This document shows, piece after piece, positions 1 to 64,000 of a DNA stretch of 64,000 nt. The stretch covers positions 6,592,259-6,656,258 of the forward strand of contig JASGKS010000001.1 in NCBI GenBank assembly GCA_047600485.1. Reading direction: 5' to 3'. The notes beneath the pieces were generated by a model. That model had not been told where the DNA came from. It was given only the letters and a program-made list of their open reading frames with translations, and did not search any database. The DNA is from Archangium sp. (lineage in GTDB: Bacteria; Myxococcota; Myxococcia; Myxococcales; Myxococcaceae). The position numbers were made by a program, and so were the translations under genes. Each line of letters opens with the position of its first letter. Positions within the stretch are counted from its first letter, which is position 1.

Positions 1-290
1 CCGAGTCTCCCGGACGGCTCTCCGTGCGCCGCGGCCAGCGTCTCGCGCGCTCCGCGCACCGCGACCAGTGCCTGCTGACAACGCTCGAAGAACACCTCGC
101 CCTGTCGCGTGAGCGCCACCGAGCGCGTGGTGCGCGTGAAGAGCGGCTGGCCCAGGTCTTCTTCGAGCGCGGCGATGGCCTTGCTCACCGCCGCCGGGCT
201 CACCTCGAGGCGCGCCGCTGCTCTGCGAAAGCTCTTCTCTTCGGCGACCGCCACGAAGGGCACCACGCCTCGAAACGCGTCCAATTCCAT
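1..290 (-). CDS. LysR-family transcriptional regulator (N-terminal HTH part, runs off window start)
   Basis: Reverse-strand reading from the ATG at 288-290 gives MELDAFRGVVPFVAVAEEKSFRRAAARLEVSPAAVSKAIAALEEDLGQPLFTRTTRSVALTRQGEVFFERC, a classic LysR wHTH. It is divergent from the SDR gene, the usual LysR-target arrangement. Confidence 0.75.
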   Translation of the reverse strand, partial: MELDAFRGVVPFVAVAEEKSFRRAAARLEVSPAAVSKAIAALEEDLGQPLFTRTTRSVALTRQGEVFFERCQQALVAVRGARETLAAAHGEPSGRL

Positions 291-366
291 GCTGTCAACC
301 CGTGGTTAACGAAGTGTCTACTGATGACGCATTGTTTACCACGCCTGCGGGGCGCACTGTGACCGC

Positions 367-1266
367 ATGACCAACACGAACTCGAAGACGAAGACGGCGG
401 TGGTGACCGGCGGTACCTCGGGGCTCGGTGAAGCGGCGACGCTGGCCCTCGCGCAGGCGGGCTGGCGGGTGCTGATCATCGGCCGAGACGCACAACGCGG
501 TGGAGACGTCGCGCGCAAGGCAGGCAACGGCAGCGAGTTCCTGAACGCCGACCTGTTCTCGCTGAACGACGTTCGCAGGCTGGCGGGCGAGATTGCGCGG
601 AGGGCTCCGGCGCTCGACCTGCTGGTGAACAATGCGGGCGGCGTCTTCAGTGCCGGCCCCGCGACCATCGACGGCCTGGAGCGCACCTTCGCGCTCAACG
701 TCGCTGCGCCGCACGTGCTCACCGAGGCGTTGCTCCCGCAGCTGACCGCCGCGAAGGGCCGCGTCATCAACATCGTCACCGGCATTCAGAACGGGTTCTC
801 GGCAAAGCTCGAGCAACTCATCGGCGCGAAGGCGACCGGCGGCATGTTCGGCTACGTGCGCAACAAGCTCGCGCTGCTCACCCTCACCCGCGCGCAGCAG
901 CAGAAATACGGCAGCCGTGGAGTGACGTTCGTCGCGCTGCACCCGGGCATCATTCCGCTCACGCGTTTCGGCACCACGATGACGGGCTTCAACCCGTTCA
1001 CCACCATCGGGCCGTTCTTCGCGAAGTTGTTCCGCTTCGGCGACACGGCGGACACGGCGGCCAAGCGCTACGTCGCGGCGGCCACCGAAGAGGTCGAGGG
1101 CGGCGGCTACTATTACGAGGGGAAGTTGCGGCCCGCTCCGAAGCAGGCGCTCGAGCAGGGCTTCGTCGATTCCATCTGGAAGCTGGTCAATGAGCTTCCC
1201 CTCTCCCGCGAGGGAGAGGGTCAGGGTGAGGGTGAAACAAACGAAGCAAGCGCAGCACACGGCTGA
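367..1266 (+). CDS. Short-chain dehydrogenase/reductase (SDR) family oxidoreductase
   Basis: TGGTSGLG Rossmann motif and NNAG motif. The last ~20 aa (LSREGEGQGEGE...) are encoded by the palindromic repeat, so the C-terminus is probably modified by the repeat insertion. Confidence 0.85.
   Translation: MTNTNSKTKTAVVTGGTSGLGEAATLALAQAGWRVLIIGRDAQRGGDVARKAGNGSEFLNADLFSLNDVRRLAGEIARRAPALDLLVNNAGGVFSAGPATIDGLERTFALNVAAPHVLTEALLPQLTAAKGRVINIVTGIQNGFSAKLEQLIGAKATGGMFGYVRNKLALLTLTRAQQQKYGSRGVTFVALHPGIIPLTRFGTTMTGFNPFTTIGPFFAKLFRFGDTADTAAKRYVAAATEEVEGGGYYYEGKLRPAPKQALEQGFVDSIWKLVNELPLSREGEGQGEGETNEASAAHG
1198..1238. repeat. Palindromic repeat element copy (CCCTCTCCC-GCGA-GGGAGAGGG + GGGTGAGGGTGAAAC)
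   Basis: Perfect 9-bp hairpin arms followed by a G-rich tail. It lies between the convergent SDR and kinase genes. Confidence 0.8.
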
Positions 1267-1297
1267 GCCACGAGGTCTCGAGTCCGTTCTCGCGGGC

Positions 1298-2809
1298 TCA
1301 GAGCTTCAGCTTCAGCGCCGTGGTCTTGCCGGGTTTGATTTCGACCTCGATGGTGGTGCGCAGCTTCCGCTCGTCGTTGATGAGCAGCAGCCGGTGTTTC
1401 CCCGCCGGCAACGACACGTTCGTCAGCGGCGTCTCACCGAGGTTCTTCTTGCCGAAGTAGACGTTCGACCACGGCGAGGTGACGAGCGAGAGCTTCCCCT
1501 TCGCCTTCGGCTTCGCGGCCTTCTTGCCCGGGCCCGCGTCGACCACGAGGTCGTCGGGCAGCTCATCGTCTTCTTCCACCGCGAGCACCGGAGCACCGGC
1601 ATCGACCACCACCGGCGCGACAGGCTCAGGAGCCGGCGGCGGCGGCTCGGGCGGAACGTTCTTCACCAGCGGCTCAGGCGCCTTCACTTCCGCGCGAGGC
1701 CACATCGCGAACGCCAGCGCGCTCAACCCCAGCACCACCAGGCCCGCGACCCCGGCGATGAGCGCACCGCGCCGGCGACCACGAGGCGTGCGCGTGACGG
1801 TCGAGACGCGCGAGTTCTGCACGACGGGAAAGCCACCCGAGACCGACGTCGGCACCTTGCGCGACTCCGGCGGAAACGTGGCCTGCATGAAGGTCGCCAG
1901 CGCTTCGCTCGACGGCAGCGTCTGCGAGATGGTCTGCAGGTACGCGGTCAACGTGTCGCGCACCTCGGCCATCGACGCGTAGCGACCGTCAGGCTCGCGC
2001 GACATCATCTTCGCGACGATGGCGCTCACCTCTTCGGGAACGCTCGGCTCGCGCTGGTGCGGCGTCTCGTACGGTTCACTCTTCGTCGCCACGAGACGGA
2101 ACAGGTCCATCTCCTTGAGCGGCGGATACATGCGGGTGTGCGTGAGCATCTCGAACAGCGTCACGCCGAGCGCGAATTGATCAGCCCGCGCGTCGATCAA
2201 CTCTCCGCGCGCCTGCTCGGGCGGCATGTACGAGAGCTTGCCGCGCAGCTGCCCCGCCTCGGTCGCGTTGGAGCGCGTCGCCGCCTTCGCGATGCCGAAG
2301 TCGAGCAGCTTCGGTACGCCCTCGTACGTCACCATCAGGTTCTGCGGAGACACGTCGCGGTGAATGATGTTGAGCGGCCGCCCCGCGTCGTCGACCCGGG
2401 TGTGCGCGTAGTGAAGCGCGTCGGCCGCATCGCGAACGATCTTCACCGCCAGCTCGACCGGCAGCCGCACGTTGGCGCGCGTCACGGCGCGCATGAGGTG
2501 CTGCACCGTCTGGCCGTCGATGAACTCCATCGCCACGTAGAAGCTCTCGTCGCGTTCCCCGAGCTCGAACACCTGCGCGATGTGAGGGTGCGAGAGCCCC
2601 GCCATCAACCGCGCCTCGTCGAGGAACATCGCGACGAACTGCGGCTGTTCCGCGAGCGTGCCGGTCATGCGCTTCAACGCGATGCGCTTTTGAAAGCCCT
2701 GCGGGCCGTCGAGCTTGGCGAGCCACACCTCGGCCATGCCGCCCACCGCGATGGGGCTGATCAGCGTGTACTGGCCGAAGCGCTGATTGAGCTGAAACGG
2801 CACCGCCAT
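1298..2809 (-). CDS. Ser/Thr protein kinase with C-terminal PEGA domain
   Basis: GxGxxA loop (VGGMAEV), AxK, HRDVSPQN catalytic loop, DFG and PPE motifs. There is a central TM helix and a C-terminal PEGA-like module (SPWSNVYFGKKNLGETPL...GKHRLLL). Confidence 0.9.
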   Translation of the reverse strand: MAVPFQLNQRFGQYTLISPIAVGGMAEVWLAKLDGPQGFQKRIALKRMTGTLAEQPQFVAMFLDEARLMAGLSHPHIAQVFELGERDESFYVAMEFIDGQTVQHLMRAVTRANVRLPVELAVKIVRDAADALHYAHTRVDDAGRPLNIIHRDVSPQNLMVTYEGVPKLLDFGIAKAATRSNATEAGQLRGKLSYMPPEQARGELIDARADQFALGVTLFEMLTHTRMYPPLKEMDLFRLVATKSEPYETPHQREPSVPEEVSAIVAKMMSREPDGRYASMAEVRDTLTAYLQTISQTLPSSEALATFMQATFPPESRKVPTSVSGGFPVVQNSRVSTVTRTPRGRRRGALIAGVAGLVVLGLSALAFAMWPRAEVKAPEPLVKNVPPEPPPPAPEPVAPVVVDAGAPVLAVEEDDELPDDLVVDAGPGKKAAKPKAKGKLSLVTSPWSNVYFGKKNLGETPLTNVSLPAGKHRLLLINDERKLRTTIEVEIKPGKTTALKLKL

Positions 2810-2859
2810 CGAGCAAAAGCGTAGCCCACCCCGGAGCGCACTGGAGGATACTGACCCTC

Positions 2860-3825
2860 GTGTTCACCGCGGTGCTCCTGCTCACGCTGACCGCTGCGCC
2901 GCCGGAGCTGCGCAAGGCCACGCAGGCGCTCGACGACTTCCGCTACGACGAAGCGTTGAAGCTGCTGCCGCAGGAAGGCGCGATTCAGAACTACGAACGC
3001 GCCGAGCTGACGGAGTGGTTCTCGACGTCCGCGCTCGCGCTGCTCAACCTGAAGCGAGAGAACGAGGCGACGCGGCGCTTCCTGCAGCTCTTCAGCTTCG
3101 CTCCGGAGTGGGTGCTGCCCGACCAGTACGGACCGCGCGTGCAGACGCTGGTGGCGAAGACGCGCGCCGACGCCGCTCGCAACGGCGTGGTGAGCGTGCG
3201 CTTCGAGGGCGGCCTGCTGCGCACCACCAGTGACTCGCTCGGCCTCGCGTCTGCTCTCGCCGTGTCGTGGCGCGTGAAGGACGGCGTCGTCGAGCGCGCG
3301 TTGCTCGAGCTCAAACCCGCGCAGCAACCACCGTGGCCGCGCGGCACCGCCGTCGAAGCGTGGGCTCGCGTGGTCGGACTCTCCGGCTCGACGCTCGCGA
3401 CGTGGGGCAGCGAGAACGAGCCGGTGCACCTCGAGCCGATGACGGTGCAGGTGAGCGGGAGGGAGGCTCCGGTCGCGACGTCGGGCACCGGCTTGCGCGC
3501 GCCCGGCTTCATCGGCCTTGGTGCGCTCGGTGGAGCAGCGGTGAGCGCGGTGCTGGGCATCGGCTTCGCGCTCGGTTCGCAAGATGCGCAACGCGCGCTC
3601 GGCGGCGTGACGCGCGACATGGACGGCCGCATCACGTCACTCACGCAGCGCGACGCGTTCGCGCTCGATGCGCGCGCGCGCAGTGACGCGACCGCCGCGG
3701 GAGTGCTCTTCACCGTCGCGGGCGTGCTCGCTGCGGGCGGCGTCGGGCTGTTGCTCTTCGATCGACTCACCGTGGTGCCCACGCCCGGTGGCGTGGCCAT
3801 GGTGCTGCGCACGGAGTCGCCATGA
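2860..3825 (+). CDS. Hypothetical membrane protein
   Basis: GTG start with a GGAGGA SD 10 nt upstream. C-terminal hydrophobic segments. The stop overlaps the next gene start (ATGA). Confidence 0.5.
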   Translation: MFTAVLLLTLTAAPPELRKATQALDDFRYDEALKLLPQEGAIQNYERAELTEWFSTSALALLNLKRENEATRRFLQLFSFAPEWVLPDQYGPRVQTLVAKTRADAARNGVVSVRFEGGLLRTTSDSLGLASALAVSWRVKDGVVERALLELKPAQQPPWPRGTAVEAWARVVGLSGSTLATWGSENEPVHLEPMTVQVSGREAPVATSGTGLRAPGFIGLGALGGAAVSAVLGIGFALGSQDAQRALGGVTRDMDGRITSLTQRDAFALDARARSDATAAGVLFTVAGVLAAGGVGLLLFDRLTVVPTPGGVAMVLRTESP

Positions 3826-4919
3826 AGCGGCTGCTCTTCATCGCCTCGTGTGCCGCGGTCATCGTGGCGTGCGGGAAAGTCGTCTTCACCAACGAGCGCT
3901 TCGCGTGCGCGACGAGCGGCGACTGCGCGGACGGTTTCAGCTGCGTGTCGGGAGAGTGCTCGACCGGTTCCGCAGAAGACGGCGGCGCTGGCGGTGGCGG
4001 TGCGACCGGCGGCGGTGGAGGCGTCACCGGTGGTGGCGGCGGCGGCGGCGCGACTGGTGGAGGTGGCACCGATGGCGGTCGTCCCGCGGGCACGGTTTGC
4101 ACCACCACTGCGCAGTGCCTCGGCGGGCTCACGTGCGTCGACGGCGTGTGCTGCCTGAGCGCGTGCAACTCGGCGTGCGACACGTGCAACCAGGCGAGCA
4201 ACCCGGGCACGTGTCTGCCCTCACCCGCCGGCACCGCGGTCGCGTCGTGCAACGGCTTCGCGTGTAACGGCAGCAGCGCAACGTGCCCGACCACCTGCTC
4301 CTCCGACGCCGGAGTCAACGCGTGCAGCCCCGGCTTCTCCTGCCTCGCGCCGAGCTGCAGCCGCTGCTGGTCGGGCGTCACCAATTCCTTCTCGATGGCG
4401 AGCGACCCCGCGTGGACGCAGTCGGGCACCAACACGGCGAGCGGCACGCTGTCGGTCTCGATTCAGAGCCGCGCGAACATGGCGGTGTCCGCGTCAGCCA
4501 TCTCGACCGACACGCTGCCGCTGAATGACTGCGGCGTGAGCTTCGCGCTGGTCGCCGCTCCGGCGGCCGTCGCGGGTTACCAGGGCCACGCGGTGCTGCG
4601 CGCTTCGGGAGGAACTCAGCGCCCGTCGTTCGGTTGGCGGTTCGACACGCGCGGGCTCGTCGCCGACTGGGCGCTCTCCGACGGAGGCACCGGAGAGCAG
4701 GTCATCACCACCACTCCGCCGATGTGGCTGCGCATCGAGCACAGCGGCGGTCAGGTGCGGTGGCGCACCACGAGCGGCACGACGTTCAACACGGTGCAGA
4801 CGGTTCAAGTCTCCGAGCGACTCGACGCGATGAAGCTCGAGTTCAACGCGTCCTTCCCCGCGCAGTCGGGCAACAACACCGTCACCTACGAAATCGACTC
4901 GCTCAACCTCGGGCCGTGA
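3822..4919 (+). CDS. Secreted Cys-rich lipoprotein with Gly-rich linker
   Basis: Signal peptide plus lipobox (IVAC|G), a poly-Gly/Thr linker, a Cys-rich module and a C-terminal beta-rich domain. Confidence 0.65.
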   Translation: MKRLLFIASCAAVIVACGKVVFTNERFACATSGDCADGFSCVSGECSTGSAEDGGAGGGGATGGGGGVTGGGGGGGATGGGGTDGGRPAGTVCTTTAQCLGGLTCVDGVCCLSACNSACDTCNQASNPGTCLPSPAGTAVASCNGFACNGSSATCPTTCSSDAGVNACSPGFSCLAPSCSRCWSGVTNSFSMASDPAWTQSGTNTASGTLSVSIQSRANMAVSASAISTDTLPLNDCGVSFALVAAPAAVAGYQGHAVLRASGGTQRPSFGWRFDTRGLVADWALSDGGTGEQVITTTPPMWLRIEHSGGQVRWRTTSGTTFNTVQTVQVSERLDAMKLEFNASFPAQSGNNTVTYEIDSLNLGP

Positions 4920-5658
4920 CGGCCGGCGTTTCTTTCGCGCGGCGGCGCAGGTTGAGCAGCTCGACGAGCACCGAGAAGCCCATCGCGAAATAGATGTAGC
5001 CCTTGCTGATGTGCTGGCCGAGCGCTTCACCGACGAGGAGCGCGCCGATGAGCAACAGGAACGCGAGCGCCAGCACCTTCATCGACGGGTGCTTCTCGAC
5101 GAACGCGCCGATGCTGCCGGCGAACGCCATCATCGAGGTCACCGCGACCAGCATCGCGACCACCATCACCGGCACGTCTTCCACCATGCCGACCGCGGTG
5201 GCGATGGAGTCGATGCTGAACACCAGGTCGATGCCGATGATCTGCGCGATGGCGCCGAACGCGCTGTTCGCCGATTTCTTCGCGGCGTCTTCGCCGGCCT
5301 TCGCCTCGGCGTGGTCTTCCTTGTTCTCGACCTTCTCGTAGATCTCCCGCGTCGCCTTCCACATCAGGAACAGGCCACCCGCGAGGAGGATGAGGTGCTT
5401 CCACGTCACGCCGTGATCTCCGAAATGAAAGAGCACGGTCGTCAGATGCATGATCCAGCTGATGCCGAACAACATGCCGACGCGGAGCACGAGCGCGGCG
5501 CCGACTCCGATGCGCGTGATGCTGCGGCGTTGATCAGCCGGGAGCTTTCCCGTCAGCACGCTGATGAACACCAGGTTGTCGATGCCCAGCACCACCTCCA
5601 TCGCCGTGAGGCTGATGAGTGCGGTCCAGGTTTCAGGTTTGAGGAACGTCTCGATCAT
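4903..5658 (-). CDS. TerC-family integral membrane protein
   Basis: Paired TerC motifs (GIDNLVFIS ... GIDLVFSIDSI) and about 7 TM helices. Start chosen at MIETFLK; the ORF extends to 5727, but the extension looks non-native. Confidence 0.8.
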   Translation of the reverse strand: MIETFLKPETWTALISLTAMEVVLGIDNLVFISVLTGKLPADQRRSITRIGVGAALVLRVGMLFGISWIMHLTTVLFHFGDHGVTWKHLILLAGGLFLMWKATREIYEKVENKEDHAEAKAGEDAAKKSANSAFGAIAQIIGIDLVFSIDSIATAVGMVEDVPVMVVAMLVAVTSMMAFAGSIGAFVEKHPSMKVLALAFLLLIGALLVGEALGQHISKGYIYFAMGFSVLVELLNLRRRAKETPAVTARG

Positions 5659-5769
5659 CGGGCCAGATTCGTAACGCACTGGTCCCATCGCGCAATCCAA
5701 CTGGTTGAGCCCCGCACAGACCGTCACTTCTGCGCTTGCGCTCGATCGACAGGCTTGAGGTTTTCGCGC

Positions 5770-7182
5770 TCACCTCGTGAACGTGCAACGACACACGAAG
5801 TGACCGCACACGCCGCACGCGAAACCGTCGTTCAGCGCCGGAAGCCCGCACGCTGAGCAGCGCCGCATCGTCAGCTTGAGACGAAAACCGGTCGAGTGGG
5901 TGTCGGGGAGCGACGCTTCAGTGTCGACCGTCGGGTGCTTGCAGGGACCCTTTCCGTACGTGCGTGTGCGCACGACGTATTTGAGGCCCTTGCACGAGGT
6001 ACAGGTCTGGCGCGGCTCGCACTGGAAGGTACCCCCCGTGAGGTAGTTGTCGCCGACACCGGTTCCGTTGCATTCGGTGCACGTCGTCTCGCCCTTCTCG
6101 TCGCACTGCGTGCACGGTGGACCAAGCAGCACGGCAAACGGGAGCGTGCGCTCGCCCGAAGTCATGCGCGCCCGGGGAAAGCGCGCGTCTTCGATCGGCG
6201 AGGTGACGTCGTCGAGCGGCGCGTCGAACGGAGCGAACGTCCACCACGTGCCCGCCGGGTGCTCGAGCTTCAACGACTCGCGAAGCGCGTCGGCGCGAGC
6301 TCCCAACCGCTCACTCGCGTCGACTTCGCGGGCAGCCGCCGCGCGCATCCCCTTGCGAAGGAGTGCCGCGGCCCAGTCGAGGCGCATCTGTGGCTCCCGA
6401 GGTGATGCCTTCGCCGACCTCCAGCATTCGTCCGCCGCGGGATCAGGCGCGGTCGCGGGACGATCGGGCTTCGCGCCGCGATCGAGGAGCAGGTCGACGA
6501 GAACCTGATGCCCGTTCTCTTCCGCGACGGTGAGCGCGGTGCCGAAGAAGTGACGGAAGTTCGGGTCGGCTCCGCGATCGAGCAGCTCGCGCGCGGCGTC
6601 GACGTCTCCCACTTTGCAGACCGCGGTCAGGATGCTCGCGCCCGTGCACTGCGCGTTCGGATCGATGCCACGCTTCACGAGGAGCGCGAGGATCTGACGC
6701 CCGAGGTCCTGACGGTGCAACGCCGTGGAGATGACGTCCGTTTCCTTGAGGCTCGCGCCGCGGTCGAGCACCAACTCGATCATCTCGAGCGAGCTCTCCC
6801 GACACGCTCGCTCCAGCGGCCCGAGCCGGCTGTATTGCCCGCGATGGTTCAGGTTCGAGCCGGCGTCGAGCAGGAACCGCGCGGCCTCGACCCGGCTGTT
6901 CTCGATGGCGGCGAAGAGCGCGGTGTCACCGGGTGGATCGATGACGGCGCCCTCGGCGAGCAGCGAACGCAGCTTCGCGACGTCGCCCGACGCGGCCGCC
7001 TCGATGAGGCTCTTCGCTCGTGCGCGCTGCTTCCACGGCAACTCGCTGGTCGGTCTCACGTTTCCGGCAAGGCGTTCCGCGGTCAGCACGACCAGGTCTT
7101 CGACGCTCACCATGTTCCGACGCACGGCCTCGACCTCGTCGCGATCGATCGAATCCGGCTCCGCGGTTGGAAGGACTCGCAT
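5770..7182 (-). CDS. Ankyrin-repeat protein with C-terminal DnaJ-type CxxCxGxG zinc-finger module
   Basis: About 5 ankyrin repeats (DTALFAAIENSRVEAARFLLDAGSNLN...), then CTQCDEKG / CTECNGTG / CTSCKGLK / CSACG / CGVCG. The 5' 91 codons of the long ORF are low-complexity; the start is uncertain (7182 or 7113). Confidence 0.65.
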   Translation of the reverse strand: MRVLPTAEPDSIDRDEVEAVRRNMVSVEDLVVLTAERLAGNVRPTSELPWKQRARAKSLIEAAASGDVAKLRSLLAEGAVIDPPGDTALFAAIENSRVEAARFLLDAGSNLNHRGQYSRLGPLERACRESSLEMIELVLDRGASLKETDVISTALHRQDLGRQILALLVKRGIDPNAQCTGASILTAVCKVGDVDAARELLDRGADPNFRHFFGTALTVAEENGHQVLVDLLLDRGAKPDRPATAPDPAADECWRSAKASPREPQMRLDWAAALLRKGMRAAAAREVDASERLGARADALRESLKLEHPAGTWWTFAPFDAPLDDVTSPIEDARFPRARMTSGERTLPFAVLLGPPCTQCDEKGETTCTECNGTGVGDNYLTGGTFQCEPRQTCTSCKGLKYVVRTRTYGKGPCKHPTVDTEASLPDTHSTGFRLKLTMRRCSACGLPALNDGFACGVCGHFVCRCTFTR

Positions 7183-7657
7183 ACTCGGCTTCCGCGCTGC
7201 TGAGGTTCGCGGTTGCACGCTCGAGCAGCAGAGCGCCGAGCGAATCACCGAGGCGTGTCGCGACGCCCCCGTCCGGAAAGTCGCCCGACACCCCGAAGAC
7301 GGTCGACCGTCCGGCGGCCAGCTCGTCGCTGCGGTAGCAAACGTACTGTGGGCCGCGTGAAGCGTAGACCCTGACCAGCGCGATGAGTCGGGGGTCGATG
7401 GCCGCGATTCGCTTCTCGGCCCTGTCCTGGTACGGGAGGTCCTCGCGCGGACCACCTCGAGCCAGTGGCCTGAGAAGCTCCCACGGAGTCAGCAGCGAGT
7501 CCGACGGCTCCGCGTCGTCGACTTCCATGTCTGCGATGACGAACGCTTCGACGGGAAACGGAACGCCGTAGCAGGCGAGCAGAATCTCCTCGTTCGACCG
7601 ACCCGCTTCGAGCATCGAGCGAGCCAGCTTCGCCTTCGATGCGAGATCCGCCGGCAT
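6926..7657 (-). CDS. Hypothetical protein; 3' boundary uncertain, overlaps the ankyrin gene
   Basis: Its ATG overlaps the upstream stop (TGATG), suggesting translational coupling. The first ~165 aa look protein-like and the tail is low-complexity, so a frameshift or fusion with the ankyrin gene is possible. Confidence 0.4.
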   Translation of the reverse strand: MPADLASKAKLARSMLEAGRSNEEILLACYGVPFPVEAFVIADMEVDDAEPSDSLLTPWELLRPLARGGPREDLPYQDRAEKRIAAIDPRLIALVRVYASRGPQYVCYRSDELAAGRSTVFGVSGDFPDGGVATRLGDSLGALLLERATANLSSAEAEYASPSNRGAGFDRSRRGRGRASEHGERRRPGRADRGTPCRKRETDQRVAVEAARTSEEPHRGGRVGRRREAAFAARRGRRHRSTR

Positions 7658-7959
7658 CAGTACCGCGGCGCTCCGGTGGTGCAGTCGAGTTCGACGCGCG
7701 TTCCGCCGACGCTCACTTCGGCGCTCGTGCTCGAGCGACTGACCTGGGCTTTTCCAGCTCGCGTCGAGACGTCGCTCAGCTTTCCGCTGAAGCCCGACAG
7801 ACACGCCGAGCGCGCGAGCCACATCGCCTGCGTGCGCGCGCTCGCGTCACGTCGCCCGGCGTCAGCGATGGAGAAGCGCGTGAGGAACACCGTCACGAGC
7901 GTGATGGCGACCACGATCGCCACCATCACCAGCAACAACACATGGCCGCGGCGTTTCAT
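7657..7959 (-). CDS. Small membrane protein in the pilus/T2SS-like operon
   Basis: N-terminal hydrophobic helix (MKRRGHVLLLVMVAIVVAITLVTVFL). Its ATG overlaps the upstream stop (ATGA). Confidence 0.5.
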   Translation of the reverse strand: MKRRGHVLLLVMVAIVVAITLVTVFLTRFSIADAGRRDASARTQAMWLARSACLSGFSGKLSDVSTRAGKAQVSRSSTSAEVSVGGTRVELDCTTGAPRY

Positions 7960-8327
7960 GGAATGAACACCTCGAAGGTCTGCGCCTGCGTCTCTGAATC
8001 GCGGAGCGTGAAGGCCACCGTCGCGCCGCTCGCGTTCTGTTCGAACTTCGTGACGTGACGCGCGAGCACCAACTCGGTGCCGCACGCCGAGCGCACGACC
8101 TTGTCTCCGTCGAGGCGATACGTCACCGCGCATTCCGGACGGGCCACGCGGTCGAGCTCACGCTGCTCCGAGAGCGTGCGAATCGACGACGCCGCTTCGA
8201 GCTGCCACAGCGCGCGGTCGTGACGCGCCTGCAACGTGCGGATGAAGAGGTAGCAGGCGGGAACGAGCAACGCCGAGATGGACAGACAGATGGCCAGCTC
8301 GACCGTGGTGAACGCGCGGCGCTTCAT
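7956..8327 (-). CDS. Minor pseudopilin (prepilin-type N-terminal methylation domain)
   Basis: MKRRA|FTTVELAICL prepilin class III motif with Glu at +5. Confidence 0.75.
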   Translation of the reverse strand: MKRRAFTTVELAICLSISALLVPACYLFIRTLQARHDRALWQLEAASSIRTLSEQRELDRVARPECAVTYRLDGDKVVRSACGTELVLARHVTKFEQNASGATVAFTLRDSETQAQTFEVFIP

Positions 8328-8692
8328 GGCGCACCCGGCTTTCTCAGGCCCGTGAGCGCGACCTCGAGCGGAGTGCCGCTGCGCGACTTCCAGCTCACGA
8401 GGAAGGTCACCGCGTTGGGCGTCGGTGCATTGCCGTCGATGAACTGCAGCTCGCGCACTTCGACGCCTGGGAGTCCGTCTTCGAGCTTCGCGCGCGTCGC
8501 GGCGTCGAGCGGCTTGCCCGTCGCCGCGGCGCGAATGAGCTCACCGGCGAACACTTCGGCGCGTGCGCGCTGTAGCTCTTCGAGTGCGCGTCGCTCCGAG
8601 ATGTTCGAGATGGCGTCGAAGAGCAGACCGCTGAGGCTCAGCGTCGCGACGCACACCATCAGCTCGACCAATGTCATTCCACGACGGTTCAC
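8324..8692 (-). CDS. Minor pseudopilin (prepilin-type N-terminal domain)
   Basis: MNRRG|MTLVELMVCV motif. Overlapping stop/start on both sides. Confidence 0.75.
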   Translation of the reverse strand: MNRRGMTLVELMVCVATLSLSGLLFDAISNISERRALEELQRARAEVFAGELIRAAATGKPLDAATRAKLEDGLPGVEVRELQFIDGNAPTPNAVTFLVSWKSRSGTPLEVALTGLRKPGAP

Positions 8693-9807
8693 GACACACC
8701 TCGCTTCAACGTGCCGCGCGGCTCGAGCTTCTCGGCGCCGACGCGTTGCAGTGACTGATGCAGCGTCGCGAGCAACGTCTTCTCGAGCACGGCGCGCTCC
8801 ACTCCAAGTTCCAACATGCGCTGCGTGGCTTCGTCGGGCGTGCCCGCATGAAGGCCCGCGAGCACCAATCGGCCGGTGTGTGCGGCGCGAACGGCGAGCT
8901 GCGCTTCGGCCGCGGTGCGGATTTCACCGACCGCGAGCACGTCGAGGTCCTGTCGCAGCGCCGCGACGAGCGCGCTCTCGGCGGTGAGGCCACGCTCGGG
9001 GCAGAGCTCGACCTGCGCGACGGGAATACCGGCGACGCGCAGGCGCTGCTCGACCGGGTCTTCGAGGCTCAGGTGCGCTCCACCGCGCTGCTTCGCGACG
9101 TGCGCGAGCGCGGCGTAGAGCGTGGTCGTCTTGCCGGCTCCGGAAGCGCCCGCGACGAGAATCAGGCCGTGCTTCGCGTCGAGCGCTTCACGCATTCCTT
9201 CGAGGACGGCGGTGTCGAAGCCCAGTTGCTCGAGCGTGAGAAGTTTGCCGAAGAGCCGCAGCGCGCCGCGCTCGCCGAGCGCCGTCGGGAGGAACGCGGT
9301 GCGGACGTCGGCGGCCACTCCGTCGCGTTGAATGCGGCCTTCTTGCGCGAGGTCGCGACGGTACGGGAGACAGCCGCTGACCTGCTTGAGCGCGGCGAGG
9401 AGCCGCTCGCCCGCAGCGCGCGGCAAAGTGGTGAAGGGCACGAGTTCACCGAAGCGGCGCAGGGAGACGGTGACGGTGTCGCGTGCGTCCGATTCGACGT
9501 GGACGTCGGATGCGCCGCTGCGCGAGGCCATGTCGATGAGCGAACGCACCGCGCGCACGGGAGACCAGGCGCCTGCGAGGTAGCGCGCGAAGGCGGCGCC
9601 GTCATCGGTGAGCACTCCGGTCGCGGGCGGCGGTGAGAGCGCAGCACGCGTGAGTTCAGCTGCGTCGCGCTGCAGTGCGTGACGCGCGCCGTTCTGGGTC
9701 AGCATCGCGCTGCCGTCGAGCGCGCTCACGTCATCGAAAGGAACGAATTCCTTCGCGAGGAAACGCGTGCGGACGACCAGACCTTCGACGTTGGTCGATG
9801 AGTTCAT
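8689..9807 (-). CDS. GspE/PilB-family secretion ATPase (short form, lacking the long N-terminal domain)
   Basis: Walker A GASGAGKTTTLYAAL, Asp box, Walker B DVLAVGEIR and His box LAGLHAG. At 372 aa it has only the C-terminal ATPase core. Confidence 0.9.
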   Translation of the reverse strand: MNSSTNVEGLVVRTRFLAKEFVPFDDVSALDGSAMLTQNGARHALQRDAAELTRAALSPPPATGVLTDDGAAFARYLAGAWSPVRAVRSLIDMASRSGASDVHVESDARDTVTVSLRRFGELVPFTTLPRAAGERLLAALKQVSGCLPYRRDLAQEGRIQRDGVAADVRTAFLPTALGERGALRLFGKLLTLEQLGFDTAVLEGMREALDAKHGLILVAGASGAGKTTTLYAALAHVAKQRGGAHLSLEDPVEQRLRVAGIPVAQVELCPERGLTAESALVAALRQDLDVLAVGEIRTAAEAQLAVRAAHTGRLVLAGLHAGTPDEATQRMLELGVERAVLEKTLLATLHQSLQRVGAEKLEPRGTLKRGVS

Positions 9808-9827
9808 GAGTGCCTCGAGAGAAAGAT

Positions 9828-10023
9828 CCCCTCTCCCTGTGAAACGGGGAGAGGGTCAGGGTGAGGGGCGGAGTCGAGCATCGCGGGCAGAGGACGGATC
9901 AGCCCCTCACCCCAGCCCTCTCCACGCGTCGCAAGGAGAGGGAGAGCGGCAGTCGTGCACGGAGTCAGAGGACGCATCAGCCCCTCACCCCAGCCCTCTC
10001 CCCGCTTCGCAAGGAGAGGGAGG
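9828..10023. repeat. Cluster of three palindromic repeat copies (one forward, two reverse, with ~78-bp tandem duplication)
   Basis: cccctctccctgtgaaacggggagagggtcagggtgagggg, then 2x cccctcaccccagccctctcc...aaggagaggga. It sits inside the operon between the ATPase and the GspF-like genes. Confidence 0.8.
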
Positions 10024-10851
10024 TCATGGGTCGATGGCCTTCAAGTACGTCGAGTAGAACGCCGCCGCGCTCGCGAGCAGCGAGATGGCCCCGAGCAACA
10101 AGCCGAACGCGCTCAGGCGCGCCGCGTCGCGACGAACTTCGTGCGGCAAGGTCGTCGCCTGCAACGCCGAGAACGCTTCGAGTGTGGTGATGCCCGCTCC
10201 CGCAGTGACGGTGGTCGCCAACAATCGCGACGTCAGCGCTCCGAGCAGCGGACTCACTGCCTCGGGCTGAACTGCTCCCGCTTCGAGGCCCTGTGCGAGT
10301 GAGAGCGCAGCGCTCTTCCCACGTGCGCTGCACACTTCGGCGCTCGCGCGCGCCGCCGCAGGGAGCGCGACGCCAGCTCGCACCAGCGCCACCGTGGCCG
10401 ACGAGAAAATCCACGCGTCGAGCGACTGCCACGCGGTGAGCACTCCGAGTGACCAGCGCTCACGCACCGCGACGGCGAGCACGAGGAAGAGCACCACCGA
10501 GACCGCCAGCGGCACGAAGAAGAACGAGACGGACACGATGTCGCCGCTCGGCAGCGAGCGCAGCGCAGGCGCGGTGAACAACGCGATGACCGCCGACGCG
10601 AGCGTCACCAACACCAGCGTCGTCGCAGGCCACACCAGCGCGGTGTTGAGCCGCGTGCGGTGCTCACGCGCCGTGCGGTCGAAGGCCATCATCGACTCGA
10701 GCACTGCGCGCGCGTCGGACGGCTTCGATGCGATGACGGCGCGCGCGAGGGAGAGGTCGACCTCTGCGTGCTGCATCACGCTTTCGGCGGGTTCTAAACG
10801 GCCGAGCGCGGCGAGCGCGGCGTCCAACCGTTTTGCTCGAGCGAGACTCAT
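10024..10851 (-). CDS. GspF/PilC-like polytopic membrane protein (single T2SSF-like domain)
   Basis: Soluble N-terminal region then 3-4 TM helices. Assigned from operon context and topology similar to TadB/C-like single-domain platform proteins. Confidence 0.55.
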   Translation of the reverse strand: MSLARAKRLDAALAALGRLEPAESVMQHAEVDLSLARAVIASKPSDARAVLESMMAFDRTAREHRTRLNTALVWPATTLVLVTLASAVIALFTAPALRSLPSGDIVSVSFFFVPLAVSVVLFLVLAVAVRERWSLGVLTAWQSLDAWIFSSATVALVRAGVALPAAARASAEVCSARGKSAALSLAQGLEAGAVQPEAVSPLLGALTSRLLATTVTAGAGITTLEAFSALQATTLPHEVRRDAARLSAFGLLLGAISLLASAAAFYSTYLKAIDP

Positions 10852-10891
10852 GCGACCTCCGTAGTTTCACCCTCACCCCGACCGTTGGCGC

Positions 10892-11677
10892 TCACATGGC
10901 CCCCATCGGAAGCTGCGCGAGCGTGGCGTAGACCGCCGCCAACATCCCCAGCGCGTTGAGCGTCAGCACCGACAGACTCACCACTCGCGCCGTCACCACG
11001 AAGCGCTGCAGCTTCACCTCCGCCGCCGCGATGCACCGCGCGCGCACGACGTCGAGGTCGACCGCGTCGAGCGAACCGTCTCCGAGCCACTTCTGCTTCG
11101 AGAAGAAAGCCAGCCGCACGTCATCGGGCGCGCCGCTCTCGAGCAACGCCGCTCCGAGCGCGGCCTGCTTCGCGCGTTCCAACTCACGACCCCAGCCCGG
11201 CAACCTGCGCCAGCCGAGCGCGCCGGCGGCGAGCCACGCGAAGAGCGGAATGGTCAACACCAGGAACACCGTCGCCAGCGAATCGGCGAGCCCGAGGTAC
11301 GGAAGCTCGCGGTCCTTCGCCATCTCGAAGAACACCGGCAGCACCTTGTTTCGCAGCGCCGTGCCGACGAACAACTGCACCGCGGCGATGAAGAACACGT
11401 ACGCGCCGGTCTGCGCCACGTGCAGCCCCGACGCGAAGCCACCGGGAATTTCCTCGAGCCGCCGTAGCGTCGGCGCGAGCACTTTGGGCCAGCGCTCGGT
11501 GACGTCGACGACCTCATTGCTCACGCGCAGCGACGTGAGCACCTCGCGCACCTTCCCGCTCTGCGCCGCCGAGTGCAGAAACCCGATGCCCTTCACGTCG
11601 CTCAGCCCGTCCGCCAACGGCAACCCGCGCTCGAGGGAATCGGCAATCAACACCGTCGCAGCATCGTTGGGCGTCAC
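10892..11677 (-). CDS. GspF/PilC-like polytopic membrane protein (single T2SSF-like domain)
   Basis: Topology and context. The start overlaps the upstream stop (ATGA). Confidence 0.5.
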   Translation of the reverse strand: MTPNDAATVLIADSLERGLPLADGLSDVKGIGFLHSAAQSGKVREVLTSLRVSNEVVDVTERWPKVLAPTLRRLEEIPGGFASGLHVAQTGAYVFFIAAVQLFVGTALRNKVLPVFFEMAKDRELPYLGLADSLATVFLVLTIPLFAWLAAGALGWRRLPGWGRELERAKQAALGAALLESGAPDDVRLAFFSKQKWLGDGSLDAVDLDVVRARCIAAAEVKLQRFVVTARVVSLSVLTLNALGMLAAVYATLAQLPMGAM

Positions 11678-12510
11678 TTGACGTTCCCCGCGATGGAGAA
11701 GATCGGCAGGTACAGCGCAATCAGCACCACGCCGACGCTCAGCACTCCGGCCGCGGCGAGCGCGAGCGACGCGAACACGCGATACGTCTCCACGCGTCGA
11801 CGGCCTTCGAGCATCAACCGCGCCGCGAGGTTCGCGGTGACGACCGGCGTCTCGGCAGGCGCGTGGCGCTTCGACAACGCGACGAGCAAGCCGCGCTCCG
11901 CTTCTCCGAGCTTGAAGGTGCGCAGGCGTTCGAGCGGAGCAGCCTGCGTCGCCGCTCCGAAGAGACCGCGCGCCGCTTCGAGACTTCCGGCGCCGTACAC
12001 CGGCACCCGCAGGCGCGAGAAGAGCAGCACCGCGAAAATCGCGAGCGGGATTCCGATGATGCGCATCACCGACGCGAGCTCGTAGAGCAGCTGCGTCGGC
12101 ATCGGGAGCGTGCCGGCAAGCTGCGCGAGGGCCTGACCGTTGCCGGCGAACAAACCCACCAGCGCGAGCAACACGAACGGCCCGGCGAGCCCGACCTGCA
12201 ACACGCGACGACCGGCGATACGGGCTTGCTCCAGCTCGAGCGACGCCTCGAACGAGCGCGCGAGGTGCTCGGCGCGCTTCACGTCGTCGTCGCGCGACGC
12301 GAGCACGCGCACGAAGTCGTCGGTCACTTCGGCGGTGGTCGGTGCCTGCAACAGCAGCGCGGCCTCTTTGCAGCCCGCACGCGCCGCGCCTTCAGGGAGC
12401 GCATCGACGAGCCGATTCACGGCGTCGAGCGAGCTGATTCCCGAGCGGCGCAGCGCGATGAACTGTTGCAGGACGAGGGCGCGCGCTTCAGCGTCGGTGG
12501 GAGCGCTCAC
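11674..12510 (-). CDS. GspF/PilC-like platform protein
   Basis: The C-terminal LYLPIFSIAGNV matches the conserved GspF/PilC C-terminal motif (PIF..G), and the TM topology fits. Confidence 0.7.
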   Translation of the reverse strand: MSAPTDAEARALVLQQFIALRRSGISSLDAVNRLVDALPEGAARAGCKEAALLLQAPTTAEVTDDFVRVLASRDDDVKRAEHLARSFEASLELEQARIAGRRVLQVGLAGPFVLLALVGLFAGNGQALAQLAGTLPMPTQLLYELASVMRIIGIPLAIFAVLLFSRLRVPVYGAGSLEAARGLFGAATQAAPLERLRTFKLGEAERGLLVALSKRHAPAETPVVTANLAARLMLEGRRRVETYRVFASLALAAAGVLSVGVVLIALYLPIFSIAGNVK

Positions 12511-12938
12511 TCCAACGCCTCACGAATGGTGAGCGCTCCGGTGCGGCCGTCCCAGCGGTAGTCAGACGTGACGCCGTCGCCGTCGAGGTCACCTTCCGCG
12601 ATGGCGGTGAAGCTGCCGTCCTTCACTTCGACCGAGTAGCGGAAGCGCACCTCGCCCTGCGGAGCGACACCGAGCGATTTCCAACAGTCGGACACCGCGA
12701 ACGGCGTCGCCTTCTTCGGCACCTCGCCCGTCGCGGGGCACGCGAGGAAGGCGCCCGTGTCGCGCCAGTGTCGGAGTTCCTGATGCGCGATGGCCGCGAG
12801 AATGGCGTGCGCTTCGTCCGCACGCGCGCGGCGAATCAGCGCTTCACCGGTGGGCACCGTGATGGAGACGACGATGCCCATCACTGCGAGCACGAACGCC
12901 AGCTCGGCGATCGTGAAACCGCGGGCGCTACGACGCAT
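12507..12938 (-). CDS. Major (pseudo)pilin, type IV pilin-like
   Basis: MRRSARG|FTIAELAFVLAVMGIVV: prepilin peptidase site, Glu+5 and a hydrophobic alpha1 helix. 143 aa, first gene of the operon. Confidence 0.8.
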   Translation of the reverse strand: MRRSARGFTIAELAFVLAVMGIVVSITVPTGEALIRRARADEAHAILAAIAHQELRHWRDTGAFLACPATGEVPKKATPFAVSDCWKSLGVAPQGEVRFRYSVEVKDGSFTAIAEGDLDGDGVTSDYRWDGRTGALTIREALE

Positions 12939-12960
12939 GAGTGTTCCCCTCCGAGCAAAC

Positions 12961-13001
12961 CCCCTCTCCCGCGAGGGAGAGGGTTGGGGTGAGGGTGGAC
13001 C
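12961..13001. repeat. Palindromic repeat element copy
   Basis: cccctctcccgcgagggagagggttggggtgagggtggacc, in the 5' UTR/promoter region of the pilin operon. Confidence 0.8.
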
Positions 13002-13020
13002 ATTTCGGTCCGTTTTGCAC

Positions 13021-14790
13021 TCAGCGACGGCGTCGCATCAGTCCGAGCAACATCAGCAACGGGAACGCGAGCGTCACTTCAGACGTGCAGCCGCAGCCGC
13101 TGGTGCCCTTGAGCCCACCACCGCCACCGCCACCGCCGGTGATTCCACCGCCGCCGGTGATGCCTGAGCCGCCGCCAGCTGCCGAGCCGCCACCCGTTCC
13201 GCTTCCGCCACCCGAGCCCGCGTCAGAGCCGCTACCGCCGCCGGTCGCCGAGCCACCGCCGGTCGCGCCACCGCCACCACCAGTCGCGCCGCCGCCACCG
13301 CCCATGCCCGCGTCCTGGCGAGGAGGACGTCCGCCGCCACCGCCGGTCGCGCCGCCACCGCCGCCAGTCGTGCCGCCGCCACCGCCAGTCGCACCGCCGC
13401 CACCGCCGGTCGCACCGCCGCCACCGCCGGTCGCTCCACCGCCACCGCCCGTCGCACCGCCGCCACCGCCCGTCGCACCGCCGCCACCGCCGGTCGCTCC
13501 GCCGCCGCCGCCCATGGGGCCGACGCCCGCGTCCCAGCTCACGTTGATGTTCAGCGAACCGACCGTCACGCACTCACCGCCGACCACCAGCGAATCGGTC
13601 GAGAAGTTCCACTCGCGGAAGGTCACGTTGCTCAGCGAGCCGACGTACTGACCGGCGAGCTCATCTTGCGTGACGGAGGTGACGGTCACGCTGCCCGACT
13701 GCGCGAGGAAGCGCTTCTGGCAGGTCATCGTGTTGCAGCGCCGCCGCATCATTGGGCACACCTCGCAGCTCGCGAAGTCGGTGGTGGCGTCGAACATCAC
13801 CGTGGTCGGCAGCATCAGCCCGAAGCCGAGGTAGGTCTCGACGGTGAGGAAATCCATCCCACCGTCGGCGGTCGCCGGAGGCTGCGTGTAGAAGTCGACG
13901 AACCCGAACTCGTCGATCGAGTCGTAACCCGCCGACGCGTTGGTGGTCGGCCAGCTCGCGAGCATCAAGCACGACGCGTCCATGCCCGAGCCCGCGTCGA
14001 CACCCGAGCCCGCATCGACACCCGAGTCAGGACGGCCCGCGTCGACGCCCGAGTCGGGGCGGCCCGCGTCCGTCACTCCGGCGTCGGAGCCCGTGCCGCC
14101 GTCGCTGCCGCTGCAGTTGTTGCGCGTGCTGCCGGCGTTGCGCGGGTTCGCTGAAATCACCGTGAAGTCGTTCGAGTTGTTGTCGGTCTCGGTGCAGCCA
14201 TTGCCGTTGCGCACTTCGACCGCCGCTGCGTTCAGCGCCGCCGCCGCGACCGCTTCGCTGCAGTTCGCGGTGCCGTAGCCGATGAAGTCGACGATGTTCG
14301 CTCCGGTGGGGCACGCGCCGCTCAGACCGGTGGAGTTGTTCACCAGCGCGACCTTCCCGTTGATGGCCGACATCGCGATGTTGTCGACCACGTCAGGCGT
14401 GACGGGCAACGCCGCGCCCATGCCGGTCGTCGTCTGCTCAGCGACGAGGAGATACTGGCCGGGCTGAATGGTGACGTTGGGCAGCGTGGTCGGGTTCCAC
14501 GAGGTGCCGGTCGCTCCGGCGTACTGCACCGACCAGCCGTTGACGTTGACCGCCACGCTGCCGCGGTTGAAGAGCTCGATGTAGTCGGTGTTCCAGATGG
14601 CCGTGCCGTTGCCGCCGCCGCCGTAGACCTGGCTGATGACGATGCCGCTCGAGAGCGCGTCGCGGCGGTTGATGACGTCGGCGTTGCCGCGCTTGCGACC
14701 CCACGGCTGCTCTTCGCCACCGCACGCGAAGTAGAGAATCGAGGCGACGGCTGCGACAGCGACGAGGCGAAGCGAACGGGAGTTCTTCAT
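13021..14790 (-). CDS. Secreted lipoprotein with lamin-tail domain (LTD), Gly-rich repeats and MYXO-CTERM sorting signal
   Basis: Signal/lipobox (ILYFAC), LTD signature (VISQVYGGGGNGTAIWNTDYIELFN...NGWSVQY), DAGRPDSGV repeats and (GGGGGAT)n repeats. It ends GCGCTSEVTLAFPLLMLLGLMRRRR, i.e. MYXO-CTERM-like. Confidence 0.8.
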   Translation of the reverse strand: MKNSRSLRLVAVAAVASILYFACGGEEQPWGRKRGNADVINRRDALSSGIVISQVYGGGGNGTAIWNTDYIELFNRGSVAVNVNGWSVQYAGATGTSWNPTTLPNVTIQPGQYLLVAEQTTTGMGAALPVTPDVVDNIAMSAINGKVALVNNSTGLSGACPTGANIVDFIGYGTANCSEAVAAAALNAAAVEVRNGNGCTETDNNSNDFTVISANPRNAGSTRNNCSGSDGGTGSDAGVTDAGRPDSGVDAGRPDSGVDAGSGVDAGSGMDASCLMLASWPTTNASAGYDSIDEFGFVDFYTQPPATADGGMDFLTVETYLGFGLMLPTTVMFDATTDFASCEVCPMMRRRCNTMTCQKRFLAQSGSVTVTSVTQDELAGQYVGSLSNVTFREWNFSTDSLVVGGECVTVGSLNINVSWDAGVGPMGGGGGATGGGGGATGGGGGATGGGGGATGGGGGATGGGGGATGGGGGTTGGGGGATGGGGGRPPRQDAGMGGGGGATGGGGGATGGGSATGGGSGSDAGSGGGSGTGGGSAAGGGSGITGGGGITGGGGGGGGLKGTSGCGCTSEVTLAFPLLMLLGLMRRRR

Positions 14791-14867
14791 GCGGGCGGCG
14801 TGCTTGTCACACGTGCGCATGGCTGATCAATCCCACGCGCGAAAAGCCCCGCGTTCGACGAAAACTC

Positions 14868-15989
14868 TCAGGCGCCGAGAACCTGCTTGGCCCGCGCGTA
14901 GTACGCGTCGCGGCTCGCCTTGCCGTTGTACCCACCGTTCACGCGCAACGTGATGGCGTCGAAGTTCCGCGCGTCGGCGTACGAGTTCAGGTTGCGGCTG
15001 TTCCAGAACCACTGGGCGATGCGGAAGCCGACTTCGGGAGTGGCAGCCAGCTCGGGGTGATTCACCAGGTCCACTCCGAGCGCGCGCGACGCGGCGGTGT
15101 AGTTGCTGCGGCCAGTGAGCTGAATCGGCCCGCGGCCCTTGTAGCGAACGCCATCGCCCGGCTGCGTGTTGCCCAAGTCGCGACGGCCTTCGTACGCGGC
15201 GCCCGACGCAATCTCTTCGAAGTACCGCAGCTGACCCGACTCGTGCGCGAGCTGCGCGAGGAACGCGGCCTGACGCAGCGGCGTGTTGATGCCGCCCTCG
15301 GCCATCGCGGCGTTCAAGTACGGCAGGTAGCGGTTGGCGTCAGCGGCCGAGAGGTTCGGCATGATGGCGCGCAGCTGCGCGGCGCTGATGCCACCGGTGG
15401 TCGGCCCGGGAACCGGACCCGTCGGCGTCACCGGAGTCGGCGCCGGCGTGCTCGAGCCACCCGGCAGGCGGAGCACCTGACCGGCGTAGATCATGTTCGG
15501 GTTGCTGATGCCGTTGAGCGACGCGAGCGCCGAGACCGTCGTGCCGTAGCGCGACGCGATGCCGGAGAGCGTGTCGCCCGAGCGCACGCGGTACGTCCCG
15601 CCACCACTCGTCGCCGGCGGAGCCGACGGCGCCGGCCCACCGCTGCCCGCGACGTTCAGGCGCTGGCCGACGTAGATGAGGTTCGGGTTGCGGATGCCGT
15701 TGCGCGCGGCGAGCGCGGAGACCGTGGTGCCGAAGCGCGAGGCAATCGACGAGAGCGTGTCGCCGCTGCGCACCGTGTACGACTGCGAGCCGCTGCTGCT
15801 GCTGCCGTTGTTCTGCGGCGCGGGCGCGGGCGTGCTCGAGAAACCGTCTGGCACCTGCAGCGATTGCCCGGCGTAGATGACGTTCGGGTTGCTGATGTGG
15901 TTCGTCTGCGCGAGCGCGGCGACCGACGTGTGGTACCGCGCGGCGATGCTGCTGAGGGTGTCACCGGAACGAATCGTGTACGTGCCCAT
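14868..15989 (-). CDS. Peptidoglycan hydrolase: 3x LysM + glycoside hydrolase family 19 (lysozyme/chitinase-like) domain
   Basis: Three YTVRSGDTLSSIA...IYAGQ LysM repeats, then GH19 signatures AAFLAQLAHESGQLRYFEE and IAQWFWN. Confidence 0.85.
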   Translation of the reverse strand: MGTYTIRSGDTLSSIAARYHTSVAALAQTNHISNPNVIYAGQSLQVPDGFSSTPAPAPQNNGSSSSGSQSYTVRSGDTLSSIASRFGTTVSALAARNGIRNPNLIYVGQRLNVAGSGGPAPSAPPATSGGGTYRVRSGDTLSGIASRYGTTVSALASLNGISNPNMIYAGQVLRLPGGSSTPAPTPVTPTGPVPGPTTGGISAAQLRAIMPNLSAADANRYLPYLNAAMAEGGINTPLRQAAFLAQLAHESGQLRYFEEIASGAAYEGRRDLGNTQPGDGVRYKGRGPIQLTGRSNYTAASRALGVDLVNHPELAATPEVGFRIAQWFWNSRNLNSYADARNFDAITLRVNGGYNGKASRDAYYARAKQVLGA

Positions 15990-16090
15990 GACCGGAGTTG
16001 TCCGCCCGGCCGCACGCCACGACTTTCGCGCGAACTGTCAAAGCAGCAGACAGATCAGCCGCATTTCCACCGCCCATTTCCGAGCGAATT

Positions 16091-17707
16091 TCAGGGCGGT
16101 GCGCCCGACAGAATCCACGCGCGCACGGTGTCGAGCTCCGCGGTGGTGAGGCCGCCGCCGGCCTTCGGCATCTGCGAGCCGAAGCACATGCCGCTGCCGG
16201 TGAGCTTGTTGAGCAGGTAGCTGTTGCTCAAGTCGTTGGGCACCACGCGCTTGCGGTTGGTGCACTGGCCCGAGGTGACGTTCACCAGGTTGGCGTAGCC
16301 CGTCGTCGCCGACGAGAGGTTGAGGCCTTCCGCCGGTCGAGCGCCACCATGACAACCGGAACCCGAGCACGAGTTCCGCACCCAGATGGGGTTCACGTCG
16401 GTCGCGTACGAACGCGGCGTGACGGCGCAGGTGCCCGAGGCGCTGCAGCTCGAGCCGCCGGGGCACGCGCCGCAGCTGCCACCACAACCGTCGCTGCCGC
16501 ACTGCTTGCCGCTGCAGCTCGGACTGCACCCGCACGTTCCTGCCGCGGAGCAACTTTGACCCGACATGCAGGTGCCGCACGAACCTCCGCAGCCGTCGTC
16601 GCCGCACACCTTCCCGACGCACGACGGCGTGCAGCCACACGCGCCCGCCGTGCTGCAGGTCAGCCCGCCCGCGCACGTTCCACACGAGCCTCCGCAACCA
16701 TCGGGCCCGCACGCCTTGCCCGCGCAGTCGGGCACGCACGCGCACGCGCCGGCGCCATTGCAGACCAGCGGCGCAGTGCAGGTTCCGCAGGAACCACCGC
16801 AGCCATCGTCACCACAGGTGCGGCCGGTGCAGCTGGGCGTGCAGGTCGCTCCGCAGCGCCCCGTCTGCGAGTTGCACGTCAGCATTCCCGCGCAGCTGCC
16901 GCACGAGCCGCCGCACCCATCGGGGCCGCACTGCCGCCCGGTGCAGCTGGGCGTGCACACGCACGCGCCGCTCGCATTGCACGTCTGTGGCGCTGCGCAC
17001 GCGCCGCAACTTCCGCCGCACCCGTCGGGCCCGCACGTCTTCCCCGAGCACGCGGGCAAGCACACGCACTGCCCGCTCGCACCACACACCCCGCTGGAAC
17101 AGACGCCGCAGCTTCCCCCGCACCCGTCGGCACCGCAGCTGCGCCCTGAACACTGCGCGGTGCACACGCACTGCCCGGTCGCGTTGCAGCTCGTGGTGCT
17201 GGCGCAGGTGCCGCAGGTGCCTCCGCAGCCGTCGCTGCCGCACGCACGACCCAGACAATCGGGCGTGCACGAGGTCGACGGCTGGCATTGGCCCGCGGCG
17301 GTGCAGTTGTCGCCGGGAGCGCACGCGCCGCAGCTGCCTCCACAGCCGTCGTCACCGCACGCACGGCCACTGCACGCCGCCACGCAGCTCGAGCTCGCGA
17401 GCGTCGTGAGGTGCGCGTCGAGCAGCGACTTCTCGCAGGCCTGCAGGCCGCCCGGAGGCATGGTGCCGTCGTCGAACACGCGCACGCGAATGCGCGACAT
17501 CCAGCGGCGCACGTCGGCGTCGGTGTCAAAGTCGACGCCGTCGGTGGCGCCCGCACGCGCCGCTCCGGTGACTTTGACCGAGTGACAGGTCAAACAGTTG
17601 CGGGTGATGACCTCGCGGCCATCGGCTGAGGGGCACGCGGTGCTCACGACCTGACCGGGACACCCCGAGAGGAGTGCCGCGGCCAGAAGGGCGGTGAGCG
17701 CGCGCAC
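16091..17707 (-). CDS. Lipoprotein with N- and C-terminal PSCyt1-like (CxxCH) modules flanking nine tandem 8-Cys repeats
   Basis: LLSGC lipobox and NCLTCH. Nine repeats of C-x-G-[KR]-x-CG-x-DGCGG[ST]CG-x-C...C..G.C.C.P[SD]. C-terminal SGCHGG...MPKAGGGLTTAELDTVRAWILSGAP. The ORF starts at 17752; an internal start near 17707 is preferred to avoid overlap. Confidence 0.7.
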   Translation of the reverse strand: MRALTALLAAALLSGCPGQVVSTACPSADGREVITRNCLTCHSVKVTGAARAGATDGVDFDTDADVRRWMSRIRVRVFDDGTMPPGGLQACEKSLLDAHLTTLASSSCVAACSGRACGDDGCGGSCGACAPGDNCTAAGQCQPSTSCTPDCLGRACGSDGCGGTCGTCASTTSCNATGQCVCTAQCSGRSCGADGCGGSCGVCSSGVCGASGQCVCLPACSGKTCGPDGCGGSCGACAAPQTCNASGACVCTPSCTGRQCGPDGCGGSCGSCAGMLTCNSQTGRCGATCTPSCTGRTCGDDGCGGSCGTCTAPLVCNGAGACACVPDCAGKACGPDGCGGSCGTCAGGLTCSTAGACGCTPSCVGKVCGDDGCGGSCGTCMSGQSCSAAGTCGCSPSCSGKQCGSDGCGGSCGACPGGSSCSASGTCAVTPRSYATDVNPIWVRNSCSGSGCHGGARPAEGLNLSSATTGYANLVNVTSGQCTNRKRVVPNDLSNSYLLNKLTGSGMCFGSQMPKAGGGLTTAELDTVRAWILSGAPP

Positions 17708-17708
17708 G

Positions 17709-19388
17709 TCAGTTGATGGGCACGGTGCAGGTGCACTGACCCGCGGCGCCACACGGCGTCAGCAGCGGCGTGAGGCACGACAGGCCCGAGCAGCACGACG
17801 TTCCGCCCGCCGAGCAGGTCTGGCCCTGGTTCACGCACATCGCCGCGGAGCACACGCCGAATTCGGCGCCCGCGGGAATGGCGCACGTGGTGCCGCTGCA
17901 GCAGTCAGACGACGCGGTGCAGATGTCGCCCAGGCCCTGGCAGACGGTGGGCGTGCCGCAGGTGCCAACGCCCGCGTCGTTGAGCGAACAAATCTGCGAG
18001 CAGCAGTCGTTCGAGAAGCTGCACATGCCTCCGTTGGCGCGGCAGAGCGGGCCCGCGTCGGGGAGCATGCCGCCGTCGGGCAACACCATGCCGCCGTCGG
18101 GCAGCGTGATGATGCCGCCGTCGGTGGTCTCCTCGAGCGGGCGGCACACGTTGCCGAGGCACAGCCCGCCGCAGCAGTCGCCGTCCATCGCGCACGTTCC
18201 ACCGAGCGGAGTGCAGCTCGCCGTGGTGCAGCGCAGGACACCGCCGTCGCCCGGCAAGCAGAGCGCGCCGTTGCAGCACTGGTCGCGGAACTGGCAGACG
18301 TCGCCCGCGGGAATGCAGCAGCCGGGCTGACCCGTGAAGCCGGTGGGGCACGAGCCGCTGATGCCGCCGAAGCAACGCGGAATGCCGGACATGTCGAGCT
18401 TGCAGACGTCCTTCATGCCGTTGCAGCAGTTCTGGCTGGCGTTGATCATCACCTCGCCGCCGTCGGGCAACTTCGCCGTGCCGCAGATGTTGCCCACGCC
18501 GTTGCACGACTGGCCGTTGTCGCAGCGACCGTCGGTGCACTGCACCGAGCCGTTGGGGTTCACGCCGCCGCCGCAGCACGCGTCATCGCCGGAGCACGAC
18601 GTACCCGTGAGCCGACAGCCGCCCGCCGGCAAGCACACCGTCGCGCCGGAGCCCGGGTCGAAGCAGGTGCGCGAGCAGCAGTTGCTTCCACCGCTGCAGG
18701 GATTGCCTTCCTGCGTGCAGCCGCCACCGCCGCCGCCGGTGATGGTGCGGCAGAAGCCGACGCCGCCGTCGTTCACGCTGCACGCACGCCCACAGCACTC
18801 GCCGTCGCTCGAGCAGCGGTCACCGTTGGGCTGGCAGTAGTACGCCTTGGCGCACGCGCCTGACTTGCAGAGCGTCGAGCAGCACTCGCCGTTGCCGTTG
18901 CACGAATCGCCGAGCACCTTGCACGCCCCGCCGCCGGGGATGATGGCGCACGTGTTGGCGTTGCAGACGCCGGTGCAGCACTCCGAGCCCGACTGGCACG
19001 CCTGGCCGAGCGCGGTGCACGCGGTGCCTCCGCAGGTGCCGTTCACACAGTTGGCGTTGCAGCAGTCGGTCGAGGTCGAGCAGCTCTGGCCCGGGTCGCG
19101 ACAGAACGTCGACGAGGTACAGACCGTGCCGTTGCAGGTTCCCGAGCAGCAGGGCTGCGAGGTGCTGCACGGGTCTCCCGCGGCCACGCACATGCCCGAG
19201 TCGGGCAGCATGCCTCCGCCGCCGGTCGTGCCTCCGCCCGTCGTGCCGCCGCCACCAGTGGTGCCTGCGCCCGTCCCACCTCCGGTGACGCCGCCGCCAT
19301 CGGTCCCACCGTCGGCATTCGTGTTGGGGTTGCAGTTACAGCCAGCGAGCACCACCACACAGGAGACGGCGAAGAGCGAACGGATCAT
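17709..19388 (-). CDS. Lipoprotein composed of ~13 tandem knottin-like (C-x6-C-x5-CC-x3-C-x4-C) modules
   Basis: Signal plus lipobox (VVLAGC|N), a Gly-rich linker, then repeated CxxxGxxCxxxxxCCSGxCxxxxC units. The start was moved to MIRSLF. Confidence 0.7.
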   Translation of the reverse strand: MIRSLFAVSCVVVLAGCNCNPNTNADGGTDGGGVTGGGTGAGTTGGGGTTGGGTTGGGGMLPDSGMCVAAGDPCSTSQPCCSGTCNGTVCTSSTFCRDPGQSCSTSTDCCNANCVNGTCGGTACTALGQACQSGSECCTGVCNANTCAIIPGGGACKVLGDSCNGNGECCSTLCKSGACAKAYYCQPNGDRCSSDGECCGRACSVNDGGVGFCRTITGGGGGGCTQEGNPCSGGSNCCSRTCFDPGSGATVCLPAGGCRLTGTSCSGDDACCGGGVNPNGSVQCTDGRCDNGQSCNGVGNICGTAKLPDGGEVMINASQNCCNGMKDVCKLDMSGIPRCFGGISGSCPTGFTGQPGCCIPAGDVCQFRDQCCNGALCLPGDGGVLRCTTASCTPLGGTCAMDGDCCGGLCLGNVCRPLEETTDGGIITLPDGGMVLPDGGMLPDAGPLCRANGGMCSFSNDCCSQICSLNDAGVGTCGTPTVCQGLGDICTASSDCCSGTTCAIPAGAEFGVCSAAMCVNQGQTCSAGGTSCCSGLSCLTPLLTPCGAAGQCTCTVPIN

Positions 19389-19468
19389 GGTTTCTCCTTG
19401 GGAGTGAGGGTGTGCCTCGCAGCGCGGAGGATCAGGCAAACGTCCGTCGATCATGAGAGAAGTGCCCC

Positions 19469-20353
19469 GTGGCACCCCTTCTCGTTCTTCTGGTCGGAGA
19501 GCTGACCAGCCCGCTCAAGCCGCACGTCGAAGCTGCGTTGCCGGCCGCGTTCGTCGCTCCGCTTCCTGAAGTGTCGACCGGGAGTGACGCCCCTCCGGGC
19601 CGCAACGTGGTGTGGGTGACGATGACCAGCCCCGACGAGGTGGTGCTGACGCTCCACACCGCGCGCATTCCCGGAGACCTGCGCCGCGAGCTGCGCTTCA
19701 ACAAGAGCGACTCGCCGGCCGCGCGCGGGAAGACCATCGCCTTCGCGCTCTCGGTGCTGGCGAAAGAACGAGAGGCCGACCTCGCTGCGCTGCCTCCTGA
19801 GCCCGGGCCGCCTCCGCCCGTCGCGCCCGCGCCTCCCGCCGAGAAGGTGTGGGAAATCGAAGCGCGCGGCGTCGGCACGCTGAGTGTCGGCGAAGGTGCG
19901 CTCGGCGGCGGAGGCCAGGTGCTCGCGCATCGCTTGCTTCCGTTCGGTCTGAGCACCGGGCTCGGCGTGGAGCTCAACGCGTCAGGCGCGAAGGAGACGC
20001 AGCTCACGCAAGGCGGCGCGTGGGCCGAGGTGAACCTGCGCTTCGTGGGGCCCATCATCGTGCCGCGGCTGTCGCTGGGCGTGGGCGCGATGGTGAACGT
20101 GCTGGTCGGAAAGCAGAACGTGATGAGCACGGTGTGGCTGCCGCTGTTCCGCATCGCGGTCGACGCGACGTGGCGCTTCTTCGAGGGTCACGGCATCACG
20201 CTCGGGCTGGCGAGCCATCTGACGACCGCGGGCCTGCCCGTCGGCACGACCAACGGCACGGGGATGGGGATGGGCATGGGAAACACGAAGAACATGGGGA
20301 CGTTGGGCCCGCTGTGGATGCGCGTGGAGCTCGGGTATTCGCTGGCGCTGTGA
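19469..20353 (+). CDS. Hypothetical protein (two domains joined by a Pro-rich linker; Gly-rich beta C-terminal half)
   Basis: GTG start. It sits upstream of, and co-directional with, the ECF sigma gene. Confidence 0.5.
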   Translation: MAPLLVLLVGELTSPLKPHVEAALPAAFVAPLPEVSTGSDAPPGRNVVWVTMTSPDEVVLTLHTARIPGDLRRELRFNKSDSPAARGKTIAFALSVLAKEREADLAALPPEPGPPPPVAPAPPAEKVWEIEARGVGTLSVGEGALGGGGQVLAHRLLPFGLSTGLGVELNASGAKETQLTQGGAWAEVNLRFVGPIIVPRLSLGVGAMVNVLVGKQNVMSTVWLPLFRIAVDATWRFFEGHGITLGLASHLTTAGLPVGTTNGTGMGMGMGNTKNMGTLGPLWMRVELGYSLAL

Positions 20354-20385
20354 CCGCCTGATTCCCGGGGCTGAAAGGCACACCC

Positions 20386-21021
20386 GTGTTGATGCTGCTC
20401 GCCACGCCACTTCGTCTCGTCGCGGACATGCCCGACGACGCCGCGCTCATCGACGCGGTGGCGCGAGGCGACCGGCGGGTCTCGGTGGCGCTCTACGACC
20501 GGCTGCGCACGGTGATGACGCGGGTGGTGAAGCGGGTGGCTCCGCGCGCGACTGATCATTCTGATCTCGTGCAGCAGGCCTTCGTGGAGCTGATCATTTC
20601 TCTGCGCGAACGGCCGACGGTGCGCTCGCTCGACGCGTGGGCGGCGACGGTGACGGCGCGCGTGGTGTTCCACCGGTTGCGTCGCGAGAAGCTCGAGCAC
20701 CGCTTCGCCGCGGTCGAGGCCGACGGTGAAGTGATGACCGCGGTGCCGGCGCTCTCGTCGGCGAGCGATTCGCACCAGGTGGCCGCGCAGCGCGAGCTGC
20801 TCGAGAAGGTCTCGTCGGTGATGGGGAGCCTCAACTCCGGGCGCATGCAGGTGTTCGTGCTGCACGACGTGCACGGCTACGAGCTCAAGGAGATCGCCGA
20901 GATTCTGGGCCTCACCGTCGCCAACGCGCAGACGCGCCTGGTGCGGGGACGCAAGGAGCTGCACGAAGCGGTCGCCCATGACGAAGCGTTGAGCAGTGCG
21001 CTGCGGGAGGTGTTGCCATGA
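20386..21021 (+). CDS. ECF-type RNA polymerase sigma-70 factor
   Basis: Region 2 (DLVQQAFVELI) and region 4 HTH (LKEIAEILGLTVANAQTRLVRGRKEL). Confidence 0.85.
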   Translation: MLMLLATPLRLVADMPDDAALIDAVARGDRRVSVALYDRLRTVMTRVVKRVAPRATDHSDLVQQAFVELIISLRERPTVRSLDAWAATVTARVVFHRLRREKLEHRFAAVEADGEVMTAVPALSSASDSHQVAAQRELLEKVSSVMGSLNSGRMQVFVLHDVHGYELKEIAEILGLTVANAQTRLVRGRKELHEAVAHDEALSSALREVLP

Positions 21022-21965
21022 ACGCCACGTACGACCGGGCGGTGGCTGAGCTGCTTCGCCGGCAGTCCGACGCCGTCCAGGCGGGGCCCGATGCAGCTGA
21101 GGTACGCAACCAACTGGTGAGCGCCATCGACGATGCGATCGTGGCGAATGCTCCGAAGACCGCCTCGAAGGTGAAGAAGGCGCGGCATGACACCGAGCCC
21201 GAGACGCGTTCGTCGGGAGCACTGCGCTGGGTGTTGCTCGGCGCGGCGGCGATGCTGGTGGTGGTGCTCGGAGCGGCGTGGCTGATGAAGCGCATGTCTC
21301 CCGACACGACGCAGCCGGTGCCGCCTCCGGCGCCGATGGAGATCGCCATCGTCGGCGGTGGGCGGCTGGTGAAGGGCCCGAGCGCGCGGGTGGACGTGAG
21401 CGGTGACGGCGCGGTGGCGACGCTGCGCATGGGTGAGGTGGCGGCTGAGGTGTACGAGCAGGAGCTGCGCATCGACACCACCGACGCGCAGATTTTCGTG
21501 CGGCAGGCGAAGGTGTCGCTCGAGACCGGAGCGGGCTGCGACGGCCGCGTGCGCGTCACCGTGCAGGAAGGCAGCGCGCGCGTGAAGGTCGCAGCGAAAG
21601 AAGTGACGCTGGAGGAAGGCGACGTGTGGCCGAGCTGCGTGGGCGTGAAGGACGTGCCGAGCGAGCCGGTGAAGCCTCCGCCCGCGAAGGTCGAGAAGCC
21701 GATGACGCTCGATGAGCAGAACGACTTGTTCCAGCGAGCTGTCGAGCTGCAGCGCGAGGGCGCGGTACTCGACGCGGCGGCGATGCTCGAGCGCATCGTG
21801 CAGAAGGCGCCGGAGTCTCCGCTGGCCGAGCCCGCGATGGCGCAGGAGCTGCGGTGGTTGATGGTGAACCACCGGGATCAAGCGACGGTGGTGGCGCGCC
21901 GGTATCTGCGGAAGTTCCCGATGGGCAGCGCGCGGGCCGACGCCGAGAAGCTCGTCGCCCCCTGA
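21018..21965 (+). CDS. Anti-sigma factor (single-pass, FecR-like periplasmic domain)
   Basis: ATGA overlap with the sigma gene. N-terminal cytoplasmic segment, a TM helix (LLGAAAMLVVVLGAAWL) and a FecR-like beta domain. Confidence 0.7.
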   Translation: MNATYDRAVAELLRRQSDAVQAGPDAAEVRNQLVSAIDDAIVANAPKTASKVKKARHDTEPETRSSGALRWVLLGAAAMLVVVLGAAWLMKRMSPDTTQPVPPPAPMEIAIVGGGRLVKGPSARVDVSGDGAVATLRMGEVAAEVYEQELRIDTTDAQIFVRQAKVSLETGAGCDGRVRVTVQEGSARVKVAAKEVTLEEGDVWPSCVGVKDVPSEPVKPPPAKVEKPMTLDEQNDLFQRAVELQREGAVLDAAAMLERIVQKAPESPLAEPAMAQELRWLMVNHRDQATVVARRYLRKFPMGSARADAEKLVAP

Positions 21966-21974
21966 CTCGAGAAA

Positions 21975-22014
21975 CTCCCTCTCCCCCGCAGGGGAGAGGG
22001 TCGGGGAGAGGGCC
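21975..22014. repeat. Palindromic repeat; left arm of a perfect 40-bp inverted-repeat pair
   Basis: ctccctctcccccgcaggggagagggtcggggagagggcc is identical to the reverse complement of 22805-22846. Confidence 0.85.
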
Positions 22015-22055
22015 CATCGAGCCACGGACTTTCGCGCGCGCAGAACACGAGTAGG

Positions 22056-22475
22056 TTGGCTCTCGTGTCGCGGCTCACCTTTCCAACGCTCGTGTTGCTC
22101 TGCGTGGCGGCTTGCCAGAACCAGGCGTGCCCTTCGACCGCCGGCGGCAAGTGTGATCCGCGCAACGCGAATTGTCCGAAGGGTTACGTCTGTGCGCTCG
22201 CTGAGGTCTGCACCCGCACGTGTGAGCAGACGAGTGACTGCTGGGTGAAGGTCGAAGATGGCTGCCGGTACACGTATCTCCCGGGTCAGCGCTTGCCCGA
22301 CGGCGGCGTGTTCAGTGATCAGACGACGGAAGACGGCATCTGCCCCGAAACCAAGTTGATGGAGTGCGTCTCGGGTTACTGCCAGCGCGCTGCGTGCGCG
22401 GAGCAGAGCTGCGACTACGACATCTACGGACCGTCGGAATACAAGGGCAACCGCTCGATGGGGCCTGAGTCATGA
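22056..22475 (+). CDS. Small Cys-rich lipoprotein
   Basis: Signal plus lipobox (LLCVAAC) and 16 Cys. Confidence 0.6.
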   Translation: MALVSRLTFPTLVLLCVAACQNQACPSTAGGKCDPRNANCPKGYVCALAEVCTRTCEQTSDCWVKVEDGCRYTYLPGQRLPDGGVFSDQTTEDGICPETKLMECVSGYCQRAACAEQSCDYDIYGPSEYKGNRSMGPES

Positions 22476-22786
22476 GGGTGCTCTCGGTTCTTCTCTGCGC
22501 CGTCGTCCTCGCCGGCTGCGGAGTGTTCGCCATCCCCGGCACGCCGTGCACCAAGCACGAACAGTGTGGGCTGAAAGATGGCTACTGCTCGCGCGCGGAG
22601 ATCTGCACGCGTGAATGCGGTGACAGCAAGCCGTGCCCTGAGGGGTCGAGCTGCTTCGCTGGCGGAACTCGCTCGGTGTGCCTGCCGAACTGCGACACCG
22701 ACGCGGATTGTCTGCCGAACTTCCGCTGCGCTGATGAGAAGGTGTGCCGCGTGAAGTCGCCGCTCGATCCTCCTCCGATGCAGTGA
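22472..22786 (+). CDS. Small Cys-rich lipoprotein
   Basis: Signal plus lipobox (VVLAGC|G) and 12 Cys. ATGA overlap with the upstream gene. Confidence 0.6.
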   Translation: MRVLSVLLCAVVLAGCGVFAIPGTPCTKHEQCGLKDGYCSRAEICTRECGDSKPCPEGSSCFAGGTRSVCLPNCDTDADCLPNFRCADEKVCRVKSPLDPPPMQ

Positions 22787-22804
22787 CGACGGCTCGGCTC
22801 GACG

Positions 22805-22846
22805 GGCCCTCTCCCCGACCCTCTCCCCTGCGGGGGAGAGGGAGAG
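22805..22846. repeat. Palindromic repeat; right arm of the 40-bp inverted-repeat pair
   Basis: Reverse complement equals 21975-22014 exactly. Confidence 0.85.
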
Positions 22847-22851
22847 TTTGC

Positions 22852-24048
22852 TCACTTCTTCTTCTTCACCTCGACCTCGACGAGCTTGGCGGTGCCCTTC
22901 CCCGCCTTCGCCTTCTCGAGCGCGTCGGAGAACACCTTCGCCTGCGCCTGCCACGCCTCGAGGGTGTCGTCGGCGTTGCCGTTGCCCTTGGGGTTGGTCT
23001 TGCGCTCCTCGACCTTCTGATTCGCGTTCTCGAGATACTTGGTCAGCGCGCGCTCACGAACCGCAGCCGCGCCGCCGCCCTTTGCGCCACCGGCGTTGGT
23101 CCACGCCTCGGCGTAACCGTTGAAGCTCGGGTCCGGCGAGTTGTTCTTGTCGCCAATCTGCGCCCACACCTGCGCGGTGACGATGTTGCCGGCAATCTCG
23201 CCCTCGGGACCCGACGCTCCCGCGCCCTGGAATGCGTGCGTCACTTCGTGCGCGAGCACGGCCGCGAGCGCCTCCGGGTTTTTCACCAGCTTGTCGGCGT
23301 ACTGAATCTTCCCGTCCTGGAACGAGCCGAGGCCGCCCTTCTCTCCGCCGCTCAACTTCGTCGGGTCCGTCGCGCGCTGGCGCAGATCAGCGACCTCTTT
23401 CTTGTGCGCCTTGCCCCAGTCGGTGCGCGCGGCGAGCTCGATGGACAGGCCGACGTTCACGCTCACCAGCGGCTCGGTCTTCGCGAGCTTCGACACGGCC
23501 TTCAGCGTCGAGTCGTTCAGGCCCTGGACGATCTTGTTCACCTCGGCCGGCGCCGACGACTTCAGCAGCGCGTGCGCCACCTCAGCACTCGGAGCGGTCT
23601 TGCCCGACGCCACGGCCTTCACCAGCGCGGTGCGGTCGGCCTCACTCAACCCATAGACCGCGGCCTGCGCCTCGGCGGCCGGCAGCTTCGCCACCTTCGC
23701 GAGGAACGAGGTCGCGCTGAACGGCGGCGCCTTCTTCTCGGCACCGGCCTGCATCTTCCCCGCTTCGATTTGCTGGAAGACCGAAACCTTCCCCGACGGC
23801 AGCTCGGGGTTCGGGCCCGCCGCCACCCCGCGGAACGCGCCGCTGAGCGACACCGGCCGGTCCTTCTTGTTGAAGAACTCCGAGGTGACCTCGAGGCGCA
23901 TCTTCGAACCCGACACCGGCTCGCCCGTCGGCGGAGCAGCAACCTGCAACGGCGCCGCGAGGCCCGTTGTCTTCGGAGTGGACGGCGTGCTCGTCGTCGG
24001 CTGCGGCCCGGGGTTGCGGATGGTGGTCATGGCGGGGACATTGTGCAC
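22852..24048 (-). CDS. HExxH-motif protein (DUF4157-like putative zinc metallopeptidase domain) with PT-rich N-terminus
   Basis: AAVLAHEVTHAFQG motif preceded by a conserved-looking region (GGEKGGLGSFQDGKIQYA). Lys/Ala-rich C-terminus. Confidence 0.55.
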   Translation of the reverse strand: MHNVPAMTTIRNPGPQPTTSTPSTPKTTGLAAPLQVAAPPTGEPVSGSKMRLEVTSEFFNKKDRPVSLSGAFRGVAAGPNPELPSGKVSVFQQIEAGKMQAGAEKKAPPFSATSFLAKVAKLPAAEAQAAVYGLSEADRTALVKAVASGKTAPSAEVAHALLKSSAPAEVNKIVQGLNDSTLKAVSKLAKTEPLVSVNVGLSIELAARTDWGKAHKKEVADLRQRATDPTKLSGGEKGGLGSFQDGKIQYADKLVKNPEALAAVLAHEVTHAFQGAGASGPEGEIAGNIVTAQVWAQIGDKNNSPDPSFNGYAEAWTNAGGAKGGGAAAVRERALTKYLENANQKVEERKTNPKGNGNADDTLEAWQAQAKVFSDALEKAKAGKGTAKLVEVEVKKKK

Positions 24049-24135
24049 CCGCTGTGCCCCTGTCGAAGCGCGCGAGTGATCACGACCCGCCCCGCCCGAC
24101 CGGCCGTGACGTCCTGAGACATCAGCACCCGCGCG

Positions 24136-25440
24136 TCAGAAATCGCGTTTGCACTGCGCGTCGCGCTCGGGGTCGATGACCGCCTCGGGCAGCTCCGGCA
24201 CCGACACGTCAGGGTGCTCGAAGTCGAACATGTCGAGCAGCGGCCAGGCGTTCGCGTCGCGTTTGGTGAGCGCGGGCAAATCGAACCGCGTCTCGACGAG
24301 CCGAGTCACCGAGGTGTGGTCGACGGGCACGTGCGACACGTACTTCCGCTTCGCGAACGGCGAGATGACGATGAGCGGCGTGCGGAAACCGAGGTGGTCG
24401 AAGCGCCGGCTCGGGTCTCCGTCGGGCAGCATGTCGTCGGGCTCGCACGCCTTCGGAGGCGGCACCGAGTCGTAGAACCCGCCGTGCTCGTCGTAGAGAA
24501 AGATGAGTGCCGTGCGCGGCCACTGCGGCGAGTGCATGACCGCCTCGACGATGCTCCGCGTGAAGAGCTGCCCGCGCTGCATGTTGCCCGCGGGGTGCTC
24601 GTCGTCCTGGTCGCCTTCGACGCCGCCGGTGAAGTTCGCCTCGACGATGGACACTGGCGGCAACGTGCCCGCTTCGGCGTCGACGAAGAACTGCGGCAGC
24701 ATCTTGAAGTTGTCGTCATTGCTCTGCAGCAGCCCGACGAACACCGCGGGTGACGCCACGTCGCTCACGTAGGAACGCCACTCGACCTTCGCGCTGTTGA
24801 GTCTCGTGAACAGACTGTTGGTCGGCTTGTTGTTCACCTGCAGCGGCGGCAACCCGTTGCGGATGGCGCCGAACGACGTCGCGGCCCAGTAGTAGATGCG
24901 GTTGGGTTGCGTCGGGCCCATCACCGACGCGAAGTGCATGTCGGAGATCGCGAAGGTGCGCGCGAGCCCGTAATAGAACGGCAGGTCGGTCTCGTCGAAG
25001 TAGCCCAGCGCGCGCTCACCGTCGGGGTCGTTGCTGATGGCGAAGCCGTCGTGCTTGCCGTTGCCGAACTGCAGGTGCGAGCCGAACCACGAGTGATTCA
25101 CGTCGGAGATGCAGTAGCGCGTCTCGTGAAAGCGCATCACCGTGCCACCGTCGGCGAGCGGGTTGGTGGCGGTGGCCGGAGCGACGTGCACGCCGCCGTG
25201 ATTCAGCTTCGAGAAGTAGTGATCGAACGAACGGTTTTCCTGCATCACGAGGATGAAGTGGTCGATGGGAATCTGCGCGCCGACCTTCGTCCCCGGAGCG
25301 AGCGTCTCACTCGCCATCGCGCCCGGGCCGTACGTGCACTCCGCCATCTTCGCGCGCGCGGCTTCGTCGTCTGGCCCCGGCGGAGTCGACTTCGTGCAAG
25401 CCGCGAAGCTGATCAGCACAACGAGGGCCGAGGTGCGCAT
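24136..25440 (-). CDS. Phospholipase C / phosphoesterase-family lipoprotein
   Basis: Signal plus lipobox (LISFAAC|T) and the phosphoesterase signature VMQENRSFDHYFS. The 285-codon upstream extension of the ORF was rejected. The start codon position is good to +-1 nt. Confidence 0.85.
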   Translation of the reverse strand: MRTSALVVLISFAACTKSTPPGPDDEAARAKMAECTYGPGAMASETLAPGTKVGAQIPIDHFILVMQENRSFDHYFSKLNHGGVHVAPATATNPLADGGTVMRFHETRYCISDVNHSWFGSHLQFGNGKHDGFAISNDPDGERALGYFDETDLPFYYGLARTFAISDMHFASVMGPTQPNRIYYWAATSFGAIRNGLPPLQVNNKPTNSLFTRLNSAKVEWRSYVSDVASPAVFVGLLQSNDDNFKMLPQFFVDAEAGTLPPVSIVEANFTGGVEGDQDDEHPAGNMQRGQLFTRSIVEAVMHSPQWPRTALIFLYDEHGGFYDSVPPPKACEPDDMLPDGDPSRRFDHLGFRTPLIVISPFAKRKYVSHVPVDHTSVTRLVETRFDLPALTKRDANAWPLLDMFDFEHPDVSVPELPEAVIDPERDAQCKRDF

Positions 25441-25512
25441 GGGACGGCTGCGTAGCAGAGCCCGCGTGTCGCTGAAGTGACAGTCTGGTGTTCGTGGTAG
25501 GCGCCCGAGTGG

Positions 25513-28500
25513 ATGAGCGACTCCCCGCGAACACCGACGGTTGCCGAGTCGCAAGTCAGCGATTCGACGAAGGACGAGTCGAACTCGTCCTCGGAGCCGA
25601 CGTCGCTGCCGACGCGCGCGCAGAGCCGTTACGTGTTCCTCACCGAGCACGCCCGCGGTGGCCTCGGCCGCGTGTGGCGCGTCTACGACCGGGAGCTGGG
25701 GCGTGAGCTCGCGCTCAAAGAATCGCTCACTGATGACTCCGCGGCGCGCAAGCGCTTCCTCCACGAGGCGCTGACCACCGCGAAGTTGGAGCACCCGGCC
25801 ATCGTGCCCGTGCATGACGCGGGCGTGTCTGATCAGACCGGCTCGCTCTTCTACACGATGAAGTTGGTGAGCGGCTCGACGCTGGCCGAGGTCATCGCGT
25901 CCACTCCGTCGCTCGAGGCGCGATTGGAACTGCTGCCGCGCGTGCTCGCCGTCGCCGAAGCGGTTGGCTACGCGCACAGCAAGGGCGTGCTGCACCGCGA
26001 CCTGAAGCCCGAGAACGTGCTCGTCGGAAAATTCGGCGAGACGGTGGTCATCGACTGGGGTCTCGCGAAGGCCGTTCCCACGACCGAGAGCGGGCCGGTG
26101 ACCGACGCGTCGCTCACGCGGGCGGGCGCGGTGATGGGCACTCCGGGCTACATGCCGCCCGAGCAGGCCGCGGGTGACGACGTCGACGCGCGCGCTGACG
26201 TCTACGCGCTCGGTGCGTGTCTCGCGTCGGTGGTGAGCGGCCGCAAGCCGACGTCGATGGCCACTCCGCGCTCGGGAGAGCCGGGCGTGCAGCACTTCGC
26301 GCTCGAAGAGACGCGCGGCGTGCCCCGAGACCTGCTCGCCATCATCCGCAAGGCGATGTCAGCGGCGCGCAGCGAGCGGTACCGCGACGCGAAGGCGCTG
26401 GCTGATGACCTGAACCGCTACCTCGCGCGGCAGAGCGTCGAGGCGCACGAGTACTCGCTCGCCGAGCGCATCGCGCGCTGGGTGCAGCGCCATCGAGCGC
26501 TCGCGCTGGCGACGGTGACGATTCTCGTGCTCTCCGCGCTCGGAGCGACGCTCGCCACCTTCCGCGAGGCCGGCCTGCGACGCGAAGCGGAGACCAGCAC
26601 GCGCTCGCTGCTCGAAGTGCAGGGCCGCACCGAGTTGAGCGCCGGGCGTCCACGCCGCGCGGCGGTGTACTTCGCCGAGGCGTTGAAGCGCGCGCCCGGC
26701 GACGCCGCGCTGCGCATGTTGCTCGAGCAGTCGGTGCGCTCGCTCGCCGCGAAGAAGTTCGAGCTGGTGGGCATGCAGCGGGACGTGGTCACGGTCGACT
26801 GGAGCCCTGACGGCAAATGGCTCGCGACCGGCGGTGACGACGAAGCAACGCGGCTGTGGAACGCCGAAACCGGAGCGCTCGCCAAAGCCGTCACCCAGCA
26901 CGCGCGTGGGCTCGACGACGTCACGTTCTCGCGTGACTCGAAGCTGCTCGTGTCGTGCGGTGGCGACCACAAGGTGCGCGTGTCGTCGGTGGAGACGCTC
27001 GGCGAGGTGGCGGCGTTCGACGACCCGAATCCCTATCGCTGCATCTTCACGCCCGATGGTTCGCGCGTGGTGGTGGGAGATCAGAGCGGCGAGGTGCGCG
27101 TCTACGACTGGAAGACCGGGACGAAGTTGCACACGCTCGTGCAGCACACCAATCGCGCGCAGTACCTGGCGTTCGCTCCGAGTGGAGAGCTGGTGGTGAT
27201 GGGCTGGGACCGCAGCGCGAGCGTGTGGGACGGCACGACGTTCACGCAGCTGCGCGTGTTGCGCGACTTCGAGTCGGAAGGTGCGGCCATCGCGTTCAGC
27301 CACGACGGCCGCTGGGCCGCGCTCGCGGAGAGCGACTTCTCGATTCACTTCTACCGGCTGCCGTCGTGGGAACACGCGCACCGCATTCGCACGCCCGATG
27401 ATTCGCGTTTTCCGCGCATCGCATTTTCGCTCGACGACCAGCAGCTCTTCTCCGGGAGCGCGGAAGGTGTGGTGCGCGCGTGGCACGTGATGAGCGGTGC
27501 GTTGCTGGCGACCGTCGACGTGCAGCCCGAGGGAAAGTTGTTCGCCAGCGCGATGAGCCCCGACTCGATGCGGCTGCTGACGGCCGGGCTCGATGGTTCG
27601 GCGGCGGTGTGGTCGCTCGACGGCGTGCTCGACTACCGCGTCGTTCCGTTTCGCGACGAGACGCGACCCACCGTGTTGCCCGGAGAAGTCTCGTCGACCG
27701 GCCGCTTCGTGCTGCCTGACTCCACGGGGCAGCTGAACGTGCTGACGAGCGAGGGCAAGGTCGAAGCGCGGTTCGGCGTCGGTGACTGGCCGGGCTCGGT
27801 GGCGGTGAGCGAAGTCGCGGGCACGGCGTTGGTGTCGAACGAGCGGAAGGGCTTTCGCGATTTGAAGGTGCGGCGGTTGAGCGACGGGAGCACGGTCGGC
27901 GAGCCGGTGCCGCATCAGGGCATGATCATCAACACCGCGGTCACGCGCGACGGGCTGCGCTACGCGACGGCTTGCTACGACGGCAAGGTGCGCATCATCG
28001 ACGCGCGCGACGCGAAGCTGTTGCTCACTGCTGAGGTCGCGAAGGACCGGTTGTCGGCGCTGACCTTCTCTCCTGATGGTTCGCAGCTCGCGGTGGCCGA
28101 AGGGAACGGCGTGGTGCACTTCATCGACGCGACGAGTGGAGCCGAGACGCGCAAGTTCACCGCGAGCGCGACGTGGATCGACGACGTCGAGTTCTCATTC
28201 GACGGCAAACGACTGGTGACCGCCGGCCGCCAGGACCATCGCGTGCGCGTGTGGGACGTGGCCACGCTGGCGATGCAGTTCGATTTCTCGGAGCACTCCA
28301 ACAACGTGGTGCGCGCGCGATTCTCGAGCGACGGCAAGCGCATCGCGTCAGTCGGAGTGGACCACGTGGCGTTGCTGCACGACGCGACGAGCGGGCAGCT
28401 GCTGCGCTCGTGGCGCGGGCCTTCTCAGACCGCCGAATTTCTCGCCGGAGACACCGAGCTGTTGACCACCGGAAACGACGGCTACGTGGTCATCTGGAAG

Positions 28501-28602
28501 CTCGCTGCTGATTCGCGCAGCAACGCTGAGCTGTTCGAGGCAGTCGCGAAGCAAGCGCCGTGGAAGCTCGAGAACGGCCGGCTCACGCGTCGAAGTGAAT
28601 GA
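25513..28602 (+). CDS. Ser/Thr protein kinase with TM segment and C-terminal WD40 beta-propeller domain(s)
   Basis: HRDLKPENVL, DWG and PPE motifs, then more than 10 WD-like repeats (SPDGKWLATGGDDEATRLWN...). Confidence 0.9.
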   Translation: MSDSPRTPTVAESQVSDSTKDESNSSSEPTSLPTRAQSRYVFLTEHARGGLGRVWRVYDRELGRELALKESLTDDSAARKRFLHEALTTAKLEHPAIVPVHDAGVSDQTGSLFYTMKLVSGSTLAEVIASTPSLEARLELLPRVLAVAEAVGYAHSKGVLHRDLKPENVLVGKFGETVVIDWGLAKAVPTTESGPVTDASLTRAGAVMGTPGYMPPEQAAGDDVDARADVYALGACLASVVSGRKPTSMATPRSGEPGVQHFALEETRGVPRDLLAIIRKAMSAARSERYRDAKALADDLNRYLARQSVEAHEYSLAERIARWVQRHRALALATVTILVLSALGATLATFREAGLRREAETSTRSLLEVQGRTELSAGRPRRAAVYFAEALKRAPGDAALRMLLEQSVRSLAAKKFELVGMQRDVVTVDWSPDGKWLATGGDDEATRLWNAETGALAKAVTQHARGLDDVTFSRDSKLLVSCGGDHKVRVSSVETLGEVAAFDDPNPYRCIFTPDGSRVVVGDQSGEVRVYDWKTGTKLHTLVQHTNRAQYLAFAPSGELVVMGWDRSASVWDGTTFTQLRVLRDFESEGAAIAFSHDGRWAALAESDFSIHFYRLPSWEHAHRIRTPDDSRFPRIAFSLDDQQLFSGSAEGVVRAWHVMSGALLATVDVQPEGKLFASAMSPDSMRLLTAGLDGSAAVWSLDGVLDYRVVPFRDETRPTVLPGEVSSTGRFVLPDSTGQLNVLTSEGKVEARFGVGDWPGSVAVSEVAGTALVSNERKGFRDLKVRRLSDGSTVGEPVPHQGMIINTAVTRDGLRYATACYDGKVRIIDARDAKLLLTAEVAKDRLSALTFSPDGSQLAVAEGNGVVHFIDATSGAETRKFTASATWIDDVEFSFDGKRLVTAGRQDHRVRVWDVATLAMQFDFSEHSNNVVRARFSSDGKRIASVGVDHVALLHDATSGQLLRSWRGPSQTAEFLAGDTELLTTGNDGYVVIWKLAADSRSNAELFEAVAKQAPWKLENGRLTRRSE

Positions 28603-29770
28603 CGTCGGCGTACTTCTCCGTGTCGTTCAGCCACGAAGGTCTGGGTTCCTCGATTCGCAACGTCGCGGCGGAACCGCCAGGCAGCGGGGCGCCTTCGAGC
28701 AACGGCAACACCGACGCGATTTCGTCCCACAGGAAGACGATGGTCGAGCCGTCTTCGAGCACGAGGTCTTCTCCTTCGGGCGAGTAGCGCTTCGCGGTCT
28801 TCGCACCCGCCTTCACGTACAGCAGCGGCTTCAGGTCGAAGCTCTTCGCGAGGCGCCCGCGCGTGACGACGAGGAGCTCGGGCTTCTCGTCGAAGAGAAG
28901 TTCCTCGGCGTACTGCTCGAGGTTGGCTCGCACTTCTTCGACGGAAGACGAGACGTGGCGCTCGCCGTCGATGATGAGGCCGTACCAACTGCACTCCGCG
29001 TTGCGCAGCCAGCCGCTCGGGAGGTCGTCGTTCTCGGCCTCGGCGACCTTCTGGGCTGCGTCGAGCGCGGCCATCGCCCACGGTACGTCGGAGAAACGCG
29101 CGCGCGCAGTCGCGAAGCCGTCGAGCGTCTCGAGCGCTCCGTGTTGACCCATGCCCTGCGACGGAGCCCACGCCACGCGCGGCTCGATGAACTCTCGCCA
29201 GGCGTGCAACGAGTTGAGCAACGCGCGCGCCTGCGGACGCACGGCGGTCAACTCGGGAAGCTCGCGCAGGAACCACCGGCTCGGCTCGAAGGGGAACGTT
29301 CGCTCGAGCATCGCCTCGGTGTTGATTTCAGGTTCGGGCGCGCTCAGCGCCGCCAGCGCCGCGCGAAAGAAGCCGGCGTGCAGCAGCACGTGGTCGAGCG
29401 CACGGCCGCTGAGCTTCAAGTCCGATGAGCCCAGAGACGTCGCGCGCTCGACGGTGAACAACGCGCGATCGATTCCCGTGACGGGGCGCCCGTTCCAGTC
29501 TTCGCGCGGGCGCTTCCAACCTCCACCGGCTTCGCCCTTCATCGTGATGCGCTTCGACTCGACGGCCGCGGCAAAGCCTTCGCTGATCATCGCGGTGTGA
29601 AAGTCGGCGACGACGCTGTCGATGGTGCCGAGCCGGTTGTAGGTGCCGAACATCGGCAGCGACGCGGGAACCCAGCGGCCCTTCGTTTCCTCGAGGACGA
29701 GAATGGCGACCGCGTCTTCCGCGCGCAGCGAGAGGCCCGTGGCGTGGCAGCGGTAGTCGTAGAAACCCAT
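28583..29770 (-). CDS. Hypothetical protein
   Basis: 395-aa ORF with balanced composition. Convergent with the kinase gene, with a 20-nt overlap. Confidence 0.5.
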   Translation of the reverse strand: MGFYDYRCHATGLSLRAEDAVAILVLEETKGRWVPASLPMFGTYNRLGTIDSVVADFHTAMISEGFAAAVESKRITMKGEAGGGWKRPREDWNGRPVTGIDRALFTVERATSLGSSDLKLSGRALDHVLLHAGFFRAALAALSAPEPEINTEAMLERTFPFEPSRWFLRELPELTAVRPQARALLNSLHAWREFIEPRVAWAPSQGMGQHGALETLDGFATARARFSDVPWAMAALDAAQKVAEAENDDLPSGWLRNAECSWYGLIIDGERHVSSSVEEVRANLEQYAEELLFDEKPELLVVTRGRLAKSFDLKPLLYVKAGAKTAKRYSPEGEDLVLEDGSTIVFLWDEIASVLPLLEGAPLPGGSAATLRIEEPRPSWLNDTEKYADVIHFDA

Positions 29771-29828
29771 GCGAGGCTCAACACCTCAGCCCGCCACGAA
29801 GGGCAAGAGTACGGTGCGGCGCGTGAGA

Positions 29829-30926
29829 ATGGCGTTCGCGTTGTTGCTCCTCGAGGCGTGCGCCACGACGGCGCCGATCGAGAAGCCCGTCGAGCGCGCT
29901 GCTCCAGTTGCTGCACCCGTCGAGAAATCCGAAGACCTCGCGGCGCTCATCGACGCGGCGCCTCGCACCGACGGTCACGAGCAGACGCTCACGCTGACCG
30001 ACCTCGCACACCGCGCGGAGACCGAGTGGCGCTACGACCTCGCCGCGAAGCTCTACGAAGAGCTCGTCACGCGCGCCGAAAAGGAAGGAGACCAGCGCGT
30101 GCTCGCCGAGCGCGTGTTCGACCTGGCGCGCATTCACCGCATCGTCGGGCTCTACGACCGCGCTCGAAGAGAAGCCGCGCGCGCGGAGAAGCTGTTCGGT
30201 CCGAACGCGAAAGAGCTCGGCGGCGTGCTGCAAATCGAAGCGTGGTGCGAGGTGATGATCGACGGCGACTTCGCGAAGGCCGAAGGGTTCGCCCGACGTG
30301 CGCTGGAGCTGACAGAGACGAACGGCACCACGCTCGAGGTCGCGTCCGCGCTCAACAACCTCGCCGCGTTCGCGCGCTTCACCGGCAAGTACGTCGAGGC
30401 CGAGCGTCGGTACCGCGAGGCGCTCAGTCGTTACGAAGACGCGGACGCGCTCGACACCGTCGGAGCCGCCACCACGCTCCACAACCTCGCTGGGCTGCTC
30501 TTCTCGCGCATCGGCTCGTCACCCGAAGTGAGCGGTCTCGAAGAACGCGCCGAAGTCGCGGCGACGAAAGCGCTCGGGCCCTCGCACCCGTTCACCATCG
30601 AGATCCTCGAGTCGTTGTCGAACATCTACAAACAGCAACGCCGCGGGCTGCGCTCCATCGAGGCGCACGAACGCGCGACGCGAGCCCGCGGCAGCAAGCC
30701 GAGCTGGTGCGTGAACGCGCTCGGCTCCGAGGGCTGCTTCGCAGCGTGTGGCCCGTCGAATCACTGCGCCGACGGAAAACAGTGCGCCAACCTCGGCGAA
30801 CTCCCTGCGTGTCTCACCACGTGCGTGAAGATCGGCTCGACCGAAGGCTGCGCACCGGGCCTGGTGTGCAGCCCGATGCACCGCGGCGAGCTGTCGAAGA
30901 CGGACGGCGTGTGCGCACCGCAGTAA
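29829..30926 (+). CDS. TPR-repeat lipoprotein with C-terminal Cys-rich module
   Basis: Lipobox (LLEAC|A), TPR-like helices (ALNNLAAFARFTGKYVEAERRYREAL) and a C-terminal 10-Cys region. Confidence 0.65.
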   Translation: MAFALLLLEACATTAPIEKPVERAAPVAAPVEKSEDLAALIDAAPRTDGHEQTLTLTDLAHRAETEWRYDLAAKLYEELVTRAEKEGDQRVLAERVFDLARIHRIVGLYDRARREAARAEKLFGPNAKELGGVLQIEAWCEVMIDGDFAKAEGFARRALELTETNGTTLEVASALNNLAAFARFTGKYVEAERRYREALSRYEDADALDTVGAATTLHNLAGLLFSRIGSSPEVSGLEERAEVAATKALGPSHPFTIEILESLSNIYKQQRRGLRSIEAHERATRARGSKPSWCVNALGSEGCFAACGPSNHCADGKQCANLGELPACLTTCVKIGSTEGCAPGLVCSPMHRGELSKTDGVCAPQ

Positions 30927-30938
30927 GAACACCGACGC

Positions 30939-31781
30939 ATGAAGCGTCTCGCTCCGCTGCTCACGCTCGCGTTGCTCGGCTGTGGTCTGGCGGCGCCGCG
31001 CTCCGCTGAATCAGTCACCGACGGAGTGGGCCGCGCGCGCTTCGAGACCCGCGCCGCCGGCTCCGACCTCGTCGAGGTGACGGTCCTCTTCCCCGCCAAC
31101 GACGACGGCTCGCTCCGCGGAAAATCGCTGCCCGCGGTGGTCTTCGTGCAAGGCGGCTTCGTGGCCACGTCTCGCTACGAGTGGCAGGCCATCGAGCTCG
31201 CGAAGGCGGGCTACGTCGTCGCGCTCGCCGAGAATCAGTGGCAGCTCGCGTTCTTCTCGCTCGACGCCAACCAGGCTGCGCGCGCGTTGTTGGTGACGCC
31301 TCCAAGCGGCTCGGTGTTGGTGGGAGCCGTCGACGCCAACCGAATCGCCGTCGCAGGCCACAGCCTCGGCAGCGTGTCGGCGATGAAGCTCGCGCTCGAG
31401 GGCGACTTCCAGGCGGTGGTGCTCGAGGCCGGCTACCCCGACACCGCCGACGACTCGAAGTTGCCTGCCTTCGCGCGCCCGTCTCTCTCGCTCGCTGGAA
31501 CGCTCGACTGTTCTGCGCGACTGGCCGACGTGCAGAGCGGTTGGGCGAAGCTCCCCAGTCCGACCGCGCTCGTGACCCTCGATGGCGTGACGCACTACCA
31601 GTTCACCGACAGCCAGAAGGAAGACGAGCAGAAGGGATGCACGCCGACCCTTTCGCTCGAGACTGCACACACACGCATCGCGCAGGCACTGCTCGCCTTC
31701 CTCGACTCGGCCCTGTCGGACGGCACGGTCAACAAGGCGGCGTTCAATCAAGTCGGCGGCGCGACCGTGGAGGTCCGATGA
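30939..31781 (+). CDS. Alpha/beta-hydrolase lipoprotein (GHSLG nucleophile elbow)
   Basis: Lipobox (LLGC|G), GxSxG (GHSLGS), and Asp and His downstream. Confidence 0.75.
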   Translation: MKRLAPLLTLALLGCGLAAPRSAESVTDGVGRARFETRAAGSDLVEVTVLFPANDDGSLRGKSLPAVVFVQGGFVATSRYEWQAIELAKAGYVVALAENQWQLAFFSLDANQAARALLVTPPSGSVLVGAVDANRIAVAGHSLGSVSAMKLALEGDFQAVVLEAGYPDTADDSKLPAFARPSLSLAGTLDCSARLADVQSGWAKLPSPTALVTLDGVTHYQFTDSQKEDEQKGCTPTLSLETAHTRIAQALLAFLDSALSDGTVNKAAFNQVGGATVEVR

Positions 31782-32359
31782 CGCGCGCGAGCCTGTTGCT
31801 GGTGTTGGTGGCGGCTCCGGCGTTTGCGGAAGGTGGCTGGCTGACGGCGCGCGGTCGGCTGGCGCCGGAAGTGCGGCTCGAGGCGTGGGGCGGAAACCTG
31901 TCGTTCGGCGTGGGCCTCATCGTTCCCGACGTGAAGAGCCAGGCGCTGACGGTCGAGGCGCTCTACGCGTTTCGAGATCGCACGCTCGAACTTCGTGGCG
32001 GCCGGAGCTGGCAATTCACGACGACCGGCTTCGCGACCGCTTCGGCCACGCTCGTCGGAGTGGCGCACGTCGTGCCTGAAGGCCAGGACGTCGGCGTCGG
32101 CCCGCACGGCATGCTCGCGCTCTCGCTCGGAGGAAAGGTCTTCACCGTCGACCTCGCGCTCGAGAGCGGCGCGGAGTTCTTCTTTCACGCGGCGCTCGGC
32201 CGATTCCCTCAGCGCGGCGTGCTTGGGCTCAACCTGCGCCTCGGCGACTTCGGCTTCAGTGCGCAGGCGAAAATCGGAGCCGACATCGTGCTCGCCGGAA
32301 ACGCGGTGGTGCGCGGTGAGCTGGTGCTGAGCGTTTCGTGGTTCGGCGCGAAGCTCTGA
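31778..32359 (+). CDS. Secreted hypothetical protein (beta-rich)
   Basis: ATGA overlap with the hydrolase gene. Signal peptide (LLLVLVAAPAFA|EG). Confidence 0.55.
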   Translation: MTRASLLLVLVAAPAFAEGGWLTARGRLAPEVRLEAWGGNLSFGVGLIVPDVKSQALTVEALYAFRDRTLELRGGRSWQFTTTGFATASATLVGVAHVVPEGQDVGVGPHGMLALSLGGKVFTVDLALESGAEFFFHAALGRFPQRGVLGLNLRLGDFGFSAQAKIGADIVLAGNAVVRGELVLSVSWFGAKL

Positions 32360-34990
32360 TCAGCCCTTCGTCTCGCCCAGCTTCTGCTTGCCCTGCGCGT
32401 CGTAGATGATCTGCAGCACGCTCGCGAGCACGGTGAAGCTCACCAGCAGCGTCGTGCCCAGGCCCAGACAGGCGACGAAGCCGATGCTCCGCAGGCCGAG
32501 GTGATGCGCGAACCCGAGTGACGCGAAGCCGGCGATGGCGGTGAGCGTCGAGCTCGCGACGGCACCTCCGACCGAGCGCAACGCGACGAGTGGCGCCGTG
32601 CCCTCGAGGAAACGATGCAACAGGTAGAGGCCGTGACTCACTCCGAACCCGAGCAGAATCGGCAGAATCACGAGGTTCATGAAGTTGAGCCGGCTGTTCA
32701 GCATCGACAGCATGCCGAGCATCATCAGCAGGCCGACTCCGAGCGGAATCACCGACGCGAGCGCCAGCTTCACCGAGCGGAAATCGAGGTAGTGCATGAT
32801 GAGAATCCACAGCGCGGCGAGCAGCACCGTCACCTTGCCGTCCCACAACACGATGCGCGCGAGCTTGGCGTAGAGAATCGCGAGACCGGCCGACGGGTAC
32901 TCAGCGCCGCTCTTGCCTTTGATGACGCGCGTCTGATCAGCGAACGTGAGCAGGTTCTTGCCGTCCCAGAGATCGACCTTCGGGTACAGGAACGTGAGGT
33001 AGCCGTGGTTCTCGGGCCTGGTCGTCGCGAGGTGACGGAACTGCGACGCGTAGACCTCGGGCACGCCGTTCACGTCGAAGGGCTTCTTCTCGAGCACCTT
33101 CATGAAGAACTCCGCCTTTTCCTGCATCTCGGGCGGCAGTGACTTCACGTCGATGTCCTTCAGTTCCTCTCGCCACTCAGCGAGCACCTTCGCGTTGGCC
33201 TCAGCGGTGAGCGGCGGCGGCGTGAAGGTGTAGATGCTGACGACCTGATCAACCGTCGGGTACTTCGACGGGTCGACGTTGTAGTTGTGGTCCGGGTCGT
33301 CGGTCATCGCGTCCCAGATGTCTTTCGCGCCCGCAACGTCCTTCGTGTACACGGCGATGGGGTCGGAGCTGATGCGGAAGCGGCGGTTGATTTCGTCCTG
33401 CAGCTTCACGCTCGGCTGATCAACCGGCATCAGCGCGCGGGTGTTGTAGTTGAAGCGCACGCCGCCCTGGAGCCGCTCGAGCATCGTCATCTCGCGGTCC
33501 TTCGGAATCGGGAAGTCGGTCCACGGCACGGCGAACGCGCACACCATGGCGACCACCGCGAGCGAGCCGGCGAGCAGCAGCTTGGGGTTCGGCAACTTCT
33601 TCGCGCCGCTCTCGAGCTCAGCCGACGGAGGCGTCATGCGACCGGTCAACTTCTCCGGCCACGTCGGGTTGTAGTGGCCCGCGAGCGCGAGAATCGCCGG
33701 AGACCACGAGAACAACGCGAACGCGGTGATCATCGTGCCGAAGCCCGCGAGGAAACCGAACTGCGAGAAGCCGCGGAACTCGGAGACGAGCAGCACGAAG
33801 AACGAGCCGGCAGTGACGATGGCGGCGATGAGCGCGGGGCGGCCGGCGTTGATGAACGCGTCACGAATCGCGTCGTTCCACGGCTTGCCGGTGCCGAACT
33901 CGATGCGCGAGCGGTAGGTGAAGTGAATGCCGTAGTCGATCCCGAACCCCAGCAGGATGGCGGCGATGATGCTGGTCACCATGTTGAGCTGACCGAGCGT
34001 GATCTTCGCGAAGCCGAGCGTCATCGCGGTGCCGAGCACGGTGCCGCTGAGCACGATGATGGTGGGCCAGAAGCGGCGGAAGAAGACGGCGATGACGATG
34101 GCGATCAACACCAGCGAGGTGATGGTGATGTCGTCGAGCGAGTCGATGATCGCCACCGAGTCATCGACGTTGGTCTTGTACGAACCGGTGAAACCGAACG
34201 CGACCTTCTTGGAGTCGCCCATCAGCTCGTAGTCTTCGACGACCTGCACTCCCGACTTCTGCGCGGCGTCGTAGATGAGACCTTTGGTGAGCGTGGTGCC
34301 CATCTCGGTCGAGCCCGTCATCGCCGAGATCAACCCCTGCGTCTTCTGCAGTTGGGTCGAGTTCCACATCGGCTTGATGAGGATCATGATCATCTGCTTG
34401 TCGTCGCTGATGTAATAGTCGTCGCGAATGCTCTTCTTCCCGATCGCGGAGTACTTGTTCACGAGATCGGTGAGGTCGAGCTTCACCGGCTCGGTCTTGC
34501 GCAGCTCGATGTAGAACGGGTTGTTCCGACGGAGCTGATCCTTCAAGTACGCGTTGATGCGCTTCTTGCCCTCGATCAGATCCTCCGTGTGGATGAACAG
34601 GACCATGTTCTCCTGCACGAACTCGATGGGGATTTTGTAGGTGATGAAGCGCACCAGCGGCTCGCCGGTCTTCTCGTCTTTCGCCGCGAGCAGCGTGTCG
34701 TTGATGTCGTCGGCCAACTTCTTGAGCGCCTTCTCGTCGTTGCCGCGCAACGCGAGCTGCAGGTAGCCAGCGCCGCCGACCATGTCGATGACGCGCTTGA
34801 CCTCCTTCACCTCGGGGAGGTCCTGGCTGATCAACGAGAGCTGATCAGACTCGATGGTCAGCTGCGTCGCGAGGTACGTCGTGACGGCTCCGACGGCGAG
34901 GAGCGCCAGCAAGACCCGCCCGGGGTGTTTCACGAGGATGTTGGCGTACGCGGTGATGGCGCGGGTGATGAAAGCTGACTTGTCACTCAT
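32360..34990 (-). CDS. MMPL/RND-superfamily membrane transporter (two 6-TM bundles with large periplasmic loops)
   Basis: 876 aa with a duplicated architecture. GxxxD-type motifs in TM4/TM10 (GFGIDYGIHF; GFGVSHGLYLLHRF). Confidence 0.9.
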   Translation of the reverse strand: MSDKSAFITRAITAYANILVKHPGRVLLALLAVGAVTTYLATQLTIESDQLSLISQDLPEVKEVKRVIDMVGGAGYLQLALRGNDEKALKKLADDINDTLLAAKDEKTGEPLVRFITYKIPIEFVQENMVLFIHTEDLIEGKKRINAYLKDQLRRNNPFYIELRKTEPVKLDLTDLVNKYSAIGKKSIRDDYYISDDKQMIMILIKPMWNSTQLQKTQGLISAMTGSTEMGTTLTKGLIYDAAQKSGVQVVEDYELMGDSKKVAFGFTGSYKTNVDDSVAIIDSLDDITITSLVLIAIVIAVFFRRFWPTIIVLSGTVLGTAMTLGFAKITLGQLNMVTSIIAAILLGFGIDYGIHFTYRSRIEFGTGKPWNDAIRDAFINAGRPALIAAIVTAGSFFVLLVSEFRGFSQFGFLAGFGTMITAFALFSWSPAILALAGHYNPTWPEKLTGRMTPPSAELESGAKKLPNPKLLLAGSLAVVAMVCAFAVPWTDFPIPKDREMTMLERLQGGVRFNYNTRALMPVDQPSVKLQDEINRRFRISSDPIAVYTKDVAGAKDIWDAMTDDPDHNYNVDPSKYPTVDQVVSIYTFTPPPLTAEANAKVLAEWREELKDIDVKSLPPEMQEKAEFFMKVLEKKPFDVNGVPEVYASQFRHLATTRPENHGYLTFLYPKVDLWDGKNLLTFADQTRVIKGKSGAEYPSAGLAILYAKLARIVLWDGKVTVLLAALWILIMHYLDFRSVKLALASVIPLGVGLLMMLGMLSMLNSRLNFMNLVILPILLGFGVSHGLYLLHRFLEGTAPLVALRSVGGAVASSTLTAIAGFASLGFAHHLGLRSIGFVACLGLGTTLLVSFTVLASVLQIIYDAQGKQKLGETKG

Positions 34991-34995
34991 GGCGC

Positions 34996-35568
34996 GTGCC
35001 TCATACTGACTCGGTGCCTGCCGTGCCCTACGAAGTTTCGAGCCTCCACCTGCACGCCTTCATCGAGGCGGCGAAGAAGGTCGGAGCCTGGGAAGGCGCG
35101 CAGCCCCACCTCGACCTTCGCGTGCGCATGCAGCTGGTCGACCTGCAGTCCAAGCGGTGGCTGCCGGGAGCGCTGCTGCAGGCCGTGTCGGCCGCCATCG
35201 TGAAGGGCTCGGGCGACGACGTGCTCGATCGGCTCAACTACGTGATGACGCGCGAGTCGCTGAGCCGCGTGTTGTTGCCGGTGGTGCGCATCGCGTTGAC
35301 GCTCTCCGGGTCTTCGCCCGCCACCATCTTCTCGCGCATGCAGGACCTCTCTCGCGTCGCGACGCGCGGCGTGACGACGAGCTGGGAAGCGAACGGGGAG
35401 AACCGCGGCATCGTGAAGGTGACGTACCCCGAGCCTCCGGCGCACACCGTGCACATCGGTTGGCGCGGCGTGTTCCGTTTTGCGTTCGAGCTCACCGGGA
35501 AGATCGGCACGCTCACGCACGCGAACTACGAGGGGTCGAGCGTGTACATGCACGTGAGCTGGCAGTAG
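34996..35568 (+). CDS. Hypothetical protein (small myxobacterial-type, function unknown)
   Basis: 190-aa ORF, divergent from MMPL and upstream of the ADH. Confidence 0.5.
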   Translation: MPHTDSVPAVPYEVSSLHLHAFIEAAKKVGAWEGAQPHLDLRVRMQLVDLQSKRWLPGALLQAVSAAIVKGSGDDVLDRLNYVMTRESLSRVLLPVVRIALTLSGSSPATIFSRMQDLSRVATRGVTTSWEANGENRGIVKVTYPEPPAHTVHIGWRGVFRFAFELTGKIGTLTHANYEGSSVYMHVSWQ

Positions 35569-35579
35569 GGAGAGCGCGA

Positions 35580-36581
35580 GTGGCCCGCATCGTTCAACTG
35601 CAGAAGCCGAAAGAAGCGGTCGAGTTGATCGACATGCCGCTGGCTCCGGTGAACGACGGCGAGGTGCTGGTGCGCGTCGAGGCGTGCGCGTTGGGTCAGC
35701 TCGATTGGAATCTGCTCACGCTCGACGCTCCGCCGCGGCTGCCGCTCGTGCCGGGCCACGAAGCGGTCGGCGTGGTGCAGGCGGTCGGGCGGCACACGAA
35801 GCTGCGGCCGGGTGAGCGCGTGCTCGTCACTCCGCTCGAGAGTTGTTGTCTGATCTGTGCGTGGTGTCGCGCAGGTGAATGGCGCCGCTGCCCTGAAGCG
35901 AAGTGGCGCGGCATGCATTCTGACGGAGCGCTCGGTACGCACGTCGTCACGCAGGAAGCGTGTCTGGTGCCGCTCGAAGTTCCGGTGGGCATGCCCGATT
36001 TGCCCGAGCCATTGCCGCTGCCGCTCGCGGCGTCGCTCGCGCTGGTCGGCGGCTCACTGTGGACGGCAGTGGGAGCCGTGCGCTCGCTGCATCTGGTGCA
36101 GAGCTCGCGCGTGGCGGTGTTCGGTGTCGGTGGCGTCGGGCATCTGGTGGTGCAGGTGGCGAAGGCACTCGGTCACAAGGTGTTCGCTGATGACGCCGAC
36201 CCGGAGCGCGTGAATCTCGCGAAGGAGCTCGGTGCGTCGGCGCTCGACGGGAATGTGGACGCGGCGGTGGTGTGCACTCCGTCGACGCAGGCGCTGCAGC
36301 GCGCGGTGCGCATTCTGGTTCCGGGCGGGCGGTTGGCGCTGACGGGTTCGTCGCCGACGGGGCGAATCGATTTGTCGGTCGCCGAGCTCGTGTGGCGCGG
36401 GTTGACCATCACCGGCGGTCTGCTCGGCGCTCGCGGAGATCTCGACGAGGGGCTGAGTCTGCTGCTCTCCGGGCGCGTGAAGGCGACTGTCGAACTGATC
36501 GGCCTCGACGACGTGCCGGCGCGGTTGTGGGCGCTGCGAGATCTCGGTTTTCCCGGGCGACTCGTCGCCCTTCCCCGCTGA
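35580..36581 (+). CDS. Zinc-dependent alcohol dehydrogenase (MDR family)
   Basis: GTG start with a GGGAGA SD. GHEAVG zinc motif, Cys cluster (CCLICAWC) and GVGGVGH Rossmann fold. Confidence 0.85.
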   Translation: MARIVQLQKPKEAVELIDMPLAPVNDGEVLVRVEACALGQLDWNLLTLDAPPRLPLVPGHEAVGVVQAVGRHTKLRPGERVLVTPLESCCLICAWCRAGEWRRCPEAKWRGMHSDGALGTHVVTQEACLVPLEVPVGMPDLPEPLPLPLAASLALVGGSLWTAVGAVRSLHLVQSSRVAVFGVGGVGHLVVQVAKALGHKVFADDADPERVNLAKELGASALDGNVDAAVVCTPSTQALQRAVRILVPGGRLALTGSSPTGRIDLSVAELVWRGLTITGGLLGARGDLDEGLSLLLSGRVKATVELIGLDDVPARLWALRDLGFPGRLVALPR

Positions 36582-36587
36582 CTCTGC

Positions 36588-38003
36588 TCACGGTCTGATC
36601 AGCTCAGCCCACTCGAGAACTCTTCCGTCGCTGCAAGCCGTGAAGAGGTTGCCGTCGGGACCGAACATCAGACCGACGATCGGACTCGTGAGCTGCGGCC
36701 CCTGTCGCATCTTGCGCGTCTTCAGATCCGTCACGCGCAGGAACCAATCGCTCACATGCGCGACGAGCGAGCCATCGAGCGAAAACGCCGGTGGGACTTG
36801 CGTGAACTTGAGTTCGAGCGACGGCGAGCCATCGGCGAAGAGAATCACGAAGCCGCCGCCCGACCAGCACGCGACTGCGCGGCCTTGCGGTGCGACGACG
36901 GCGAGCGACTCCGAAGGAGCGTCGATGGTCCCGAGCGGTGCCCCGAAGCCGTCGAAGAGCGACACCTGCGTGCCGATGTTCACCGCGATGGTCGAACCGT
37001 CGAAGGAACGATTCACGCGCGGACGCTGAGCGACGCGCGCGAGCACGCGATCGCCGACGACGATCTCGCCGTTGCGCTCGGTGATCAGGCGATCGCTCCA
37101 CGGAATCAGCAACGTGGTCGAGTCCAGCCAGTCGCGCCGGTTCGTCGTGAAGCCTTCGAGCAGCCGGTTCGCGTTGCGCCCGGAAATTCGCAGCAACTCT
37201 CCCGCAGCGTCGAATGCGAGGCTGTACACCTGATACTCGCCGCCCCACGACGACGACTCGGACGAATCGAGCAACTCGGGAATGGGAATCGACACGCCTT
37301 CGCGCGTCCACAGCTCGCGCGCCGAAGCGACGCGCGTGCCGTCGCGGGAGATCGCGAGCTCACCGAGCCCGATGCGCGTGTACTGGCGTCGCGTCGACGT
37401 GTTCCGCGGATACCAGGACGGGTGCGTGCCCGTGCTCTCGCGCTCGATCGGAGCGGCACGCGTGACGCGCACGCGCTCGTATTCCTCCGGGTAGTCATCG
37501 TCGGTCTGGTGGCGGAACAGCGTCACGGCGTCGTTCTCGACGACCATCGAATTGCTCTGCGGCTCTTCGACTTCGCGTTCCCACAGCAGCGCGCCCGCGC
37601 CGTCGAGCAGTCGCACTCGCTGTTGCGCAACGACGGCGATCCGCGACGCATCGGCGTTGGTGCCGAGGCTCGAAGCGCCGGCAGGCAGCTCGCACACTCG
37701 CGTGAGCGCTCCCGTCGTGAGCGACCAGCGGACCAACGTGTGGGTGGCTTCACCGTCGAGCTTCAGACTGAGGAACGCGACTCCACAGCGCGACTGGACC
37801 GCGGCTGAGCAGTTCTCACGCAGCACGGCGACGAGCTGACTCTTCTCGTACGCAGCGAGCCAGCCTCGGCCTCGGAGCAGCAACGTGTTTCCCTCGTCGC
37901 CGACGACCATTACGGAGTCGTTGGTCACGGGAATCGGCATGCGGTTCGAGCCGAAGCGACGAACGGCTCCGGCCGGAAGCGCGTCACCGATGATGCAGTT
38001 CAT
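36588..38003 (-). CDS. Hypothetical beta-propeller-like protein
   Basis: Repetitive beta-strand-rich sequence. The start is uncertain (38003 or 37940; the ORF extends to 38108). Confidence 0.45.
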   Translation of the reverse strand: MNCIIGDALPAGAVRRFGSNRMPIPVTNDSVMVVGDEGNTLLLRGRGWLAAYEKSQLVAVLRENCSAAVQSRCGVAFLSLKLDGEATHTLVRWSLTTGALTRVCELPAGASSLGTNADASRIAVVAQQRVRLLDGAGALLWEREVEEPQSNSMVVENDAVTLFRHQTDDDYPEEYERVRVTRAAPIERESTGTHPSWYPRNTSTRRQYTRIGLGELAISRDGTRVASARELWTREGVSIPIPELLDSSESSSWGGEYQVYSLAFDAAGELLRISGRNANRLLEGFTTNRRDWLDSTTLLIPWSDRLITERNGEIVVGDRVLARVAQRPRVNRSFDGSTIAVNIGTQVSLFDGFGAPLGTIDAPSESLAVVAPQGRAVACWSGGGFVILFADGSPSLELKFTQVPPAFSLDGSLVAHVSDWFLRVTDLKTRKMRQGPQLTSPIVGLMFGPDGNLFTACSDGRVLEWAELIRP

Positions 38004-38141
38004 CGCATCCACGAACGGGAATCCGATCACGTCGGTCCGAGGGTGTCTTGCGGATTTGACACTGACTCCTGTCCTCCCGAGCGGAAGTGAGCGGCACGGC
38101 CTTCGCACAGCGCCCGCCAGTCGTTCACTTCAGGGGACCCC

Positions 38142-39770
38142 ATGCGATTGCTTTGCCTCGCCGTCACGCTCGTTGCGTTCGGTTGTTCGACAGTCAGCAA
38201 GACCACCAAGCCTTTCGCTCCAGCTGCCGCGCCGGCGGTGCAGCCCGCGTCCACCGCCACGCCTGCAATGCAAATCATCCGAAGCGCCAACGTGGACACC
38301 AGTCCGACGACCGACAGCTTGCGGCGCACGTCGCTCGAGGCAAGCCCACTCGACAGCGCAGTCGTCATCGCGCTCGTGCAGCAGCGGCTGGCGGCGGTGA
38401 CGCGCGAGGCGATTCGCGATGCGCTCGGAGACGTCACCGTGCCCTTCGCGGTCAAAGACTTTCTCGGCACGCTCGCCACCATCGTCGTCAACTCGGGCGA
38501 CGCCGAGACGCGGCGGCAGAGCGTGATGCTCTCCTTTCTCCGCGTGACGCTCACCAGCTGGCTCGCGGCCTTCTACGAGGGGAAAGCCGACAAAGACTGC
38601 AAAGGAGAGTTCCTCCTCGACTCGGCCTACTCGGCCTTCGCCACCACGCCGGTGTTCTCGAAGCTCGGCTTCTCGACCGACGTGCCCGACCGCTCGACCG
38701 AATGCAGCACGGTCAGCGTGCTGATGAAGGACGCCGTCTCGGCCTGGTCAGTGCTCGAGGAGGAGGCGATCGATCGCGCGATGTCGCTCAACCAGGCGCT
38801 CAACACCTGCGTCGGCACGAACAGCACGCCGAGCACCAACAAGGACCTCGCGAAGTTGCGCACCATCGTCGACGAGGTCACCCGAGGCCGCGCGCCCGCG
38901 ACCTGTCAGCGCGAGCGAGAACTCCTCACGGCGACGCTGCGCACTGACCTCAAGGCGATTCTCTCGACCAGCGGAGACGTCGACCTCAAGGATCTCAAGA
39001 CCGAGCTGCAGAAGATCTCCCCGACGCAACTGCTGCTCGCGAAGATCGTCTTCGCCATCGCGCAGGGAAAGCCGGTCGACCGTGGACAGATCATTCAGCT
39101 CGCGAGCGCGCTCTCGAACGCGTTGAGCAAGTGGGTCGCAGAGGTCTTCCCGAAGGAACCGACCGGGACGACCTCGGGCGTCTACACCAGCGTCGCGATC
39201 GTCGAGCAGGTCCTGCGAGCGTTCTTCGATTCGCTGCCGGGCGCGCTCAAAGAATCGAGCACGTCGAAGATCGGAATCGATCTCGACGCCACGGCGCTGC
39301 TCTCTCAGATGGTGTCTCGCGTCGTCGATGCGAAGCGCCCGGGCTTCTACGTGCGAGCGACGGTCGGTACCGGCCTCATGCTCCCCGTGAAGCTCGACGA
39401 CGACGGCAGCAAGGGAATGGCCGACACCCTCGCGTCCATTCACGAAGAACTCGGAGTGGGCTGGCGTTTCGCGGTCAGCAAGCAACTCCTCGTCGGACCG
39501 CATCTGGCGACCTCAGGCCTGCTCTACAAGCTCCAGATCAACGGAACGGCGCGCGACAGCTGGGCTTTCCTCGCGGGCGTGTCGGTGAACGTGTACCGGC
39601 TGATCGATCTCAGCTTCAACTTCGGCCGCTTCTTCTCGACCATTCCGCTCGGAGCCGAGGGTCACCACGCTCCGTTCAACGCGTTCCTGTTCAGCCTCCA
39701 GATTCCGCTCGCTGACTACCTCACCGAGTTGGCCAATCAGCACGAGGTGCAGAAGGGCGAAGGCAAGTGA
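38142..39770 (+). CDS. Lipoprotein, function unknown
   Basis: Lipobox (LVAFGC|S). 542 aa, alpha-rich. Confidence 0.65.
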   Translation: MRLLCLAVTLVAFGCSTVSKTTKPFAPAAAPAVQPASTATPAMQIIRSANVDTSPTTDSLRRTSLEASPLDSAVVIALVQQRLAAVTREAIRDALGDVTVPFAVKDFLGTLATIVVNSGDAETRRQSVMLSFLRVTLTSWLAAFYEGKADKDCKGEFLLDSAYSAFATTPVFSKLGFSTDVPDRSTECSTVSVLMKDAVSAWSVLEEEAIDRAMSLNQALNTCVGTNSTPSTNKDLAKLRTIVDEVTRGRAPATCQRERELLTATLRTDLKAILSTSGDVDLKDLKTELQKISPTQLLLAKIVFAIAQGKPVDRGQIIQLASALSNALSKWVAEVFPKEPTGTTSGVYTSVAIVEQVLRAFFDSLPGALKESSTSKIGIDLDATALLSQMVSRVVDAKRPGFYVRATVGTGLMLPVKLDDDGSKGMADTLASIHEELGVGWRFAVSKQLLVGPHLATSGLLYKLQINGTARDSWAFLAGVSVNVYRLIDLSFNFGRFFSTIPLGAEGHHAPFNAFLFSLQIPLADYLTELANQHEVQKGEGK

Positions 39771-40789
39771 CCTTCGCGCTGGTGGCGCTGCTGTGGGGCG
39801 CGCTCCCTGAAGAAGCGAGCGCGGGTGGGCCGCAGCGCGTGCTCCTGAGAGACTGTTCCTCGACGGCGCTCTTCTTCGACCGGTCTGCGTTCATCACGGT
39901 TGGCGCGGAAGATCGCGTGGCCGTGATGCGCTTCGAAGCCGAGCGACCCGTGACGGTCGTGGTGCACCACCGCGGCGAGGTGAAGTGCAAGACCGGCACA
40001 GAAGGGAGCGTGACCGTCGGTCCGGGTGCGCGGGTCGCTCTGGCCGTGAGCGACTTTCGCCACCTCGTCGACGTTCGCCTGAAGTGGAGGCACGCCTGGG
40101 CGGTCGAAGACCTCAATCCGACCGAGCGCGGACCCGAGTTCATCGACCGCGGCGACGAGGTTCCGGAATGGGCGCCAGAGCAAAGTCGAATCGTGCCCAT
40201 CGTCTCGAGCACCGGCGCCGTCGTCTGTACGGCCACGCGCGTGCGCCACGACGGGAAGCGCTGGTTTCTCACCGCCGCACACTGCCTGCTCCACAAGAAC
40301 GGAACCCTTCGTCGCGATCTCTTCGTCGATCGAAAGGCCATCACCGCGGAGTCGGCCCTGGTCGATCAGAACTTCTTCGAGTGCTCACGACGAGAGGACT
40401 ACCGAGAGTGTCTCAATCTGTTCGGGAACGACGTCGCGCTCCTCCCCGCGGGCGACGGCGAGGTCTTCGACGCGTGCGCTTCGAGCGGTGTGGACCAACG
40501 CGCGACGATCTTCGGCTACGGCCTCGACCAGGGTCGTGCTCCGGGAAAGCTGCAGTCCGGCGACTTCTACGTGACCAGCTGGCGCGAGAAGGCGCTGCTG
40601 GCGTCGCCTCAGCGCGACCAGATGATCAACCTCGGCGACTCGGGCGGATCAGGGTTCTCGCTCGACGCGCGGCAGTGCCCCGCCTGGGTCAGCTCGGGTG
40701 TTCTGAACTTCAACGGGCTCGATCGCGCGGTGTTGATCCCAGTCTCCACCGCTGTGCTCAACGACCTCACACCTGTCTTGCAGAATTGA
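39767..40789 (+). CDS. Trypsin-like serine protease (S1 family)
   Basis: LTAAHC (His), Asp, and GDSGG (Ser). ATGA overlap with the upstream lipoprotein gene. Confidence 0.85.
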   Translation: MTFALVALLWGALPEEASAGGPQRVLLRDCSSTALFFDRSAFITVGAEDRVAVMRFEAERPVTVVVHHRGEVKCKTGTEGSVTVGPGARVALAVSDFRHLVDVRLKWRHAWAVEDLNPTERGPEFIDRGDEVPEWAPEQSRIVPIVSSTGAVVCTATRVRHDGKRWFLTAAHCLLHKNGTLRRDLFVDRKAITAESALVDQNFFECSRREDYRECLNLFGNDVALLPAGDGEVFDACASSGVDQRATIFGYGLDQGRAPGKLQSGDFYVTSWREKALLASPQRDQMINLGDSGGSGFSLDARQCPAWVSSGVLNFNGLDRAVLIPVSTAVLNDLTPVLQN

Positions 40790-40829
40790 CACTGCGGGTT
40801 TGCACCGTCTGGTGCATTTGACAGCGCGC

Positions 40830-41411
40830 TCAGTCGGCGGCCCACGGGCTGCTGGTCGACGTGACCTTCTGCAGTTCCCACGCGGCGAGCGCGTCGACGC
40901 AGCGATCGAGCTCGCTGTTGAGCGCGCGCGCACGTTTGCTGGCCAGGTATTCCTTCGCGAACGCCTCGAGGCGAACTCCGAGGAACAAGCGCGCGAGCGT
41001 CACTTCGCTCTGCTCGAAGAACTCGACGAAGCGCAGCGCCATGCCGCTGCGCGCGTTGGGATCTCTCGGGTTCGCCTGATCAACGCGAATGATCTGCGCA
41101 CGGGCGAGCACGGGATCTTCCGCGGGGTCGAGCGCGAAGCTGCAGCGCACCTCGGTCCCCACCGGCAGGAAGAACGTCGACGAGAGAAACGCCCCACTCA
41201 CCGACACGTTCCCCGAGCGCAACGTGGCCTCGAAGCTCAGGTCCTCTCCGTCGCCGACCCACAGACGAAACGGCACCGTCATCTGCGCGCGCGGAAACTG
41301 GCGATGCTCGGGCCCGTCGTGGTTCGAGTCGAGCTGCGGCTTCGCGAAGGTCGACTTGCCTGCGGGAAGCTTCGACGGCGGAGGAGGTGCCGGCTTCTTG
41401 GTGGTCGCCAT
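40830..41411 (-). CDS. PilZ-domain protein (putative c-di-GMP receptor)
   Basis: RxxxR (HRQFPRA) ... D/NxSxxG (NVSVSGAF) PilZ signature. The upstream ORF extension was rejected. Confidence 0.7.
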   Translation of the reverse strand: MATTKKPAPPPPSKLPAGKSTFAKPQLDSNHDGPEHRQFPRAQMTVPFRLWVGDGEDLSFEATLRSGNVSVSGAFLSSTFFLPVGTEVRCSFALDPAEDPVLARAQIIRVDQANPRDPNARSGMALRFVEFFEQSEVTLARLFLGVRLEAFAKEYLASKRARALNSELDRCVDALAAWELQKVTSTSSPWAAD

Positions 41412-41430
41412 GGCCGGCAACCCTAGCGAG

Positions 41431-42528
41431 TCACTTCGCGAACGAACCGAGAATCGTGCACGCCAGACAGAGCGCCACCAGCGCAGCGATGACGATGCCC
41501 ACCACCTTGAGCGTGTTGTTCGGTGCGGCGCTCGCAGGCGAAGCAGGAGGCGCGGAGGGAGCCGCGGGCTGCGAGGGCCCGACCCAACCCGAAGGCGGCG
41601 GTGGAGCGCTCGTGGCTGCGACGCCACCAGCACCAGGCCGCGCGAGCACCTGCTGATACGCGGCCGGCTTCACGCTGACCGACAACATCCACCGATTGCG
41701 AACTCGCCCGGGATGCGGGTCCGAGCGGCACACGCCTTCTTGCGTCATGTCGACGGTGTTCGCGTCGCCGTTGCCGATGGCCACTCCGACCCACGAGCCG
41801 GGGCCGAAGCCCACGCCGCCCGGGTTCTTGTCCTCGAAGTACGTCAGGCTGCTGATGCTCTCGCGCTTCGGAAAGCCGATGACGAGCGCCGACTTCCCCG
41901 CGCGCGCGGCGACGATGCGGCCCGTGCGCTCGACGGCGAGAGCTCCGAAGGGAGACTCGAACGAGACGAAGATGTCGAGGCCAGTGAGGTCAGCCTTCAC
42001 GTTCTTCACGTGCGTGCCGGCGATGACGAGCCAGCACGGCCCCAGCGGGTTCCAATACGCGAGCGTCGCCTTCGCCGGTTGATCAATCGCCAGCGAGCGC
42101 ACCTCAGTCGCGCCAGGCAGCTCGAACAGCTTGAGCACGCCCTGCCCGTTCACCACGACCGCCTGTCTTCCATCGCCGGAAAACGCAGCGTGCACCGCAT
42201 CGGGCACGTTCAAGGTCGTCGCTTCGAACATCACGCCTTGCGCGGTGACGATGGCGAGCGCTCCGCTCGACGTGAGCACGATGTCGCGCGCGCCCTCGAC
42301 GGTCTGCGAAGACAGCTTCTCGCCGTTCTTCAGCGCGAGTTCGAGAATCACGCCGCCTTCGCACAGCGCGTGCACGCGGTCGGCGCTCATCACCACCTGC
42401 AACACCTTCGACGGAGCAGGCGTCAGCCACGTGGGCCCCTGATCAGCCGAGTCGTACCCGAGCACGAGGTTCTCATCGGCGGTGACGAACACCGGCGCCG
42501 TCGCATGCCACGCAAAGGGAGCGGTCAT
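41431..42528 (-). CDS. Hypothetical C-terminally membrane-anchored protein
   Basis: Pro/Ala-rich linker and a C-terminal TM (VVGIVIAALVALCLACTILG). Immediately upstream of PilZ. Confidence 0.5.
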   Translation of the reverse strand: MTAPFAWHATAPVFVTADENLVLGYDSADQGPTWLTPAPSKVLQVVMSADRVHALCEGGVILELALKNGEKLSSQTVEGARDIVLTSSGALAIVTAQGVMFEATTLNVPDAVHAAFSGDGRQAVVVNGQGVLKLFELPGATEVRSLAIDQPAKATLAYWNPLGPCWLVIAGTHVKNVKADLTGLDIFVSFESPFGALAVERTGRIVAARAGKSALVIGFPKRESISSLTYFEDKNPGGVGFGPGSWVGVAIGNGDANTVDMTQEGVCRSDPHPGRVRNRWMLSVSVKPAAYQQVLARPGAGGVAATSAPPPPSGWVGPSQPAAPSAPPASPASAAPNNTLKVVGIVIAALVALCLACTILGSFAK

Positions 42529-42582
42529 GCGGTGCCAGACACCAACGTCTCACACCGAGTGCACGGAAACGTCAGGCGCACG

Positions 42583-43779
42583 CTACTGCGGCATCCACAC
42601 CGTCGAGCGGACCGGGTCGAACACCACCGCGCCCGCCGAGAAGTAGTGCGAAGCCGCGACCTGCGCGCCGTTCGCGTTCCACGTGCCGATGCCGCCGCAG
42701 ACGCGCGCGGCCGGTGGCGTTTCTTTCGCGAAGAGCACGGCGTTCGAGATGCGGTGGCCGGTGCCTCCGTCGAGGCCGACGAACTCGAGTGAGTGGCCGC
42801 TCGCGAGCCGCCAGGCGGTGACCGGCTCGTCGACTCCGACGCAGGTGGTGAGCCGCAGGTCCATGGCGGGGCTGCGCACGAGAGCGGTCGGCGCGCGCAT
42901 GAGGATTTCGTTCAGGAACGGCACGTTGATGTTGATGGAGTTCGGCACCACCGCGTCGTCGAAGCCGGTGTCGAGCTGCGCGTACGCGACCACTCCGTCG
43001 AGTCGCAGGAGCAACGTCGGCACGTTCGGCACCGTCGTGCCCGGCCCCGCGTCTTGAACGATGGTGCTCAGCGGCAGGAGGTTGTTCAGGTTGTTCACGT
43101 AGAAGCCGGTCGAGGGCATGCCGACGAAGCCGGCGTCTTCGAGCTGCGCGGGCGTGCAGAACGAGCTCGCCGGCGAAGAGATGATCCGCCGCGTGACGAA
43201 GTCGATGGTCGTCGGACGCACGCTGAGGAAGTCGGTGCCGATGATGCCGGCCTGTCGCGGCGGCCCCATGAACTGCGAGAAGTCAGAGGTGAGGAGCGTG
43301 ACCTGGCCCCACGAGCCGAAGAAGTCGAAGTCGGCGTAGGTGCACGTCGTCGCGGTGCACGAGAGCTGCGCGGGTTGCGAGAAGGCTCCGAGGTCGACCC
43401 AGGAATTCGTGCTGCCGAAGTCGATGAGGAACGCGGCGGCTTGCGCGGTGGTGCCGGTGCCGAGCGTCGCGTCGACGTAGAGCAGTTGCCCCGAGCGCTG
43501 CAGCGGAAGTGCGGGGCCCATGCAGCTCGGGAATTTCCAGGTGACGACGAGGCCCGCGTCTGGAGTTCCCGCGTCTGGAATTCCTGCGTCTGGAGTTCCT
43601 GCGTCTGGAGTTCCCGCGTCCGGAGTTCCCGCGTCCGGAGTTCCTGCGTCCGGAGTTCCTGCGTCGATCATCGTGCTCGCGTCCGGAATCGTGGTGCCCG
43701 CGTCCATTTCTGCAGCGGGACCGCAGGCCACCAACGTCAGCGCCAACACCAGCCACGAACGAAACATGCGCGCGCGCAT
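42583..43779 (-). CDS. Lipoprotein with (TPDAG)x7 repeat; possible pepsin-like aspartic-protease fold
   Basis: Lipobox (TLVAC|G). A 15-bp tandem DNA repeat encodes TPDAG x7. DFGST and DTGFD motifs are spaced like pepsin D-T/S-G pairs. The ORF's first 33 codons derive from the repeat element and were rejected. Confidence 0.55.
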   Translation of the reverse strand: MRARMFRSWLVLALTLVACGPAAEMDAGTTIPDASTMIDAGTPDAGTPDAGTPDAGTPDAGTPDAGIPDAGTPDAGLVVTWKFPSCMGPALPLQRSGQLLYVDATLGTGTTAQAAAFLIDFGSTNSWVDLGAFSQPAQLSCTATTCTYADFDFFGSWGQVTLLTSDFSQFMGPPRQAGIIGTDFLSVRPTTIDFVTRRIISSPASSFCTPAQLEDAGFVGMPSTGFYVNNLNNLLPLSTIVQDAGPGTTVPNVPTLLLRLDGVVAYAQLDTGFDDAVVPNSININVPFLNEILMRAPTALVRSPAMDLRLTTCVGVDEPVTAWRLASGHSLEFVGLDGGTGHRISNAVLFAKETPPAARVCGGIGTWNANGAQVAASHYFSAGAVVFDPVRSTVWMPQ

Positions 43780-43790
43780 ACCAAACGTCC

Positions 43791-43884
43791 CCCCTCTCCC
43801 GCGAGGGAGAGGGTTGGGGTGAGGGTGGACCTGAAGTTCAGTCCGGGTCGCGCTTTCTAGATACAGTTTCACCCTCACCCCGAC
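43791..43884. repeat. Composite palindromic element (full left half plus truncated inverted right half)
   Basis: cccctctcccgcgagggagagggttggggtgagggtggacc ...34 bp... gtttcaccctcaccccgac. Same architecture as 60341-60420. Confidence 0.8.
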
Positions 43885-43886
43885 AA

Positions 43887-46163
43887 TTGATGCGACTTCT
43901 TCCTCTCCTCCTCGCGCTCTCTGCCTGCGGCGGCATCACCAACAAACTCTGCGGCGCGCCCGGCCAGCCGTGCTGCGCTTCGTCGACCTGCGACACCGGA
44001 GCGCTCTGCTCCGCGGCCGACCTCTGCGAAGCGTGCGGCGGCGAAACGCAGAAGTGCTGCGGCGATTCCTGCTCGGGAAACTTGAGCTGCATGAGCGGCA
44101 CCTGCGTCGCCGCCCTCTCGTGCACCACCACCTGCACGCTCGGCGCGCGTCGCTGCGCGAACAACGGCATCGAGACCTGCAGCTCCACCGGCGTCTGCCC
44201 CGAGTGGCTCAACACGCTCACCACCTGCCCGAGCGGCTCGCTGTGCATGAACGCCGGCTCCAACGCCGACTGCGTCGAGACCTGCCCCGGCGCGTGCACC
44301 GTCGACGCACAACTCTGCACCAACGAAGGCCTGCGCATCTGCGTCGCGAGCGGCGCCTGCCCCACGCTCAACGCGCTCACCGACGACACCGAAGCGCCCA
44401 TCTGCCTCACCGGCGGCTCCATCACGCCCGAGCTCACCTGGGAAAGCCCGACGCCCATCGGTCAGCGCTTCATCGACATCGCGGGAGAACTGCGCGGCAG
44501 CTACTGGCTCCTCGACGACCTCGGCAACATCGTCCACTACGCGCTCGGCCCGTGGGAATACGAGCTGCGCCCCACCGCGGGAAAACGCATGAAGCACCTC
44601 GCGTCGTGCGGGCAGGGCTCCATCCTCTACGCGGCCGGTGAAGGCGGCACCGTCTTCCACCGCTCCGGCGGAACGTGGAACGAAGAGAGCGTCGGCAGCA
44701 CCACGCTCCTCACCGACGTGGCGTGTGACTCGACGCGCGCGTTCGCCAGCGGCTCCGACGGCAAGGTCTACGTGCGCAGCGGCTCGACGTGGACCGGCTA
44801 CGCCACAGGCGTGAACGTGCCCTTCACCTCGGTGACCTCGCTCTTCTCACTGCAGCAAATCTTCCTCGGCGGCGAGAACGGGCTCATCGTGAAGTGCGAA
44901 GCGGCGACGCTCCCGCCGACGTGCACCACGGCGACGACCAACACCACGGTCACCATCAACGCGCTGTTCGGCGACACGTACACCAACACCGTCTACGCGG
45001 TCGGGCCCAACGGCACGCTGCTCGAAGGCCGCGGTGGAACGTGGACGCGCGGCAACCTCCCGAACGTGACGGGCAACCTGGTGGGCATCACCGCGTACAA
45101 CGACGGCATCGCGAGCATGAGCACCGCGGTGGCCATCGCCGACAACGGCACAGCCATCATCCGCCGCACGGACGCGGTGCAGGAAATCGTTCAGGTGCCC
45201 GACACGGGCCTCACCGCCGCGTGGGTACCGGCCGACGACACCGTCATCTTCACCGGCGACCACGGAGGCATCTGGTACCGCAACGGTCTCTTCACCTCGC
45301 GCCCCTTCTTCGCGCGCGGAGGACGACGGCCGCTCACGCAGAACCTCACCGCGGTGACGAGCATCGGCGGCGGGCGGCTCTTCGCGGTCGGCGAAAACGG
45401 CACGCGCGTGCGCCGGCAGAACGGCGTGTGGAGCGTCGACGCGCTCGGAGTGACCACCACGCAATCACTCCGCTCCATCGCCGCGCGCAATGCGGGCGAA
45501 ATCTACGCCGTCGGCGACGGCGGCACGGTGATGCTGCGCCGCTACGGCACGTGGGTCTTCGACGCGGTCGGCCTCACCATCGAGAACCTCTCGAGCGTGA
45601 TGCTCGACGACACGCGGCTGTGGGCGCTCGGCGAGTCGCACCTCTTCGAGAAGAACTTTGCGACGGGCATGTGGCGCTCCATCGCGCTGCCGCCCGCGTT
45701 CATGCCGCTGACGATGGCGCTCAAGAAGTCGGGCGGCGCCGCGCAGGAACTCGTGGTCGCTGGTGACCACTGCGCGACGTTCAGCTTCGGCCTCACCGAC
45801 GACAGCTTCACCGCGGGGCCGCCGTGCACGATGCGCTACCTGCTCACCTCGGCGGCGTTCGCGTCGAATGGAGATCTGCTGGTCGGCACCGACGAAGGCA
45901 CCATCTTGAAGCGCACCGGCACGACGATGAACTTCGAGAACGTGATGGGCGCGGTGCGACTCGAACCCTTCCTCGGCCTCATCGCGGACGGCTCGACGAT
46001 GTGGGCGGTCGGGACGACGGGCGCGCTCTACCGGCGTGTGGCGGGCAACTGGTCTGACGCGGCGCCCGACGTCACGACGGTCGATCTCACAGCCGGAGCC
46101 GTCGACGACGCGGACGGTCTCTTCCTCGTCGGAGCACACGGCGTCGTCCTCCGCCGCCCCTGA
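43887..46163 (+). CDS. Lipoprotein: N-terminal Cys-rich region plus beta-propeller-like repeats
   Basis: Lipobox (LALSAC|G), then repeated G-x-VY/GT...G.TW motifs. Confidence 0.65.
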   Translation: MMRLLPLLLALSACGGITNKLCGAPGQPCCASSTCDTGALCSAADLCEACGGETQKCCGDSCSGNLSCMSGTCVAALSCTTTCTLGARRCANNGIETCSSTGVCPEWLNTLTTCPSGSLCMNAGSNADCVETCPGACTVDAQLCTNEGLRICVASGACPTLNALTDDTEAPICLTGGSITPELTWESPTPIGQRFIDIAGELRGSYWLLDDLGNIVHYALGPWEYELRPTAGKRMKHLASCGQGSILYAAGEGGTVFHRSGGTWNEESVGSTTLLTDVACDSTRAFASGSDGKVYVRSGSTWTGYATGVNVPFTSVTSLFSLQQIFLGGENGLIVKCEAATLPPTCTTATTNTTVTINALFGDTYTNTVYAVGPNGTLLEGRGGTWTRGNLPNVTGNLVGITAYNDGIASMSTAVAIADNGTAIIRRTDAVQEIVQVPDTGLTAAWVPADDTVIFTGDHGGIWYRNGLFTSRPFFARGGRRPLTQNLTAVTSIGGGRLFAVGENGTRVRRQNGVWSVDALGVTTTQSLRSIAARNAGEIYAVGDGGTVMLRRYGTWVFDAVGLTIENLSSVMLDDTRLWALGESHLFEKNFATGMWRSIALPPAFMPLTMALKKSGGAAQELVVAGDHCATFSFGLTDDSFTAGPPCTMRYLLTSAAFASNGDLLVGTDEGTILKRTGTTMNFENVMGAVRLEPFLGLIADGSTMWAVGTTGALYRRVAGNWSDAAPDVTTVDLTAGAVDDADGLFLVGAHGVVLRRP

Positions 46164-46168
46164 CTCCG

Positions 46169-46199
46169 CGAAGCGGGGAGAGGGCCGGGGTGAGGGGCA
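46169..46199. repeat. Palindromic repeat (half copy); direct repeat of 47044-47071
   Basis: aagcggggagagggccggggtgagggg is identical at both sites. Confidence 0.75.
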
Positions 46200-46256
46200 T
46201 TCCCAAGCACAGCCAATGGTTTGCACACCACGTCGCAAGCCCGGAGTCAGGCCGGC

Positions 46257-47027
46257 ATGTCGATGCCGCCCCCACTTCCGCTCGAGCCCGGTGAGACCCT
46301 CGTGATGTCCGGAGGTCGCGGCTGGCACGCGTGGCTCTTCACCATCGTGCTGATGCCGATGCTGTGCGCCTTCGTTCCGCTCTTCGCATTGCCGTGGCTC
46401 TTCTCGGGCCGATACTGGCTCACGCAGCGCCGCCTCATCTTCAAGACGCCACTGGGCAAACCGCAGGTGATGTTGCTCAAGGAGCTGAAGAACCTCGAGG
46501 TGGTCGGCAAGCGCGCGACGCTCTCGCTGCAGCACCCGGGCGGCACAATCACCATGCGCTTCATCGAAGACTTCCACCGCGTGTGGGGCGCGATTCTGCT
46601 GCTCGCCGAGCTCCCGGTGCCCACGCAGCTCGGAGCGCCGCAGGTGCACTACCGCGTCGCACCCTCGACGTTGACGTTCCCCGGCGGCTTTCAGGCGGGC
46701 TACGGCGTGAGCTTCAACCGGCAGCTGGTGTTCTTGCCCAACGAGCGCCCGCGCAACACGGTCGCGGAAGGAGCGAAGATCGCCGGTCAGCTCGCGCTCG
46801 CGTTGGTCGGCGTGCACATGGCGCGCTACCAGGCGAAGTTGCCGTTCGACGTGTGGCTCGGGCTGTGGCGGCACCTCTCGACCGCGGAGTTCGACGCGCT
46901 GTTGTCGAAGACGGCGGCGCTGCGCGGCGGGCGCGTGTTGCCGCTCGAAAACCTCGAGCACGAATCACCGACCCTCTACCGCGCCGGAGAACTCAAGCTG
47001 CGAGCCGCCACTCCCCTGTTCAGCTAA
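46257..47027 (+). CDS. Hypothetical membrane protein
   Basis: Two TM helices near the N-terminus. Flanked by direct repeat copies. Confidence 0.5.
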   Translation: MSMPPPLPLEPGETLVMSGGRGWHAWLFTIVLMPMLCAFVPLFALPWLFSGRYWLTQRRLIFKTPLGKPQVMLLKELKNLEVVGKRATLSLQHPGGTITMRFIEDFHRVWGAILLLAELPVPTQLGAPQVHYRVAPSTLTFPGGFQAGYGVSFNRQLVFLPNERPRNTVAEGAKIAGQLALALVGVHMARYQAKLPFDVWLGLWRHLSTAEFDALLSKTAALRGGRVLPLENLEHESPTLYRAGELKLRAATPLFS

Positions 47028-47028
47028 C

Positions 47029-47072
47029 TCCCTCTCCCTGCAAAGCGGGGAGAGGGCCGGGGTGAGGGGCCG
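47029..47072. repeat. Palindromic repeat element copy
   Basis: ctccctctccctgcaaagcggggagagggccggggtgaggggcc. Confidence 0.8.
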
Positions 47073-47079
47073 GTAGACC

Positions 47080-47475
47080 TCAGGGCCGCGGACCCAACAA
47101 GTCCCACCTGTTCCCAGCGAAGTCGACGAACACCGCCACCCGCCCGTACTTCTCATCGCGCGGCTCCGTCGCGAACTTCACACCGTGCGCCCGCATCCGC
47201 TTCTCCGCCGCAGCAAAATCATCGACGCGCAGAAACAGCCCGACACGCCCGGCGAACTGCGCACCGACGACGTGCTCCTGATGTGCATCGGCCTTCGCGA
47301 GCAACAGCCCCGTCGCACCACCGCGCGGCCGCACCACGACCCACCGCTTCGCGCGACCGTCGTTGGTGAGTGACGGCACGTCTTCGATGAGCTCGAAGTC
47401 GAGCGCGTCGACGAAGAAGGCAATCGCCTCGTCGTAGTCGCGCACCACGAAGCTGACGAGGTCGAGCTGACTCAC
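47080..47475 (-). CDS. VOC/glyoxalase-bleomycin resistance family protein
   Basis: 131 aa with a typical VOC beta-alpha-beta pattern (VSFVVRDYDEAIAFFVDALDFELIED). Confidence 0.75.
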   Translation of the reverse strand: MSQLDLVSFVVRDYDEAIAFFVDALDFELIEDVPSLTNDGRAKRWVVVRPRGGATGLLLAKADAHQEHVVGAQFAGRVGLFLRVDDFAAAEKRMRAHGVKFATEPRDEKYGRVAVFVDFAGNRWDLLGPRP

Positions 47476-48068
47476 AACTCGGTGATGGTGGTGATGGGCC
47501 CGGCGAGCCCGCGATTTTCCCAGCTCGGGTACTTCATGCGCAGCCCGCGCGGCTCGAGCGAAATCTCCGCGCTCATCACCACCTGCAGCGGCGGCTTGGT
47601 GAGCTCCGCGAACTGTCCGCTCCAGCCCTTCGAGAAATACTTCGGCGGCTGGCCCTCGCGCGTCACCTGGTACACGACGGGGTTCGACGACGAGAGCGAC
47701 GCGAGCACCTGAATCTTCGCGGGCAGCTGCGACTCGAGGAACCGGCGATTCGGAGTGCCCGGCGTGAACACGTTATTCAACGCCACCTGCATGTCGCGCA
47801 CGCGCTGCTTGATGGTGCCCGCCACCAGCGCCTCGTTCTGCGGAGCGACGGTGCCCTTGAACGCCGTGCGCACCTTCGCCTGCGCGGCCTCGGGCGTCAG
47901 GCCATCGAAGGTCTTCTTGATGATGAGGTCATCGGCGGTCGGCGGGCGCCCGAGTTTCTTCGGCAGCGAGATGTCCGGAGTCGGCGCAGGCAAAGGCTTG
48001 GTGATGGGATCGATCCGACCGGGCGTGGTGGGACGTGTCACGACATCGATTCGAGAGACCATGGGCAC
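47472..48068 (-). CDS. Hypothetical protein
   Basis: ATGA overlap with the downstream VOC gene. Pro-rich N-terminus. Confidence 0.45.
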   Translation of the reverse strand: MPMVSRIDVVTRPTTPGRIDPITKPLPAPTPDISLPKKLGRPPTADDLIIKKTFDGLTPEAAQAKVRTAFKGTVAPQNEALVAGTIKQRVRDMQVALNNVFTPGTPNRRFLESQLPAKIQVLASLSSSNPVVYQVTREGQPPKYFSKGWSGQFAELTKPPLQVVMSAEISLEPRGLRMKYPSWENRGLAGPITTITEL

Positions 48069-48094
48069 TCCTTATTAATAGGTGTGTCGCGCGC

Positions 48095-49630
48095 TCAGAA
48101 CTTGAACCCGAAGCCGCCGGTGCCGCTCGGCCGGAACGCGACGCCGACTCCGCTGCCGGTGCCGTAGAGCGCGACGCCGGCTTCACCTTCGAGCACCACC
48201 ACGAACGGGCCACCGACGAGGAAGCGCAGACCGAAGCGCGGCGCGACGACTCCGGCGACGCTGGTGAGCAGGCCCGCCGTCGTCCCCGTCTGCTGGAGCA
48301 CGAGCGCGGGTCCGACTTCCGCTCCGACGCCGAGCCACACGGGACCGAAGCGCCACGAGTACCGCCAGCCGGCGCGCGCCTCGAGACCGGTCTCCGACAC
48401 GATTCCGCGCGACGCGTACGCGACGGCGACCGCGAAGCTCAACCCGGGACCCAGCCGCGGCTCGAACCCCAGCCGCCCCGCGAGCTGCGCGCCGATGCCG
48501 CCGATGGACGGAACGACTCCGGCCGAAACACCGAGCACGCGCTCGCTCGCCCAGTCGACCGAGTCCATCACCTGCGTCGCGGTGAGCGCTCCGCCCTTGC
48601 TCGCGACGTTGACCGACGACGAAATCGCCGAGAGTTCGTCCCACTTCACCTCGCGGCGGCCCCCTTCGGCGATGGCGATGCGGCCTCCGAAGCTCTGGCC
48701 CTGTTTGTAGACGCGCAGTCCATATTGTCCCGCGGGCACGGCGACCTCACGCGTGGCACCGGTCGGCACTTCGGCGATGACCTGGTCTCGCAGCACGTCG
48801 CTCACCACGGCGCGCTCGAAGCCGAGCGGCAACACCAGCTGCGCGGTCGCGCGTTGGAGCGTGCTCATCACCAGCTCGCCCTGCCCCGAGAGTTTGTAGT
48901 CGTACGTCGGGTGCTGCGCGCCGACGGGCATCAGCGTGGTGCGCGAGACGGTCTGGTCGTAGGCGTAGCGGTAGGCCTCGGCGAGCGTGACCTGCTTGTC
49001 GCCCGAGAGGTCGGCCACGCCGCGCAAACCAGACACGAAGTGGTGCGTGAAGATGCTGCCCAGCACCTCGGCCGACTCGAGCGCGGCTTCGTTCTCGGCA
49101 GACGAAGCGATGAACGCGTCGCCGGTGCTCTGCAGCGTGTCGGTGAGCTTGATGGTGAAGGGGTCGGCCTGCTTGCCGCCCTTCTCGCGAAAGCCGGCGC
49201 CGCTGCGGCACGCGTCGACGACGACCACGCGCACGTCACCGATGCCGGAGAGAATCGACTTGAGCCGCGTGAAGGGGAGCACCTCGCTGCCGAGCTCGAG
49301 CGACTCTCCGTCGGAGTGACCGGAGAAATAGAAGAGCACCACCACGCGATTCTCGGGCGCTGACTTGATGGCGTCGGCCTGCGCGCGGAGTTTGCCGAGC
49401 GCGCCTTCGAGTTCCTTCGCTGATTTGCCCTGCAGCAACTGCAGGCGGTCAGGAGCGACGTCGCCCAGCTCGAGCAGCACGCGCGCGAATTTTCCGGCGT
49501 CGGTCTCGGCGTAGCGCAGGGGAGGCATGGTGCCCGCTCCGGCGTTGTTGCCGACGACGACGGCGAGCCGAACGGTCTCGGCGTGAGCGAGCGACGCGCA
49601 GAGCAACGTGAGAGCGAGCAGGAACCGCAT
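48095..49630 (-). CDS. Caspase-like (peptidase C14) protease with C-terminal Gly-rich beta domain
   Basis: Signal peptide, His box FYFSGHS, Cys box VVVDACRSG, and a C-terminal Gly/aromatic-rich region ending GFGFKF (beta-barrel-like). Confidence 0.75.
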   Translation of the reverse strand: MRFLLALTLLCASLAHAETVRLAVVVGNNAGAGTMPPLRYAETDAGKFARVLLELGDVAPDRLQLLQGKSAKELEGALGKLRAQADAIKSAPENRVVVLFYFSGHSDGESLELGSEVLPFTRLKSILSGIGDVRVVVVDACRSGAGFREKGGKQADPFTIKLTDTLQSTGDAFIASSAENEAALESAEVLGSIFTHHFVSGLRGVADLSGDKQVTLAEAYRYAYDQTVSRTTLMPVGAQHPTYDYKLSGQGELVMSTLQRATAQLVLPLGFERAVVSDVLRDQVIAEVPTGATREVAVPAGQYGLRVYKQGQSFGGRIAIAEGGRREVKWDELSAISSSVNVASKGGALTATQVMDSVDWASERVLGVSAGVVPSIGGIGAQLAGRLGFEPRLGPGLSFAVAVAYASRGIVSETGLEARAGWRYSWRFGPVWLGVGAEVGPALVLQQTGTTAGLLTSVAGVVAPRFGLRFLVGGPFVVVLEGEAGVALYGTGSGVGVAFRPSGTGGFGFKF

Positions 49631-49694
49631 GCGAAGGCGCAGCGTACAGCACGGATTCGCGAAGACCGAAAGCGGGCCCGGGTGAAGCGCATCG

Positions 49695-50366
49695 GTGGCA
49701 AGGTGGCAGGCCATGATTCGTCGTGCGTTGCAGCGTCTTCGGGAAGTGGGGCCACTGGAAGTGGCGCGTCGGGTGTCGGTGCGTGCGGAAGCCGCGGTGT
49801 GGAACCGGGTCTTCGTGGCGCAGACCGAAGGCGGGCCGTCGCCGGGCCCCGAGTTTCCGGAGTCCATCGCGTACGAGCCGTTGCCGTGGATGTTGGTGCG
49901 CCGGTCGATTGGAGCGCTGGAGCTGCAGCCGCACGACGTGTTCCTCGACTACGGCTGCGGCATGGGTCGAGCGTTGTTGATGGCGGCGCGTGCGGGGCCG
50001 CGGCGGGTCATCGGAGTGGACTTGATGGAGCCGCTGGTCGAGGCCGCGCGTCGCAACGCGGTGACGAGCCGCTCGCGCATCAAGTCGCCCATCGAAGTGC
50101 ACGCGGCGGACGCGATGACGTGGCAGGTGCCGGATGATGTGACGGCGGTGTACCTGTTCAACCCGTTCGTGGGGTCGGTGATGGCGGCGGTGCAGGCGCG
50201 GCTGCTCGAGTCGTTGAAGCGCAAGCCGCGCGCGGTGCGGGTGCTCTACGCGCGGGTGGCGAAGGAGCAGAACTTGTTCGCCGGGCTCGATTGGTTGCGC
50301 ATGGACCGCACGGTGGATGAGGGCGTGTTCCGTGATTTGCGGCTCGAGCTGTACGTCACGCGCTGA
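49695..50366 (+). CDS. Class I SAM-dependent methyltransferase
   Basis: Motif I LDYGCGMG and an acidic motif II. Confidence 0.7.
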   Translation: MARWQAMIRRALQRLREVGPLEVARRVSVRAEAAVWNRVFVAQTEGGPSPGPEFPESIAYEPLPWMLVRRSIGALELQPHDVFLDYGCGMGRALLMAARAGPRRVIGVDLMEPLVEAARRNAVTSRSRIKSPIEVHAADAMTWQVPDDVTAVYLFNPFVGSVMAAVQARLLESLKRKPRAVRVLYARVAKEQNLFAGLDWLRMDRTVDEGVFRDLRLELYVTR

Positions 50367-50389
50367 TCACCGGTTCGTTAGTTAACTAA

Positions 50390-51112
50390 CTAGCCTGCCA
50401 GCTGGCGCACGATCGCTGAATAGGCACGAATCTCCTCAGCAACCAACGAGCGACGATTGCGAAACCGGATCAAGATCTCTTTGATTGCTCGCGTTGCCGC
50501 TGGCGAACGATTCGCGACCTGCGTTGCGACGGCCCGCGCGTGACTCATCAACTGGTCCTCCTTGAGGACTGCATTGACTAAGCCAGCCTGAACGCCCTCC
50601 TCTGCCGTGAACCGACGCCCAGTGAGCAAGATCTCGGCACCGCGAAGAACTCCCATTCGCTCAAGCGCCAAGAACGATCCACCCATCCCAGGAATAATGC
50701 CAAGCGACAACTCCGGCTGCGAAAACCACGCTCCGTGTGCAGCGAAGACGAGATCTGACGCGAGCACCATTTCGCAACCACCGCCAACCGCCGGACCATT
50801 TACGGCGGCAATGAGCGGCACGGGCACTCTCTGAAGCTCACGCGCGAGTTGTTCAAAAGCCCGATGCGCATGAATCCATTCTTTGCTTGTCTGAGACGCC
50901 CGCTCGGATCGGTCGGCTCCAGAACAGAAGGCCCGGCCCTCGGCACTTAGGATCACAGCCCGTGCACTCCGGTCACGGCGCAGGCGGGATAGAAAACTGC
51001 ACACCGTCCGACACATCTGAACCGAGAGCGCGTTGCGAACGGAAGGCCGATTGAGTCTAATTTCTGCAACGCCCTCAGATGGCCAAGTCAGAATCGCGAG
51101 TTCGTTCGTCAT
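50390..51112 (-). CDS. Enoyl-CoA hydratase/isomerase (crotonase)-family protein
   Basis: Crotonase fold motifs (AAVNGPAVGGGCEM; FSQPELSLGIIPGMGG). Reduced GC. Confidence 0.85.
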   Translation of the reverse strand: MTNELAILTWPSEGVAEIRLNRPSVRNALSVQMCRTVCSFLSRLRRDRSARAVILSAEGRAFCSGADRSERASQTSKEWIHAHRAFEQLARELQRVPVPLIAAVNGPAVGGGCEMVLASDLVFAAHGAWFSQPELSLGIIPGMGGSFLALERMGVLRGAEILLTGRRFTAEEGVQAGLVNAVLKEDQLMSHARAVATQVANRSPAATRAIKEILIRFRNRRSLVAEEIRAYSAIVRQLAG

Positions 51113-51960
51113 TATCTTGCCCCAATCGCTAGCACGACAGCTCCAGCCAAAATCATAGTGGCGCCCAACGCGAGCGGTATTGAGGGCCGCTCTTTGAGCA
51201 AGAAGACACCTAAGACGACGTTGAGCAAGATGCTCGATCGCTTCAACGCGACAACGTAGCCTGTAGTTGCCTCAGGACGCTCAAGTGCCAAGACCATAAA
51301 AAGCAAGGATCCCGCTGCCGCAACTCCGACACTCAAAAGTGAAGGTGAAAAGACAGAAGACCGCCGAATTTCAATTCGCGCAAGAAAGATTGACGCAACT
51401 ACTAAACTAGCGACAGCCAAAAATCCCACCAAGCATCGACTTCGTGCGACTTCTTTCAATAGGAGCCCGTCGATGGCCCACATCATCGCGATGCCGATCC
51501 CCGCCCCCATCCATTGTCCACGTGGAATCTCGCGCTTTTCTTGCTGATGACGACCGAGCACAAATGTACCCAAAGCCACAACACCACATCCGATCGTCAG
51601 GGATGAGTCATAGAGCGATGTTCCGCGAAGGAGTTCAATCGTCACGACAAAGACAATGGATGTTCCAAGAAGTGGGGTCACGACAGAGACGCCGGCGTCG
51701 CGAATAGTTTTCGTAAGAAGATGATTCGAGGCTAACTCGAGGACTACATGCGCAACAAGGAGAAGCGGGAGTTCAGCGATATCTCGAAAAGACTCTTTCC
51801 GAGCAATCGCAACAACAAAGTAGACCAGTGAAGCCGTCGCAAACATCACACCATTAATTTGGCGTTGAGGAAAACCCTCGGACGCACGCTTATTCAAGCC
51901 ATTGCGAGCGGCGTCAAATACAGCACTTAGCACTGCCAACAAAACCCAAACAGACATCAC
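51112..51960 (-). CDS. EamA/DMT-superfamily transporter
   Basis: 10 TM helices with duplicated EamA halves. Low GC. Confidence 0.8.
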   Translation of the reverse strand: MMSVWVLLAVLSAVFDAARNGLNKRASEGFPQRQINGVMFATASLVYFVVAIARKESFRDIAELPLLLVAHVVLELASNHLLTKTIRDAGVSVVTPLLGTSIVFVVTIELLRGTSLYDSSLTIGCGVVALGTFVLGRHQQEKREIPRGQWMGAGIGIAMMWAIDGLLLKEVARSRCLVGFLAVASLVVASIFLARIEIRRSSVFSPSLLSVGVAAAGSLLFMVLALERPEATTGYVVALKRSSILLNVVLGVFLLKERPSIPLALGATMILAGAVVLAIGAR

Positions 51961-53045
51961 GCCACCGCGCGATGCAATGCATGAACAAGCGTCGGCCCGT
52001 CCAACTCTCCAAGGTAATCAATAATAATTCGCGTTGAGTCTCGAACGACCGAATGAGCGAGTTGCTTATCGAATGCGCGACCGGGACTACTCAAACGCCA
52101 AAGATATTCAATTCTCGAGGTCAGCGCTCCACCAAAGGTGAGCAGTTGACCCGGCACAATTCTAATCGAACGGCGGATCATCTGTTCGGCAAGCATCTGT
52201 GCCGCCTCCCGGTCAACCGGAAGCGAGTTGTTGTGCGCAAGAAGGAATGTCGCACCAGAGGGAATTCGAACCAAGTCGGAATTCTCGAACTCATTGCCAA
52301 TAGTGGTGGCGATTACCACTCCCCCGCGCTCAAGACACTCCGCCGAGAATTTCCCCGGAACTGACGGCAAAATATCAGGTTGCGCATCAGTAAACGCAAG
52401 ATCGGCGACAGCAAGTTCGACGCTCCGGCTGCGGAGCTCGCGAACGACGTCGGCACCGAGCGCTCCAGCGGCACCAACAACCACGGCTTGGCGAGTGTCT
52501 GGCGCCAATCTGTCTAGCGCGGCAATGACACCAGTCGCTGTGTACGATGACTTACCCCCGCACCCCCCTTTTTCTCGTGCAATGCCCAACACGTGCTCCG
52601 TGTGCCGGTGAAGTATGTCAGCAACACGGGCGAAGCGCCCAAAGTCCGGAGTGAGCTTCAGGATACCGCCCATTGCATTAAGTCTTGAGCCGATTGTTGC
52701 GAAGAGTTCATCGGCGATGGCTGTGAAACTTGGATTCGCCGGGTCTCTGAGAATCAAGTCAAACTCATTCGTCTTCGCACGAATTACGCACCTTCCACCT
52801 CCAACGCGAGAGCTATGCAGACCGGGCACCGAGGCAACTGACAATCGGCCCACTGCGATGTTGATTAGGCGGTTCTTGATTGCGCTCTCAAAAGAGGCGA
52901 GCGAGCGCACCGTCGCATCGGCCTCTTCGTCCGAGCATCTCGCATCAACAAGGCGCGTGCCACCATAGTGGTACACCACATCACTTCGTCCCTCATGAGC
53001 CAGCCATACGGAAGCGATGCGTGTGTCAAACATTTCTACTTCCAT
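51957..53045 (-). CDS. Glu/Leu/Phe/Val-dehydrogenase-family-like protein (atypical GGGR in place of GGGK)
   Basis: YGGTRLV ... EADATVRSLA ... RVGGGRCVI resembles the ELFV-DH N-domain, followed by a VVVGAAGALGADVV Rossmann fold. Confidence 0.55.
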   Translation of the reverse strand: MEVEMFDTRIASVWLAHEGRSDVVYHYGGTRLVDARCSDEEADATVRSLASFESAIKNRLINIAVGRLSVASVPGLHSSRVGGGRCVIRAKTNEFDLILRDPANPSFTAIADELFATIGSRLNAMGGILKLTPDFGRFARVADILHRHTEHVLGIAREKGGCGGKSSYTATGVIAALDRLAPDTRQAVVVGAAGALGADVVRELRSRSVELAVADLAFTDAQPDILPSVPGKFSAECLERGGVVIATTIGNEFENSDLVRIPSGATFLLAHNNSLPVDREAAQMLAEQMIRRSIRIVPGQLLTFGGALTSRIEYLWRLSSPGRAFDKQLAHSVVRDSTRIIIDYLGELDGPTLVHALHRAVA

Positions 53046-53776
53046 TCACTGCCTCCTTCAGAAATCGCGAGAAGCGCAGAGATGATTGCCCGACGAGCCC
53101 CTCGAAACGAGTCGATCGATCGAAGATATGTTCGTGCGCTCTCGTCCGCGGCATCATCGCTGACAATCTTTACACACGCAAAAGGAATGCCGAACCGAGA
53201 ACACGTCTGCGCAACGGCAGACGCCTCCATGTCGAGTGCAATTGCGTCCAATGAGATTCCCGCCCGAATGCTCTCACGGGCCGCAGTTGAAGCGACGAAC
53301 TTGTCGCCAGACAGGAGCAGTCCTCCGTACGAAATCGAGGCGACATTCGACAATGAAGACTTAACAATCTGCGCGAGCTTGATGTTTGCGCTAAACACAA
53401 GATCGCGATGATCGGACATTGCCTGATATTGAAGAGTGCGCTCTCCAGGGCGCGCCAGCCACGTTACGGAAGGAGAGATTCCGCCGAAGTCATGTTGGGC
53501 AAACGTCGTAGGAATCAGAATCGAGCCTACCTGGTGCTTTTCCGTGAGCGCCGCGCAGTATCCGAAATTCAGAACACATCGAAGATCAGAAGCCCCAGCC
53601 GCGAATGCGATGGCTGAGGCCGCTGCAACCTTGCCAACGCCGCTCAGCACAATGCACGACCGGGTCGGAATTGCATCTCGCTCGGGCGCGGTACGAAGAT
53701 CAACAACGCGAATCGATCCGGGCAGGTCCACCCCATCGAGTTCCTCGCGCATGGCCACCTGAATTATGGAGGTCAT
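53036..53776 (-). CDS. PNP_UDP-family nucleosidase (MTA/SAH-nucleosidase-like)
   Basis: ALDMEASAVAQTC...FACVKIVSD matches the MTAN EMEGAA...RxISD core. Confidence 0.7.
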   Translation of the reverse strand: MTSIIQVAMREELDGVDLPGSIRVVDLRTAPERDAIPTRSCIVLSGVGKVAAASAIAFAAGASDLRCVLNFGYCAALTEKHQVGSILIPTTFAQHDFGGISPSVTWLARPGERTLQYQAMSDHRDLVFSANIKLAQIVKSSLSNVASISYGGLLLSGDKFVASTAARESIRAGISLDAIALDMEASAVAQTCSRFGIPFACVKIVSDDAADESARTYLRSIDSFRGARRAIISALLAISEGGSEWK

Positions 53777-55890
53777 TGTTCAAATCTGAGAATCTCGGGC
53801 GGCAGGTCTTGCGCGACGCGCAGGCCGTACCGTTGTGCCGCCTTGATATTGACACCGCGAAGCGGCGAGTCGCATCGCAGAATCGGTATCTCATAAAGAG
53901 CCTTCTTGCCCATTAGCCATGGAACGACAATTTGCTCAGCAGCGCGACGTCCCGAGTCGATGTCGTTGTTCGCGACAAGCGCGACCGCCCCCCGCGTCAT
54001 GTCGGCCTCGTTACCTGCAACAAGCGCCACGGCAAGCGTGCGTGACAGTTGTGCAAAGTTGGCGTTGACGTAGTACCATCCAAACACGACGTCAATCTCG
54101 CGCGGCACAGCTTGAGCGTGTTCAATAGGAGTCACGGCGATGCCGGACTCATGAGAGAACTTGGCGATTCGATCGCGCACGATCACGTCTTGCGCGATTT
54201 GTGCATCATAAAGATACCCGAGTCGTGCATCAGGGAACGTTGTCGACAAGAAACGGAGCGCATTTTCAGGTGTCGCATAGGAGACGCCAGCGATGTTTCC
54301 GCGCCTCTTGTCGCCGTCCATGGACGAGACAAGCCCTGACGCTACAGGGTCGGTCACGCCAGCAAACACGATCGGCAGCTTGTCGCGATGTAATCGCAAT
54401 GCATCGACACTAACTTGAGTACCAATTGTGAAGAGGAGTGCTGGCGGTCTCTCAAACCGCTCGAGCAGTTCTCGGACGGCGCCTTGATTTGCGGCGAAGT
54501 CGCGGTCGCTGCTTCCTGGTGAGCCGATCGTGCGCTCGAAACGAGGTGCCAGTCCAGTGGGCGCCAGCAATTCGCGGAGACGGCTCTTGAACGCATCTTC
54601 GATCGTGCGTGCGTACTCTGCGTCTCCGTTGAGCACAACCGCAACATCGACAATCTTCGCCCCATCGTTCTTTGCGGGCTGGTCGGATCGCGCAGCTGCG
54701 ACCCCCGCGGCAAACACGATCAAGAATGGGACGAGAATCGTTAAAGATGCGGCAATCAGTATGCGAATCAGCCGGAAGCGATGCGGCCATTTCCAGCGCG
54801 CGACAGCTGCTTCACGAAGCGCGTTCACGCGATTTACGGCTTCGGCATACTCCGCGGCCGTCGGTTCTTTGTCTTTGAGAAGGGGCAGGCCGTGCGGTTC
54901 TAAGTGGAGAAAGCGCAAAACGGCAAGTCTGCCGGACTCCGCCATGAGTTCTTTATCCAACTGGCCAATCGAGAAGTCGACCGTTCCTATTGGGGCCGTG
55001 TTGATTCGAACAATGCAATGCCGGTTCGCCTCAATCGCAAGGTTCTCATCCTGCCCTAGAAATATTCTAAATACGTGTTTGAGAACGGTCGTCGCCGATA
55101 GCGTTGCATCTGACGGACGATCGGGCTTCGATGCATCGTGCAAATACAACCCGAGAACATTGGCGTGGGCCCATTCGCGGCGAGCTTGATCGAGTGCGAA
55201 GTTGGCAACAAGCCCACCGTCGAACAGTATGTTTTTTCCGACTACCTGTGGTTCAAAGAAACCCGGGATTGCGACGCTGCACCTTACGGCGTGCTCGACG
55301 TCGTCCTCAGGTGAACCGAAAAGGACGGTGTTCGGCGTGCCCGTGCTTGAGGCGACGACTAACGCCCCGTGTTTCAAGCTCCGGAACTTCGCCCCGAGGT
55401 AGTCATCCGGCTCAATTCGTTCACGGCCATTCGAATGCGGGCGCCAGCGCAATGCATGTTCGATAAAGCGACCAATCGGCTTCGTGCTGAAAGCGAATCC
55501 CCTGAAAAGAGGTACAAGGATTCTAAACCAAATGACTAACTCAAAAAAAAGATAGGCAATGGCGCGGAGCACGAGACGCCATCGAGGCGGTCGCGGTCTT
55601 TCACTCTCTCTCCATGGAGGTTGGGACCACTCCGGTTCCCAGCTTTCAACCAGAAAATCGGAGAATCGTTGCGCGTTAATGATTGCGGCTGTCGTCTTCG
55701 CATCGTAACCCATTGCTAGGACAATCGCCGTCATCGCACCTGCAGAGGTACCGGCAAATTGTTCGAAACGGACATCAACACGATTGGTCAGCTCCAGAAG
55801 TGCCCCAGCAAATGCGGCGCCTTTTACACCGCCACCATTGAACACAAGCCCAAACTTGGCTCCACGCTCGATCGTCGTTTCACGCTCCAC
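53773..55890 (-). CDS. Patatin-like phospholipase fused via TM helix to ABC-type substrate-binding-like (PF04392-like) domain
   Basis: GGGVKG oxyanion, GTSAG serine and DGG aspartate. TM helix LIRILIAASLTILVPFLIVFAAGV. The C-terminal PIVFAGVTDPVASGLVSSMD...GNIAGVS matches the ABC_sub_bind core. Confidence 0.8.
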   Translation of the reverse strand: MERETTIERGAKFGLVFNGGGVKGAAFAGALLELTNRVDVRFEQFAGTSAGAMTAIVLAMGYDAKTTAAIINAQRFSDFLVESWEPEWSQPPWRESERPRPPRWRLVLRAIAYLFFELVIWFRILVPLFRGFAFSTKPIGRFIEHALRWRPHSNGRERIEPDDYLGAKFRSLKHGALVVASSTGTPNTVLFGSPEDDVEHAVRCSVAIPGFFEPQVVGKNILFDGGLVANFALDQARREWAHANVLGLYLHDASKPDRPSDATLSATTVLKHVFRIFLGQDENLAIEANRHCIVRINTAPIGTVDFSIGQLDKELMAESGRLAVLRFLHLEPHGLPLLKDKEPTAAEYAEAVNRVNALREAAVARWKWPHRFRLIRILIAASLTILVPFLIVFAAGVAAARSDQPAKNDGAKIVDVAVVLNGDAEYARTIEDAFKSRLRELLAPTGLAPRFERTIGSPGSSDRDFAANQGAVRELLERFERPPALLFTIGTQVSVDALRLHRDKLPIVFAGVTDPVASGLVSSMDGDKRRGNIAGVSYATPENALRFLSTTFPDARLGYLYDAQIAQDVIVRDRIAKFSHESGIAVTPIEHAQAVPREIDVVFGWYYVNANFAQLSRTLAVALVAGNEADMTRGAVALVANNDIDSGRRAAEQIVVPWLMGKKALYEIPILRCDSPLRGVNIKAAQRYGLRVAQDLPPEILRFEQ

Positions 55891-56081
55891 AAGTCCCCCG
55901 GATTTCGCAGGCTACTGATTCTTCCCTCGTCAACACAATTGCGAAGTCGAGTCGCTTCCGAGATGTTGCGTTGGCGCTGAGGCAATTCGCGGAGCATCCC
56001 ACTTGAACGGAGGCGATGAGCTTACGTTGTCTCTAGCGTGCCGAAACAGCGGCAAGTTGCATTCGTGTTTCGACAAGACAC

Positions 56082-56843
56082 TCACGCGCGTACCCCAAGC
56101 GACGCCGCGTCAAGACCCTTCCAATTTCCGCGCGCCGCGTAGGGCACCAACCGCGTGAACAGCGACTCGGAAAAATGCCCGCCCTGCAGCGCCGCCTGCG
56201 CCGCAGCGTGATGCGCAGAGTCTCTCGCCCACCCCACGAGCTCCGCTTCCGAGCGCCACAGGGTGAAGGTGCACTGACGGAACACCGGCGCTTCGCCCAA
56301 CCCGATCGAGAGCAGGCACGCCTCGCTCCGCGCGATGGCTTCCTGCGCCTTCGGCGCGTGCTCCCAGAACTCCGTCGCCCGCGAAGGCTTGATGGAGCCG
56401 CGCGTCAGCGAAGCGATGACTCCGCCGCTCGGTGCAGGGACGCTCAGCGCAACCGGCTCCACGGAGTCCCACGCGCCACGGCTCGCGTACGCGCGCAGCT
56501 TCATCGTCAGCCAGCTGTTCCCCCGCGCGCGATACAGCGCGAGCTGCTCCGAGCTCTCGAGCCACGCATCGGCCGCCGCGTCGTCGTCGAACACCGCGAA
56601 CAACCCCTGGTGCGAAACGCTCGGCTTCAAACCAAACCCGCCCTCGTGACCCGAGCCGAGCACCTTGCGAAAACGCACTCCGGGCACGCGAGACAAGGGC
56701 CACCGCCCGAACATCAGGTTGCGGATGCCCGCCCACCGCGCGCCGGGCGCGAAGTCGACGATGGCGAGGACTGCGACTGAGCCGGGGGGCTGCACCGGGG
56801 CTCGCGTATCAGAGATGCGGGCTGCCCCCCCAACCAGGACCAC
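56082..56843 (-). CDS. Hypothetical protein
   Basis: 253-aa ORF. High GC returns here; the start is uncertain. Confidence 0.4.
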   Translation of the reverse strand: MVLVGGAARISDTRAPVQPPGSVAVLAIVDFAPGARWAGIRNLMFGRWPLSRVPGVRFRKVLGSGHEGGFGLKPSVSHQGLFAVFDDDAAADAWLESSEQLALYRARGNSWLTMKLRAYASRGAWDSVEPVALSVPAPSGGVIASLTRGSIKPSRATEFWEHAPKAQEAIARSEACLLSIGLGEAPVFRQCTFTLWRSEAELVGWARDSAHHAAAQAALQGGHFSESLFTRLVPYAARGNWKGLDAASLGVRA

Positions 56844-56952
56844 TCCCCGGCAGCTCGCGGATCAGACCGTCTGCGAAGTACGTGCCGAAGCCTCTCCGCT
56901 CGGTGAGGCCTCTTCAGACTGTCCAATCTCCCGGACAGCGCGACCTCGACTG

Positions 56953-57561
56953 TCAATTCGGCAAGACAAGCTGCGAACCGTCTCGCAACCACACGCGCGT
57001 GCCCGCGGAGCTGCGCTCCACGCGCTCGGGAACTTCGAGCCATTGCTTCACTGCGCCCTCAGGCACGTCACGCCGCCACGCCGCATCGAGCTGCGCGGTG
57101 GTGTCGAACGTCAAATTCGCCAGCCGCCGTTCCACTTCGCCAGACTCGCCCATGCCCAGCACCATCGGGTCGAGCAGCAACCCCACCAGCGCCTCGTGGA
57201 GCGCTGCCCGCTCGCCCGCCGTCAGCTCCGACGCCGCCAACGCCACCCGCGCGCGCAACCGCTGGTCGAGCACCGGCCGCGGGCCCGCGAACTGCGTCAG
57301 CGCCGCCTCTCCGACAATCCAATCATCGACCCAACCGTGCGCCGTTCCATCGGTCACCGCGTCGTCTTCGGAGTCGAGGTAGCGCAACGCGCGCGCCAGA
57401 CCCAGTCGTGACGCGGGCGCGCGGTCGGGCTCGTCGAGCTGCGTCTTCAAGCGCAGCCGCAGCGCGCTCACTTCCGGCGGAGGCCTCTCGCTCGAACACG
57501 CGGAAGCAAACGCCATCGCGAACCCCACCACCACACCCCACCCCATCGCGCGCCGAGCCAT
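56953..57561 (-). CDS. Lipoprotein, function unknown
   Basis: Lipobox (FASAC|S). The ORF extension upstream of Met101 was rejected. Confidence 0.55.
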   Translation of the reverse strand: MARRAMGWGVVVGFAMAFASACSSERPPPEVSALRLRLKTQLDEPDRAPASRLGLARALRYLDSEDDAVTDGTAHGWVDDWIVGEAALTQFAGPRPVLDQRLRARVALAASELTAGERAALHEALVGLLLDPMVLGMGESGEVERRLANLTFDTTAQLDAAWRRDVPEGAVKQWLEVPERVERSSAGTRVWLRDGSQLVLPN

Positions 57562-57691
57562 GCGGCAACTCTCAGCAACGCGCGTGCCTCGTGACGTGCT
57601 CGGGCGAACTGTCCAATCGAGTGGACAGCACACACGCACCAGTCGCTCTCTGACGTGTGGCGCTTTCGTTGCACTTGAAATTCTCGTGGCG

Positions 57692-59233
57692 ATGCGCGCG
57701 CTCATCACCGTCGATCGGCTGGTACCTTCGCCGGTCGTGACCCATACAGATCGACTGAGGCTCGAGCGCACGTTGCTCGCTTCGCTCCTGAAGTTGACCC
57801 GGGAAGACGCAGACGAGAAGCAGGTGCGCAGCTGCCTGCAGCTCCTCGGCAGCGTCACCAAAGCGCGCCGCGTCTACCTCGAGGTCTACCAACTCGACGA
57901 AGACGAGAAGCCGCGGTGGCAGGTGAGTGAAGGCTTCTCCGATGACGAAGCCGACGCCGTGCACCAGCTCACCTCGCGCGGAATCGTCGCTGCGGCGCTG
58001 GCGTCGGGCGAAACGGTGCACACGCCCTTCGCGCTGCTCGACGACCGCTTCAAGGACCGCCCCAGCGTGCAGAGCCGTCGCCTCGAGGCCGTGCTCTGCG
58101 TGCCGGTCGGTGAGAACGGCGGCGTGCTGTATCTGGAAGGCGCTCCCGACGGAGGCCCGTTCCAACCCGAAGACGTCGAGCTGGTGATGGAAGTCGGAGC
58201 CGCGCTCGGCCCACTCCTCGAGCGTTTGTCGGAGCGCGCCGCGGCCCAGACGCCCGACTCCGACCCCACGCGCGCCTGGCGCGAACGGCTGCTCCTCACC
58301 GGAATGGTCGGCCGCTCGCCGCGCCTCGTCGAGGTCTTCAGCCAGGTCGAGCTCGCCGCTCCCAATCAGGTGCCGGTGCTCATCAGCGGAGAGACCGGCA
58401 CCGGCAAGACCCAGCTCGCGCGCGTCATTCACGACAACGGCCCGCGCCGCGCGTTTCCCTTCGTCGAGCTCAACTGCGCCAACTTCAACGAGGGGCTCAT
58501 CGAGGCCGAGCTGTTCGGCACCGTGCCCGGCGCGTTCACCGGAGCGACCAAGCGCCGCGGTCAGGTCGAGGCCGCGCACGGCGGCACGCTGTTCCTCGAC
58601 GAAATCGCTGAGCTGCCGCTGAGCGCGCAGGCGCGGTTGCTCCAGCTGCTGCAGAGCCAGCGCTTCTTCCCTGTCGGCAGCACGCAAGAGCAATCGGCCA
58701 ACGTGCGCTTCATGGCGGCGACCCACCAGCCGCTCGACAAGCTGATGGCCGAGGGCAAGTTCCGCGAAGACCTCTTCTTCCGCTTGAACGTGGTCACCAT
58801 TCGCATGCCCTCGCTGCGAGAGCGCAGCGGCGACGTGCCTGACCTGGTGGTGGAGCTGCTTCGCGTCATCTCAGCCGAGGTCGGCTGCGCGCCGCTGCCG
58901 CCGTCACACGGGCTGCTGCGCTCGTGCCGCACGCTCGACCTGCCGGGCAACGTGCGCGGGCTCAAGTCGGTGCTCACCGTCGCGTTGCTGCGCGCGAATC
59001 AAGAAGGCGCGGCGCAGGTCGAGACCCACCACCTCACTCCGGGCAGCACCGACGGCCCGGCGCAGACCTTCCACGGGCTGACGCGCGCGTTTCAAAGAGA
59101 CCTGCTGCAGCGCGAGCTCGATTCCACCGGGTGGAACGTTTCCGAAGTGGCGCGGCGCATCGATTTGAGCCGGGCCCATCTCTACAACCTGATTCGTGAA
59201 CTTCAGCTGAGGAGCCCCACCAAGGAGAAGTGA
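57692..59233 (+). CDS. Sigma-54-dependent enhancer-binding protein (GAF-like N-domain + AAA+ + Fis HTH)
   Basis: GETGTGKT Walker A, GAFTGA sigma54-contact motif, ESELFG-like motif, and a C-terminal HTH (VSEVARRIDLSRAHLYNLIRE). Confidence 0.85.
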   Translation: MRALITVDRLVPSPVVTHTDRLRLERTLLASLLKLTREDADEKQVRSCLQLLGSVTKARRVYLEVYQLDEDEKPRWQVSEGFSDDEADAVHQLTSRGIVAAALASGETVHTPFALLDDRFKDRPSVQSRRLEAVLCVPVGENGGVLYLEGAPDGGPFQPEDVELVMEVGAALGPLLERLSERAAAQTPDSDPTRAWRERLLLTGMVGRSPRLVEVFSQVELAAPNQVPVLISGETGTGKTQLARVIHDNGPRRAFPFVELNCANFNEGLIEAELFGTVPGAFTGATKRRGQVEAAHGGTLFLDEIAELPLSAQARLLQLLQSQRFFPVGSTQEQSANVRFMAATHQPLDKLMAEGKFREDLFFRLNVVTIRMPSLRERSGDVPDLVVELLRVISAEVGCAPLPPSHGLLRSCRTLDLPGNVRGLKSVLTVALLRANQEGAAQVETHHLTPGSTDGPAQTFHGLTRAFQRDLLQRELDSTGWNVSEVARRIDLSRAHLYNLIRELQLRSPTKEK

Positions 59234-59779
59234 ATGGCCGCGACGTACGAACCTGCGAGTCTTTACAAAGATGCCATCGTCCACCGTCAGACGTCGCTGC
59301 CTTCCACGCGACAGTACTGGGCGTGGGACGTGATGAGTCGAATCGACCTCGAGTACTACTGGGTCGAAGCGACGACGTCGGACTTCCAGAGTTCCACGGA
59401 CGAATCGGGAGACATCACCCTCATCAAGCTCACCGGCAACGTGGGCGCGACCGTGTTCGTCACGCGCAACGACTCCAACCTGTGGGCGCCGCAGCCGTCC
59501 ACGCTCTTCTACCCGGGCTCCGGCAGCTCGGAGAATCGCGGCATCTTGCTCGTCACCGCCGCGTTCTTCCCGGACCACGGGCTGGAGCGCGCGAACTATG
59601 CAGATGGTGGCGGCAGCAAGTACCCGCGCCAGCTCGGCGAGCTCTTCGTCGCCGCGATGCGGGTGATGCGCACGCTGCGTGACACCACACCGCGGGCCGT
59701 CGACGAGGCCACCAGCCAACTCGACGTCGAGAGCCGCGAGCTCTTGAAGGGGTTCCTCGCCGGCGGCAAGGAGCGCTGA
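59234..59779 (+). CDS. Hypothetical protein
   Basis: Starts 1 nt after the EBP stop (TGAATG), so likely co-transcribed. Confidence 0.5.
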   Translation: MAATYEPASLYKDAIVHRQTSLPSTRQYWAWDVMSRIDLEYYWVEATTSDFQSSTDESGDITLIKLTGNVGATVFVTRNDSNLWAPQPSTLFYPGSGSSENRGILLVTAAFFPDHGLERANYADGGGSKYPRQLGELFVAAMRVMRTLRDTTPRAVDEATSQLDVESRELLKGFLAGGKER

Positions 59780-59782
59780 GCG

Positions 59783-60340
59783 ATGGACGCCAAGATCACC
59801 CTATTGTCCGCGCAGGACGAGCAGCACCTGCAGGAAATCGCGTCGCGCTTTCATCAGCAGACCGAGGCGACCCCTTCGTATGCGACCGCGCTCATCACCT
59901 CGGCGATGGAAGCGCCGAACCCGCTCGCCGGAGTCTTGAAGTTCTCGGTGCGTCGGAGTGCCGGCCGTTTGTTGCGAGCTGATTTCGTCGGGCACGCGCT
60001 GCTCGAGCGGCCGACGCGAAAGAACGCTCCGATGAGCTACGGCATGAGCACCACCAACGCGCGGACCATCACGCTCGGCGTGTCGCGCGGGAAGTTCGTG
60101 GGGCTCGAGCTGCTCGACGCGCTGTCGCACGCGTACCCGGTGCCCGATTTGGTGGTGCGCTTTCTGCTCTGCGATGGGGCGAATTTTCCGCGCGAGTTCT
60201 TGAGCGCGTGTGTCGAGCGGCTGCGCAAGTTCAGCCCGCTCGCGGTGCTGCAGCTGAGCAAGGGCGGCGTACACGCGGGACATTTCGGTCCCGGTGGTTT
60301 TCAGGACAAGCACGCAGATCGCCTCGTCCCGTTTCCCTGA
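59783..60340 (+). CDS. Hypothetical protein
   Basis: Third gene of the putative EBP operon. Followed by a repeat element. Confidence 0.5.
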   Translation: MDAKITLLSAQDEQHLQEIASRFHQQTEATPSYATALITSAMEAPNPLAGVLKFSVRRSAGRLLRADFVGHALLERPTRKNAPMSYGMSTTNARTITLGVSRGKFVGLELLDALSHAYPVPDLVVRFLLCDGANFPREFLSACVERLRKFSPLAVLQLSKGGVHAGHFGPGGFQDKHADRLVPFP

Positions 60341-60420
60341 GAGGGTTGGGGTGAGGGTGGACCGCTTCTTTGACTGCGTTTCACCCTCACCCCGACCCTC
60401 TCCCTCGCGGGAGAGGGGGA
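60341..60420. repeat. Composite palindromic element (truncated left half plus full inverted right half)
   Basis: gagggttggggtgagggtggacc ...21 bp... gtttcaccctcaccccgaccctctccctcgcgggagaggg. Confidence 0.8.
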
Positions 60421-60442
60421 GAAGTCGTGTATAGCTGCCGCA

Positions 60443-63400
60443 GTGTTCGCAGGGTTCCGCATCGAACGACTCCTCGCTGAGGGCGCTTCGGCGCGCGTCT
60501 ACCTCGCACGCGACCCCACGCTGGACCGCGACGTCGCGCTGAAGGTCTTCAAGCCCGTCTCTGACAGCACGCAATTCCTCCGCGAGGCGCAGCTCACTGC
60601 GCGGCTCGACCATCAACACATCGTCCGCGTGCTCCACTGCGGCACCGAAGACGGTTCGCCGTTCCTGGTGCTCGAGTACGTCCCCGGGCCCACGCTCGCC
60701 GAGGTGATTGCCAAAGGCAGCCTCGACCCACAGCTCCCTGCGCGCGCCGCGACGGAAATCGCCGAAGGCCTCCGCTATCTCCACGCGCAAGGCGTGGTGC
60801 ACGGCGACCTGAAAGCCGAGAACGTGCTGATGCCCACCAGCGGCCGACTGCGGCTGGTCGACTTCGGGCTCTCGGCCGCCATCGGCCAACGCGCTGACGG
60901 TCGCGGCACCGAGGACACGCTCTCTCCACAATGCTGGCTCGCTCGACACCAGCTCACGCCGGCCGACGACATCTGGGCGCTCGGAGTGCTCCTCACGCAG
61001 CTCGTCACCGGCAAACCGCCCTTCGCCGCGGGAGAAGTGAGCCGCGCCGCGTTCTCGAACGTGGCCCTCGAGCCGCCGCGCGTCGGTGGCCCGCTGGAGC
61101 CGCTCATCGCCCGCTGTCTGTCGTGGGAACCCGCGCAACGGCCCTCGGCCGACGACGTGCTCGCAGCGCTGCGTCAGCTCGAGCTCGAAGCGCACCCGCC
61201 GTTTCGCGGGCTGGCTCCATTCTCCGAGCGCGACCGCGATGACTTTCAAGGCCGCGACGCCGAGACCCAGCGCGGCCTCGAGCTGCTCTCGCACCGCGAG
61301 CCGCTCGCCATCGCCGGCCCGTCAGGCGTGGGAAAGAGCTCGTTCGCGCACGCCCGGCTCGTGCCGCGCCTGCGCGAGAGCAGTGCGGGCGAGCTCACCG
61401 TGCTCTCGTTCCGGCCCGGAGCGCAGCCACTGCGAACGCTCGCGCTCGCGCTCGGTGACGCAGCGCTCGAAGCCCAGCTGGCGGCCGAGCCCACCAAACT
61501 CGGCCCGCTGCTGCGTGGCGCGCAACGTTCTCGCAAAGGCCCGCTCCTGGTGCTGGTGGACCAGTTCGAAGAAGTCTTCACCCTCGCCACCAGCGCCGAC
61601 GCCGACGCGTTCTGCAGAGCGCTCGCCGCGGCCGGCAGCGAATTCGTGAAATTGCTCGTGTTGGTGCGCGACGAATTCCTCGGTCGGCTCTTTCAATCTC
61701 CGCTCGCGAGCACCGACCTGCGCGTGCTCAGCCTGCGCCCGCTCGACGCCGGCGAGCTCGAGCGCGCCATCAGCGAGCCGCTGCGCCGCTGCCGAGCCCA
61801 GCTCGACCCGCCCTCGCTCGCGCGCCGCATCGCCGACGACGTCGCGCGGCAACCGGCTCCGCTGCCGCTGCTGCAGTTTTCCTGTCACGCGTTGTGGGAA
61901 CGGCGCGGCGCGGGCAACACGCTCAGTGGCTCCGAGTACGACCGGCTCGGTACGGCGGCCGGCATTCTCGCCGCGCACGCGCAAGATTTCTCGAGCGCCC
62001 TCGACGTCGAGTCGCGCACGCACGTGCGGCGCCTGCTGCTCACCGCGGTGAACGCCGACGGCACGCGACGACCGGTGCCGCGCGCGACGCTGCCCGACCA
62101 GAGTCTGGTCGATCGTCTCATCGAGCGCCGGTTGTTGGTGGCGCGCGACGACGCGGGTGTTCCCATCGTCGAGCTCGCGCACGAGTCGCTCGCCACGCTG
62201 TGGCCCGAGCTGCAGCGCTGGCTGCGCGAATCGACCGACGCGCACCGGCTGCAGAGCGACCTCGAGACCGCGGGTGAACGGTGGGAACGCCTCGGTCGAC
62301 GCGATGCCGACACGTGGCGCGAGAGCGTGCAGCTGACGCGCGAGCGGTTGGGCGACCTGCCGTTGTCTCCGCGCGCCGAGCGTTTCGTCGCCGCCAGTGA
62401 GCTGCTCGGTCAGAGCGCTGCCCGTCGCCGGCGCACGTTCTTCGCCGCCGCGCTCCTCGCTGCCTTCCTCATCAGCGGTGGCGCGGTGGCGCTCGCCCTT
62501 CGCTTCCGCGACAACGAGCGTCGCGCGCTCGAGCAGCAGGCCGAGCTGCTCGAAATCGCCGAGAACCTCGGAGCGGTGAAGCTCGAGTTCGCTCCACTCG
62601 ACTGGGACGGAGAGAAGTTCACGCCCGCGAGTCTCGACGGCCTCGCGCGCTCGTGGCGTCTGTGGCCCGCGGATCCTTCCGACCCGCACCGCCCACGCCT
62701 CGAGCGCCCGCTCGCCATTCGAGATTTGACGTTGAGCGGCACCGGTGTGGTGACCGCGTCGTTCCTCGCTCCGGGTGGGCCCGCGTTCCTCGAGGTGTAC
62801 GAGCGCGGTGGCGAGTGCCCCAGTTCGTGGATTCGCTTGAACGCACTTCCCGGTCTCGTCGAGCGGCGCAGTGGTCAGGTGTTGCAGGCGCGCATTCAGG
62901 TGCCGACGTGCCGCGCTTCCGCGGCCGATGAAGTCGCGCTGCGGCCCGGGCTGTGGCTCGACCGTCACGAAGAGCGCAACGCGTTGTACGCGCCCTTCGA
63001 GGCGATGCAGTCGGTGCATCACTACGACCACGTGCAGCCGCCGGCGAACGCCGATCTGAGCAGCGCGCTGTTGCCCGAGTACCCCGTCACCGGAGTCGAC
63101 TGGTTCACCGCCGCCGCCTTCTGCCGCTGGCAGGGCAAGCGTCTGCCGTTGATGGACGAGTGGCGCGCGGCCGACGTGGAAAGCAGCGGCACGCCGAACC
63201 TCGATGGAACCGGCGACGGCTTCGGCGCGCTCGCTCCCGTCGACGCGGCGCTCGACGTGACGCCGCTCGGCATCCGCTCACTGCGCGGCAACGTGCGCGA
63301 GTGGACGGCGTCGCTGCGCGCTGACGGCACGCAACGCATGGCGCTCATCGGCGGCGGCGACTGGGTGATGAGCCACGAACTCGAAGCGAAGTTTCGCAGC

Positions 63401-63481
63401 GACGAGAACTTCAACGCGCGCCAGGGCATCGACTTCGCGCTCGGTGTGCGGTGCGCGCGACGATCCAGCACTGAGTGGTGA
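60443..63481 (+). CDS. Multidomain signalling protein: Ser/Thr kinase + STAND/P-loop NTPase + TM + FGE-sulfatase (SUMF1-like) domain
   Basis: Kinase VHGDLKAENVL and DFG. P-loop GPSGVGKSS with hhhhDQFEE (Walker B). TM helix (FFAAALLAAFLISGGAVALAL). The FGE-sulfatase motif appears in variant form (GNVREWT), with DWFTAAAFCRW. Confidence 0.85.
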   Translation: MFAGFRIERLLAEGASARVYLARDPTLDRDVALKVFKPVSDSTQFLREAQLTARLDHQHIVRVLHCGTEDGSPFLVLEYVPGPTLAEVIAKGSLDPQLPARAATEIAEGLRYLHAQGVVHGDLKAENVLMPTSGRLRLVDFGLSAAIGQRADGRGTEDTLSPQCWLARHQLTPADDIWALGVLLTQLVTGKPPFAAGEVSRAAFSNVALEPPRVGGPLEPLIARCLSWEPAQRPSADDVLAALRQLELEAHPPFRGLAPFSERDRDDFQGRDAETQRGLELLSHREPLAIAGPSGVGKSSFAHARLVPRLRESSAGELTVLSFRPGAQPLRTLALALGDAALEAQLAAEPTKLGPLLRGAQRSRKGPLLVLVDQFEEVFTLATSADADAFCRALAAAGSEFVKLLVLVRDEFLGRLFQSPLASTDLRVLSLRPLDAGELERAISEPLRRCRAQLDPPSLARRIADDVARQPAPLPLLQFSCHALWERRGAGNTLSGSEYDRLGTAAGILAAHAQDFSSALDVESRTHVRRLLLTAVNADGTRRPVPRATLPDQSLVDRLIERRLLVARDDAGVPIVELAHESLATLWPELQRWLRESTDAHRLQSDLETAGERWERLGRRDADTWRESVQLTRERLGDLPLSPRAERFVAASELLGQSAARRRRTFFAAALLAAFLISGGAVALALRFRDNERRALEQQAELLEIAENLGAVKLEFAPLDWDGEKFTPASLDGLARSWRLWPADPSDPHRPRLERPLAIRDLTLSGTGVVTASFLAPGGPAFLEVYERGGECPSSWIRLNALPGLVERRSGQVLQARIQVPTCRASAADEVALRPGLWLDRHEERNALYAPFEAMQSVHHYDHVQPPANADLSSALLPEYPVTGVDWFTAAAFCRWQGKRLPLMDEWRAADVESSGTPNLDGTGDGFGALAPVDAALDVTPLGIRSLRGNVREWTASLRADGTQRMALIGGGDWVMSHELEAKFRSDENFNARQGIDFALGVRCARRSSTEW

Positions 63482-63512
63482 ACGAAGGCGGCGCGTGTGC
63501 CAAACACGCGCC

Positions 63513-64000
63513 ATGAACACGACCGACGTCACGGCGGTAGCGCGCGAAGCGATGGCGATGCGACGAGCGATGGCGATTGCGCAGCAGCAGGCGGCGCCCC
63601 TCGACCGCGGCTTGAAGGTGGTCGTCTTCCTCGTGGTGTGGGGCCTCTTCTCGGGGCTCGGGCTGCTCATCGGCGGAGGCGTCGGCGGCGCTCCGGGTGC
63701 TCCCGTGGGCCTGGGCCTCGGCATGTTCCTCGGCTTCTTCGCCGCGCTGTGGGCGAGCGCCGTCATCCGCATCGCTGCGCAGTGGGAACGCTCGGTGGTG
63801 TTGCGCTTCGGAAAGTTCCATTCGACGAAGGGGCCCGGAATGCTCTTCGTGTTCCCCGTCGCCGACAGCGTGCAGATGGTCGACACGCGCCTGTTGACGA
63901 TGAGCATCCCCAAGCAGCAGGTCATCACGCGCGACAACGTGCCGGTGTCCATCGACGGCGCGCTCTTCTTCCAGGTGCGCGACCCGGAGCGCGCGGTCAC
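63513..64000 (+). CDS. SPFH/band-7 (stomatin/prohibitin-like) domain protein, 5' part (runs off window end)
   Basis: TM helix, then QWERSVVLRFGKF...PKQQVITRDNVPVSIDGALFFQVRDPE, typical of the SPFH core. Confidence 0.75.
   Translation, partial: MNTTDVTAVAREAMAMRRAMAIAQQQAAPLDRGLKVVVFLVVWGLFSGLGLLIGGGVGGAPGAPVGLGLGMFLGFFAALWASAVIRIAAQWERSVVLRFGKFHSTKGPGMLFVFPVADSVQMVDTRLLTMSIPKQQVITRDNVPVSIDGALFFQVRDPERAV

What the first reader, a model, noticed from the sequence alone, without database searches (positions are those of the whole stretch)
1198..60420. Dispersed palindromic repeat family (at least 10 copies in 64 kb) with MITE-like composite forms
The core is CCCTCTCCC-N4-GGGAGAGGG (a perfect 9-bp stem) followed by [TC][TC]GGGGTGAGGG[TG]G. 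Copies lie at 1198, 9828-10023 (three copies), 12961, 21975, 22805, 43791, 46169, 47029 and 60341. At 43791-43884 and 60341-60420 a left and an inverted right half flank a ~20-35-bp spacer, as in terminal inverted repeats of a miniature element. Copies sit at 3' ends, at divergent promoters and inside the pilus operon. Several are read into ORFs: the SDR C-terminus LSREGEGQGEGE, the N-terminal PLPRGRGG of the 42583 ORF, and the ORF at 12941. An identical 27-bp direct repeat flanks the gene at 46257-47027.
Basis: seen in the sequence. Interest (0 to 1): 0.6.

Follow-up and report, generated by a model that had tools for sequence, protein, structure and literature searches.

The report
BoxC-type triplex repeats, recently expanded
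The window holds about fourteen copies of a small G/C-rich hairpin-plus-tail repeat that is the long-known BoxC / PIT / "TMECO" triplex motif of E. coli and many other bacteria, here freshly multiplied in a myxobacterial genome; in other bacteria the same kind of unit forms the inverted ends of tiny elements carrying a DUF559 nuclease gene, which hints at how it moves.

Summary
In detail: 8 strict, 10 generic and about 14 total units (with truncated ones) sit at 10 intergenic loci, where shuffles predict 0. The family is not new. It fits letter for letter the published TMECO pattern CCCTCNCCC-N3-6-GGGNGAGGG-N3-GGGNGAGGG (BoxC, PIT element, HPGQ). That motif was reported 3610 times in 262 genomes, including inverted pairs.

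What is new is local. The source is a 9.4-Mb "Archangium sp." MAG whose density (125 strict units/Mb) exceeds any published count. At 9 of the 10 loci, relatives with 60-93% identical proteins have an empty orthologous site. One insertion is 216 bp inside a pilus-type operon whose genes overlap in a relative (ATGA). Another replaced the tail-coding end of an SDR gene. This looks like a recent burst of a non-autonomous mobile element, not a terminator or conserved regulator.

An unplanned lead followed. In 13 of 20 loci chosen only for encoding a DUF559 (YcjD-like, Vsr-fold) nuclease, such units lie within 300 bp of the gene. They often form 35-114-bp terminal inverted repeats around it. E. coli ycjD also has one. 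No DUF559 gene lies in this window, so the link is unproven here.

The parts
1198..1238 (+). Full unit, subfamily S1 (loop GCGA). It lies inside the 3' end of the SDR ORF 367-1266 and encodes ...LPLSREGEGQGEGE...
   Evidence: Homolog alignment and DNA alignment show it replaced the tail-coding segment present in relatives L012, L013 and L014.
9828..9869 (+). Full unit, subfamily S2 (9-nt loop). First of three units that fill the 216-bp gap between gene 10024-10851 and the T2SSE ATPase gene 8689-9807.
9902..9942 (-). Degenerate S2 unit in inverted orientation. It forms a tail-to-tail pair with the unit at 9828-9869.
   Evidence: The ssDNA fold of the pair is -40.4 kcal/mol, z -5.6.
9980..10020 (-). 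S2 unit in inverted orientation, starting 3 nt after the stop codon of gene 10024-10851 (read on the minus strand).
10864..10883 (-). Tail-only fragment (GTTTCACCCTCACCCCGACC) in the 40-bp gap between genes 10892-11677 and 10024-10851.
   Evidence: In relative L001 these two genes overlap (GTGATG).
12960..13001 (+). Full S1 unit between the LTD-domain gene (13021-14820, minus strand) and the prepilin-like gene (12507-12938, minus strand).
   Evidence: It is 42/42 identical to 43790-43831.
21975..22015 (+). Full S3 unit (tail GGGGAGAGGG), 11 nt after the stop of gene 21018-21965.
   Evidence: The site is empty in L010 and L011.
22804..22844 (-). Full S3 unit, 41/41 identical to 21975-22015 but inverted. 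Together they bracket two small Cys-rich lipoprotein genes (22056-22475, 22472-22786).
43790..43831 (+). Full S1 unit between divergent genes 42583-43779 (minus) and 43887-46163 (plus). Left half of a composite.
43866..43884 (-). Tail-only fragment that pairs with the tail of unit 43790-43831. Right half of the composite.
   Evidence: (fold -26.2 kcal/mol, z -4.0)
46168..46198 (+). S2 unit lacking an intact 5' arm, starting directly after the stop codon of gene 43887-46163.
   Evidence: The site is empty in L005.
47028..47070 (+). Full S2 unit between the convergent genes 46257-47027 and 47080-47475 (glyoxalase).
   Evidence: In L005 the two genes overlap by 8 bp and there is no repeat.
60331..60363 (+). 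S1 unit with an 11-bp internal hairpin deletion (CCCT|GAGAGGG). The deletion created the TGA that now ends ORF 59783-60340. Left half of a composite.
   Evidence: The deletion is read directly from the sequence.
60378..60417 (-). Full S1 unit, inverted. Right half of the composite, 26 nt upstream of gene 60443-63481.
   Evidence: (fold -31.1 kcal/mol, z -5.3)

Best explanation
The copies belong to the BoxC / PIT / TMECO family. Each unit has a 9-bp pyrimidine arm, a loop, the complementary purine arm, a 2-3-nt linker and a mirror-image G-rich arm. On single-stranded DNA this can fold into a hairpin, a purine-motif intrastrand triplex or a G-quadruplex.

In this genome the units behave as a non-autonomous mobile element that multiplied recently. 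Single units and tail-to-tail inverted pairs were inserted into very short intergenic spacers, mostly just after stop codons. Copies then decayed by hairpin deletion and truncation.

I infer that they are moved in trans by an enzyme encoded elsewhere in the 9.4-Mb genome. My candidate is a DUF559 (YcjD-like, Vsr-fold PD-(D/E)XK) nuclease, because in other bacteria such genes are bracketed by inverted repeats made of this kind of unit. The pairs in the window would then be the gene-less, MITE/REPIN-like form.

Effects on the host look like by-products. A strongly structured 216-nt spacer now separates two pilus-operon genes that overlap in a relative. The C-terminal tail of an SDR was rewritten. 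Identical inverted copies offer substrates for recombination.

Shown here: family identity, excess over chance, intergenic placement, empty orthologous sites, subfamily structure, and the DUF559-unit association in other taxa. Inferred: the direction of events as insertion, mobilisation in trans, and the identity of the enzyme.
For: Family identity.
- The units match the published pattern and the Table 1 sequences of Holder et al. 2015.
- The 21-nt core GGGAGAGGGCCGGGGTGAGGG at 46176 and 47048 is identical to E. coli HPG2.
- A 47-nt unit aligns at 84-86% identity in 4468 of 5426 complete E. coli genomes, at unannotated sites.
- The variable base of the third arm is T or A in 143 of 144 strict units. 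This is what the T*A-T / A*A-T triplex rule requires.

Not chance: 0.00-0.01 copies are expected.

Recent gain.
- Syntenic loci of relatives lack the copies at 9 of the 10 loci.
- The ATPase gene and its upstream gene overlap (ATGA) in L001 and abut in L002, against 216 bp of repeats here.
- L005 (86% identical protein) is empty at 43.8, 46.17 and 47.03 kb.
- L010 and L011 are empty at 21.98 and 22.8 kb.
- L012, L013 and L014 (89-93%) are empty at 1.2 kb.
- Relatives carry 2 strict and 1 relaxed unit in 115.7 kb. The window carries 8 strict units in 64 kb.
- L002 has two units in the same LTD-pilin spacer but in the opposite orientation, which indicates an independent insertion.
- Copies within each subfamily are identical over 41-42 nt.

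DUF559 link.
- Viral contigs L085 and L056 each have a DUF559 ORF between two units.
- E. coli ycjD has TMECO no. 9 lying 167 bp downstream.
- 13 of 20 plasmid/chromid loci picked only by DUF559 homology have a unit within 300 bp. 25 of 42 units fall in that 8.8% of the sequence (binomial p 2.6e-16).
- Terminal inverted repeats of 114 bp (111/114), 56 bp (55/56), about 62 bp, 35 bp and about 35 bp bracket the gene in Sinorhizobium, two Deinococcus, Qipengyuania and Sphingomonas.
- The box sequence changes with lineage while the architecture stays the same.
- An independent survey found DUF559 genes 14-fold enriched among inverted-repeat-flanked 'programmed inversion' targets (PMC9881135).
Against: - No DUF559 gene, RAYT or other transposase lies in the window or in the relatives' loci. 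This rests on Pfam scans of about 50 genes and a profile search.
- The full source genome could not be reached, so copy number genome-wide and the presence of a cognate gene are untested.
- No clear target-site duplication was found. The only hint is CATGA on both sides of the 216-bp insert, and selection to keep both the stop and the start codon could explain that equally well.
- At 1.2 kb the repeat replaced sequence rather than simply inserting.
- 7 of the 20 DUF559 loci have no detectable unit nearby.
- Unit orientation around DUF559 genes varies. Deinococcus has tails facing outward, whereas the window pairs have tails facing inward.
- Adjacency could instead mean that DUF559 genes home into the repeats, rather than move them.
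- Published E. coli work found no association of the motif with transposons, phages or plasmids and no in-vivo triplex.
Confidence: 0.7

Rival explanations
1. The units are selected cis-regulatory RNA or DNA elements. They would act as transcription terminators, 3'-end mRNA stabilisers, or hairpin/G-quadruplex switches controlling neighbouring genes, as proposed for the E. coli HPGQ motifs.
For: Seven of the 10 loci have a unit that starts 0-12 nt after a stop codon, in the sense orientation of the upstream gene. Hairpins are stable, at -10 to -16 kcal/mol. The tail is a canonical four-run G4 motif. Kaplan et al. showed ion-dependent hairpin/G4 switching in vitro.
Against: There is no T/U tract, and no unit is flagged as terminator-like. 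Units also lie inside an operon upstream of its ATPase gene, between divergent genes and in both orientations. Orthologous sites are empty in relatives with 60-93% identical proteins, so no conserved regulation depends on them. Placement after stop codons is expected anyway, because the relatives' spacers are only 0-15 bp long. PIT elements showed no promoter or terminator activity in E. coli.
Confidence: 0.12
2. The units are REP/REPIN elements mobilised by a RAYT (IS200/IS605-type HUH tyrosine transposase).
For: They are short intergenic palindromes. They occur singly and as inverted pairs with short spacers, as REPINs do. They show no target-site duplication, as expected for single-strand transposition.
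Against: There is no conserved GTAG or CGTC tag next to the stem (criterion from PMC3733652). No Y1 transposase is present in the window. The conserved mirror-repeat third arm has no counterpart in REPs. Where a flanked gene is found in other taxa, it is DUF559 and not a RAYT.
Confidence: 0.08
3. The units are not mobile. They arise and spread by replication slippage, gene conversion or error-prone repair at non-B DNA, and persist as inducers of genome instability (the reading of Holder et al.).
For: An 11-bp hairpin deletion is seen at 60331-60363. Truncated units occur at 10864, 43866 and 46168. A 3.6-kb presence/absence difference and other gene-order changes lie next to unit sites in relatives. 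E. coli TMECO loci are more variable than controls.
Against: Slippage or repair can delete copies. It does not explain how identical 41-42-nt sequences appear at new, unrelated sites 0.8-31 kb apart, nor how they land inside an operon junction that is a 4-bp overlap in a relative. It also does not explain the long terminal inverted repeats around DUF559 genes.
Confidence: 0.08
4. The direct and inverted copies mark gene cassettes (attC-like or composite-transposon boundaries) that carried in the genes they flank: 46257-47027, and 22056-22786.
For: A 28-bp identical direct repeat flanks one gene. A 41-bp identical inverted repeat flanks a two-gene unit.
Against: L005 has the ortholog of 46257-47027 between the same neighbours without any repeat. 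L010 and L011 have both small lipoprotein genes in the same place without repeats. The genes therefore predate the repeats.
Confidence: 0.02

Closest known systems
BoxC (E. coli, 1990s) = PIT elements (Hoyne/Maher 2000) = TMECO intrastrand triplex motif (Holder et al. 2015, PMC4666352)
   Same: The three boxes are the same, with the same loop and linker lengths and the same T/A choice in the third arm. Both are strictly intergenic. Both occur singly and as tail-to-tail inverted pairs. Decay by small deletions that keep a hairpin is seen in both. The distribution is patchy and strain- or lineage-specific.
   Different: The host is a myxobacterium; Table S1 lists only one copy in M. xanthus. The local density of 125 strict units per Mb compares with about 30 per Mb for the richest published genome (143 copies in Enterobacter asburiae LF7a; the roughly 4.8-Mb genome size is from my own knowledge). 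The subfamilies are lineage-specific: the S1 34-mer has no exact match in 185,579 species genomes or in the JGI metagenomes. Copies also occur inside an operon and inside a coding 3' end.
HPGQ G-quadruplex-hairpin-duplex switch motifs HPG1/HPG2 (Kaplan et al. 2016, PMC5100583)
   Same: This is the same sequence described from the G4 point of view. The HPG2 core is 21/21 identical to two window copies.
   Different: That paper assumes a regulatory role. The empty orthologous sites found here argue against conserved regulation.
REP / REPIN elements with their RAYT transposases
   Same: The logic is the same: hundreds of short structured intergenic units, inverted pairs as the likely mobile form, and a single-copy gene flanked by its cognate units as the presumed mobilising enzyme.
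   Different: There is no GTAG/CGTC tag and no HUH transposase. A third, mirror-repeat arm is present. The flanked gene found in other taxa is a PD-(D/E)XK DUF559 nuclease.
MITEs (miniature inverted-repeat transposable elements)
   Same: Short, non-coding, with inverted ends. They resemble a full-length element that has lost its gene.
   Different: No target-site duplication was demonstrated. The single unit, not only the pair, is dispersed. The putative full-length partner is about 0.7 kb and encodes a 110-135-aa nuclease, not a DDE transposase.
Rickettsia palindromic elements (in-frame insertion into genes; from my own knowledge)
   Same: One copy (1198-1238) is translated as part of a protein tail.
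   Different: Here it is a single case at the variable C-terminus. All other copies are intergenic.

Membership tests
BoxC / PIT / TMECO | Sequence pattern 5'-CCCTCNCCC N3-6 GGGNGAGGG N3 GGGNGAGGG-3' (Holder et al. 2015) | tested here: met
   There are 6 exact matches with a loop of 3-8 and 8 with a loop of 3-10. Shuffles expect 0.00. Two S2 units have 9-nt loops, slightly beyond the published 3-6.
BoxC / PIT / TMECO | Class II purine-motif architecture: the third arm is a mirror of the purine arm with G*G, A*A or T*A triads | tested here: met
   A sequence-free detector with this rule recovers 10 window units. The free base of the third arm is T in 6 and A in 2 of the 8 strict window units, and T or A in 143 of 144 strict units overall.
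BoxC / PIT / TMECO | Multiple dispersed, strictly intergenic copies with no strand bias | tested here: met
   All 10 loci lie between predicted genes; one extends an ORF's 3' end. Eight units lie on the plus strand and six on the minus strand.
BoxC / PIT / TMECO | Occurrence of closely spaced inverted (palindromic) pairs | tested here: met
   Three pairs: 9828/9902, 43790/43866 and 60331/60378. Spacers are about 20-40 bp. Folds are -26 to -40 kcal/mol with z -4.0 to -5.6. E. coli has 5 such pairs.
[quoted passage not shown]
   This was shown for the E. coli sequences only. ViennaRNA does not model triplexes.
REP/REPIN-RAYT | Conserved GTAG or CGTC tetranucleotide at one end of the palindrome | tested here: not met
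   The flanks of 12 aligned units show no conserved GTAG or CGTC.
REP/REPIN-RAYT | Cognate RAYT (Y1 HUH transposase) gene flanked by the repeats | tested here: inconclusive
   None was found in the 64-kb window. The remaining 9.36 Mb of the genome could not be searched.
MITE | Terminal inverted repeats enclosing a short non-coding core | tested here: met
   The three composite forms meet this. Most copies, however, are single units.
MITE | Target-site duplication | tested here: inconclusive
   Comparisons of empty and filled sites show none at 46168, 47028 or 1198. CATGA occurs on both sides of the 216-bp insert at 9808-10023, which selection could also explain.
MITE | Related autonomous element with the same ends | tested here: inconclusive
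   None was found in this window. In other taxa, DUF559 genes carry terminal inverted repeats built from this kind of unit.
Intrinsic terminator | G+C-rich hairpin followed by a T/U tract | tested here: not met
   The hairpin is followed by a G-rich arm. No unit appears among the terminator-like sites in 1-20000.
Rfam RNA families | Score at or above the gathering threshold of any curated model | tested here: not met
   No matches anywhere in the window.

The most novel reading that the evidence does not exclude
BoxC/TMECO-type triplex units may be the cis-acting ends of a widespread and so far undescribed class of selfish elements. Their own gene would be the DUF559 (YcjD-like, Vsr-fold) nuclease. 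This would be a PD-(D/E)XK counterpart of the REP-RAYT partnership. The dispersed singles and inverted pairs, as in this window, would be its non-autonomous offspring. The myxobacterial MAG would have been caught during or soon after a burst, with near relatives still almost free of copies.
Probability: 0.4. Interest if true: 0.8.

Novelty: new member of a known kind. Interest (0 to 1): 0.5.

Why it matters
BoxC has been known since the 1990s and was re-described three times, as a PIT, TMECO and HPGQ motif. In the literature I could search, nobody has explained how one nearly invariant 35-nt sequence comes to be scattered through Proteobacteria, Cyanobacteria and now Myxococcota. This locus adds clean empty-site evidence that the units were gained recently and repeatedly. 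The source genome is closed, has a very high copy density, and has close relatives that largely lack the copies, which is a good setting for finding the responsible enzyme by comparison. The DUF559 association, if it holds, gives a concrete candidate. It would also suggest a function for a very common 'domain of unknown function', including E. coli YcjD. Practically, the units break assemblies (contig L012 ends in one), create false ORF extensions, and can rewrite protein tails.

Tried and rejected
**Searches that found nothing**
- Rfam at gathering thresholds gave no match.
- Reaching the source genome failed. The S1 34-mer has 0 exact matches in genome contigs and metagenome contigs. Exact-protein look-ups for two window proteins failed. 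Homolog tables show 100% matches labelled 'MAG ...
- The search for related loci in metagenomes with the anti-sigma-like protein returned nothing.

**Readings considered and rejected**
- Cassette or composite-transposon reading of the repeat-flanked genes: rejected by the repeat-free syntenic loci.
- Terminator reading: rejected, because there is no T tract and copies lie inside an operon.
- RAYT/REP reading: no tag and no gene.
- A conserved 5' flank or target motif was sought. AAAC-like bases precede 4-5 units, but this is not consistent.
- DUF559 in the window or in relatives: none by tblastn or profile HMM.
- A literature link between DUF559/ycjD and BoxC: none found.
- PADLOC scan of the low-GC island: only a weak phospholipase-effector hit.

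Full report

Reading the listed positions shows one common unit. It consists of a pyrimidine arm CCCTCTCCC, a loop of 4-9 nt, the complementary purine arm GGGAGAGGG, a 2-3-nt linker, and a second G-rich arm GGGGTGAGGG or GGGGAGAGGG.

Every stated position holds a copy. A further tail-only fragment lies at 10864-10883. Counting full, degenerate and truncated units gives 14 units at 10 loci.

Sequence is conserved well beyond the stem, and three subfamilies are visible:
- S1 has loop GCGA and tail ...GGGTG. Its members are 1198, 12960, 43790 and 60378. Two of them are 42/42 identical.
- S2 has a 9-nt loop and tail ...GGGGC. Its members are 9828, 9902, 9980, 46168 and 47028. Two of them share 28 identical bases.
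- S3 has tail GGGGAGAGGG. Its members are 21975 and 22804, which are 41/41 identical in inverted orientation.

Neither is met within the window.

**2. What the family is**

A full-text search for the two box sequences led to Holder et al. 2015 (PMC4666352). Their 'TMECO' pattern is 5'-CCCTCNCCC N3-6 GGGNGAGGG N3 GGGNGAGGG-3'. It matches 6 window units exactly, and 8 if the loop may reach 10 nt, with 0.00 expected.

The same element was first called BoxC in E. coli. It was later called a potential intrastrand triplex (PIT) element, and then a G-quadruplex-hairpin-duplex switch (HPGQ). The HPG2 core GGGAGAGGGCCGGGGTGAGGG is 21/21 identical to window positions 46176-46196 and 47048-47068.

A 47-nt window unit aligns at 84-86% identity over 89-91% of its length in 4468 of 5426 complete E. 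coli genomes. No annotated feature lies under the matches.

Holder et al. counted 3610 copies in 262 genomes. These include Geobacter, with 42 copies, and one copy in Myxococcus xanthus. They also found five tail-to-tail inverted pairs in E. coli K-12. So the unit, its G-rich 'tail' (the third strand of a purine-motif triplex) and the composite forms are all already described.

The triplex rule holds in the sequences gathered here. Among 144 strict units (8 window, 2 relatives, 134 viral contigs), the free base of the third arm is T in 120, A in 23, C in 1 and G in none. Rfam has no model for the family.

**3. Source and context**

Two window proteins are 100% identical to NCBI entries 'MAG: hypothetical protein QM817_30245 / QM817_30145 [Archangium sp.]' on a 9,422,076-bp contig. 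The gene content fits a myxobacterium. It includes several Ser/Thr kinases (one with WD40 repeats, one with nSTAND1 and an FGE-sulfatase domain), a PEGA domain, an ECF sigma factor, Cys-rich secreted proteins and an MMPL transporter.

All ten loci are intergenic:
- Three lie between convergent genes (1198, 22804, 47028).
- One lies between divergent genes (43790).
- Three lie between co-directional genes (21975, 46168, 60331).
- Three lie inside a pilus/T2SS-like operon. That operon encodes a prepilin-like protein, three unknown proteins, a T2SSE ATPase and a second prepilin-like protein.

**4. The ORF claims**

The SDR ORF 367-1266 does read through unit 1198-1238. Homologs are conserved up to ...WKLVNE and then carry unrelated 0-19-aa tails, whereas the window continues LPLSREGEGQGEGETNEASAAHG. 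At the DNA level, the relatives with 89-93% identical protein are collinear up to ...AACGAGC. From there the window has the repeat plus about 30 bp of unrelated sequence in place of their tail-coding segment.

The '42583 ORF' begins at ATG 43779 with a signal peptide, and the L005 ortholog starts at the equivalent MF(R).... ORF 12941 has non-coding codon statistics and lies antisense to the LTD-domain gene. These two claims are artefacts.

**5. Gain versus conservation**

I fetched syntenic DNA from relatives in three ways: with the ATPase as query (L001-L003, 69-78% identical), through homologs of gene 46257-47027 (L005-L007, 86%), through the anti-sigma-like gene (L008-L011, 60-70%), and through the SDR (L012-L014, 89-93%).

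| Window site | Situation in relatives |
|---|---|
| 9808-10023 (216 bp, three units) | Upstream gene's stop and ATPase start overlap (ATGA) in L001; genes abut in L002 |
| 10864 (40-bp gap with a tail fragment) | Stop/start overlap |
| 43.8, 46.17 and 47.03 kb | L005 has no unit in 11.2 kb; alignments show insertions of about 35 bp and about 56 bp directly after stop codons |
| 21.98 and 22.8 kb | L010 and L011 carry the same two lipoprotein genes without units |
| 1.2 kb | L012, L013 and L014 are empty |
| LTD-pilin spacer (12960) | Empty in L001 and L003; L002 has two units in the opposite orientation, so an independent hit |

Thus 9 of the 10 loci are empty in at least one relative. No relative was available for the tenth locus (60331).

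The relatives carry 2 strict and 1 relaxed unit in 115.7 kb. The window carries 8 strict units in 64 kb.

The simplest reading is a recent, lineage-specific burst of insertions. Decay then followed. One example is an exact 11-bp hairpin deletion at 60331-60363, which created the stop codon now used by ORF 59783-60340. Other examples are the 5'-truncated or tail-only copies.

The repeats around genes 46257-47027 and 22056-22786 do not mark imported cassettes, because those genes sit in the same places in relatives that have no repeats.

**6. Structure**

As single-stranded DNA, single units fold into the 9-12-bp hairpin at -10.6 to -16.1 kcal/mol. Inverted pairs fold into long stems that pair box with box, at -26 to -40 kcal/mol with z -4.0 to -5.6.

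The 236-nt operon spacer folds as RNA at -130 kcal/mol with z -6.9. This means a junction that was translationally coupled in a relative has been replaced by a strongly structured spacer. No unit is followed by a T tract, and none is flagged as terminator-like.

**7. How does it move? An unplanned lead**

No transposase-like gene occurs among about 50 window genes.

I scanned IMG/VR with the strict pattern. It gave at least 120 contigs with G+C from 0.36 to 0.74, with invariant boxes and variable loops. Two contigs with paired units (L085, L056) turned out to encode a DUF559 protein between the units (Pfam E 1e-32 to 1e-35).

E. coli K-12's only annotated DUF559 gene in the region examined, ycjD, has TMECO no. 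9 lying 167 bp downstream.

For an unbiased test I searched PLSDB by tblastn with a DUF559 domain. I fetched 20 taxonomically spread loci with 5 kb on each side. I then scanned them with a detector that knows only the architecture and no box sequence. The results were:
- 13 of the 20 loci have a unit within 300 bp of the gene.
- 25 of 42 units fall in that 8.8% of the sequence (binomial p 2.6e-16).
- Most of the remaining units belong to tandem arrays that begin next to the gene (Photobacterium, Neisseria).
- Only three isolated units occur elsewhere in about 184 kb.

The boxes differ by lineage but keep the pyrimidine arm, purine arm and mirror-arm design:
- Deinococcus: CCTCCCCC / GGGGGAGG / GGAGGGGG.
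- Sphingomonads: CCCCTCCC / GGGAGGGG / GGGG[AT]GGG.
- Azospirillum: CCCTCCCCC / GGGGGAGGG / GGGTGGGGG.
- Rhizobia, enterobacteria and this window: CCCTCTCCC / GGGAGAGGG / GGGTGAGGG.

In five loci the gene is bracketed by long terminal inverted repeats that contain the units. They measure 114 bp (111/114 identical) in Sinorhizobium meliloti, 56 bp (55/56) and about 62 bp in two Deinococcus, 35 bp in Qipengyuania, and about 35 bp in Sphingomonas.

These genes sit as lone insertions inside otherwise ordinary gene clusters, for example paaD-DUF559-paaZ and yqeY-DUF559-dnaG-rpoD.

An independent survey found 'DUF559 domain-containing protein' 14-fold enriched among genes flanked by inverted repeats that were predicted to invert (PMC9881135).

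The Vsr/DUF559 clade includes a group I intron homing endonuclease (PMC3424549). A Caulobacter DUF559 protein damages DNA in vivo (PMC12907096).

I found no paper connecting DUF559 or ycjD with BoxC. The library does not cover subscription journals, so this is not proof of novelty.

**8. Limits of that lead for this finding**

Neither the window nor the relatives' loci contain a DUF559 gene, and the rest of the genome could not be read. Orientation around DUF559 genes is not uniform. Adjacency could mean that the gene homes into the repeats rather than moves them. No target-site duplication is established.

I therefore give high confidence to two statements: this is the BoxC/TMECO family, and it was gained recently by insertion. 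I give moderate confidence to mobilisation in trans. I give about 0.4 to DUF559 being the partner.

**9. Verdict**

The family is already described, so this is a new member (new host lineage, new subfamilies, unusually dense) of a known kind.

Its value lies in the clean insertion polymorphisms, and in the fact that this genome and its relatives, together with the DUF559 association, make the long-open question of BoxC mobility directly testable.

Noticed in passing
L136-L155, L085, L056; E. coli NC_000913.3 1351205-1351760: DUF559 (YcjD-like) nuclease genes are flanked by triplex-motif units, often as 35-114-bp terminal inverted repeats. This holds across Alpha-, Beta- and Gammaproteobacteria, Deinococcota and a cyanobacterium. 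The genes sit as lone insertions inside ordinary operons.
   Followed up: yes
L010:2130-2240: A relative carries three tandem copies of a different, GTAG-containing REP-like repeat (CCGGCGAACGTAGCCGCAGGCGGAGACTCGCCGTAGCAAC). It lies in the spacer that holds a triplex unit in the window, so a different repeat family occupies the same niche.
   Followed up: no
window 51957-55890 (G+C 0.56 against 0.67 overall): A low-G+C island encodes an unknown 362-aa protein, a PNP_UDP_1 phosphorylase-fold protein and a patatin-like phospholipase fused to an ABC_sub_bind domain. This may be acquired or defence-like. PADLOC gives only a weak phospholipase-effector hit.
   Followed up: partly
window 1298-4900 compared with L012:1882-2520: In the closest relative (93% identical SDR), the SDR gene is followed by the TerC gene instead of the Ser/Thr kinase. 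A segment of about 3.6 kb is therefore present or absent exactly at the repeat-bearing junction. Contig L012 also ends in a unit (positions 1-39), which looks like an assembly break at a repeat.
   Followed up: partly
L008, L009 compared with window 20386-25455: Gene order around the ECF sigma / anti-sigma pair differs among relatives. The two small Cys-rich lipoprotein genes are inverted and on the other side of the pair in L009. An 896-aa gene is inserted in L008. Gene 22852-24048 is absent in L010.
   Followed up: partly
window 13120-13548 and 43538-43680: There are coding tandem repeats. A 21-bp period encodes a Gly-rich stretch in the LTD-domain protein. A 15-bp period encodes (DAGTP)n just after the signal peptide of gene 42583-43779.
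   Followed up: no
window 16433-17374: Modules of about 105 bp are repeated and encode Cys-rich segments in the secreted proteins 16091-17752 and 17709-19475. No Pfam family matches beyond a weak conotoxin-like hit.
   Followed up: no
window 9800-10035 (minus strand): CATGA occurs on both sides of the 216-bp repeat insert. In L001 a single ATGA serves as the overlapping stop and start. This is either a 5-bp target duplication or the result of selection to keep both codons.
   Followed up: partly
L015-L134 (IMG/VR): The strict TMECO pattern occurs on at least 120 viral or proviral contigs with G+C from 0.36 to 0.74. The boxes are invariant and the loops vary. This is a possible route for spread between phyla, but host flanks in the proviral contigs were not excluded.
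   Followed up: partly

Follow-up and report, generated by a model that had tools for sequence, protein, structure and literature searches.

An autonomous eight-gene type IV filament module of uncultured Myxococcota with three miniature PilC/GspF-like platform paralogues

The DNA analysed here, hereafter the window, is a 64,000-nt stretch of Archangium sp. (GCA_047600485.1, contig JASGKS010000001.1, positions 6,592,259-6,656,258, forward strand). An eight-gene set lies on its minus strand at 7657-12938, in the order pilin-F1-F2-F3-ATPase-m1-m2-m3. Reading the ORFs and their junctions off the sequence itself confirmed the gene order and strand given in a preliminary description of the same DNA. 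The features are:

12958-12998, no strand: single REP-like element, which reads CCCTCACCCCAACCCTCTCCCTCGCGGGAGAGGGGG
12507-12938, minus strand: major type IV pilin, 143 aa, RG↓FTIAEL
11674-12510, minus strand: F1, miniature PilC/GspF platform paralogue, 278 aa, with the C-terminal end LYLPIFSIAGNVK
10892-11677, minus strand: F2, second miniature platform paralogue (probable), 261 aa
10024-10851, minus strand: F3, third miniature platform paralogue, 275 aa
9808-10023, no strand: cluster of three REP-like palindromes between the F3 and ATPase genes
8689-9807, minus strand: short GspE/PilB-class assembly ATPase, 372 aa
8324-8692, minus strand: minor pilin m1, 122 aa, RG↓MTLVEL
7956-8327, minus strand: minor pilin m2, 123 aa, RRA↓FTTVEL
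7657-7959, minus strand: m3, GspK/PilX-like pilin-class protein, 100 aa, beginning MKRRGHVLLLV and lacking Glu5

The set had been described as a minimal type IV filament operon with 4-nt overlaps at most junctions, and such overlaps (GTGA or ATGA) are found at five of the seven, namely pilin/F1, F1/F2, ATPase/m1, m1/m2 and m2/m3, as well as at most junctions of the related cassettes. The F2 and F3 genes are separated by 40 nt that include a GGAGG, and the F3 and ATPase genes by 216 nt. The block of three palindromic repeats of about 200 bp that had been noticed in the latter gap is indeed present, with copies of the unit at 9829-9872, 9899-9942 and 9977-10020. Six exact copies of the motif occur in the window against an expectation of 0, the block folds as RNA at -130 kcal/mol (z=-6.7), and the single element at 12958-12998 occupies part of the 82-nt spacer that precedes the pilin gene. 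Close orthologous cassettes do not carry the insertion at the F3/ATPase junction, which is a 4-nt overlap in two of them (L009 and L010) and a 9-nt gap in a third (L011). In the 216-bp block, a dispersed REP-like element forms a cluster that is specific to this lineage.

The pilin, m1 and m2 all display a class III signal peptide with G/A at -1, a hydrophobic alpha1 and Glu5 (G/A↓(F/M)T..E), Ala being the -1 residue in m2. The 143-aa pilin has in addition two Cys and a DLDxDG loop that is invariant, and gave N_methyl and GFxxxE matches in Pfam and NCBIfam scans. Its family profile matched T4a major pilins, such as M. xanthus PilA (1.1e-10) and gonococcal pilin (2.6e-10), but GspG at only 0.002, and its alpha1 helix is T4a-like. 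For m1, matches were obtained with N_methyl (4e-5) and XpsI (GspI; 0.0013), and its family profile matches pilin N-termini only; that of m2, a protein conserved in all cassettes, matches them weakly. Matches to ComGC and ComGE were confined to the N-terminal helix (E 0.005-0.2). The last protein, m3, resembles the GspK N-terminus (0.0027) and carries a conserved QALWLARSA motif; it had no match among PDB sequences. We place its start at 7959, on the strength of an ATGA overlap with the m2 gene and of orthologues that are 102-104 aa long; a 158-aa ORF at 7657-8133 was rejected as an over-extension. A pilin, two pseudopilins and a small membrane protein had been proposed. The first three stand, and the small membrane protein is instead a GspK-like pilin-class protein, so that the set encodes four prepilin-like proteins.

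The ATPase matches Pfam T2SSE (PF00437) at 6.9e-50, scoring 170 bits where the cut-off is 24.9, and qualifies as a TFF secretion ATPase. Among NCBIfam models, GspE (178 bits) and PilB (166) score best, followed by ComGA (156), PilT (104) and TadA (19), all under their family cut-offs. The GspE equivalog TIGR02533 has a cut-off of 630 and aligned over model positions 110-381 of 486 only, which implies that the protein, made up of N2 and the catalytic core, has neither N1 nor the C-terminal region. It therefore departs from GspE equivalogs, in which N1 binds GspL and a C-terminal subdomain binds Zn, and it bears out the earlier view of a short GspE/PilB-type ATPase without N1. N1 is the usual docking part of the ATPase for GspL/PilM. 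The family shows no variation in Walker A (GASGAGKTT), EDPVE, GEIR or the His-box region. Most members also possess a C-terminal 4-Cys knuckle, which has been lost from the clade of the window, whose protein has no Cys motif. The ATPase has over 600 homologues, and the top 120 of these share 54-79% identity and measure 309-399 aa.

Three platform-type membrane proteins had likewise been claimed, and it is here that family profiles and structure proved decisive, since the T2SSF HMM that had been proposed as a check gave no match to F1, F2 or F3 at E<=1 in Pfam and NCBIfam scans. The PilC equivalog NF052606 touches F1 at its last 20 residues only (21.5 bits against a cut-off of 700), and a faint precomputed T2SSF match is recorded on F3 in two orthologues. 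The F1 family profile, by contrast, finds M. xanthus PilC as its best sequence match (E=3.8e-14), and the F3 HMM matches canonical PilC ORFs at 1.4e-5. Against the canonical platform profile, hhalign gave 95.5% for F1 and 91.3% (E=9.5e-7) for F3; F2 reached 95.6% against the merged superfamily profile and 86% over 161 columns against F3, with clean reversed and shuffled controls (<=7%). F1 aligns with HofC 65-396, and F3 residues 10-266 with HofC 98-386, both collinearly along the full PilC core. On this profile and fold evidence, F1 and F3 are firmly GspF/PilC platform homologues and F2 is probably one, so that the cassette encodes the polytopic inner-membrane platform protein of the GspF/PilC (T2SSF) family that is expected of a TFF.

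The three proteins are alike in length, helix order and three-TM topology. The description of them as single-domain proteins did not hold, because F1 and F3 each span, in shortened form, the two cytoplasmic repeats and the full set of three TM helices (Cyto1-TM1-TM2-Cyto2-TM3); the proper comparison is thus with three PilC equivalents, not with TadB/TadC-like halves. Cyto1 is complete and Cyto2 shortened in F1, which retains the canonical C-terminal LYLPIFSIAG of PilC, and Cyto1 is shortened and Cyto2 near complete in F3, which retains the Tyr/Trp-Pro of TM1. F2 is the most divergent paralogue; its significant alignment is limited to TM1 to TM3, and it has an invariant Arg where TM3 begins. 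The pore-position residue is Ala in F1, Arg in F2 and Gln, Glu, His or Ser in F3. Since the canonical channel residues (Tyr-Pro of TM1 and Glu-Pro of TM3) are retained only in part, an F1/F2/F3 complex may operate differently from PulF.

In all, 16 independent complete cassettes, that of the window included (L001 and L009 being the same cassette), contain these eight genes in an identical order, and all are carried by Myxococcota MAGs or metagenome contigs. Identity to the window proteins is 51-77% for the ATPase and 26-61% for the F proteins. Each cassette has one ATPase gene only and a single copy each of F1, F2 and F3, whose order is fixed and which are translationally coupled, and the flanks are unrelated and different at every locus examined. 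As had been stated, no secretin, prepilin peptidase, GspC/L/M or PilM-Q was detected by Pfam among the ~46 further ORFs of the 64-kb window, and the flanks of six independent loci gave no Pfam match to a secretin, a prepilin peptidase, PilMNOP or GspCLM. A PilT retraction ATPase is absent from the window and the related loci. The peptidase (PilD/GspO), found neither in the window nor in the flanks of the six loci, may be encoded elsewhere; in the 'generic' TFF model it is non-essential in the locus (PMC6668835). Recurrence with unrelated flanks and without standard-system genes rules out a fragment of a standard locus, a possibility left standing by the preliminary description, and identifies an autonomous, conserved eight-gene TFF module of uncultured Myxococcota. 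As a pilus-assembly module it has apparently not yet been described.

We favor, at somewhat better than even odds (about 0.55), a minimal, autonomous machine for a type IV filament, in which F1, F2 and F3 form a 1:1:1 heterotrimeric platform and the peptidase is supplied from elsewhere. The four prepilin-like proteins would be cut by that peptidase; m1, m2 and the Glu5-less m3 would form a priming tip complex, and the 143-aa pilin, with its calcium-loop-like motif, would polymerise below it, driven by a hexamer of the short GspE/PilB-class ATPase. Having no N1, the ATPase must contact the platform directly. Translational coupling would yield F1, F2 and F3 in a 1:1:1 ratio, and they most likely form a heterotrimer equivalent to the PulF/PilC homotrimer. 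PulF is a trimer according to cysteine cross-linking and modelling, a trimer of heterodimers has been proposed for TadB/TadC (PMC10790770), and CpaG/CpaH has been modelled as a C3 trimer of heterodimers within the ATPase pore (PMC12019362). Because the cassette has neither a retraction ATPase nor a secretin of its own, what it builds is most likely a short filament or endopilus of the assembly-only kind, and any passage through the outer membrane would have to use the secretin of another system. A bolder version, which we put forward only tentatively, is that the cassettes represent an unrecognised TFF family of diderm Myxococcota that builds a secretin-free periplasmic endopilus on an obligate, asymmetric heterotrimer of three specialised mini PilC paralogues. 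Through complementary degeneration, F1 would then have kept an intact Cyto1 and F3 an intact Cyto2, and the breaking of C3 symmetry could order subunit insertion, for example by offering one docking site per minor pilin at tip assembly.

The need for an outside peptidase, and for an outside secretin if one is used, given that none is encoded in the window, could also mean that the cassette is an accessory inner-membrane module that adds an alternative filament and motor to the GspD/PilQ, alignment complex and PilD of a resident, split T2SS/T4aP. Multi-locus T4aP systems are common (PMC6668835) and the pilin alpha1 helix is T4a-like, but the ATPase lacks the very domain used for docking to GspL/PilM, all eight proteins are distant from the canonical models and fall well short of the cut-off in each NCBIfam score, and the flanks are unrelated at each locus examined, so that we consider this unlikely. 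Much the same absence of secretin and retraction ATPase, together with a gene content like that of ComG (a short N1-less ATPase, a platform, one major and three minor pilins) and the end-to-end alignment of ATPase residues 89-353 with positions 2-264 of the 267 of the ComGA model, would suit a comGA-GG analogue in a diderm, whose periplasmic pseudopilus pulls DNA in. The ComGA score of 156 bits is nevertheless far under the cut-off and lower than those of GspE and PilB, there are three platform genes against one ComGB, the major pilin (~136 aa when mature, with a Ca-loop motif) differs from ComGC, and ComEA, ComEC and DprA gave no Pfam match in any flank examined, all of which makes a DNA-uptake role improbable.

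The platform itself might be read differently, with F1, F2 and F3 serving as alternative platforms, or with just one of them as the platform and F2, for example, as a functional analogue of GspL/M or PilN/O. The common length, helix order and topology, the hhalign scores linking F2 to F3 and to the merged profile with clean controls, the invariable co-occurrence of the three genes in fixed order and translational coupling, and the trimeric state of known platforms (PMC10790770) make it quite doubtful.

A standing question in type IV filament biology is the construction of the GspF/PilC platform and the way in which it links a hexameric ATPase to the insertion of pilins. To our knowledge, the trimer model was built on one protein, PulF, by modelling and cross-linking. 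Three different, coupled platform paralogues, two of them (F1 and F3) of full architecture, fit the trimer idea, could help to test it, and offer independent evidence from evolution that the platform has three subunits. Because F1, F2 and F3 are genetically distinguishable, each position could be separately mutated, tagged or cross-linked, which is impossible in a homotrimer. The small parts (F proteins of ~270 aa, an ATPase of 372 aa, m1-m3 of 100-123 aa) and the lack of an alignment complex and secretin make the module appealing as a minimal target for reconstitution and cryo-EM. The T2SSF HMM does not pick up these platform proteins, so that TFF finders based on profiles would probably pass over such a family, and HMM-based surveys can thus overlook whole TFF families.

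Among known systems, the T2SS inner-membrane core (GspE-GspF-GspG/H/I/J/K; Klebsiella Pul, Vibrio Eps) is one of the closest. Unlike it, the cassette lacks GspD and GspC/L/M, in the window as in related loci, its ATPase has neither N1 nor the C-terminal Zn region, three miniature platform paralogues replace one 400-aa GspF, m3 has 100 aa against ~330 aa for GspK, and the profile of the major pilin is nearer to T4a pilins than to GspG. With the type IVa pilus (PilA-PilB-PilC-PilMNOPQ-PilT) it shares the best matches of the F1 and pilin profiles, M. xanthus PilC and PilA, and the PilC signature of F1, but not PilMNOPQ, PilT or a PilY1-type adhesin; the ATPase falls short of the length of PilB by ~200 aa, and three paralogues of 261-278 aa stand in place of the single ~400-aa, two-T2SSF PilC. 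Tad/Flp (type IVc) is the only well-known bacterial case of a multi-gene platform, modelled as a trimer of heterodimers (PMC10790770, PMC12019362). TadB and TadC, however, have one T2SSF repeat each and arose by fission (PMC6668835), unlike F1 and F3, which each align over both HofC repeats. The ATPase is not of the TadA/CpaF type (19 bits), the pilin-class proteins (100-143 aa, with a T4a-like alpha1) are not Flp-type, and RcpA and TadZ/D/G genes are lacking. From the monoderm ComG system (ComGA-ComGG) the cassette differs in its diderm host, its three platform genes, its order (pilin first, ATPase mid-way), the lack of com gene context and of a ComGC-type major pilin, and in falling short of the ComGA (156 against 300 bits) and ComGB equivalogs. 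It nonetheless resembles ComG, for whose ComGB a trimer has been proposed (PMC10790770), in being a compact single operon with a short N1-less ATPase, a platform, one major and several minor pilins, no secretin and, presumably, a peptidase encoded elsewhere.

Eight genes, all pointing the same way on the minus strand, make up the cassette at 7657-12938 of the window (GC about 68%), and the preliminary description was correct about the anatomy of this operon, as read from the ORFs, overlaps and spacers.

Genes of the cassette (ORFs read from the sequence), in gene order
12507-12938, minus strand, pilin, 143 aa
11674-12510, minus strand, F1, membrane protein, 278 aa
10892-11677, minus strand, F2, membrane protein, 261 aa
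10024-10851, minus strand, F3, membrane protein, 275 aa
8689-9807, minus strand, ATPase, 372 aa
8324-8692, minus strand, m1, small pilin-like protein, 122 aa
7956-8327, minus strand, m2, small pilin-like protein, 123 aa
7657-7959, minus strand, m3, small pilin-like protein, 100 aa

Five junctions have GTGA or ATGA overlaps; the F2/F3 spacer is 40 nt long with a GGAGG inside, and the F3/ATPase spacer measures 216 nt. A longer, 158-aa reading of m3 (7657-8133) was rejected as an over-extension, since the true start at MKRRGHV follows from the ATGA overlap with m2 and from orthologues 102-104 aa long. An NCBI MAG with the label Archangium sp. encodes, on a 9.4-Mb contig, identical F1 and ATPase proteins (QM817_30105/30100). 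Scans for sigma-70 promoters and terminators gave scores at or below background, and an Rfam search of the whole window matched no family.

F1 and F3 are homologues of the GspF/PilC platform protein, and F2 very probably is one too. The preliminary description had proposed a T2SSF HMM assignment for all three, and that search came back empty: with Pfam and NCBIfam no T2SSF match was obtained for F1, F2 or F3 at E<=1, the sole match of the scan being that of the last 20 aa of F1 to myxobacterial PilC. Pairwise BLASTP among the three gave no significant similarity, a single-sequence phmmer search of F1 against PDB sequences gave no match, an exact-protein look-up of F1 returned no record, and word-index homologue searches were swamped by Ala/Leu-rich words, F1 retrieving only itself and an 18-sequence F2 alignment seven proteins. 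Exhaustive HMMER searching recovered 48 representative relatives of F1, of which 44 measure 254-299 aa and none is a canonical 400-aa GspF. The resulting family profile matched M. xanthus PilC with E=3.8e-14 (F1 11-161 on PilC 84-254 and F1 236-272 on PilC 381-417), and EpsF with 0.017. An AF2 model of F1 built on the family alignment reached pLDDT 94 and pTM 0.86; in a Foldseek search of the PDB, where a good full-length platform structure is lacking, 3jc8_Ca ranked third (E 0.55).

Profile-profile comparison, using F-family alignments from related loci and a canonical profile made of E. coli HofC plus 12 PilC-type ORFs, extended the homology to F3 and, very probably, to F2. F1 scored 95.5% against the canonical profile (E 1.4e-8; F1 15-277 on HofC 65-396) and F3 91.3% (E 9.5e-7; F3 10-266 on HofC 98-386). 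F2 reached only 9% against the canonical profile; it scored 85.9% over 161 columns against F3, about 86-90% against the F1 C-terminus and, for residues 85-253, 95.6% (E 1.2e-8) against a merged F1, F3 and canonical profile. Reversed and column-shuffled control queries stayed at 6.7% or less. In the AF2 model of F2 (7 sequences, pLDDT 76) the helices follow the F1 order, and one divergent F2 orthologue still ends in YLPISTIAQ.

The three proteins had been described as single-domain, which does not hold for F1 and F3, whose alignments span both cytoplasmic repeats of HofC. Since these alignments cross Cyto1, TM1, TM2, Cyto2 and TM3 in succession, each of the two is one PilC equivalent. Both lack the N-domain, which is dispensable, and have shortened cytoplasmic repeats, Cyto1 being kept and Cyto2 trimmed in F1 and the reverse in F3. 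The platform pore motifs, as defined in PMC10790770, include a TM3 Glu-Pro with a pore-lining Glu, and are unevenly kept. Allowing for an alignment error of one or two residues, F3 alone retains the TM1 Tyr/Trp-Pro and has Gln, Glu, His or Ser in place of the TM3 Glu, in F2 the Tyr is retained and an invariant Arg (R231) occupies the Glu position, and F1 has Ala-Pro where Glu-Pro is expected.

The ATPase belongs to the T2SSE family (Pfam, 6.9e-50). Its NCBIfam bit scores, all far under the equivalog cut-offs, fall in the order GspE (178), PilB (166), ComGA (156), then PilT (104) and, much lower, TadA (19). Because only positions 110-381 of the 486 in the GspE model are matched, the protein comprises N2 and the catalytic core, without N1 or the C-terminal subdomain. 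Walker A, the Asp box, the Walker B Glu and the His-box region do not vary among 43 family members; TGR replaces the first His-box TGH. In most members the C-terminus carries a compact four-Cys knuckle (CxxC-x5-6-CxxCxGxGR), which may be left over from the Zn site of GspE; the window protein and the relatives nearest to it (371-372 aa) no longer have this knuckle. Residues 1-30 hold a conserved motif, EGLxLRxxWxxxEFVPFDE, which the GspE, PilB and ComGA models lack and which could serve to dock the ATPase onto the mini-platform. More than 600 homologues were found at E<=1e-20, the best 120 listed being 54-79% identical and 309-399 aa long; those with a named source are labelled Myxococcota, Myxococcales, Archangium or, in older records, delta-/Proteobacteria.

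Class III signal peptides with Glu5 are present in the pilin, m1 and m2, and the m3 N-terminus is GspK-like and lacks Glu5. Among T4a major pilins the pilin family profile finds M. xanthus PilA at 1.1e-10, compared with only 0.002 for GspG; the m1 and m2 profiles match pilins through alpha1 only, and the m3 profile found no match among PDB sequences. Near its C-terminus the pilin has an invariant D-L-D-x-D-G loop together with a conserved Cys pair. The loop is a DxDxDG calcium-binding-type motif and recalls the Ca-dependent stability of GspG pseudopilins, despite which alpha1 is T4a-like.

Look-ups of genomic context, together with two collection scans, brought the number of independent complete cassettes to 16, counting that of the window (loci L001 and L009 being the same), and also gave many partial ones. 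All complete cassettes have the order pilin-F1-F2-F3-ATPase-m1-m2-m3, with exactly one F1, one F2 and one F3 each and 4-nt overlaps at most junctions. Compared with the window proteins, the ATPases are 51-77% identical, the pilins 41-73% and the F1-F3 proteins 26-61%. An ATPase search of genome contigs yielded no more than three close MAG loci, labelled 'Archangium sp.', and one unrelated match. The flanking genes differ in every locus, and no secretin, prepilin peptidase, PilMNOP or GspCLM was matched in the flanks of the related loci examined or, by Pfam scans, across the window. Since gene set and order are conserved, flanks are unrelated and standard-system genes are absent, the cassette is a conserved module, mobile or in any case autonomous. 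That it is a fragment of a standard locus was rejected in view of this conservation and autonomy amid unrelated flanks; that it is a decaying relic was rejected in view of eight intact ORFs, invariant catalytic motifs and a fixed order maintained at 51-77% ATPase identity.

Directly upstream of the operon (13021-14820, minus strand) lies a gene, not conserved beside the cassette in other loci, for a 599-aa lamin-tail domain protein with long GGGGAT(G) glycine-rich repeats and a MYXO-CTERM-like C-terminus (GCGC, a hydrophobic stretch and an RRRR tail). A PilZ-domain protein is encoded about 30 kb from the cassette (40830-41633, minus strand). In the related locus L006 a second T2SSE ATPase, fused to a cNMP-binding domain (16060-17194, minus strand), sits about 6 kb downstream of the cassette, with ParE and PIN toxin-antitoxin genes in between. 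Elsewhere in the window, a low-GC island (50390-55890, minus strand; 52-57% versus about 68%) of five co-directional genes, encoding an enoyl-CoA hydratase, an EamA transporter, a product of unknown function, a PNP_UDP_1 phosphorylase and a patatin-like phospholipase-ABC_sub_bind fusion, may be a horizontally acquired operon.

The 216-nt F3/ATPase spacer contains three palindromic units, CCCTCTCC-loop-GGAGAGGG with a GGGGTGAGGG-type flank. The core motif has six exact copies in the window versus zero expected, all intergenic, and the element takes the form CCCTCTCC-N(6-15)-GGAGAGGG, often with the GGGGTGAGGG arm.

REP-like copies (motif count in the window; variant read from the sequence)
9829-10020, intergenic
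21977-22000, intergenic
22819-22842, intergenic
47030-47056, intergenic
about 12960-12996, variant copy, upstream of the pilin gene

Folded as RNA, the cluster reaches -130 kcal/mol (z=-6.7). The insertion is missing from the three closest orthologous cassettes, whose F3/ATPase junction is a 4-nt overlap in L009 and L010 and a 9-nt gap in L011. Given that its copies are intergenic elsewhere and that these cassettes lack the insertion, the block is a dispersed REP-like element inserted specifically in this lineage; it does not belong to the machine but may influence how the ATPase is translated. The element looks like a genome-wide REP/BIME-type family of this MAG.

Prepilins need a PilD-type peptidase, and with four prepilins and no peptidase the cassette would therefore have all four processed by a peptidase encoded outside it. 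Glu5-less GspK/PilX-type proteins cap I/J/K-type priming complexes, and a GspE/PilB-class hexamer powers assembly via the platform. That platform would be a single trimer with F1, F2 and F3 as its three subunits. The PulF platform is a trimer according to cross-linking, modelling and MD (PMC10790770), and for Tad the published model is a C3 trimer built from CpaG-CpaH heterodimers (PMC12019362). Being co-translated, always co-occurring paralogues of full architecture, F1, F2 and F3 are most simply read as subunits of a PulF-like trimer, and an ATPase without N1 fits a cassette without GspL or PilM. Since neither a PilT-like gene nor a secretin is present, the product is likely an assembly-only short filament or endopilus.

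In tests for membership of T2SS, T4aP, Com and Tad, the cassette fell into none of them. Literature searches turned up only archaeal PilB/PilC paralogue pairs and Tad as related cases, and full-text searching found no account of a bacterial type IV filament (TFF) operon that encodes three paralogous platform proteins, nor of a full-length platform that is a heterotrimer. A Tad-like reading was rejected in view of the ATPase class, the pilin type and the span of F1 and F3 over both repeats: TadB and TadC are single-repeat fission products (PMC6668835), whereas F1 and F3 are each one PilC equivalent. Denise et al. describe a generic TFF finder that needs an HMM-detectable platform (PMC6668835); F1-F3 give no Pfam T2SSF match. 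We rate the cassette as a new TFF family, whose main value lies in natural support for a trimeric platform and in a minimal model that can be dissected. It would work like the inner-membrane core of T2SS, T4aP and Com.

Follow-up and report, generated by a model that had tools for sequence, protein, structure and literature searches.

PgcA of Geobacter sulfurreducens has been described among the 'microbial heme-tethered redox strings' (PMC10570954; PMC5732950). It is an exported lipobox lipoprotein in which single-haem cytochrome c beads, three mutually homologous CXXCH domains, are separated by repetitive spacers of unstructured Pro-Thr sequence, and a reach of ~20 nm has been proposed for it. 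Another arrangement is that of Cyc2, a fused monohaem cytochrome-porin (PMC9900912). Extracellular rods made of small disulfide-rich modules are represented by tandem EGF and cbEGF arrays (fibrillin, the LDL-receptor family, WIF-1), in which all-disulfide β-hairpin modules of 35–40 aa follow one another head-to-tail with very short linkers. To our knowledge, little is known about the extracytoplasmic redox proteins of myxobacteria.

Here we analyze a gene in a 64,000-nucleotide stretch of Archangium sp. DNA, referred to as the window (Table 1). Like PgcA, its product is a predicted lipoprotein with putative single-haem domains and repetitive spacers, and the estimated reach is similar. The two proteins differ in that the cytochrome domains of the window protein are unrelated to each other, one of them carrying CX4CH, and in that its spacer consists of nine apparently structured eight-cysteine modules with one-residue junctions, where PgcA has low-complexity linkers. 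The likeness drawn here is one of architecture, and release from the cell is not implied for the window protein.

Table 1. Positions of the gene, its predicted parts and the adjoining upstream gene, in window coordinates
Feature	Position	Strand	Basis or remark
Whole gene, 538-aa predicted lipoprotein	16091..17707	-	stop codon 16091-16093, GTG start 17707
Predicted signal peptide with lipobox (MRALTALLAAALLSGC)	17660..17707	-	sequence; Cys16 = predicted lipidated residue
N-terminal class I cytochrome c domain	17387..17659	-	CLTCH, Met83-Pro84, profile matches
Nine tandem 34-39-aa modules, 8 Cys each	16427..17386 (aa 108-427)	-	regular expression
Unit borders (5' ends)	17386, 17269, 17164, 17062, 16957, 16843, 16738, 16633, 16528	-	
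C-terminal domain, predicted cytochrome c fold, CX4CH / PSCyt1-like family	16094..16426	-	CSGSGCH, Met513-Pro514
Upstream gene, Cys-rich lipoprotein of ~560 aa (MIRSLFAVSCVVVLAGC...)	17709..19388	-	many C-x6-CC-x3-C knots

The minus-strand ORF spans 16091–17752, and the GTG within it that an earlier sequence-only reading took as the start lies 1 nt past the TGA of the upstream gene. Translation from this codon gives an N-terminus with a signal peptide and lipobox (LSGC), and the same kind of start is seen in a 69%-identical ortholog from a Myxococcaceae MAG (L006), which begins MRSLLLLTIGGLGLGC. The overall description given in that reading, of a lipoprotein in which two C..CH modules flank nine 8-Cys units, is borne out. 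Protein searches returned >4,000 homologs; full-length orthologs numbered 25 (47–57% identity) and keep the invariant Cys, His and Met positions. A scan for related loci with the single protein gave only seven, and a promoter and terminator scan of 14700–19800 yielded nothing informative. An exact-sequence look-up of the window protein found no match, a result of little weight since the query began with the V of the GTG codon. Judged from sequence comparison, the minus strand is securely the coding strand, because of the homologs, the invariant residues of the full-length orthologs and a sense-frame GC3 of 0.86. A simple GC3/GC2 filter chooses instead an antisense frame (16566–17585, plus strand), in favor of a view that takes that ORF as the true gene, or the one described here as a chance ORF in GC-rich DNA. 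We put the likelihood of either at practically nil: signal peptides, haem ligands and the Cys scaffold are conserved in the 25 orthologs, the MAG carries its 69%-identical copy, and both end domains show a confident fold or a match to cytochrome families, homology data that effectively refute this view. The antisense ORF was rejected as a by-product of Cys/Gly codon composition; a GC3-based filter mislabels the strand in Cys/Gly-rich genes and was not relied on for them.

The signal peptide has one Arg and no twin-arginine motif, and belongs with the Sec/lipoprotein type. It satisfies the lipobox pattern [LVI][ASTVI][GAS]C, by which we assign the protein to the bacterial lipoproteins; Pfam LPAM_1 gives only E 0.92. 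The lipobox Cys is kept in at least 90% of orthologs, in agreement with the original lipoprotein call. In Myxococcus, lipoprotein sorting rules involve Lys at +2 and Ala at +7 (PMC3222651). Because the mature N-terminus, CPGQVVS, has neither, these rules hint at the outer membrane as the default destination.

The N-terminal domain combines a CXXCH motif (CLTCH, aa 38–42, 17582–17596) with a distal Met (Met83-Pro84, 17456–17461) in ~90 aa, as do class I cytochromes of the CcoP C-terminal and cytochrome c5 types; Met83 is the probable sixth ligand. All 26 sequences compared share C38, C41, H42, M83, P84 and C91, which confirms the canonical motif noted here before. Cytochrome_CBB3 is matched by all 26 orthologs (best 1.3e-6), and the N-terminal family profile finds CcoP (5e-6) and cytochrome c5 (5e-4) in the PDB. 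The window sequence itself differs from class I cytochromes c in falling just under the Pfam cutoffs, with 19.8 bits (cutoff 27) and 20.4 bits (cutoff 21.3) for the pair Cytochrom_C / Cytochrome_CBB3, and in having an additional conserved Cys pair, C25/C91. As in membrane-tethered cytochrome c_y, the domain adjoins a membrane anchor, here a predicted lipid and not a transmembrane helix. By these profile matches, the N-terminal module is a generic class I cytochrome c and not PSCyt-like. Both end modules had been taken as PSCyt-like; the term is apt for the C-terminal one, which is related to PSCyt1 (see below), and misplaced for the N-terminal one. We also considered whether the end domains are duplicates of each other and rejected the idea, as the hhalign match (probability 24%) is confined to the surroundings of the haem motif. 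Oxidase and bc1 genes are absent from the neighborhood of the gene.

The C-terminal domain, which closes the protein with MPKAGGGLTTAELDTVRAWILSGAPP, carries CSGSGCH at aa 447–453 (16349–16369), Met513-Pro514 at 16166–16171 and an extra Cys pair, C482/C508. Its motif is CX4CH, not the CXXCH previously ascribed to both modules. CX4CH is among the motifs accepted for haem c attachment (PMC11492766). Of 106 family members, 90 have CX4CH and 5 have CX2CH, with Cys-Cys spacings ranging from 2 to 9; the C, C-H and M-P residues are invariant in 74 members whose mean column identity is 31%. Against PSCyt1 (PF07635, 'Planctomycete cytochrome C'), the window domain scores 13.7 bits (E 0.1), below the Pfam cutoff of 22 bits. 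Weak PSCyt1 matches are found in 16 of 26 orthologs at E≤1 (best 1.4e-5), and at E≤1e-3 in only one of the 74 wider family members. A transitive link runs through protein P0109, which matches PSCyt1 at 64.3 bits in three stretches and whose third domain aligns with the A5 family profile at an hhalign probability of 99.1% (E 5e-19). By this route the C-terminal domain appears homologous to bona fide PSCyt1, so the earlier assignment stands as a relationship but not as a direct match, given the score and the CX4CH motif. The two have in common the pattern C..CH, GL-L, V-PG-P--S-L, MP and L----I--I--WI--GA. They differ in the haem motif (CX4CH for CXXCH), in the host, which is Myxococcota and not the PVC group, and in the PSCyt2 and PSD1 partners (DUF1549/DUF1553), for which there was no Pfam match within the protein. 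PSCyt1 is mentioned by few papers in the portion of the literature accessible to us.

A PDB sequence search with the C-terminal domain gave marginal matches only (E ~0.2). When the predicted structure was compared with solved ones, the nearest were haem-containing FoxE (PDB 5mab) and PccH (PDB 4rlr), and the model suggests a FoxE/PccH-like cytochrome c fold. The haem motif of FoxE and PccH is CXXCH; a lipid anchor combined with a repeat stalk is found in neither, and a common function is not implied.

In Calditrichota, Rhodothermales and other lineages, the CX4CH domain is located at the N-terminus of DUF5777, a predicted outer-membrane β-barrel, and CX4CH is seen in 116 of 120 such fusions from other phyla. 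Stand-alone relatives adjoin DUF5777 barrels, a molybdopterin oxidoreductase and an EB_dh domain protein, neighbors whose annotations make this redox and outer-membrane company. The fusions have the same type of architecture as Cyc2, from which they differ in barrel family and haem motif; the likeness drawn is again one of architecture. It extends, as far as domain matches tell, to distant relatives of the C-terminal domain and not to the window protein, which has no barrel; no DUF5777 is encoded within the window. A literature search found DUF5777 mentioned nowhere.

Between the end domains, a regular expression recovers exactly nine units with 8 Cys in each, in the pattern C-x3-C-x4-CG-x-DG-C-GG-x-CG-x-C-x5-C-x5-C. 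Junctions are one residue long, except for 5 residues after unit 1 and 3 after unit 5, and the region consists of 22.5% Cys and 23.8% Gly. The units had been called nearly identical; they are instead 34–39 aa long and 46–71% identical in protein (mean 59%), with the Cys/Gly scaffold alone nearly invariant and other positions poorly conserved. At the DNA level they are 57–73% identical. The ~105-bp tandem array reported earlier is overstated: the period is detectable at 60–75% identity only, and Tandem Repeats Finder called no array within the gene (15500–18500 searched). The array had been placed at 16420–17350; the measured borders of the nine units are 16427–17386.

Nine units are present in about 23 of 26 Myxococcota orthologs (47–57% identical) as well as in the L006 ortholog, and unit-specific lengths are conserved across orthologs too. 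Comparison of copy number among strains had been proposed as informative; by these alignments the number appears fixed at nine, not variable. Unit-by-unit comparison with orthologs gave a diagonal identity of 0.47 versus 0.45 off the diagonal, which resolves no unit-specific correspondence.

The repeat was suspected to lie outside described families, and our searches agree. Searched by itself at a threshold as loose as E≤10, it still matched nothing in Pfam-A or NCBIfam; the whole protein matched 0 Pfam and NCBIfam families, with SorB at E 0.11. A PDB sequence profile search returned only thrombospondin-1 (E 1.6), and Foldseek found no significant fold match for the repeat model in the PDB (best E 0.38). 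Cys-rich repeat families described so far include the Myxococcus cysteine-rich repeat (TIGR02232/DUF4215), Stig1 and Dicty_CTDC. The 61 repeat-rich relatives have no family in common, Dicty_CTDC matching one of them, and the Pfam field is '-' for most of the best 120 protein matches. Literature searches with the motifs DGCGG and CGGSCG gave irrelevant matches only. The repeat is found in 5,325 cluster representatives (50% identity clusters), where its partner domains include PPC, M23, TIG, LTD, SLH, PAD and FGE, and 118 of 124 repeat proteins have N-terminal hydrophobic leaders.

For units 6–8, the best of five AF2 models has a pLDDT of 92.8, with short strands only, the other four scoring 44–58, and the weak Foldseek neighbors of the repeat model are tandem EGF arrays. 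Most likely, to go by these models, the modules fold outside the cytoplasm as disulfide-stapled β-hairpin knots with four disulfides each. In size, head-to-tail order and shortness of linkers they resemble EGF and cbEGF modules, which act in arrays as extracellular rods. They are unlike EGF in having eight Cys per module versus six, in the signature CG-x-DGCGG-x-CG-x-C and in their bacterial origin; with no Pfam EGF match at E≤10 and Foldseek E values of about 0.4 or worse, the repeat does not appear to belong to the EGF-like family. The suggestion that it forms a stalk fits its occurrence in ~5,300 clusters, mostly signal-peptide-bearing, with varied extracellular partners.

On balance, we lean toward the view that the protein is a Sec-exported c-type cytochrome, lipid-anchored and with two haems, in the form of a dumb-bell whose ends are kept apart by a disulfide-stapled stalk. 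The Sec-type signal peptide and lipobox would direct export and lipidation of Cys16. Close to the membrane, the class I domain of ~90 aa would bind haem at CLTCH, with His42 and Met83 as axial ligands. Nine eight-Cys modules with one-residue junctions could build a semi-rigid stalk, roughly 20 nm long if each EGF-sized module contributes 2–3 nm, and the junctions that follow units 1 and 5, slightly longer than the rest and conserved in position, are possible hinges. The distal PSCyt1/FoxE/PccH-like domain (110 aa) would hold its haem at C447, C452 and H453, with Met513 as sixth ligand. Such a protein may transfer electrons outside the cytoplasm, the stalk setting how far the membrane-proximal haem is from the distal one or from the partner of the latter. 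What the comparisons show is the architecture, the predicted folds, the homology and the conserved ligand residues; haem attachment, disulfides, the length and stiffness of the stalk, the location in the cell, the redox role and the partners are inferred from them. A stiff stalk would put the haems far beyond tunnelling distance, and intramolecular transfer would thus need hinges or separate partners. One caveat here is the Cys-Cys spacing of 2 to 9 in the C-terminal family, which is unusual for a haem site and argues against the two-haem reading; a special lyase may be required.

This variable spacing also suits an account in which the N-terminal domain is the sole real cytochrome and the C-terminal domain is a haem-less cytochrome-like fold, serving as a ligand-binding or protein-docking head on the stalk. 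The sub-cutoff PSCyt1 score and the marginal PDB sequence matches are consistent with it, and those parts of the literature open to our searches contain no haem experiment, and hence no demonstrated haem binding, for any member of the C-terminal family or for PSCyt1. What makes this account quite improbable in our view is the invariance of Cys, Cys-His and Met-Pro across 74 diverse members and the retention of CX4CH in nearly all barrel fusions, where a purely structural role would not fix His and Met; moreover, CX4CH is already known as a haem c motif, and FoxE and PccH, the nearest structures, contain haem. Alternatively, the function of the protein could reside in the repeats, as an array that adheres to or binds a matrix (polysaccharide, mineral or the surface of prey, for example), with the haem domains carrying out accessory redox chemistry there, for instance reducing Fe(III) so that iron can be taken up. 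We regard this as distinctly unlikely, given that weak conservation outside Cys and Gly, with no unit-specific surface, fits a spacer better than a specific binding site, and that a fixed copy number suggests a length requirement. It draws on the thousands of proteins in which the module is linked to surface domains, lectin-like, peptidase and S-layer ones among them, on the binding of metal oxides by PgcA linkers themselves (PMC10570954), and on neighboring genes in the window, whose products are secreted or sit at the surface (a LysM-GH19 protein, the Cys-rich lipoprotein and an LTD protein whose tail is MYXO-CTERM-like).

The Cys and Gly richness of the repeat region, its CxxC-type spacings and the otherwise missing electron path between the two haems could also be taken to mean that the modules bind metal, in a metallothionein-like or iron-sulfur-like manner, as a metal store or a conductive path. 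Cofactor-loaded iron-sulfur proteins are normally Tat-exported, whereas the signal peptide here belongs to the Sec/lipoprotein class. That every unit has the same, even number of Cys suits disulfides, AF2 predicts compact hairpin knots whose nearest, albeit weak, fold neighbors are EGF arrays, and a wire would be senseless in the peptidases, deiminases and S-layer proteins that also contain the module. We therefore rate metal binding as very unlikely.

If the preferred reading of a two-haem lipoprotein on a disulfide-stapled stalk is true, the recently proposed tethered cytochromes would gain a second design, with a fixed number of stiff disulfide modules versus a floppy linker, and the distance itself would then apparently be under selection. 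A lipoprotein cytochrome possibly spanning the periplasm would also offer a concrete, easily expressed entry to myxobacterial extracytoplasmic redox. Two large families appear to be undescribed in the Pfam and NCBIfam copies searched, namely the eight-Cys extracellular module, with its many clusters, and the CX4CH cytochrome domain, which is found by itself, on stalks or joined to DUF5777 outer-membrane barrels. The latter family is a natural test set for haem lyases facing spacings from CX2CH to CX9CH. More speculative, and unlikely when taken as a whole, is the idea that the CX4CH domain defines an unrecognized, phylum-spanning class of single-haem cytochromes that act at the outer membrane. 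The DUF5777 fusions would then make up a second type of fused cytochrome-porin in the manner of Cyc2; a stand-alone lipoprotein copy often accompanies them, and a molybdopterin oxidoreductase sometimes does. Myxococcota would have put this domain and a class I cytochrome on a nine-knot stalk of fixed length, and the protein would serve electron transfer as a molecular ruler, or as a bridge that spans a gap of periplasm scale or leads out to the cell surface. A haem lyase tolerating CX2-9CH sites would then be implied.

The upstream gene is apparently co-transcribed with the target gene. We considered its Cys-rich product as a dedicated partner and rejected it, because full-length orthologs have no conserved operon partner. 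It is not seen beside the orthologs in L003, L005 and L006, and a 567-aa gene in L001 might be a relative of it. More broadly, no conserved neighbors of the full-length orthologs were found, so that context yields no partner. The target gene is deleted in a close relative, Archangium sp. MAG-75, and is therefore dispensable there. In L011, the upstream gene is kept despite deletion of the target gene.

Translation of the target gene from a GTG codon at 17707, one base past the TGA of the upstream gene, gives MRALTALLAAALLSGC, a short signal peptide with a lipobox at its end. The same kind of N-terminus (MRSLLLLTIGGLGLGC) is seen in the 69% identical ortholog of L006, a Myxococcaceae MAG. A simple GC3 filter favours the antisense frame in Cys/Gly-rich genes, and the long antisense ORFs chosen here by a GC3/GC2 filter over both true genes are an artefact of TGC/GGC codon composition. 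Despite this preference, the sense strand of the target gene is secure, because its own frame has a GC3 of 0.86 and protein homologs in the thousands.

Features of the target gene and its surroundings in the window
Feature	Position	Strand	Remarks
Target ORF	16091-17752	minus	538 aa from the GTG start
CLTCH	aa 38-42		N-terminal haem motif
CSGSGCH	aa 447-453		C-terminal haem motif
Nine-unit array	16427-17386	minus	aa 108-427
Cys-rich lipoprotein gene	17709-19388	minus	upstream of target; about 560 aa
LysM-GH19 gene	14868-15989	minus	three LysM and a GH19-like (chitinase/lysozyme-like) domain; immediately downstream of target
LTD gene	13021-14820	minus	Lamin-tail-domain protein; downstream of LysM-GH19 gene
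Secretion/pilus-like cluster	8689-12938	minus	resembles type II secretion or type IV pilus genes
Prepilin-type N-methylation-motif protein	12507-12938	minus
T2SSE-family ATPase	8689-9807	minus
Antisense ORF (rejected)	16566-17585	plus	opposite target; GC3 0.85-0.93 for both antisense ORFs
Antisense ORF (rejected)	17770-19407	plus	opposite upstream Cys-rich gene
Kinase-WD40 ORF	25513-28602	plus	product of 1,029 aa: Ser/Thr protein kinase joined to two WD40 propellers
Phosphoesterase-family ORF	24136-26295	minus	overlaps kinase-WD40 ORF

The repeat-core pattern, run as a regular expression, is found exactly nine times in the target protein, which bears out the nine eight-cysteine repeats of the sequence-only reading; the units are 34-39 aa long. 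To call them "nearly identical" was an overstatement, with pairwise unit identity at 46-71% for protein (mean 59%) and 57-73% for DNA. The tandem array of ~105 bp described at the DNA level does have its period, but this is visible solely at 60-75% identity, and Tandem Repeats Finder calls no array in the gene. Low unit identity and the missing call mark an old, diverged array that is kept by its Cys/Gly scaffold, rather than a recent amplification. A search of 5.8 billion proteins returned more than 4,364 matches, nearly all via the repeat. The top match reaches just 56% identity, and about 25 cover the full length, those from named sources coming from Myxococcota MAGs. Aligned with these orthologs, the window protein shares the lipobox Cys and the repeat scaffold, and invariant residues comprise C38-x-x-C41-H42, M83-P84 and C91 in the N-terminal part and C447, C452-H453, C482, C508, M513-P514 and W531 in the C-terminal part. 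Nine units are present in about 23 of the 26 aligned sequences, and unit-specific lengths are kept (unit 1, 38-39 aa; unit 5, 38-42 aa). Copy number is thus fixed across 47-57% sequence identity, which argues against the strain-to-strain variation that had seemed worth comparing.

That the repeat belongs to no described family has held up: isolated repeats match nothing in Pfam or NCBIfam even at E ≤ 10, most of the best 120 homologs lack any Pfam domain, and 61 repeat-rich relatives have no family in common. Out of 1.84 billion cluster representatives, a three-unit profile retrieved 5,325, of which 2,952 score 1e-10 or better. Some of the repeat proteins are as long as 4,581 aa and contain dozens of units, and partner domains include PPC, M23 peptidase, TIG, LTD, SLH, PAD, NAGPA, FGE and CAP. 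A hydrophobic N-terminus is found in 118 of 124 repeat relatives with an intact start. Of five AF2 models of units 6-8, one was confident, at pLDDT 92.8, and shows short strands only; the rest scored 44-58. Foldseek found nothing significant for this model, its nearest hits being tandem EGF arrays (E 0.4-5), and the repeat profile has no match in the PDB. We take the module to be a disulfide-stapled spacer outside the cell that resembles EGF in role without belonging to that family.

The two flanking domains can be aligned to each other around the haem motif alone. On its own, the N-terminal domain falls just under the Pfam cutoffs for Cytochrome_CBB3 (19.8 versus 27 bits) and Cytochrom_C (20.4 versus 21.3). 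Cytochrome_CBB3 is matched by all 26 orthologs (best, 1.3e-6), and in the PDB the domain profile finds CcoP (5e-6) and cytochromes c5, ScyA and cA (5e-4 to 2e-3). These data suggest a conventional class I cytochrome c in which His and Met serve as ligands and a further Cys pair is present. The proposal that this module is PSCyt-like fails, as PSCyt1 is matched in just one of 26 orthologs (E 0.067).

At the C-terminus the same proposal stands in part. The domain scores 13.7 bits against PSCyt1 (cutoff 22) and does not count as a member by Pfam's own criterion; weak matches occur in 16 of 26 orthologs (best, 1.4e-5). By sequence, the PDB yields marginal matches to cytochromes c6 and c552 only, aligning C..CH and MP. 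A profile search recovered 460 relatives, none with a precomputed Pfam domain over this region; other phyla, e.g. Calditrichota, contribute many of them, as stand-alone lipoproteins of 140-150 aa. Across 74 members (31% mean column identity), two Cys, the His, S69, K74 and Met-Pro are invariant, and only one member matches PSCyt1 at E ≤ 1e-3. The motif is CX4CH in 90 of 106 members, with CX3CH and CX2CH in five each and CX5-9CH in six; CX4CH is an accepted though uncommon haem c attachment motif (PMC11492766). The metagenome protein P0109 (640 aa, JGI) contains PSCyt1-type domains in three copies, of which one is CX4CH and two are CXXCH; seven eight-Cys repeats separate the second copy from the third. 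It passes PSCyt1 at 64 bits, the best stretch being its CX4CH copy, and its third domain aligns to the C-terminal family profile with 99.1% probability, so the PSCyt1 relationship is real but remote. From its layout, the two motif versions coexist within one protein, and the repeat-cytochrome combination has arisen in more than one arrangement. The sequence-only observation is confirmed, including the C-terminal peptide it quoted, and its interpretation is partly supported.

We surveyed six independent neighbourhoods of stand-alone C-terminal-family members. A gene for DUF5777, a 'membrane bound beta barrel', adjoins in three, in the orders cytochrome, YceI, DUF5777 (L013/L014); DUF5777, cytochrome (L017/L018); and molybdopterin oxidoreductase, DUF5777, cytochrome (L021/L022). 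An EB_dh-domain protein with a secretion tail lies upstream at L019/L020, and no recognisable redox or barrel partner is adjacent at L015/L016 or L023/L024. The barrel proteins L017:4733-5986 and L021:3703-4947 themselves begin with a copy of the CX4CH domain (NCALSGCH and SCAQAGCH), which matches the family profile at 99.8% hhalign probability and the window domain at 36% identity (tblastn, E 2e-14). At least 353 relatives of these fusions, about 400-420 aa long, occur in Calditrichota, Rhodothermales and other lineages, and 116 of the 120 listed have CX4CH. The fusions seen here (L017 and L021; also L013, L014, L018 and L022) are from non-myxobacterial MAGs, and next to their genes there is usually a lipoprotein gene for a free-standing copy of the domain and, in one case, a molybdopterin oxidoreductase gene. 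In joining a cytochrome to a predicted outer-membrane barrel they resemble Cyc2, a fused monohaem cytochrome-porin (PMC9900912); the searchable literature held no mention of DUF5777. The redox and barrel company of these relatives supports a putative working haem domain. The window encodes no barrel gene, so the family context names no partner for its protein.

The evidence best fits a two-haem cytochrome that is exported by Sec and anchored by lipid; its haem attachment and disulfides, its length and location and any partners are all inferred. In M. xanthus, Lys at +2 directs lipoproteins to the inner membrane and Ala at +7 to the matrix (PMC3222651); by these rules the mature N-terminus CPGQVVS might tentatively be assigned to the outer membrane by default. 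Units are joined by one residue, but by five after unit 1 and three after unit 5. The one-residue junctions, together with four putative disulfides in each unit, make a stiff stalk likely. Nine EGF-sized modules at 2-3 nm each would span an estimated ~20 nm, near periplasmic width. The closest functional analogue is PgcA, 'hemes on a string' whose floppy Pro-Thr linkers let domains meet (PMC10570954). A stiff stalk, in contrast, would keep the haems much too far apart for tunnelling, barring hinge movement at the two longer junctions or a separate partner for each haem. The protein joins tethered c-type cytochromes with extracellular Cys-knot arrays, and varies on both. The side results that stand out most are a pair of large families without annotation and, among distant relatives, the fusions of a CX4CH cytochrome to a DUF5777 barrel.

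The full-length orthologs lie in unrelated neighbourhoods. At the marine locus L003 a divergent two-domain multicopper oxidase gene (L003:5686-7740) adjoins the cytochrome-stalk gene, and this neighbour is not seen at the remaining ortholog loci. In the window, the upstream lipoprotein has many C-x6-CC-x3-C-x5-C knots and a weak sub-threshold match to conotoxin I2, and belongs to no Pfam or NCBIfam family. The LTD protein carries a long run of glycine repeats of the GGGGAT type; its C-terminal tail, GCGCTSEVTLAFPLLMLLGLMRRRR, resembles a MYXO-CTERM sorting signal and has no NCBIfam match. After the LTD gene on the minus strand come a pseudopilin-like gene and a T2SS/T4P-type ATPase, in a cluster that also holds three ORFs without Pfam families. 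An ECF sigma factor gene is transcribed divergently. Farther off, given the overlap of the kinase-WD40 and phosphoesterase-family ORFs, one start/stop assignment is doubtful.

In Archangium sp. MAG-75, locus L011 keeps synteny with the window, with nucleotide identity of 75-85% (83% for the upstream Cys-rich gene), but its sigma/anti-sigma block is inverted relative to the window. The LysM-GH19 gene is missing there, and the target gene has been deleted save its last 87 nt, directly behind the Cys-rich gene's stop; this remnant (L011:5559-5652) is 85% identical to window 16091-16177 and encodes ...SQMPKGGGLTATELDTVRAWILSGAAP*. The target gene is therefore ancestral at this site, yet dispensable in MAG-75.
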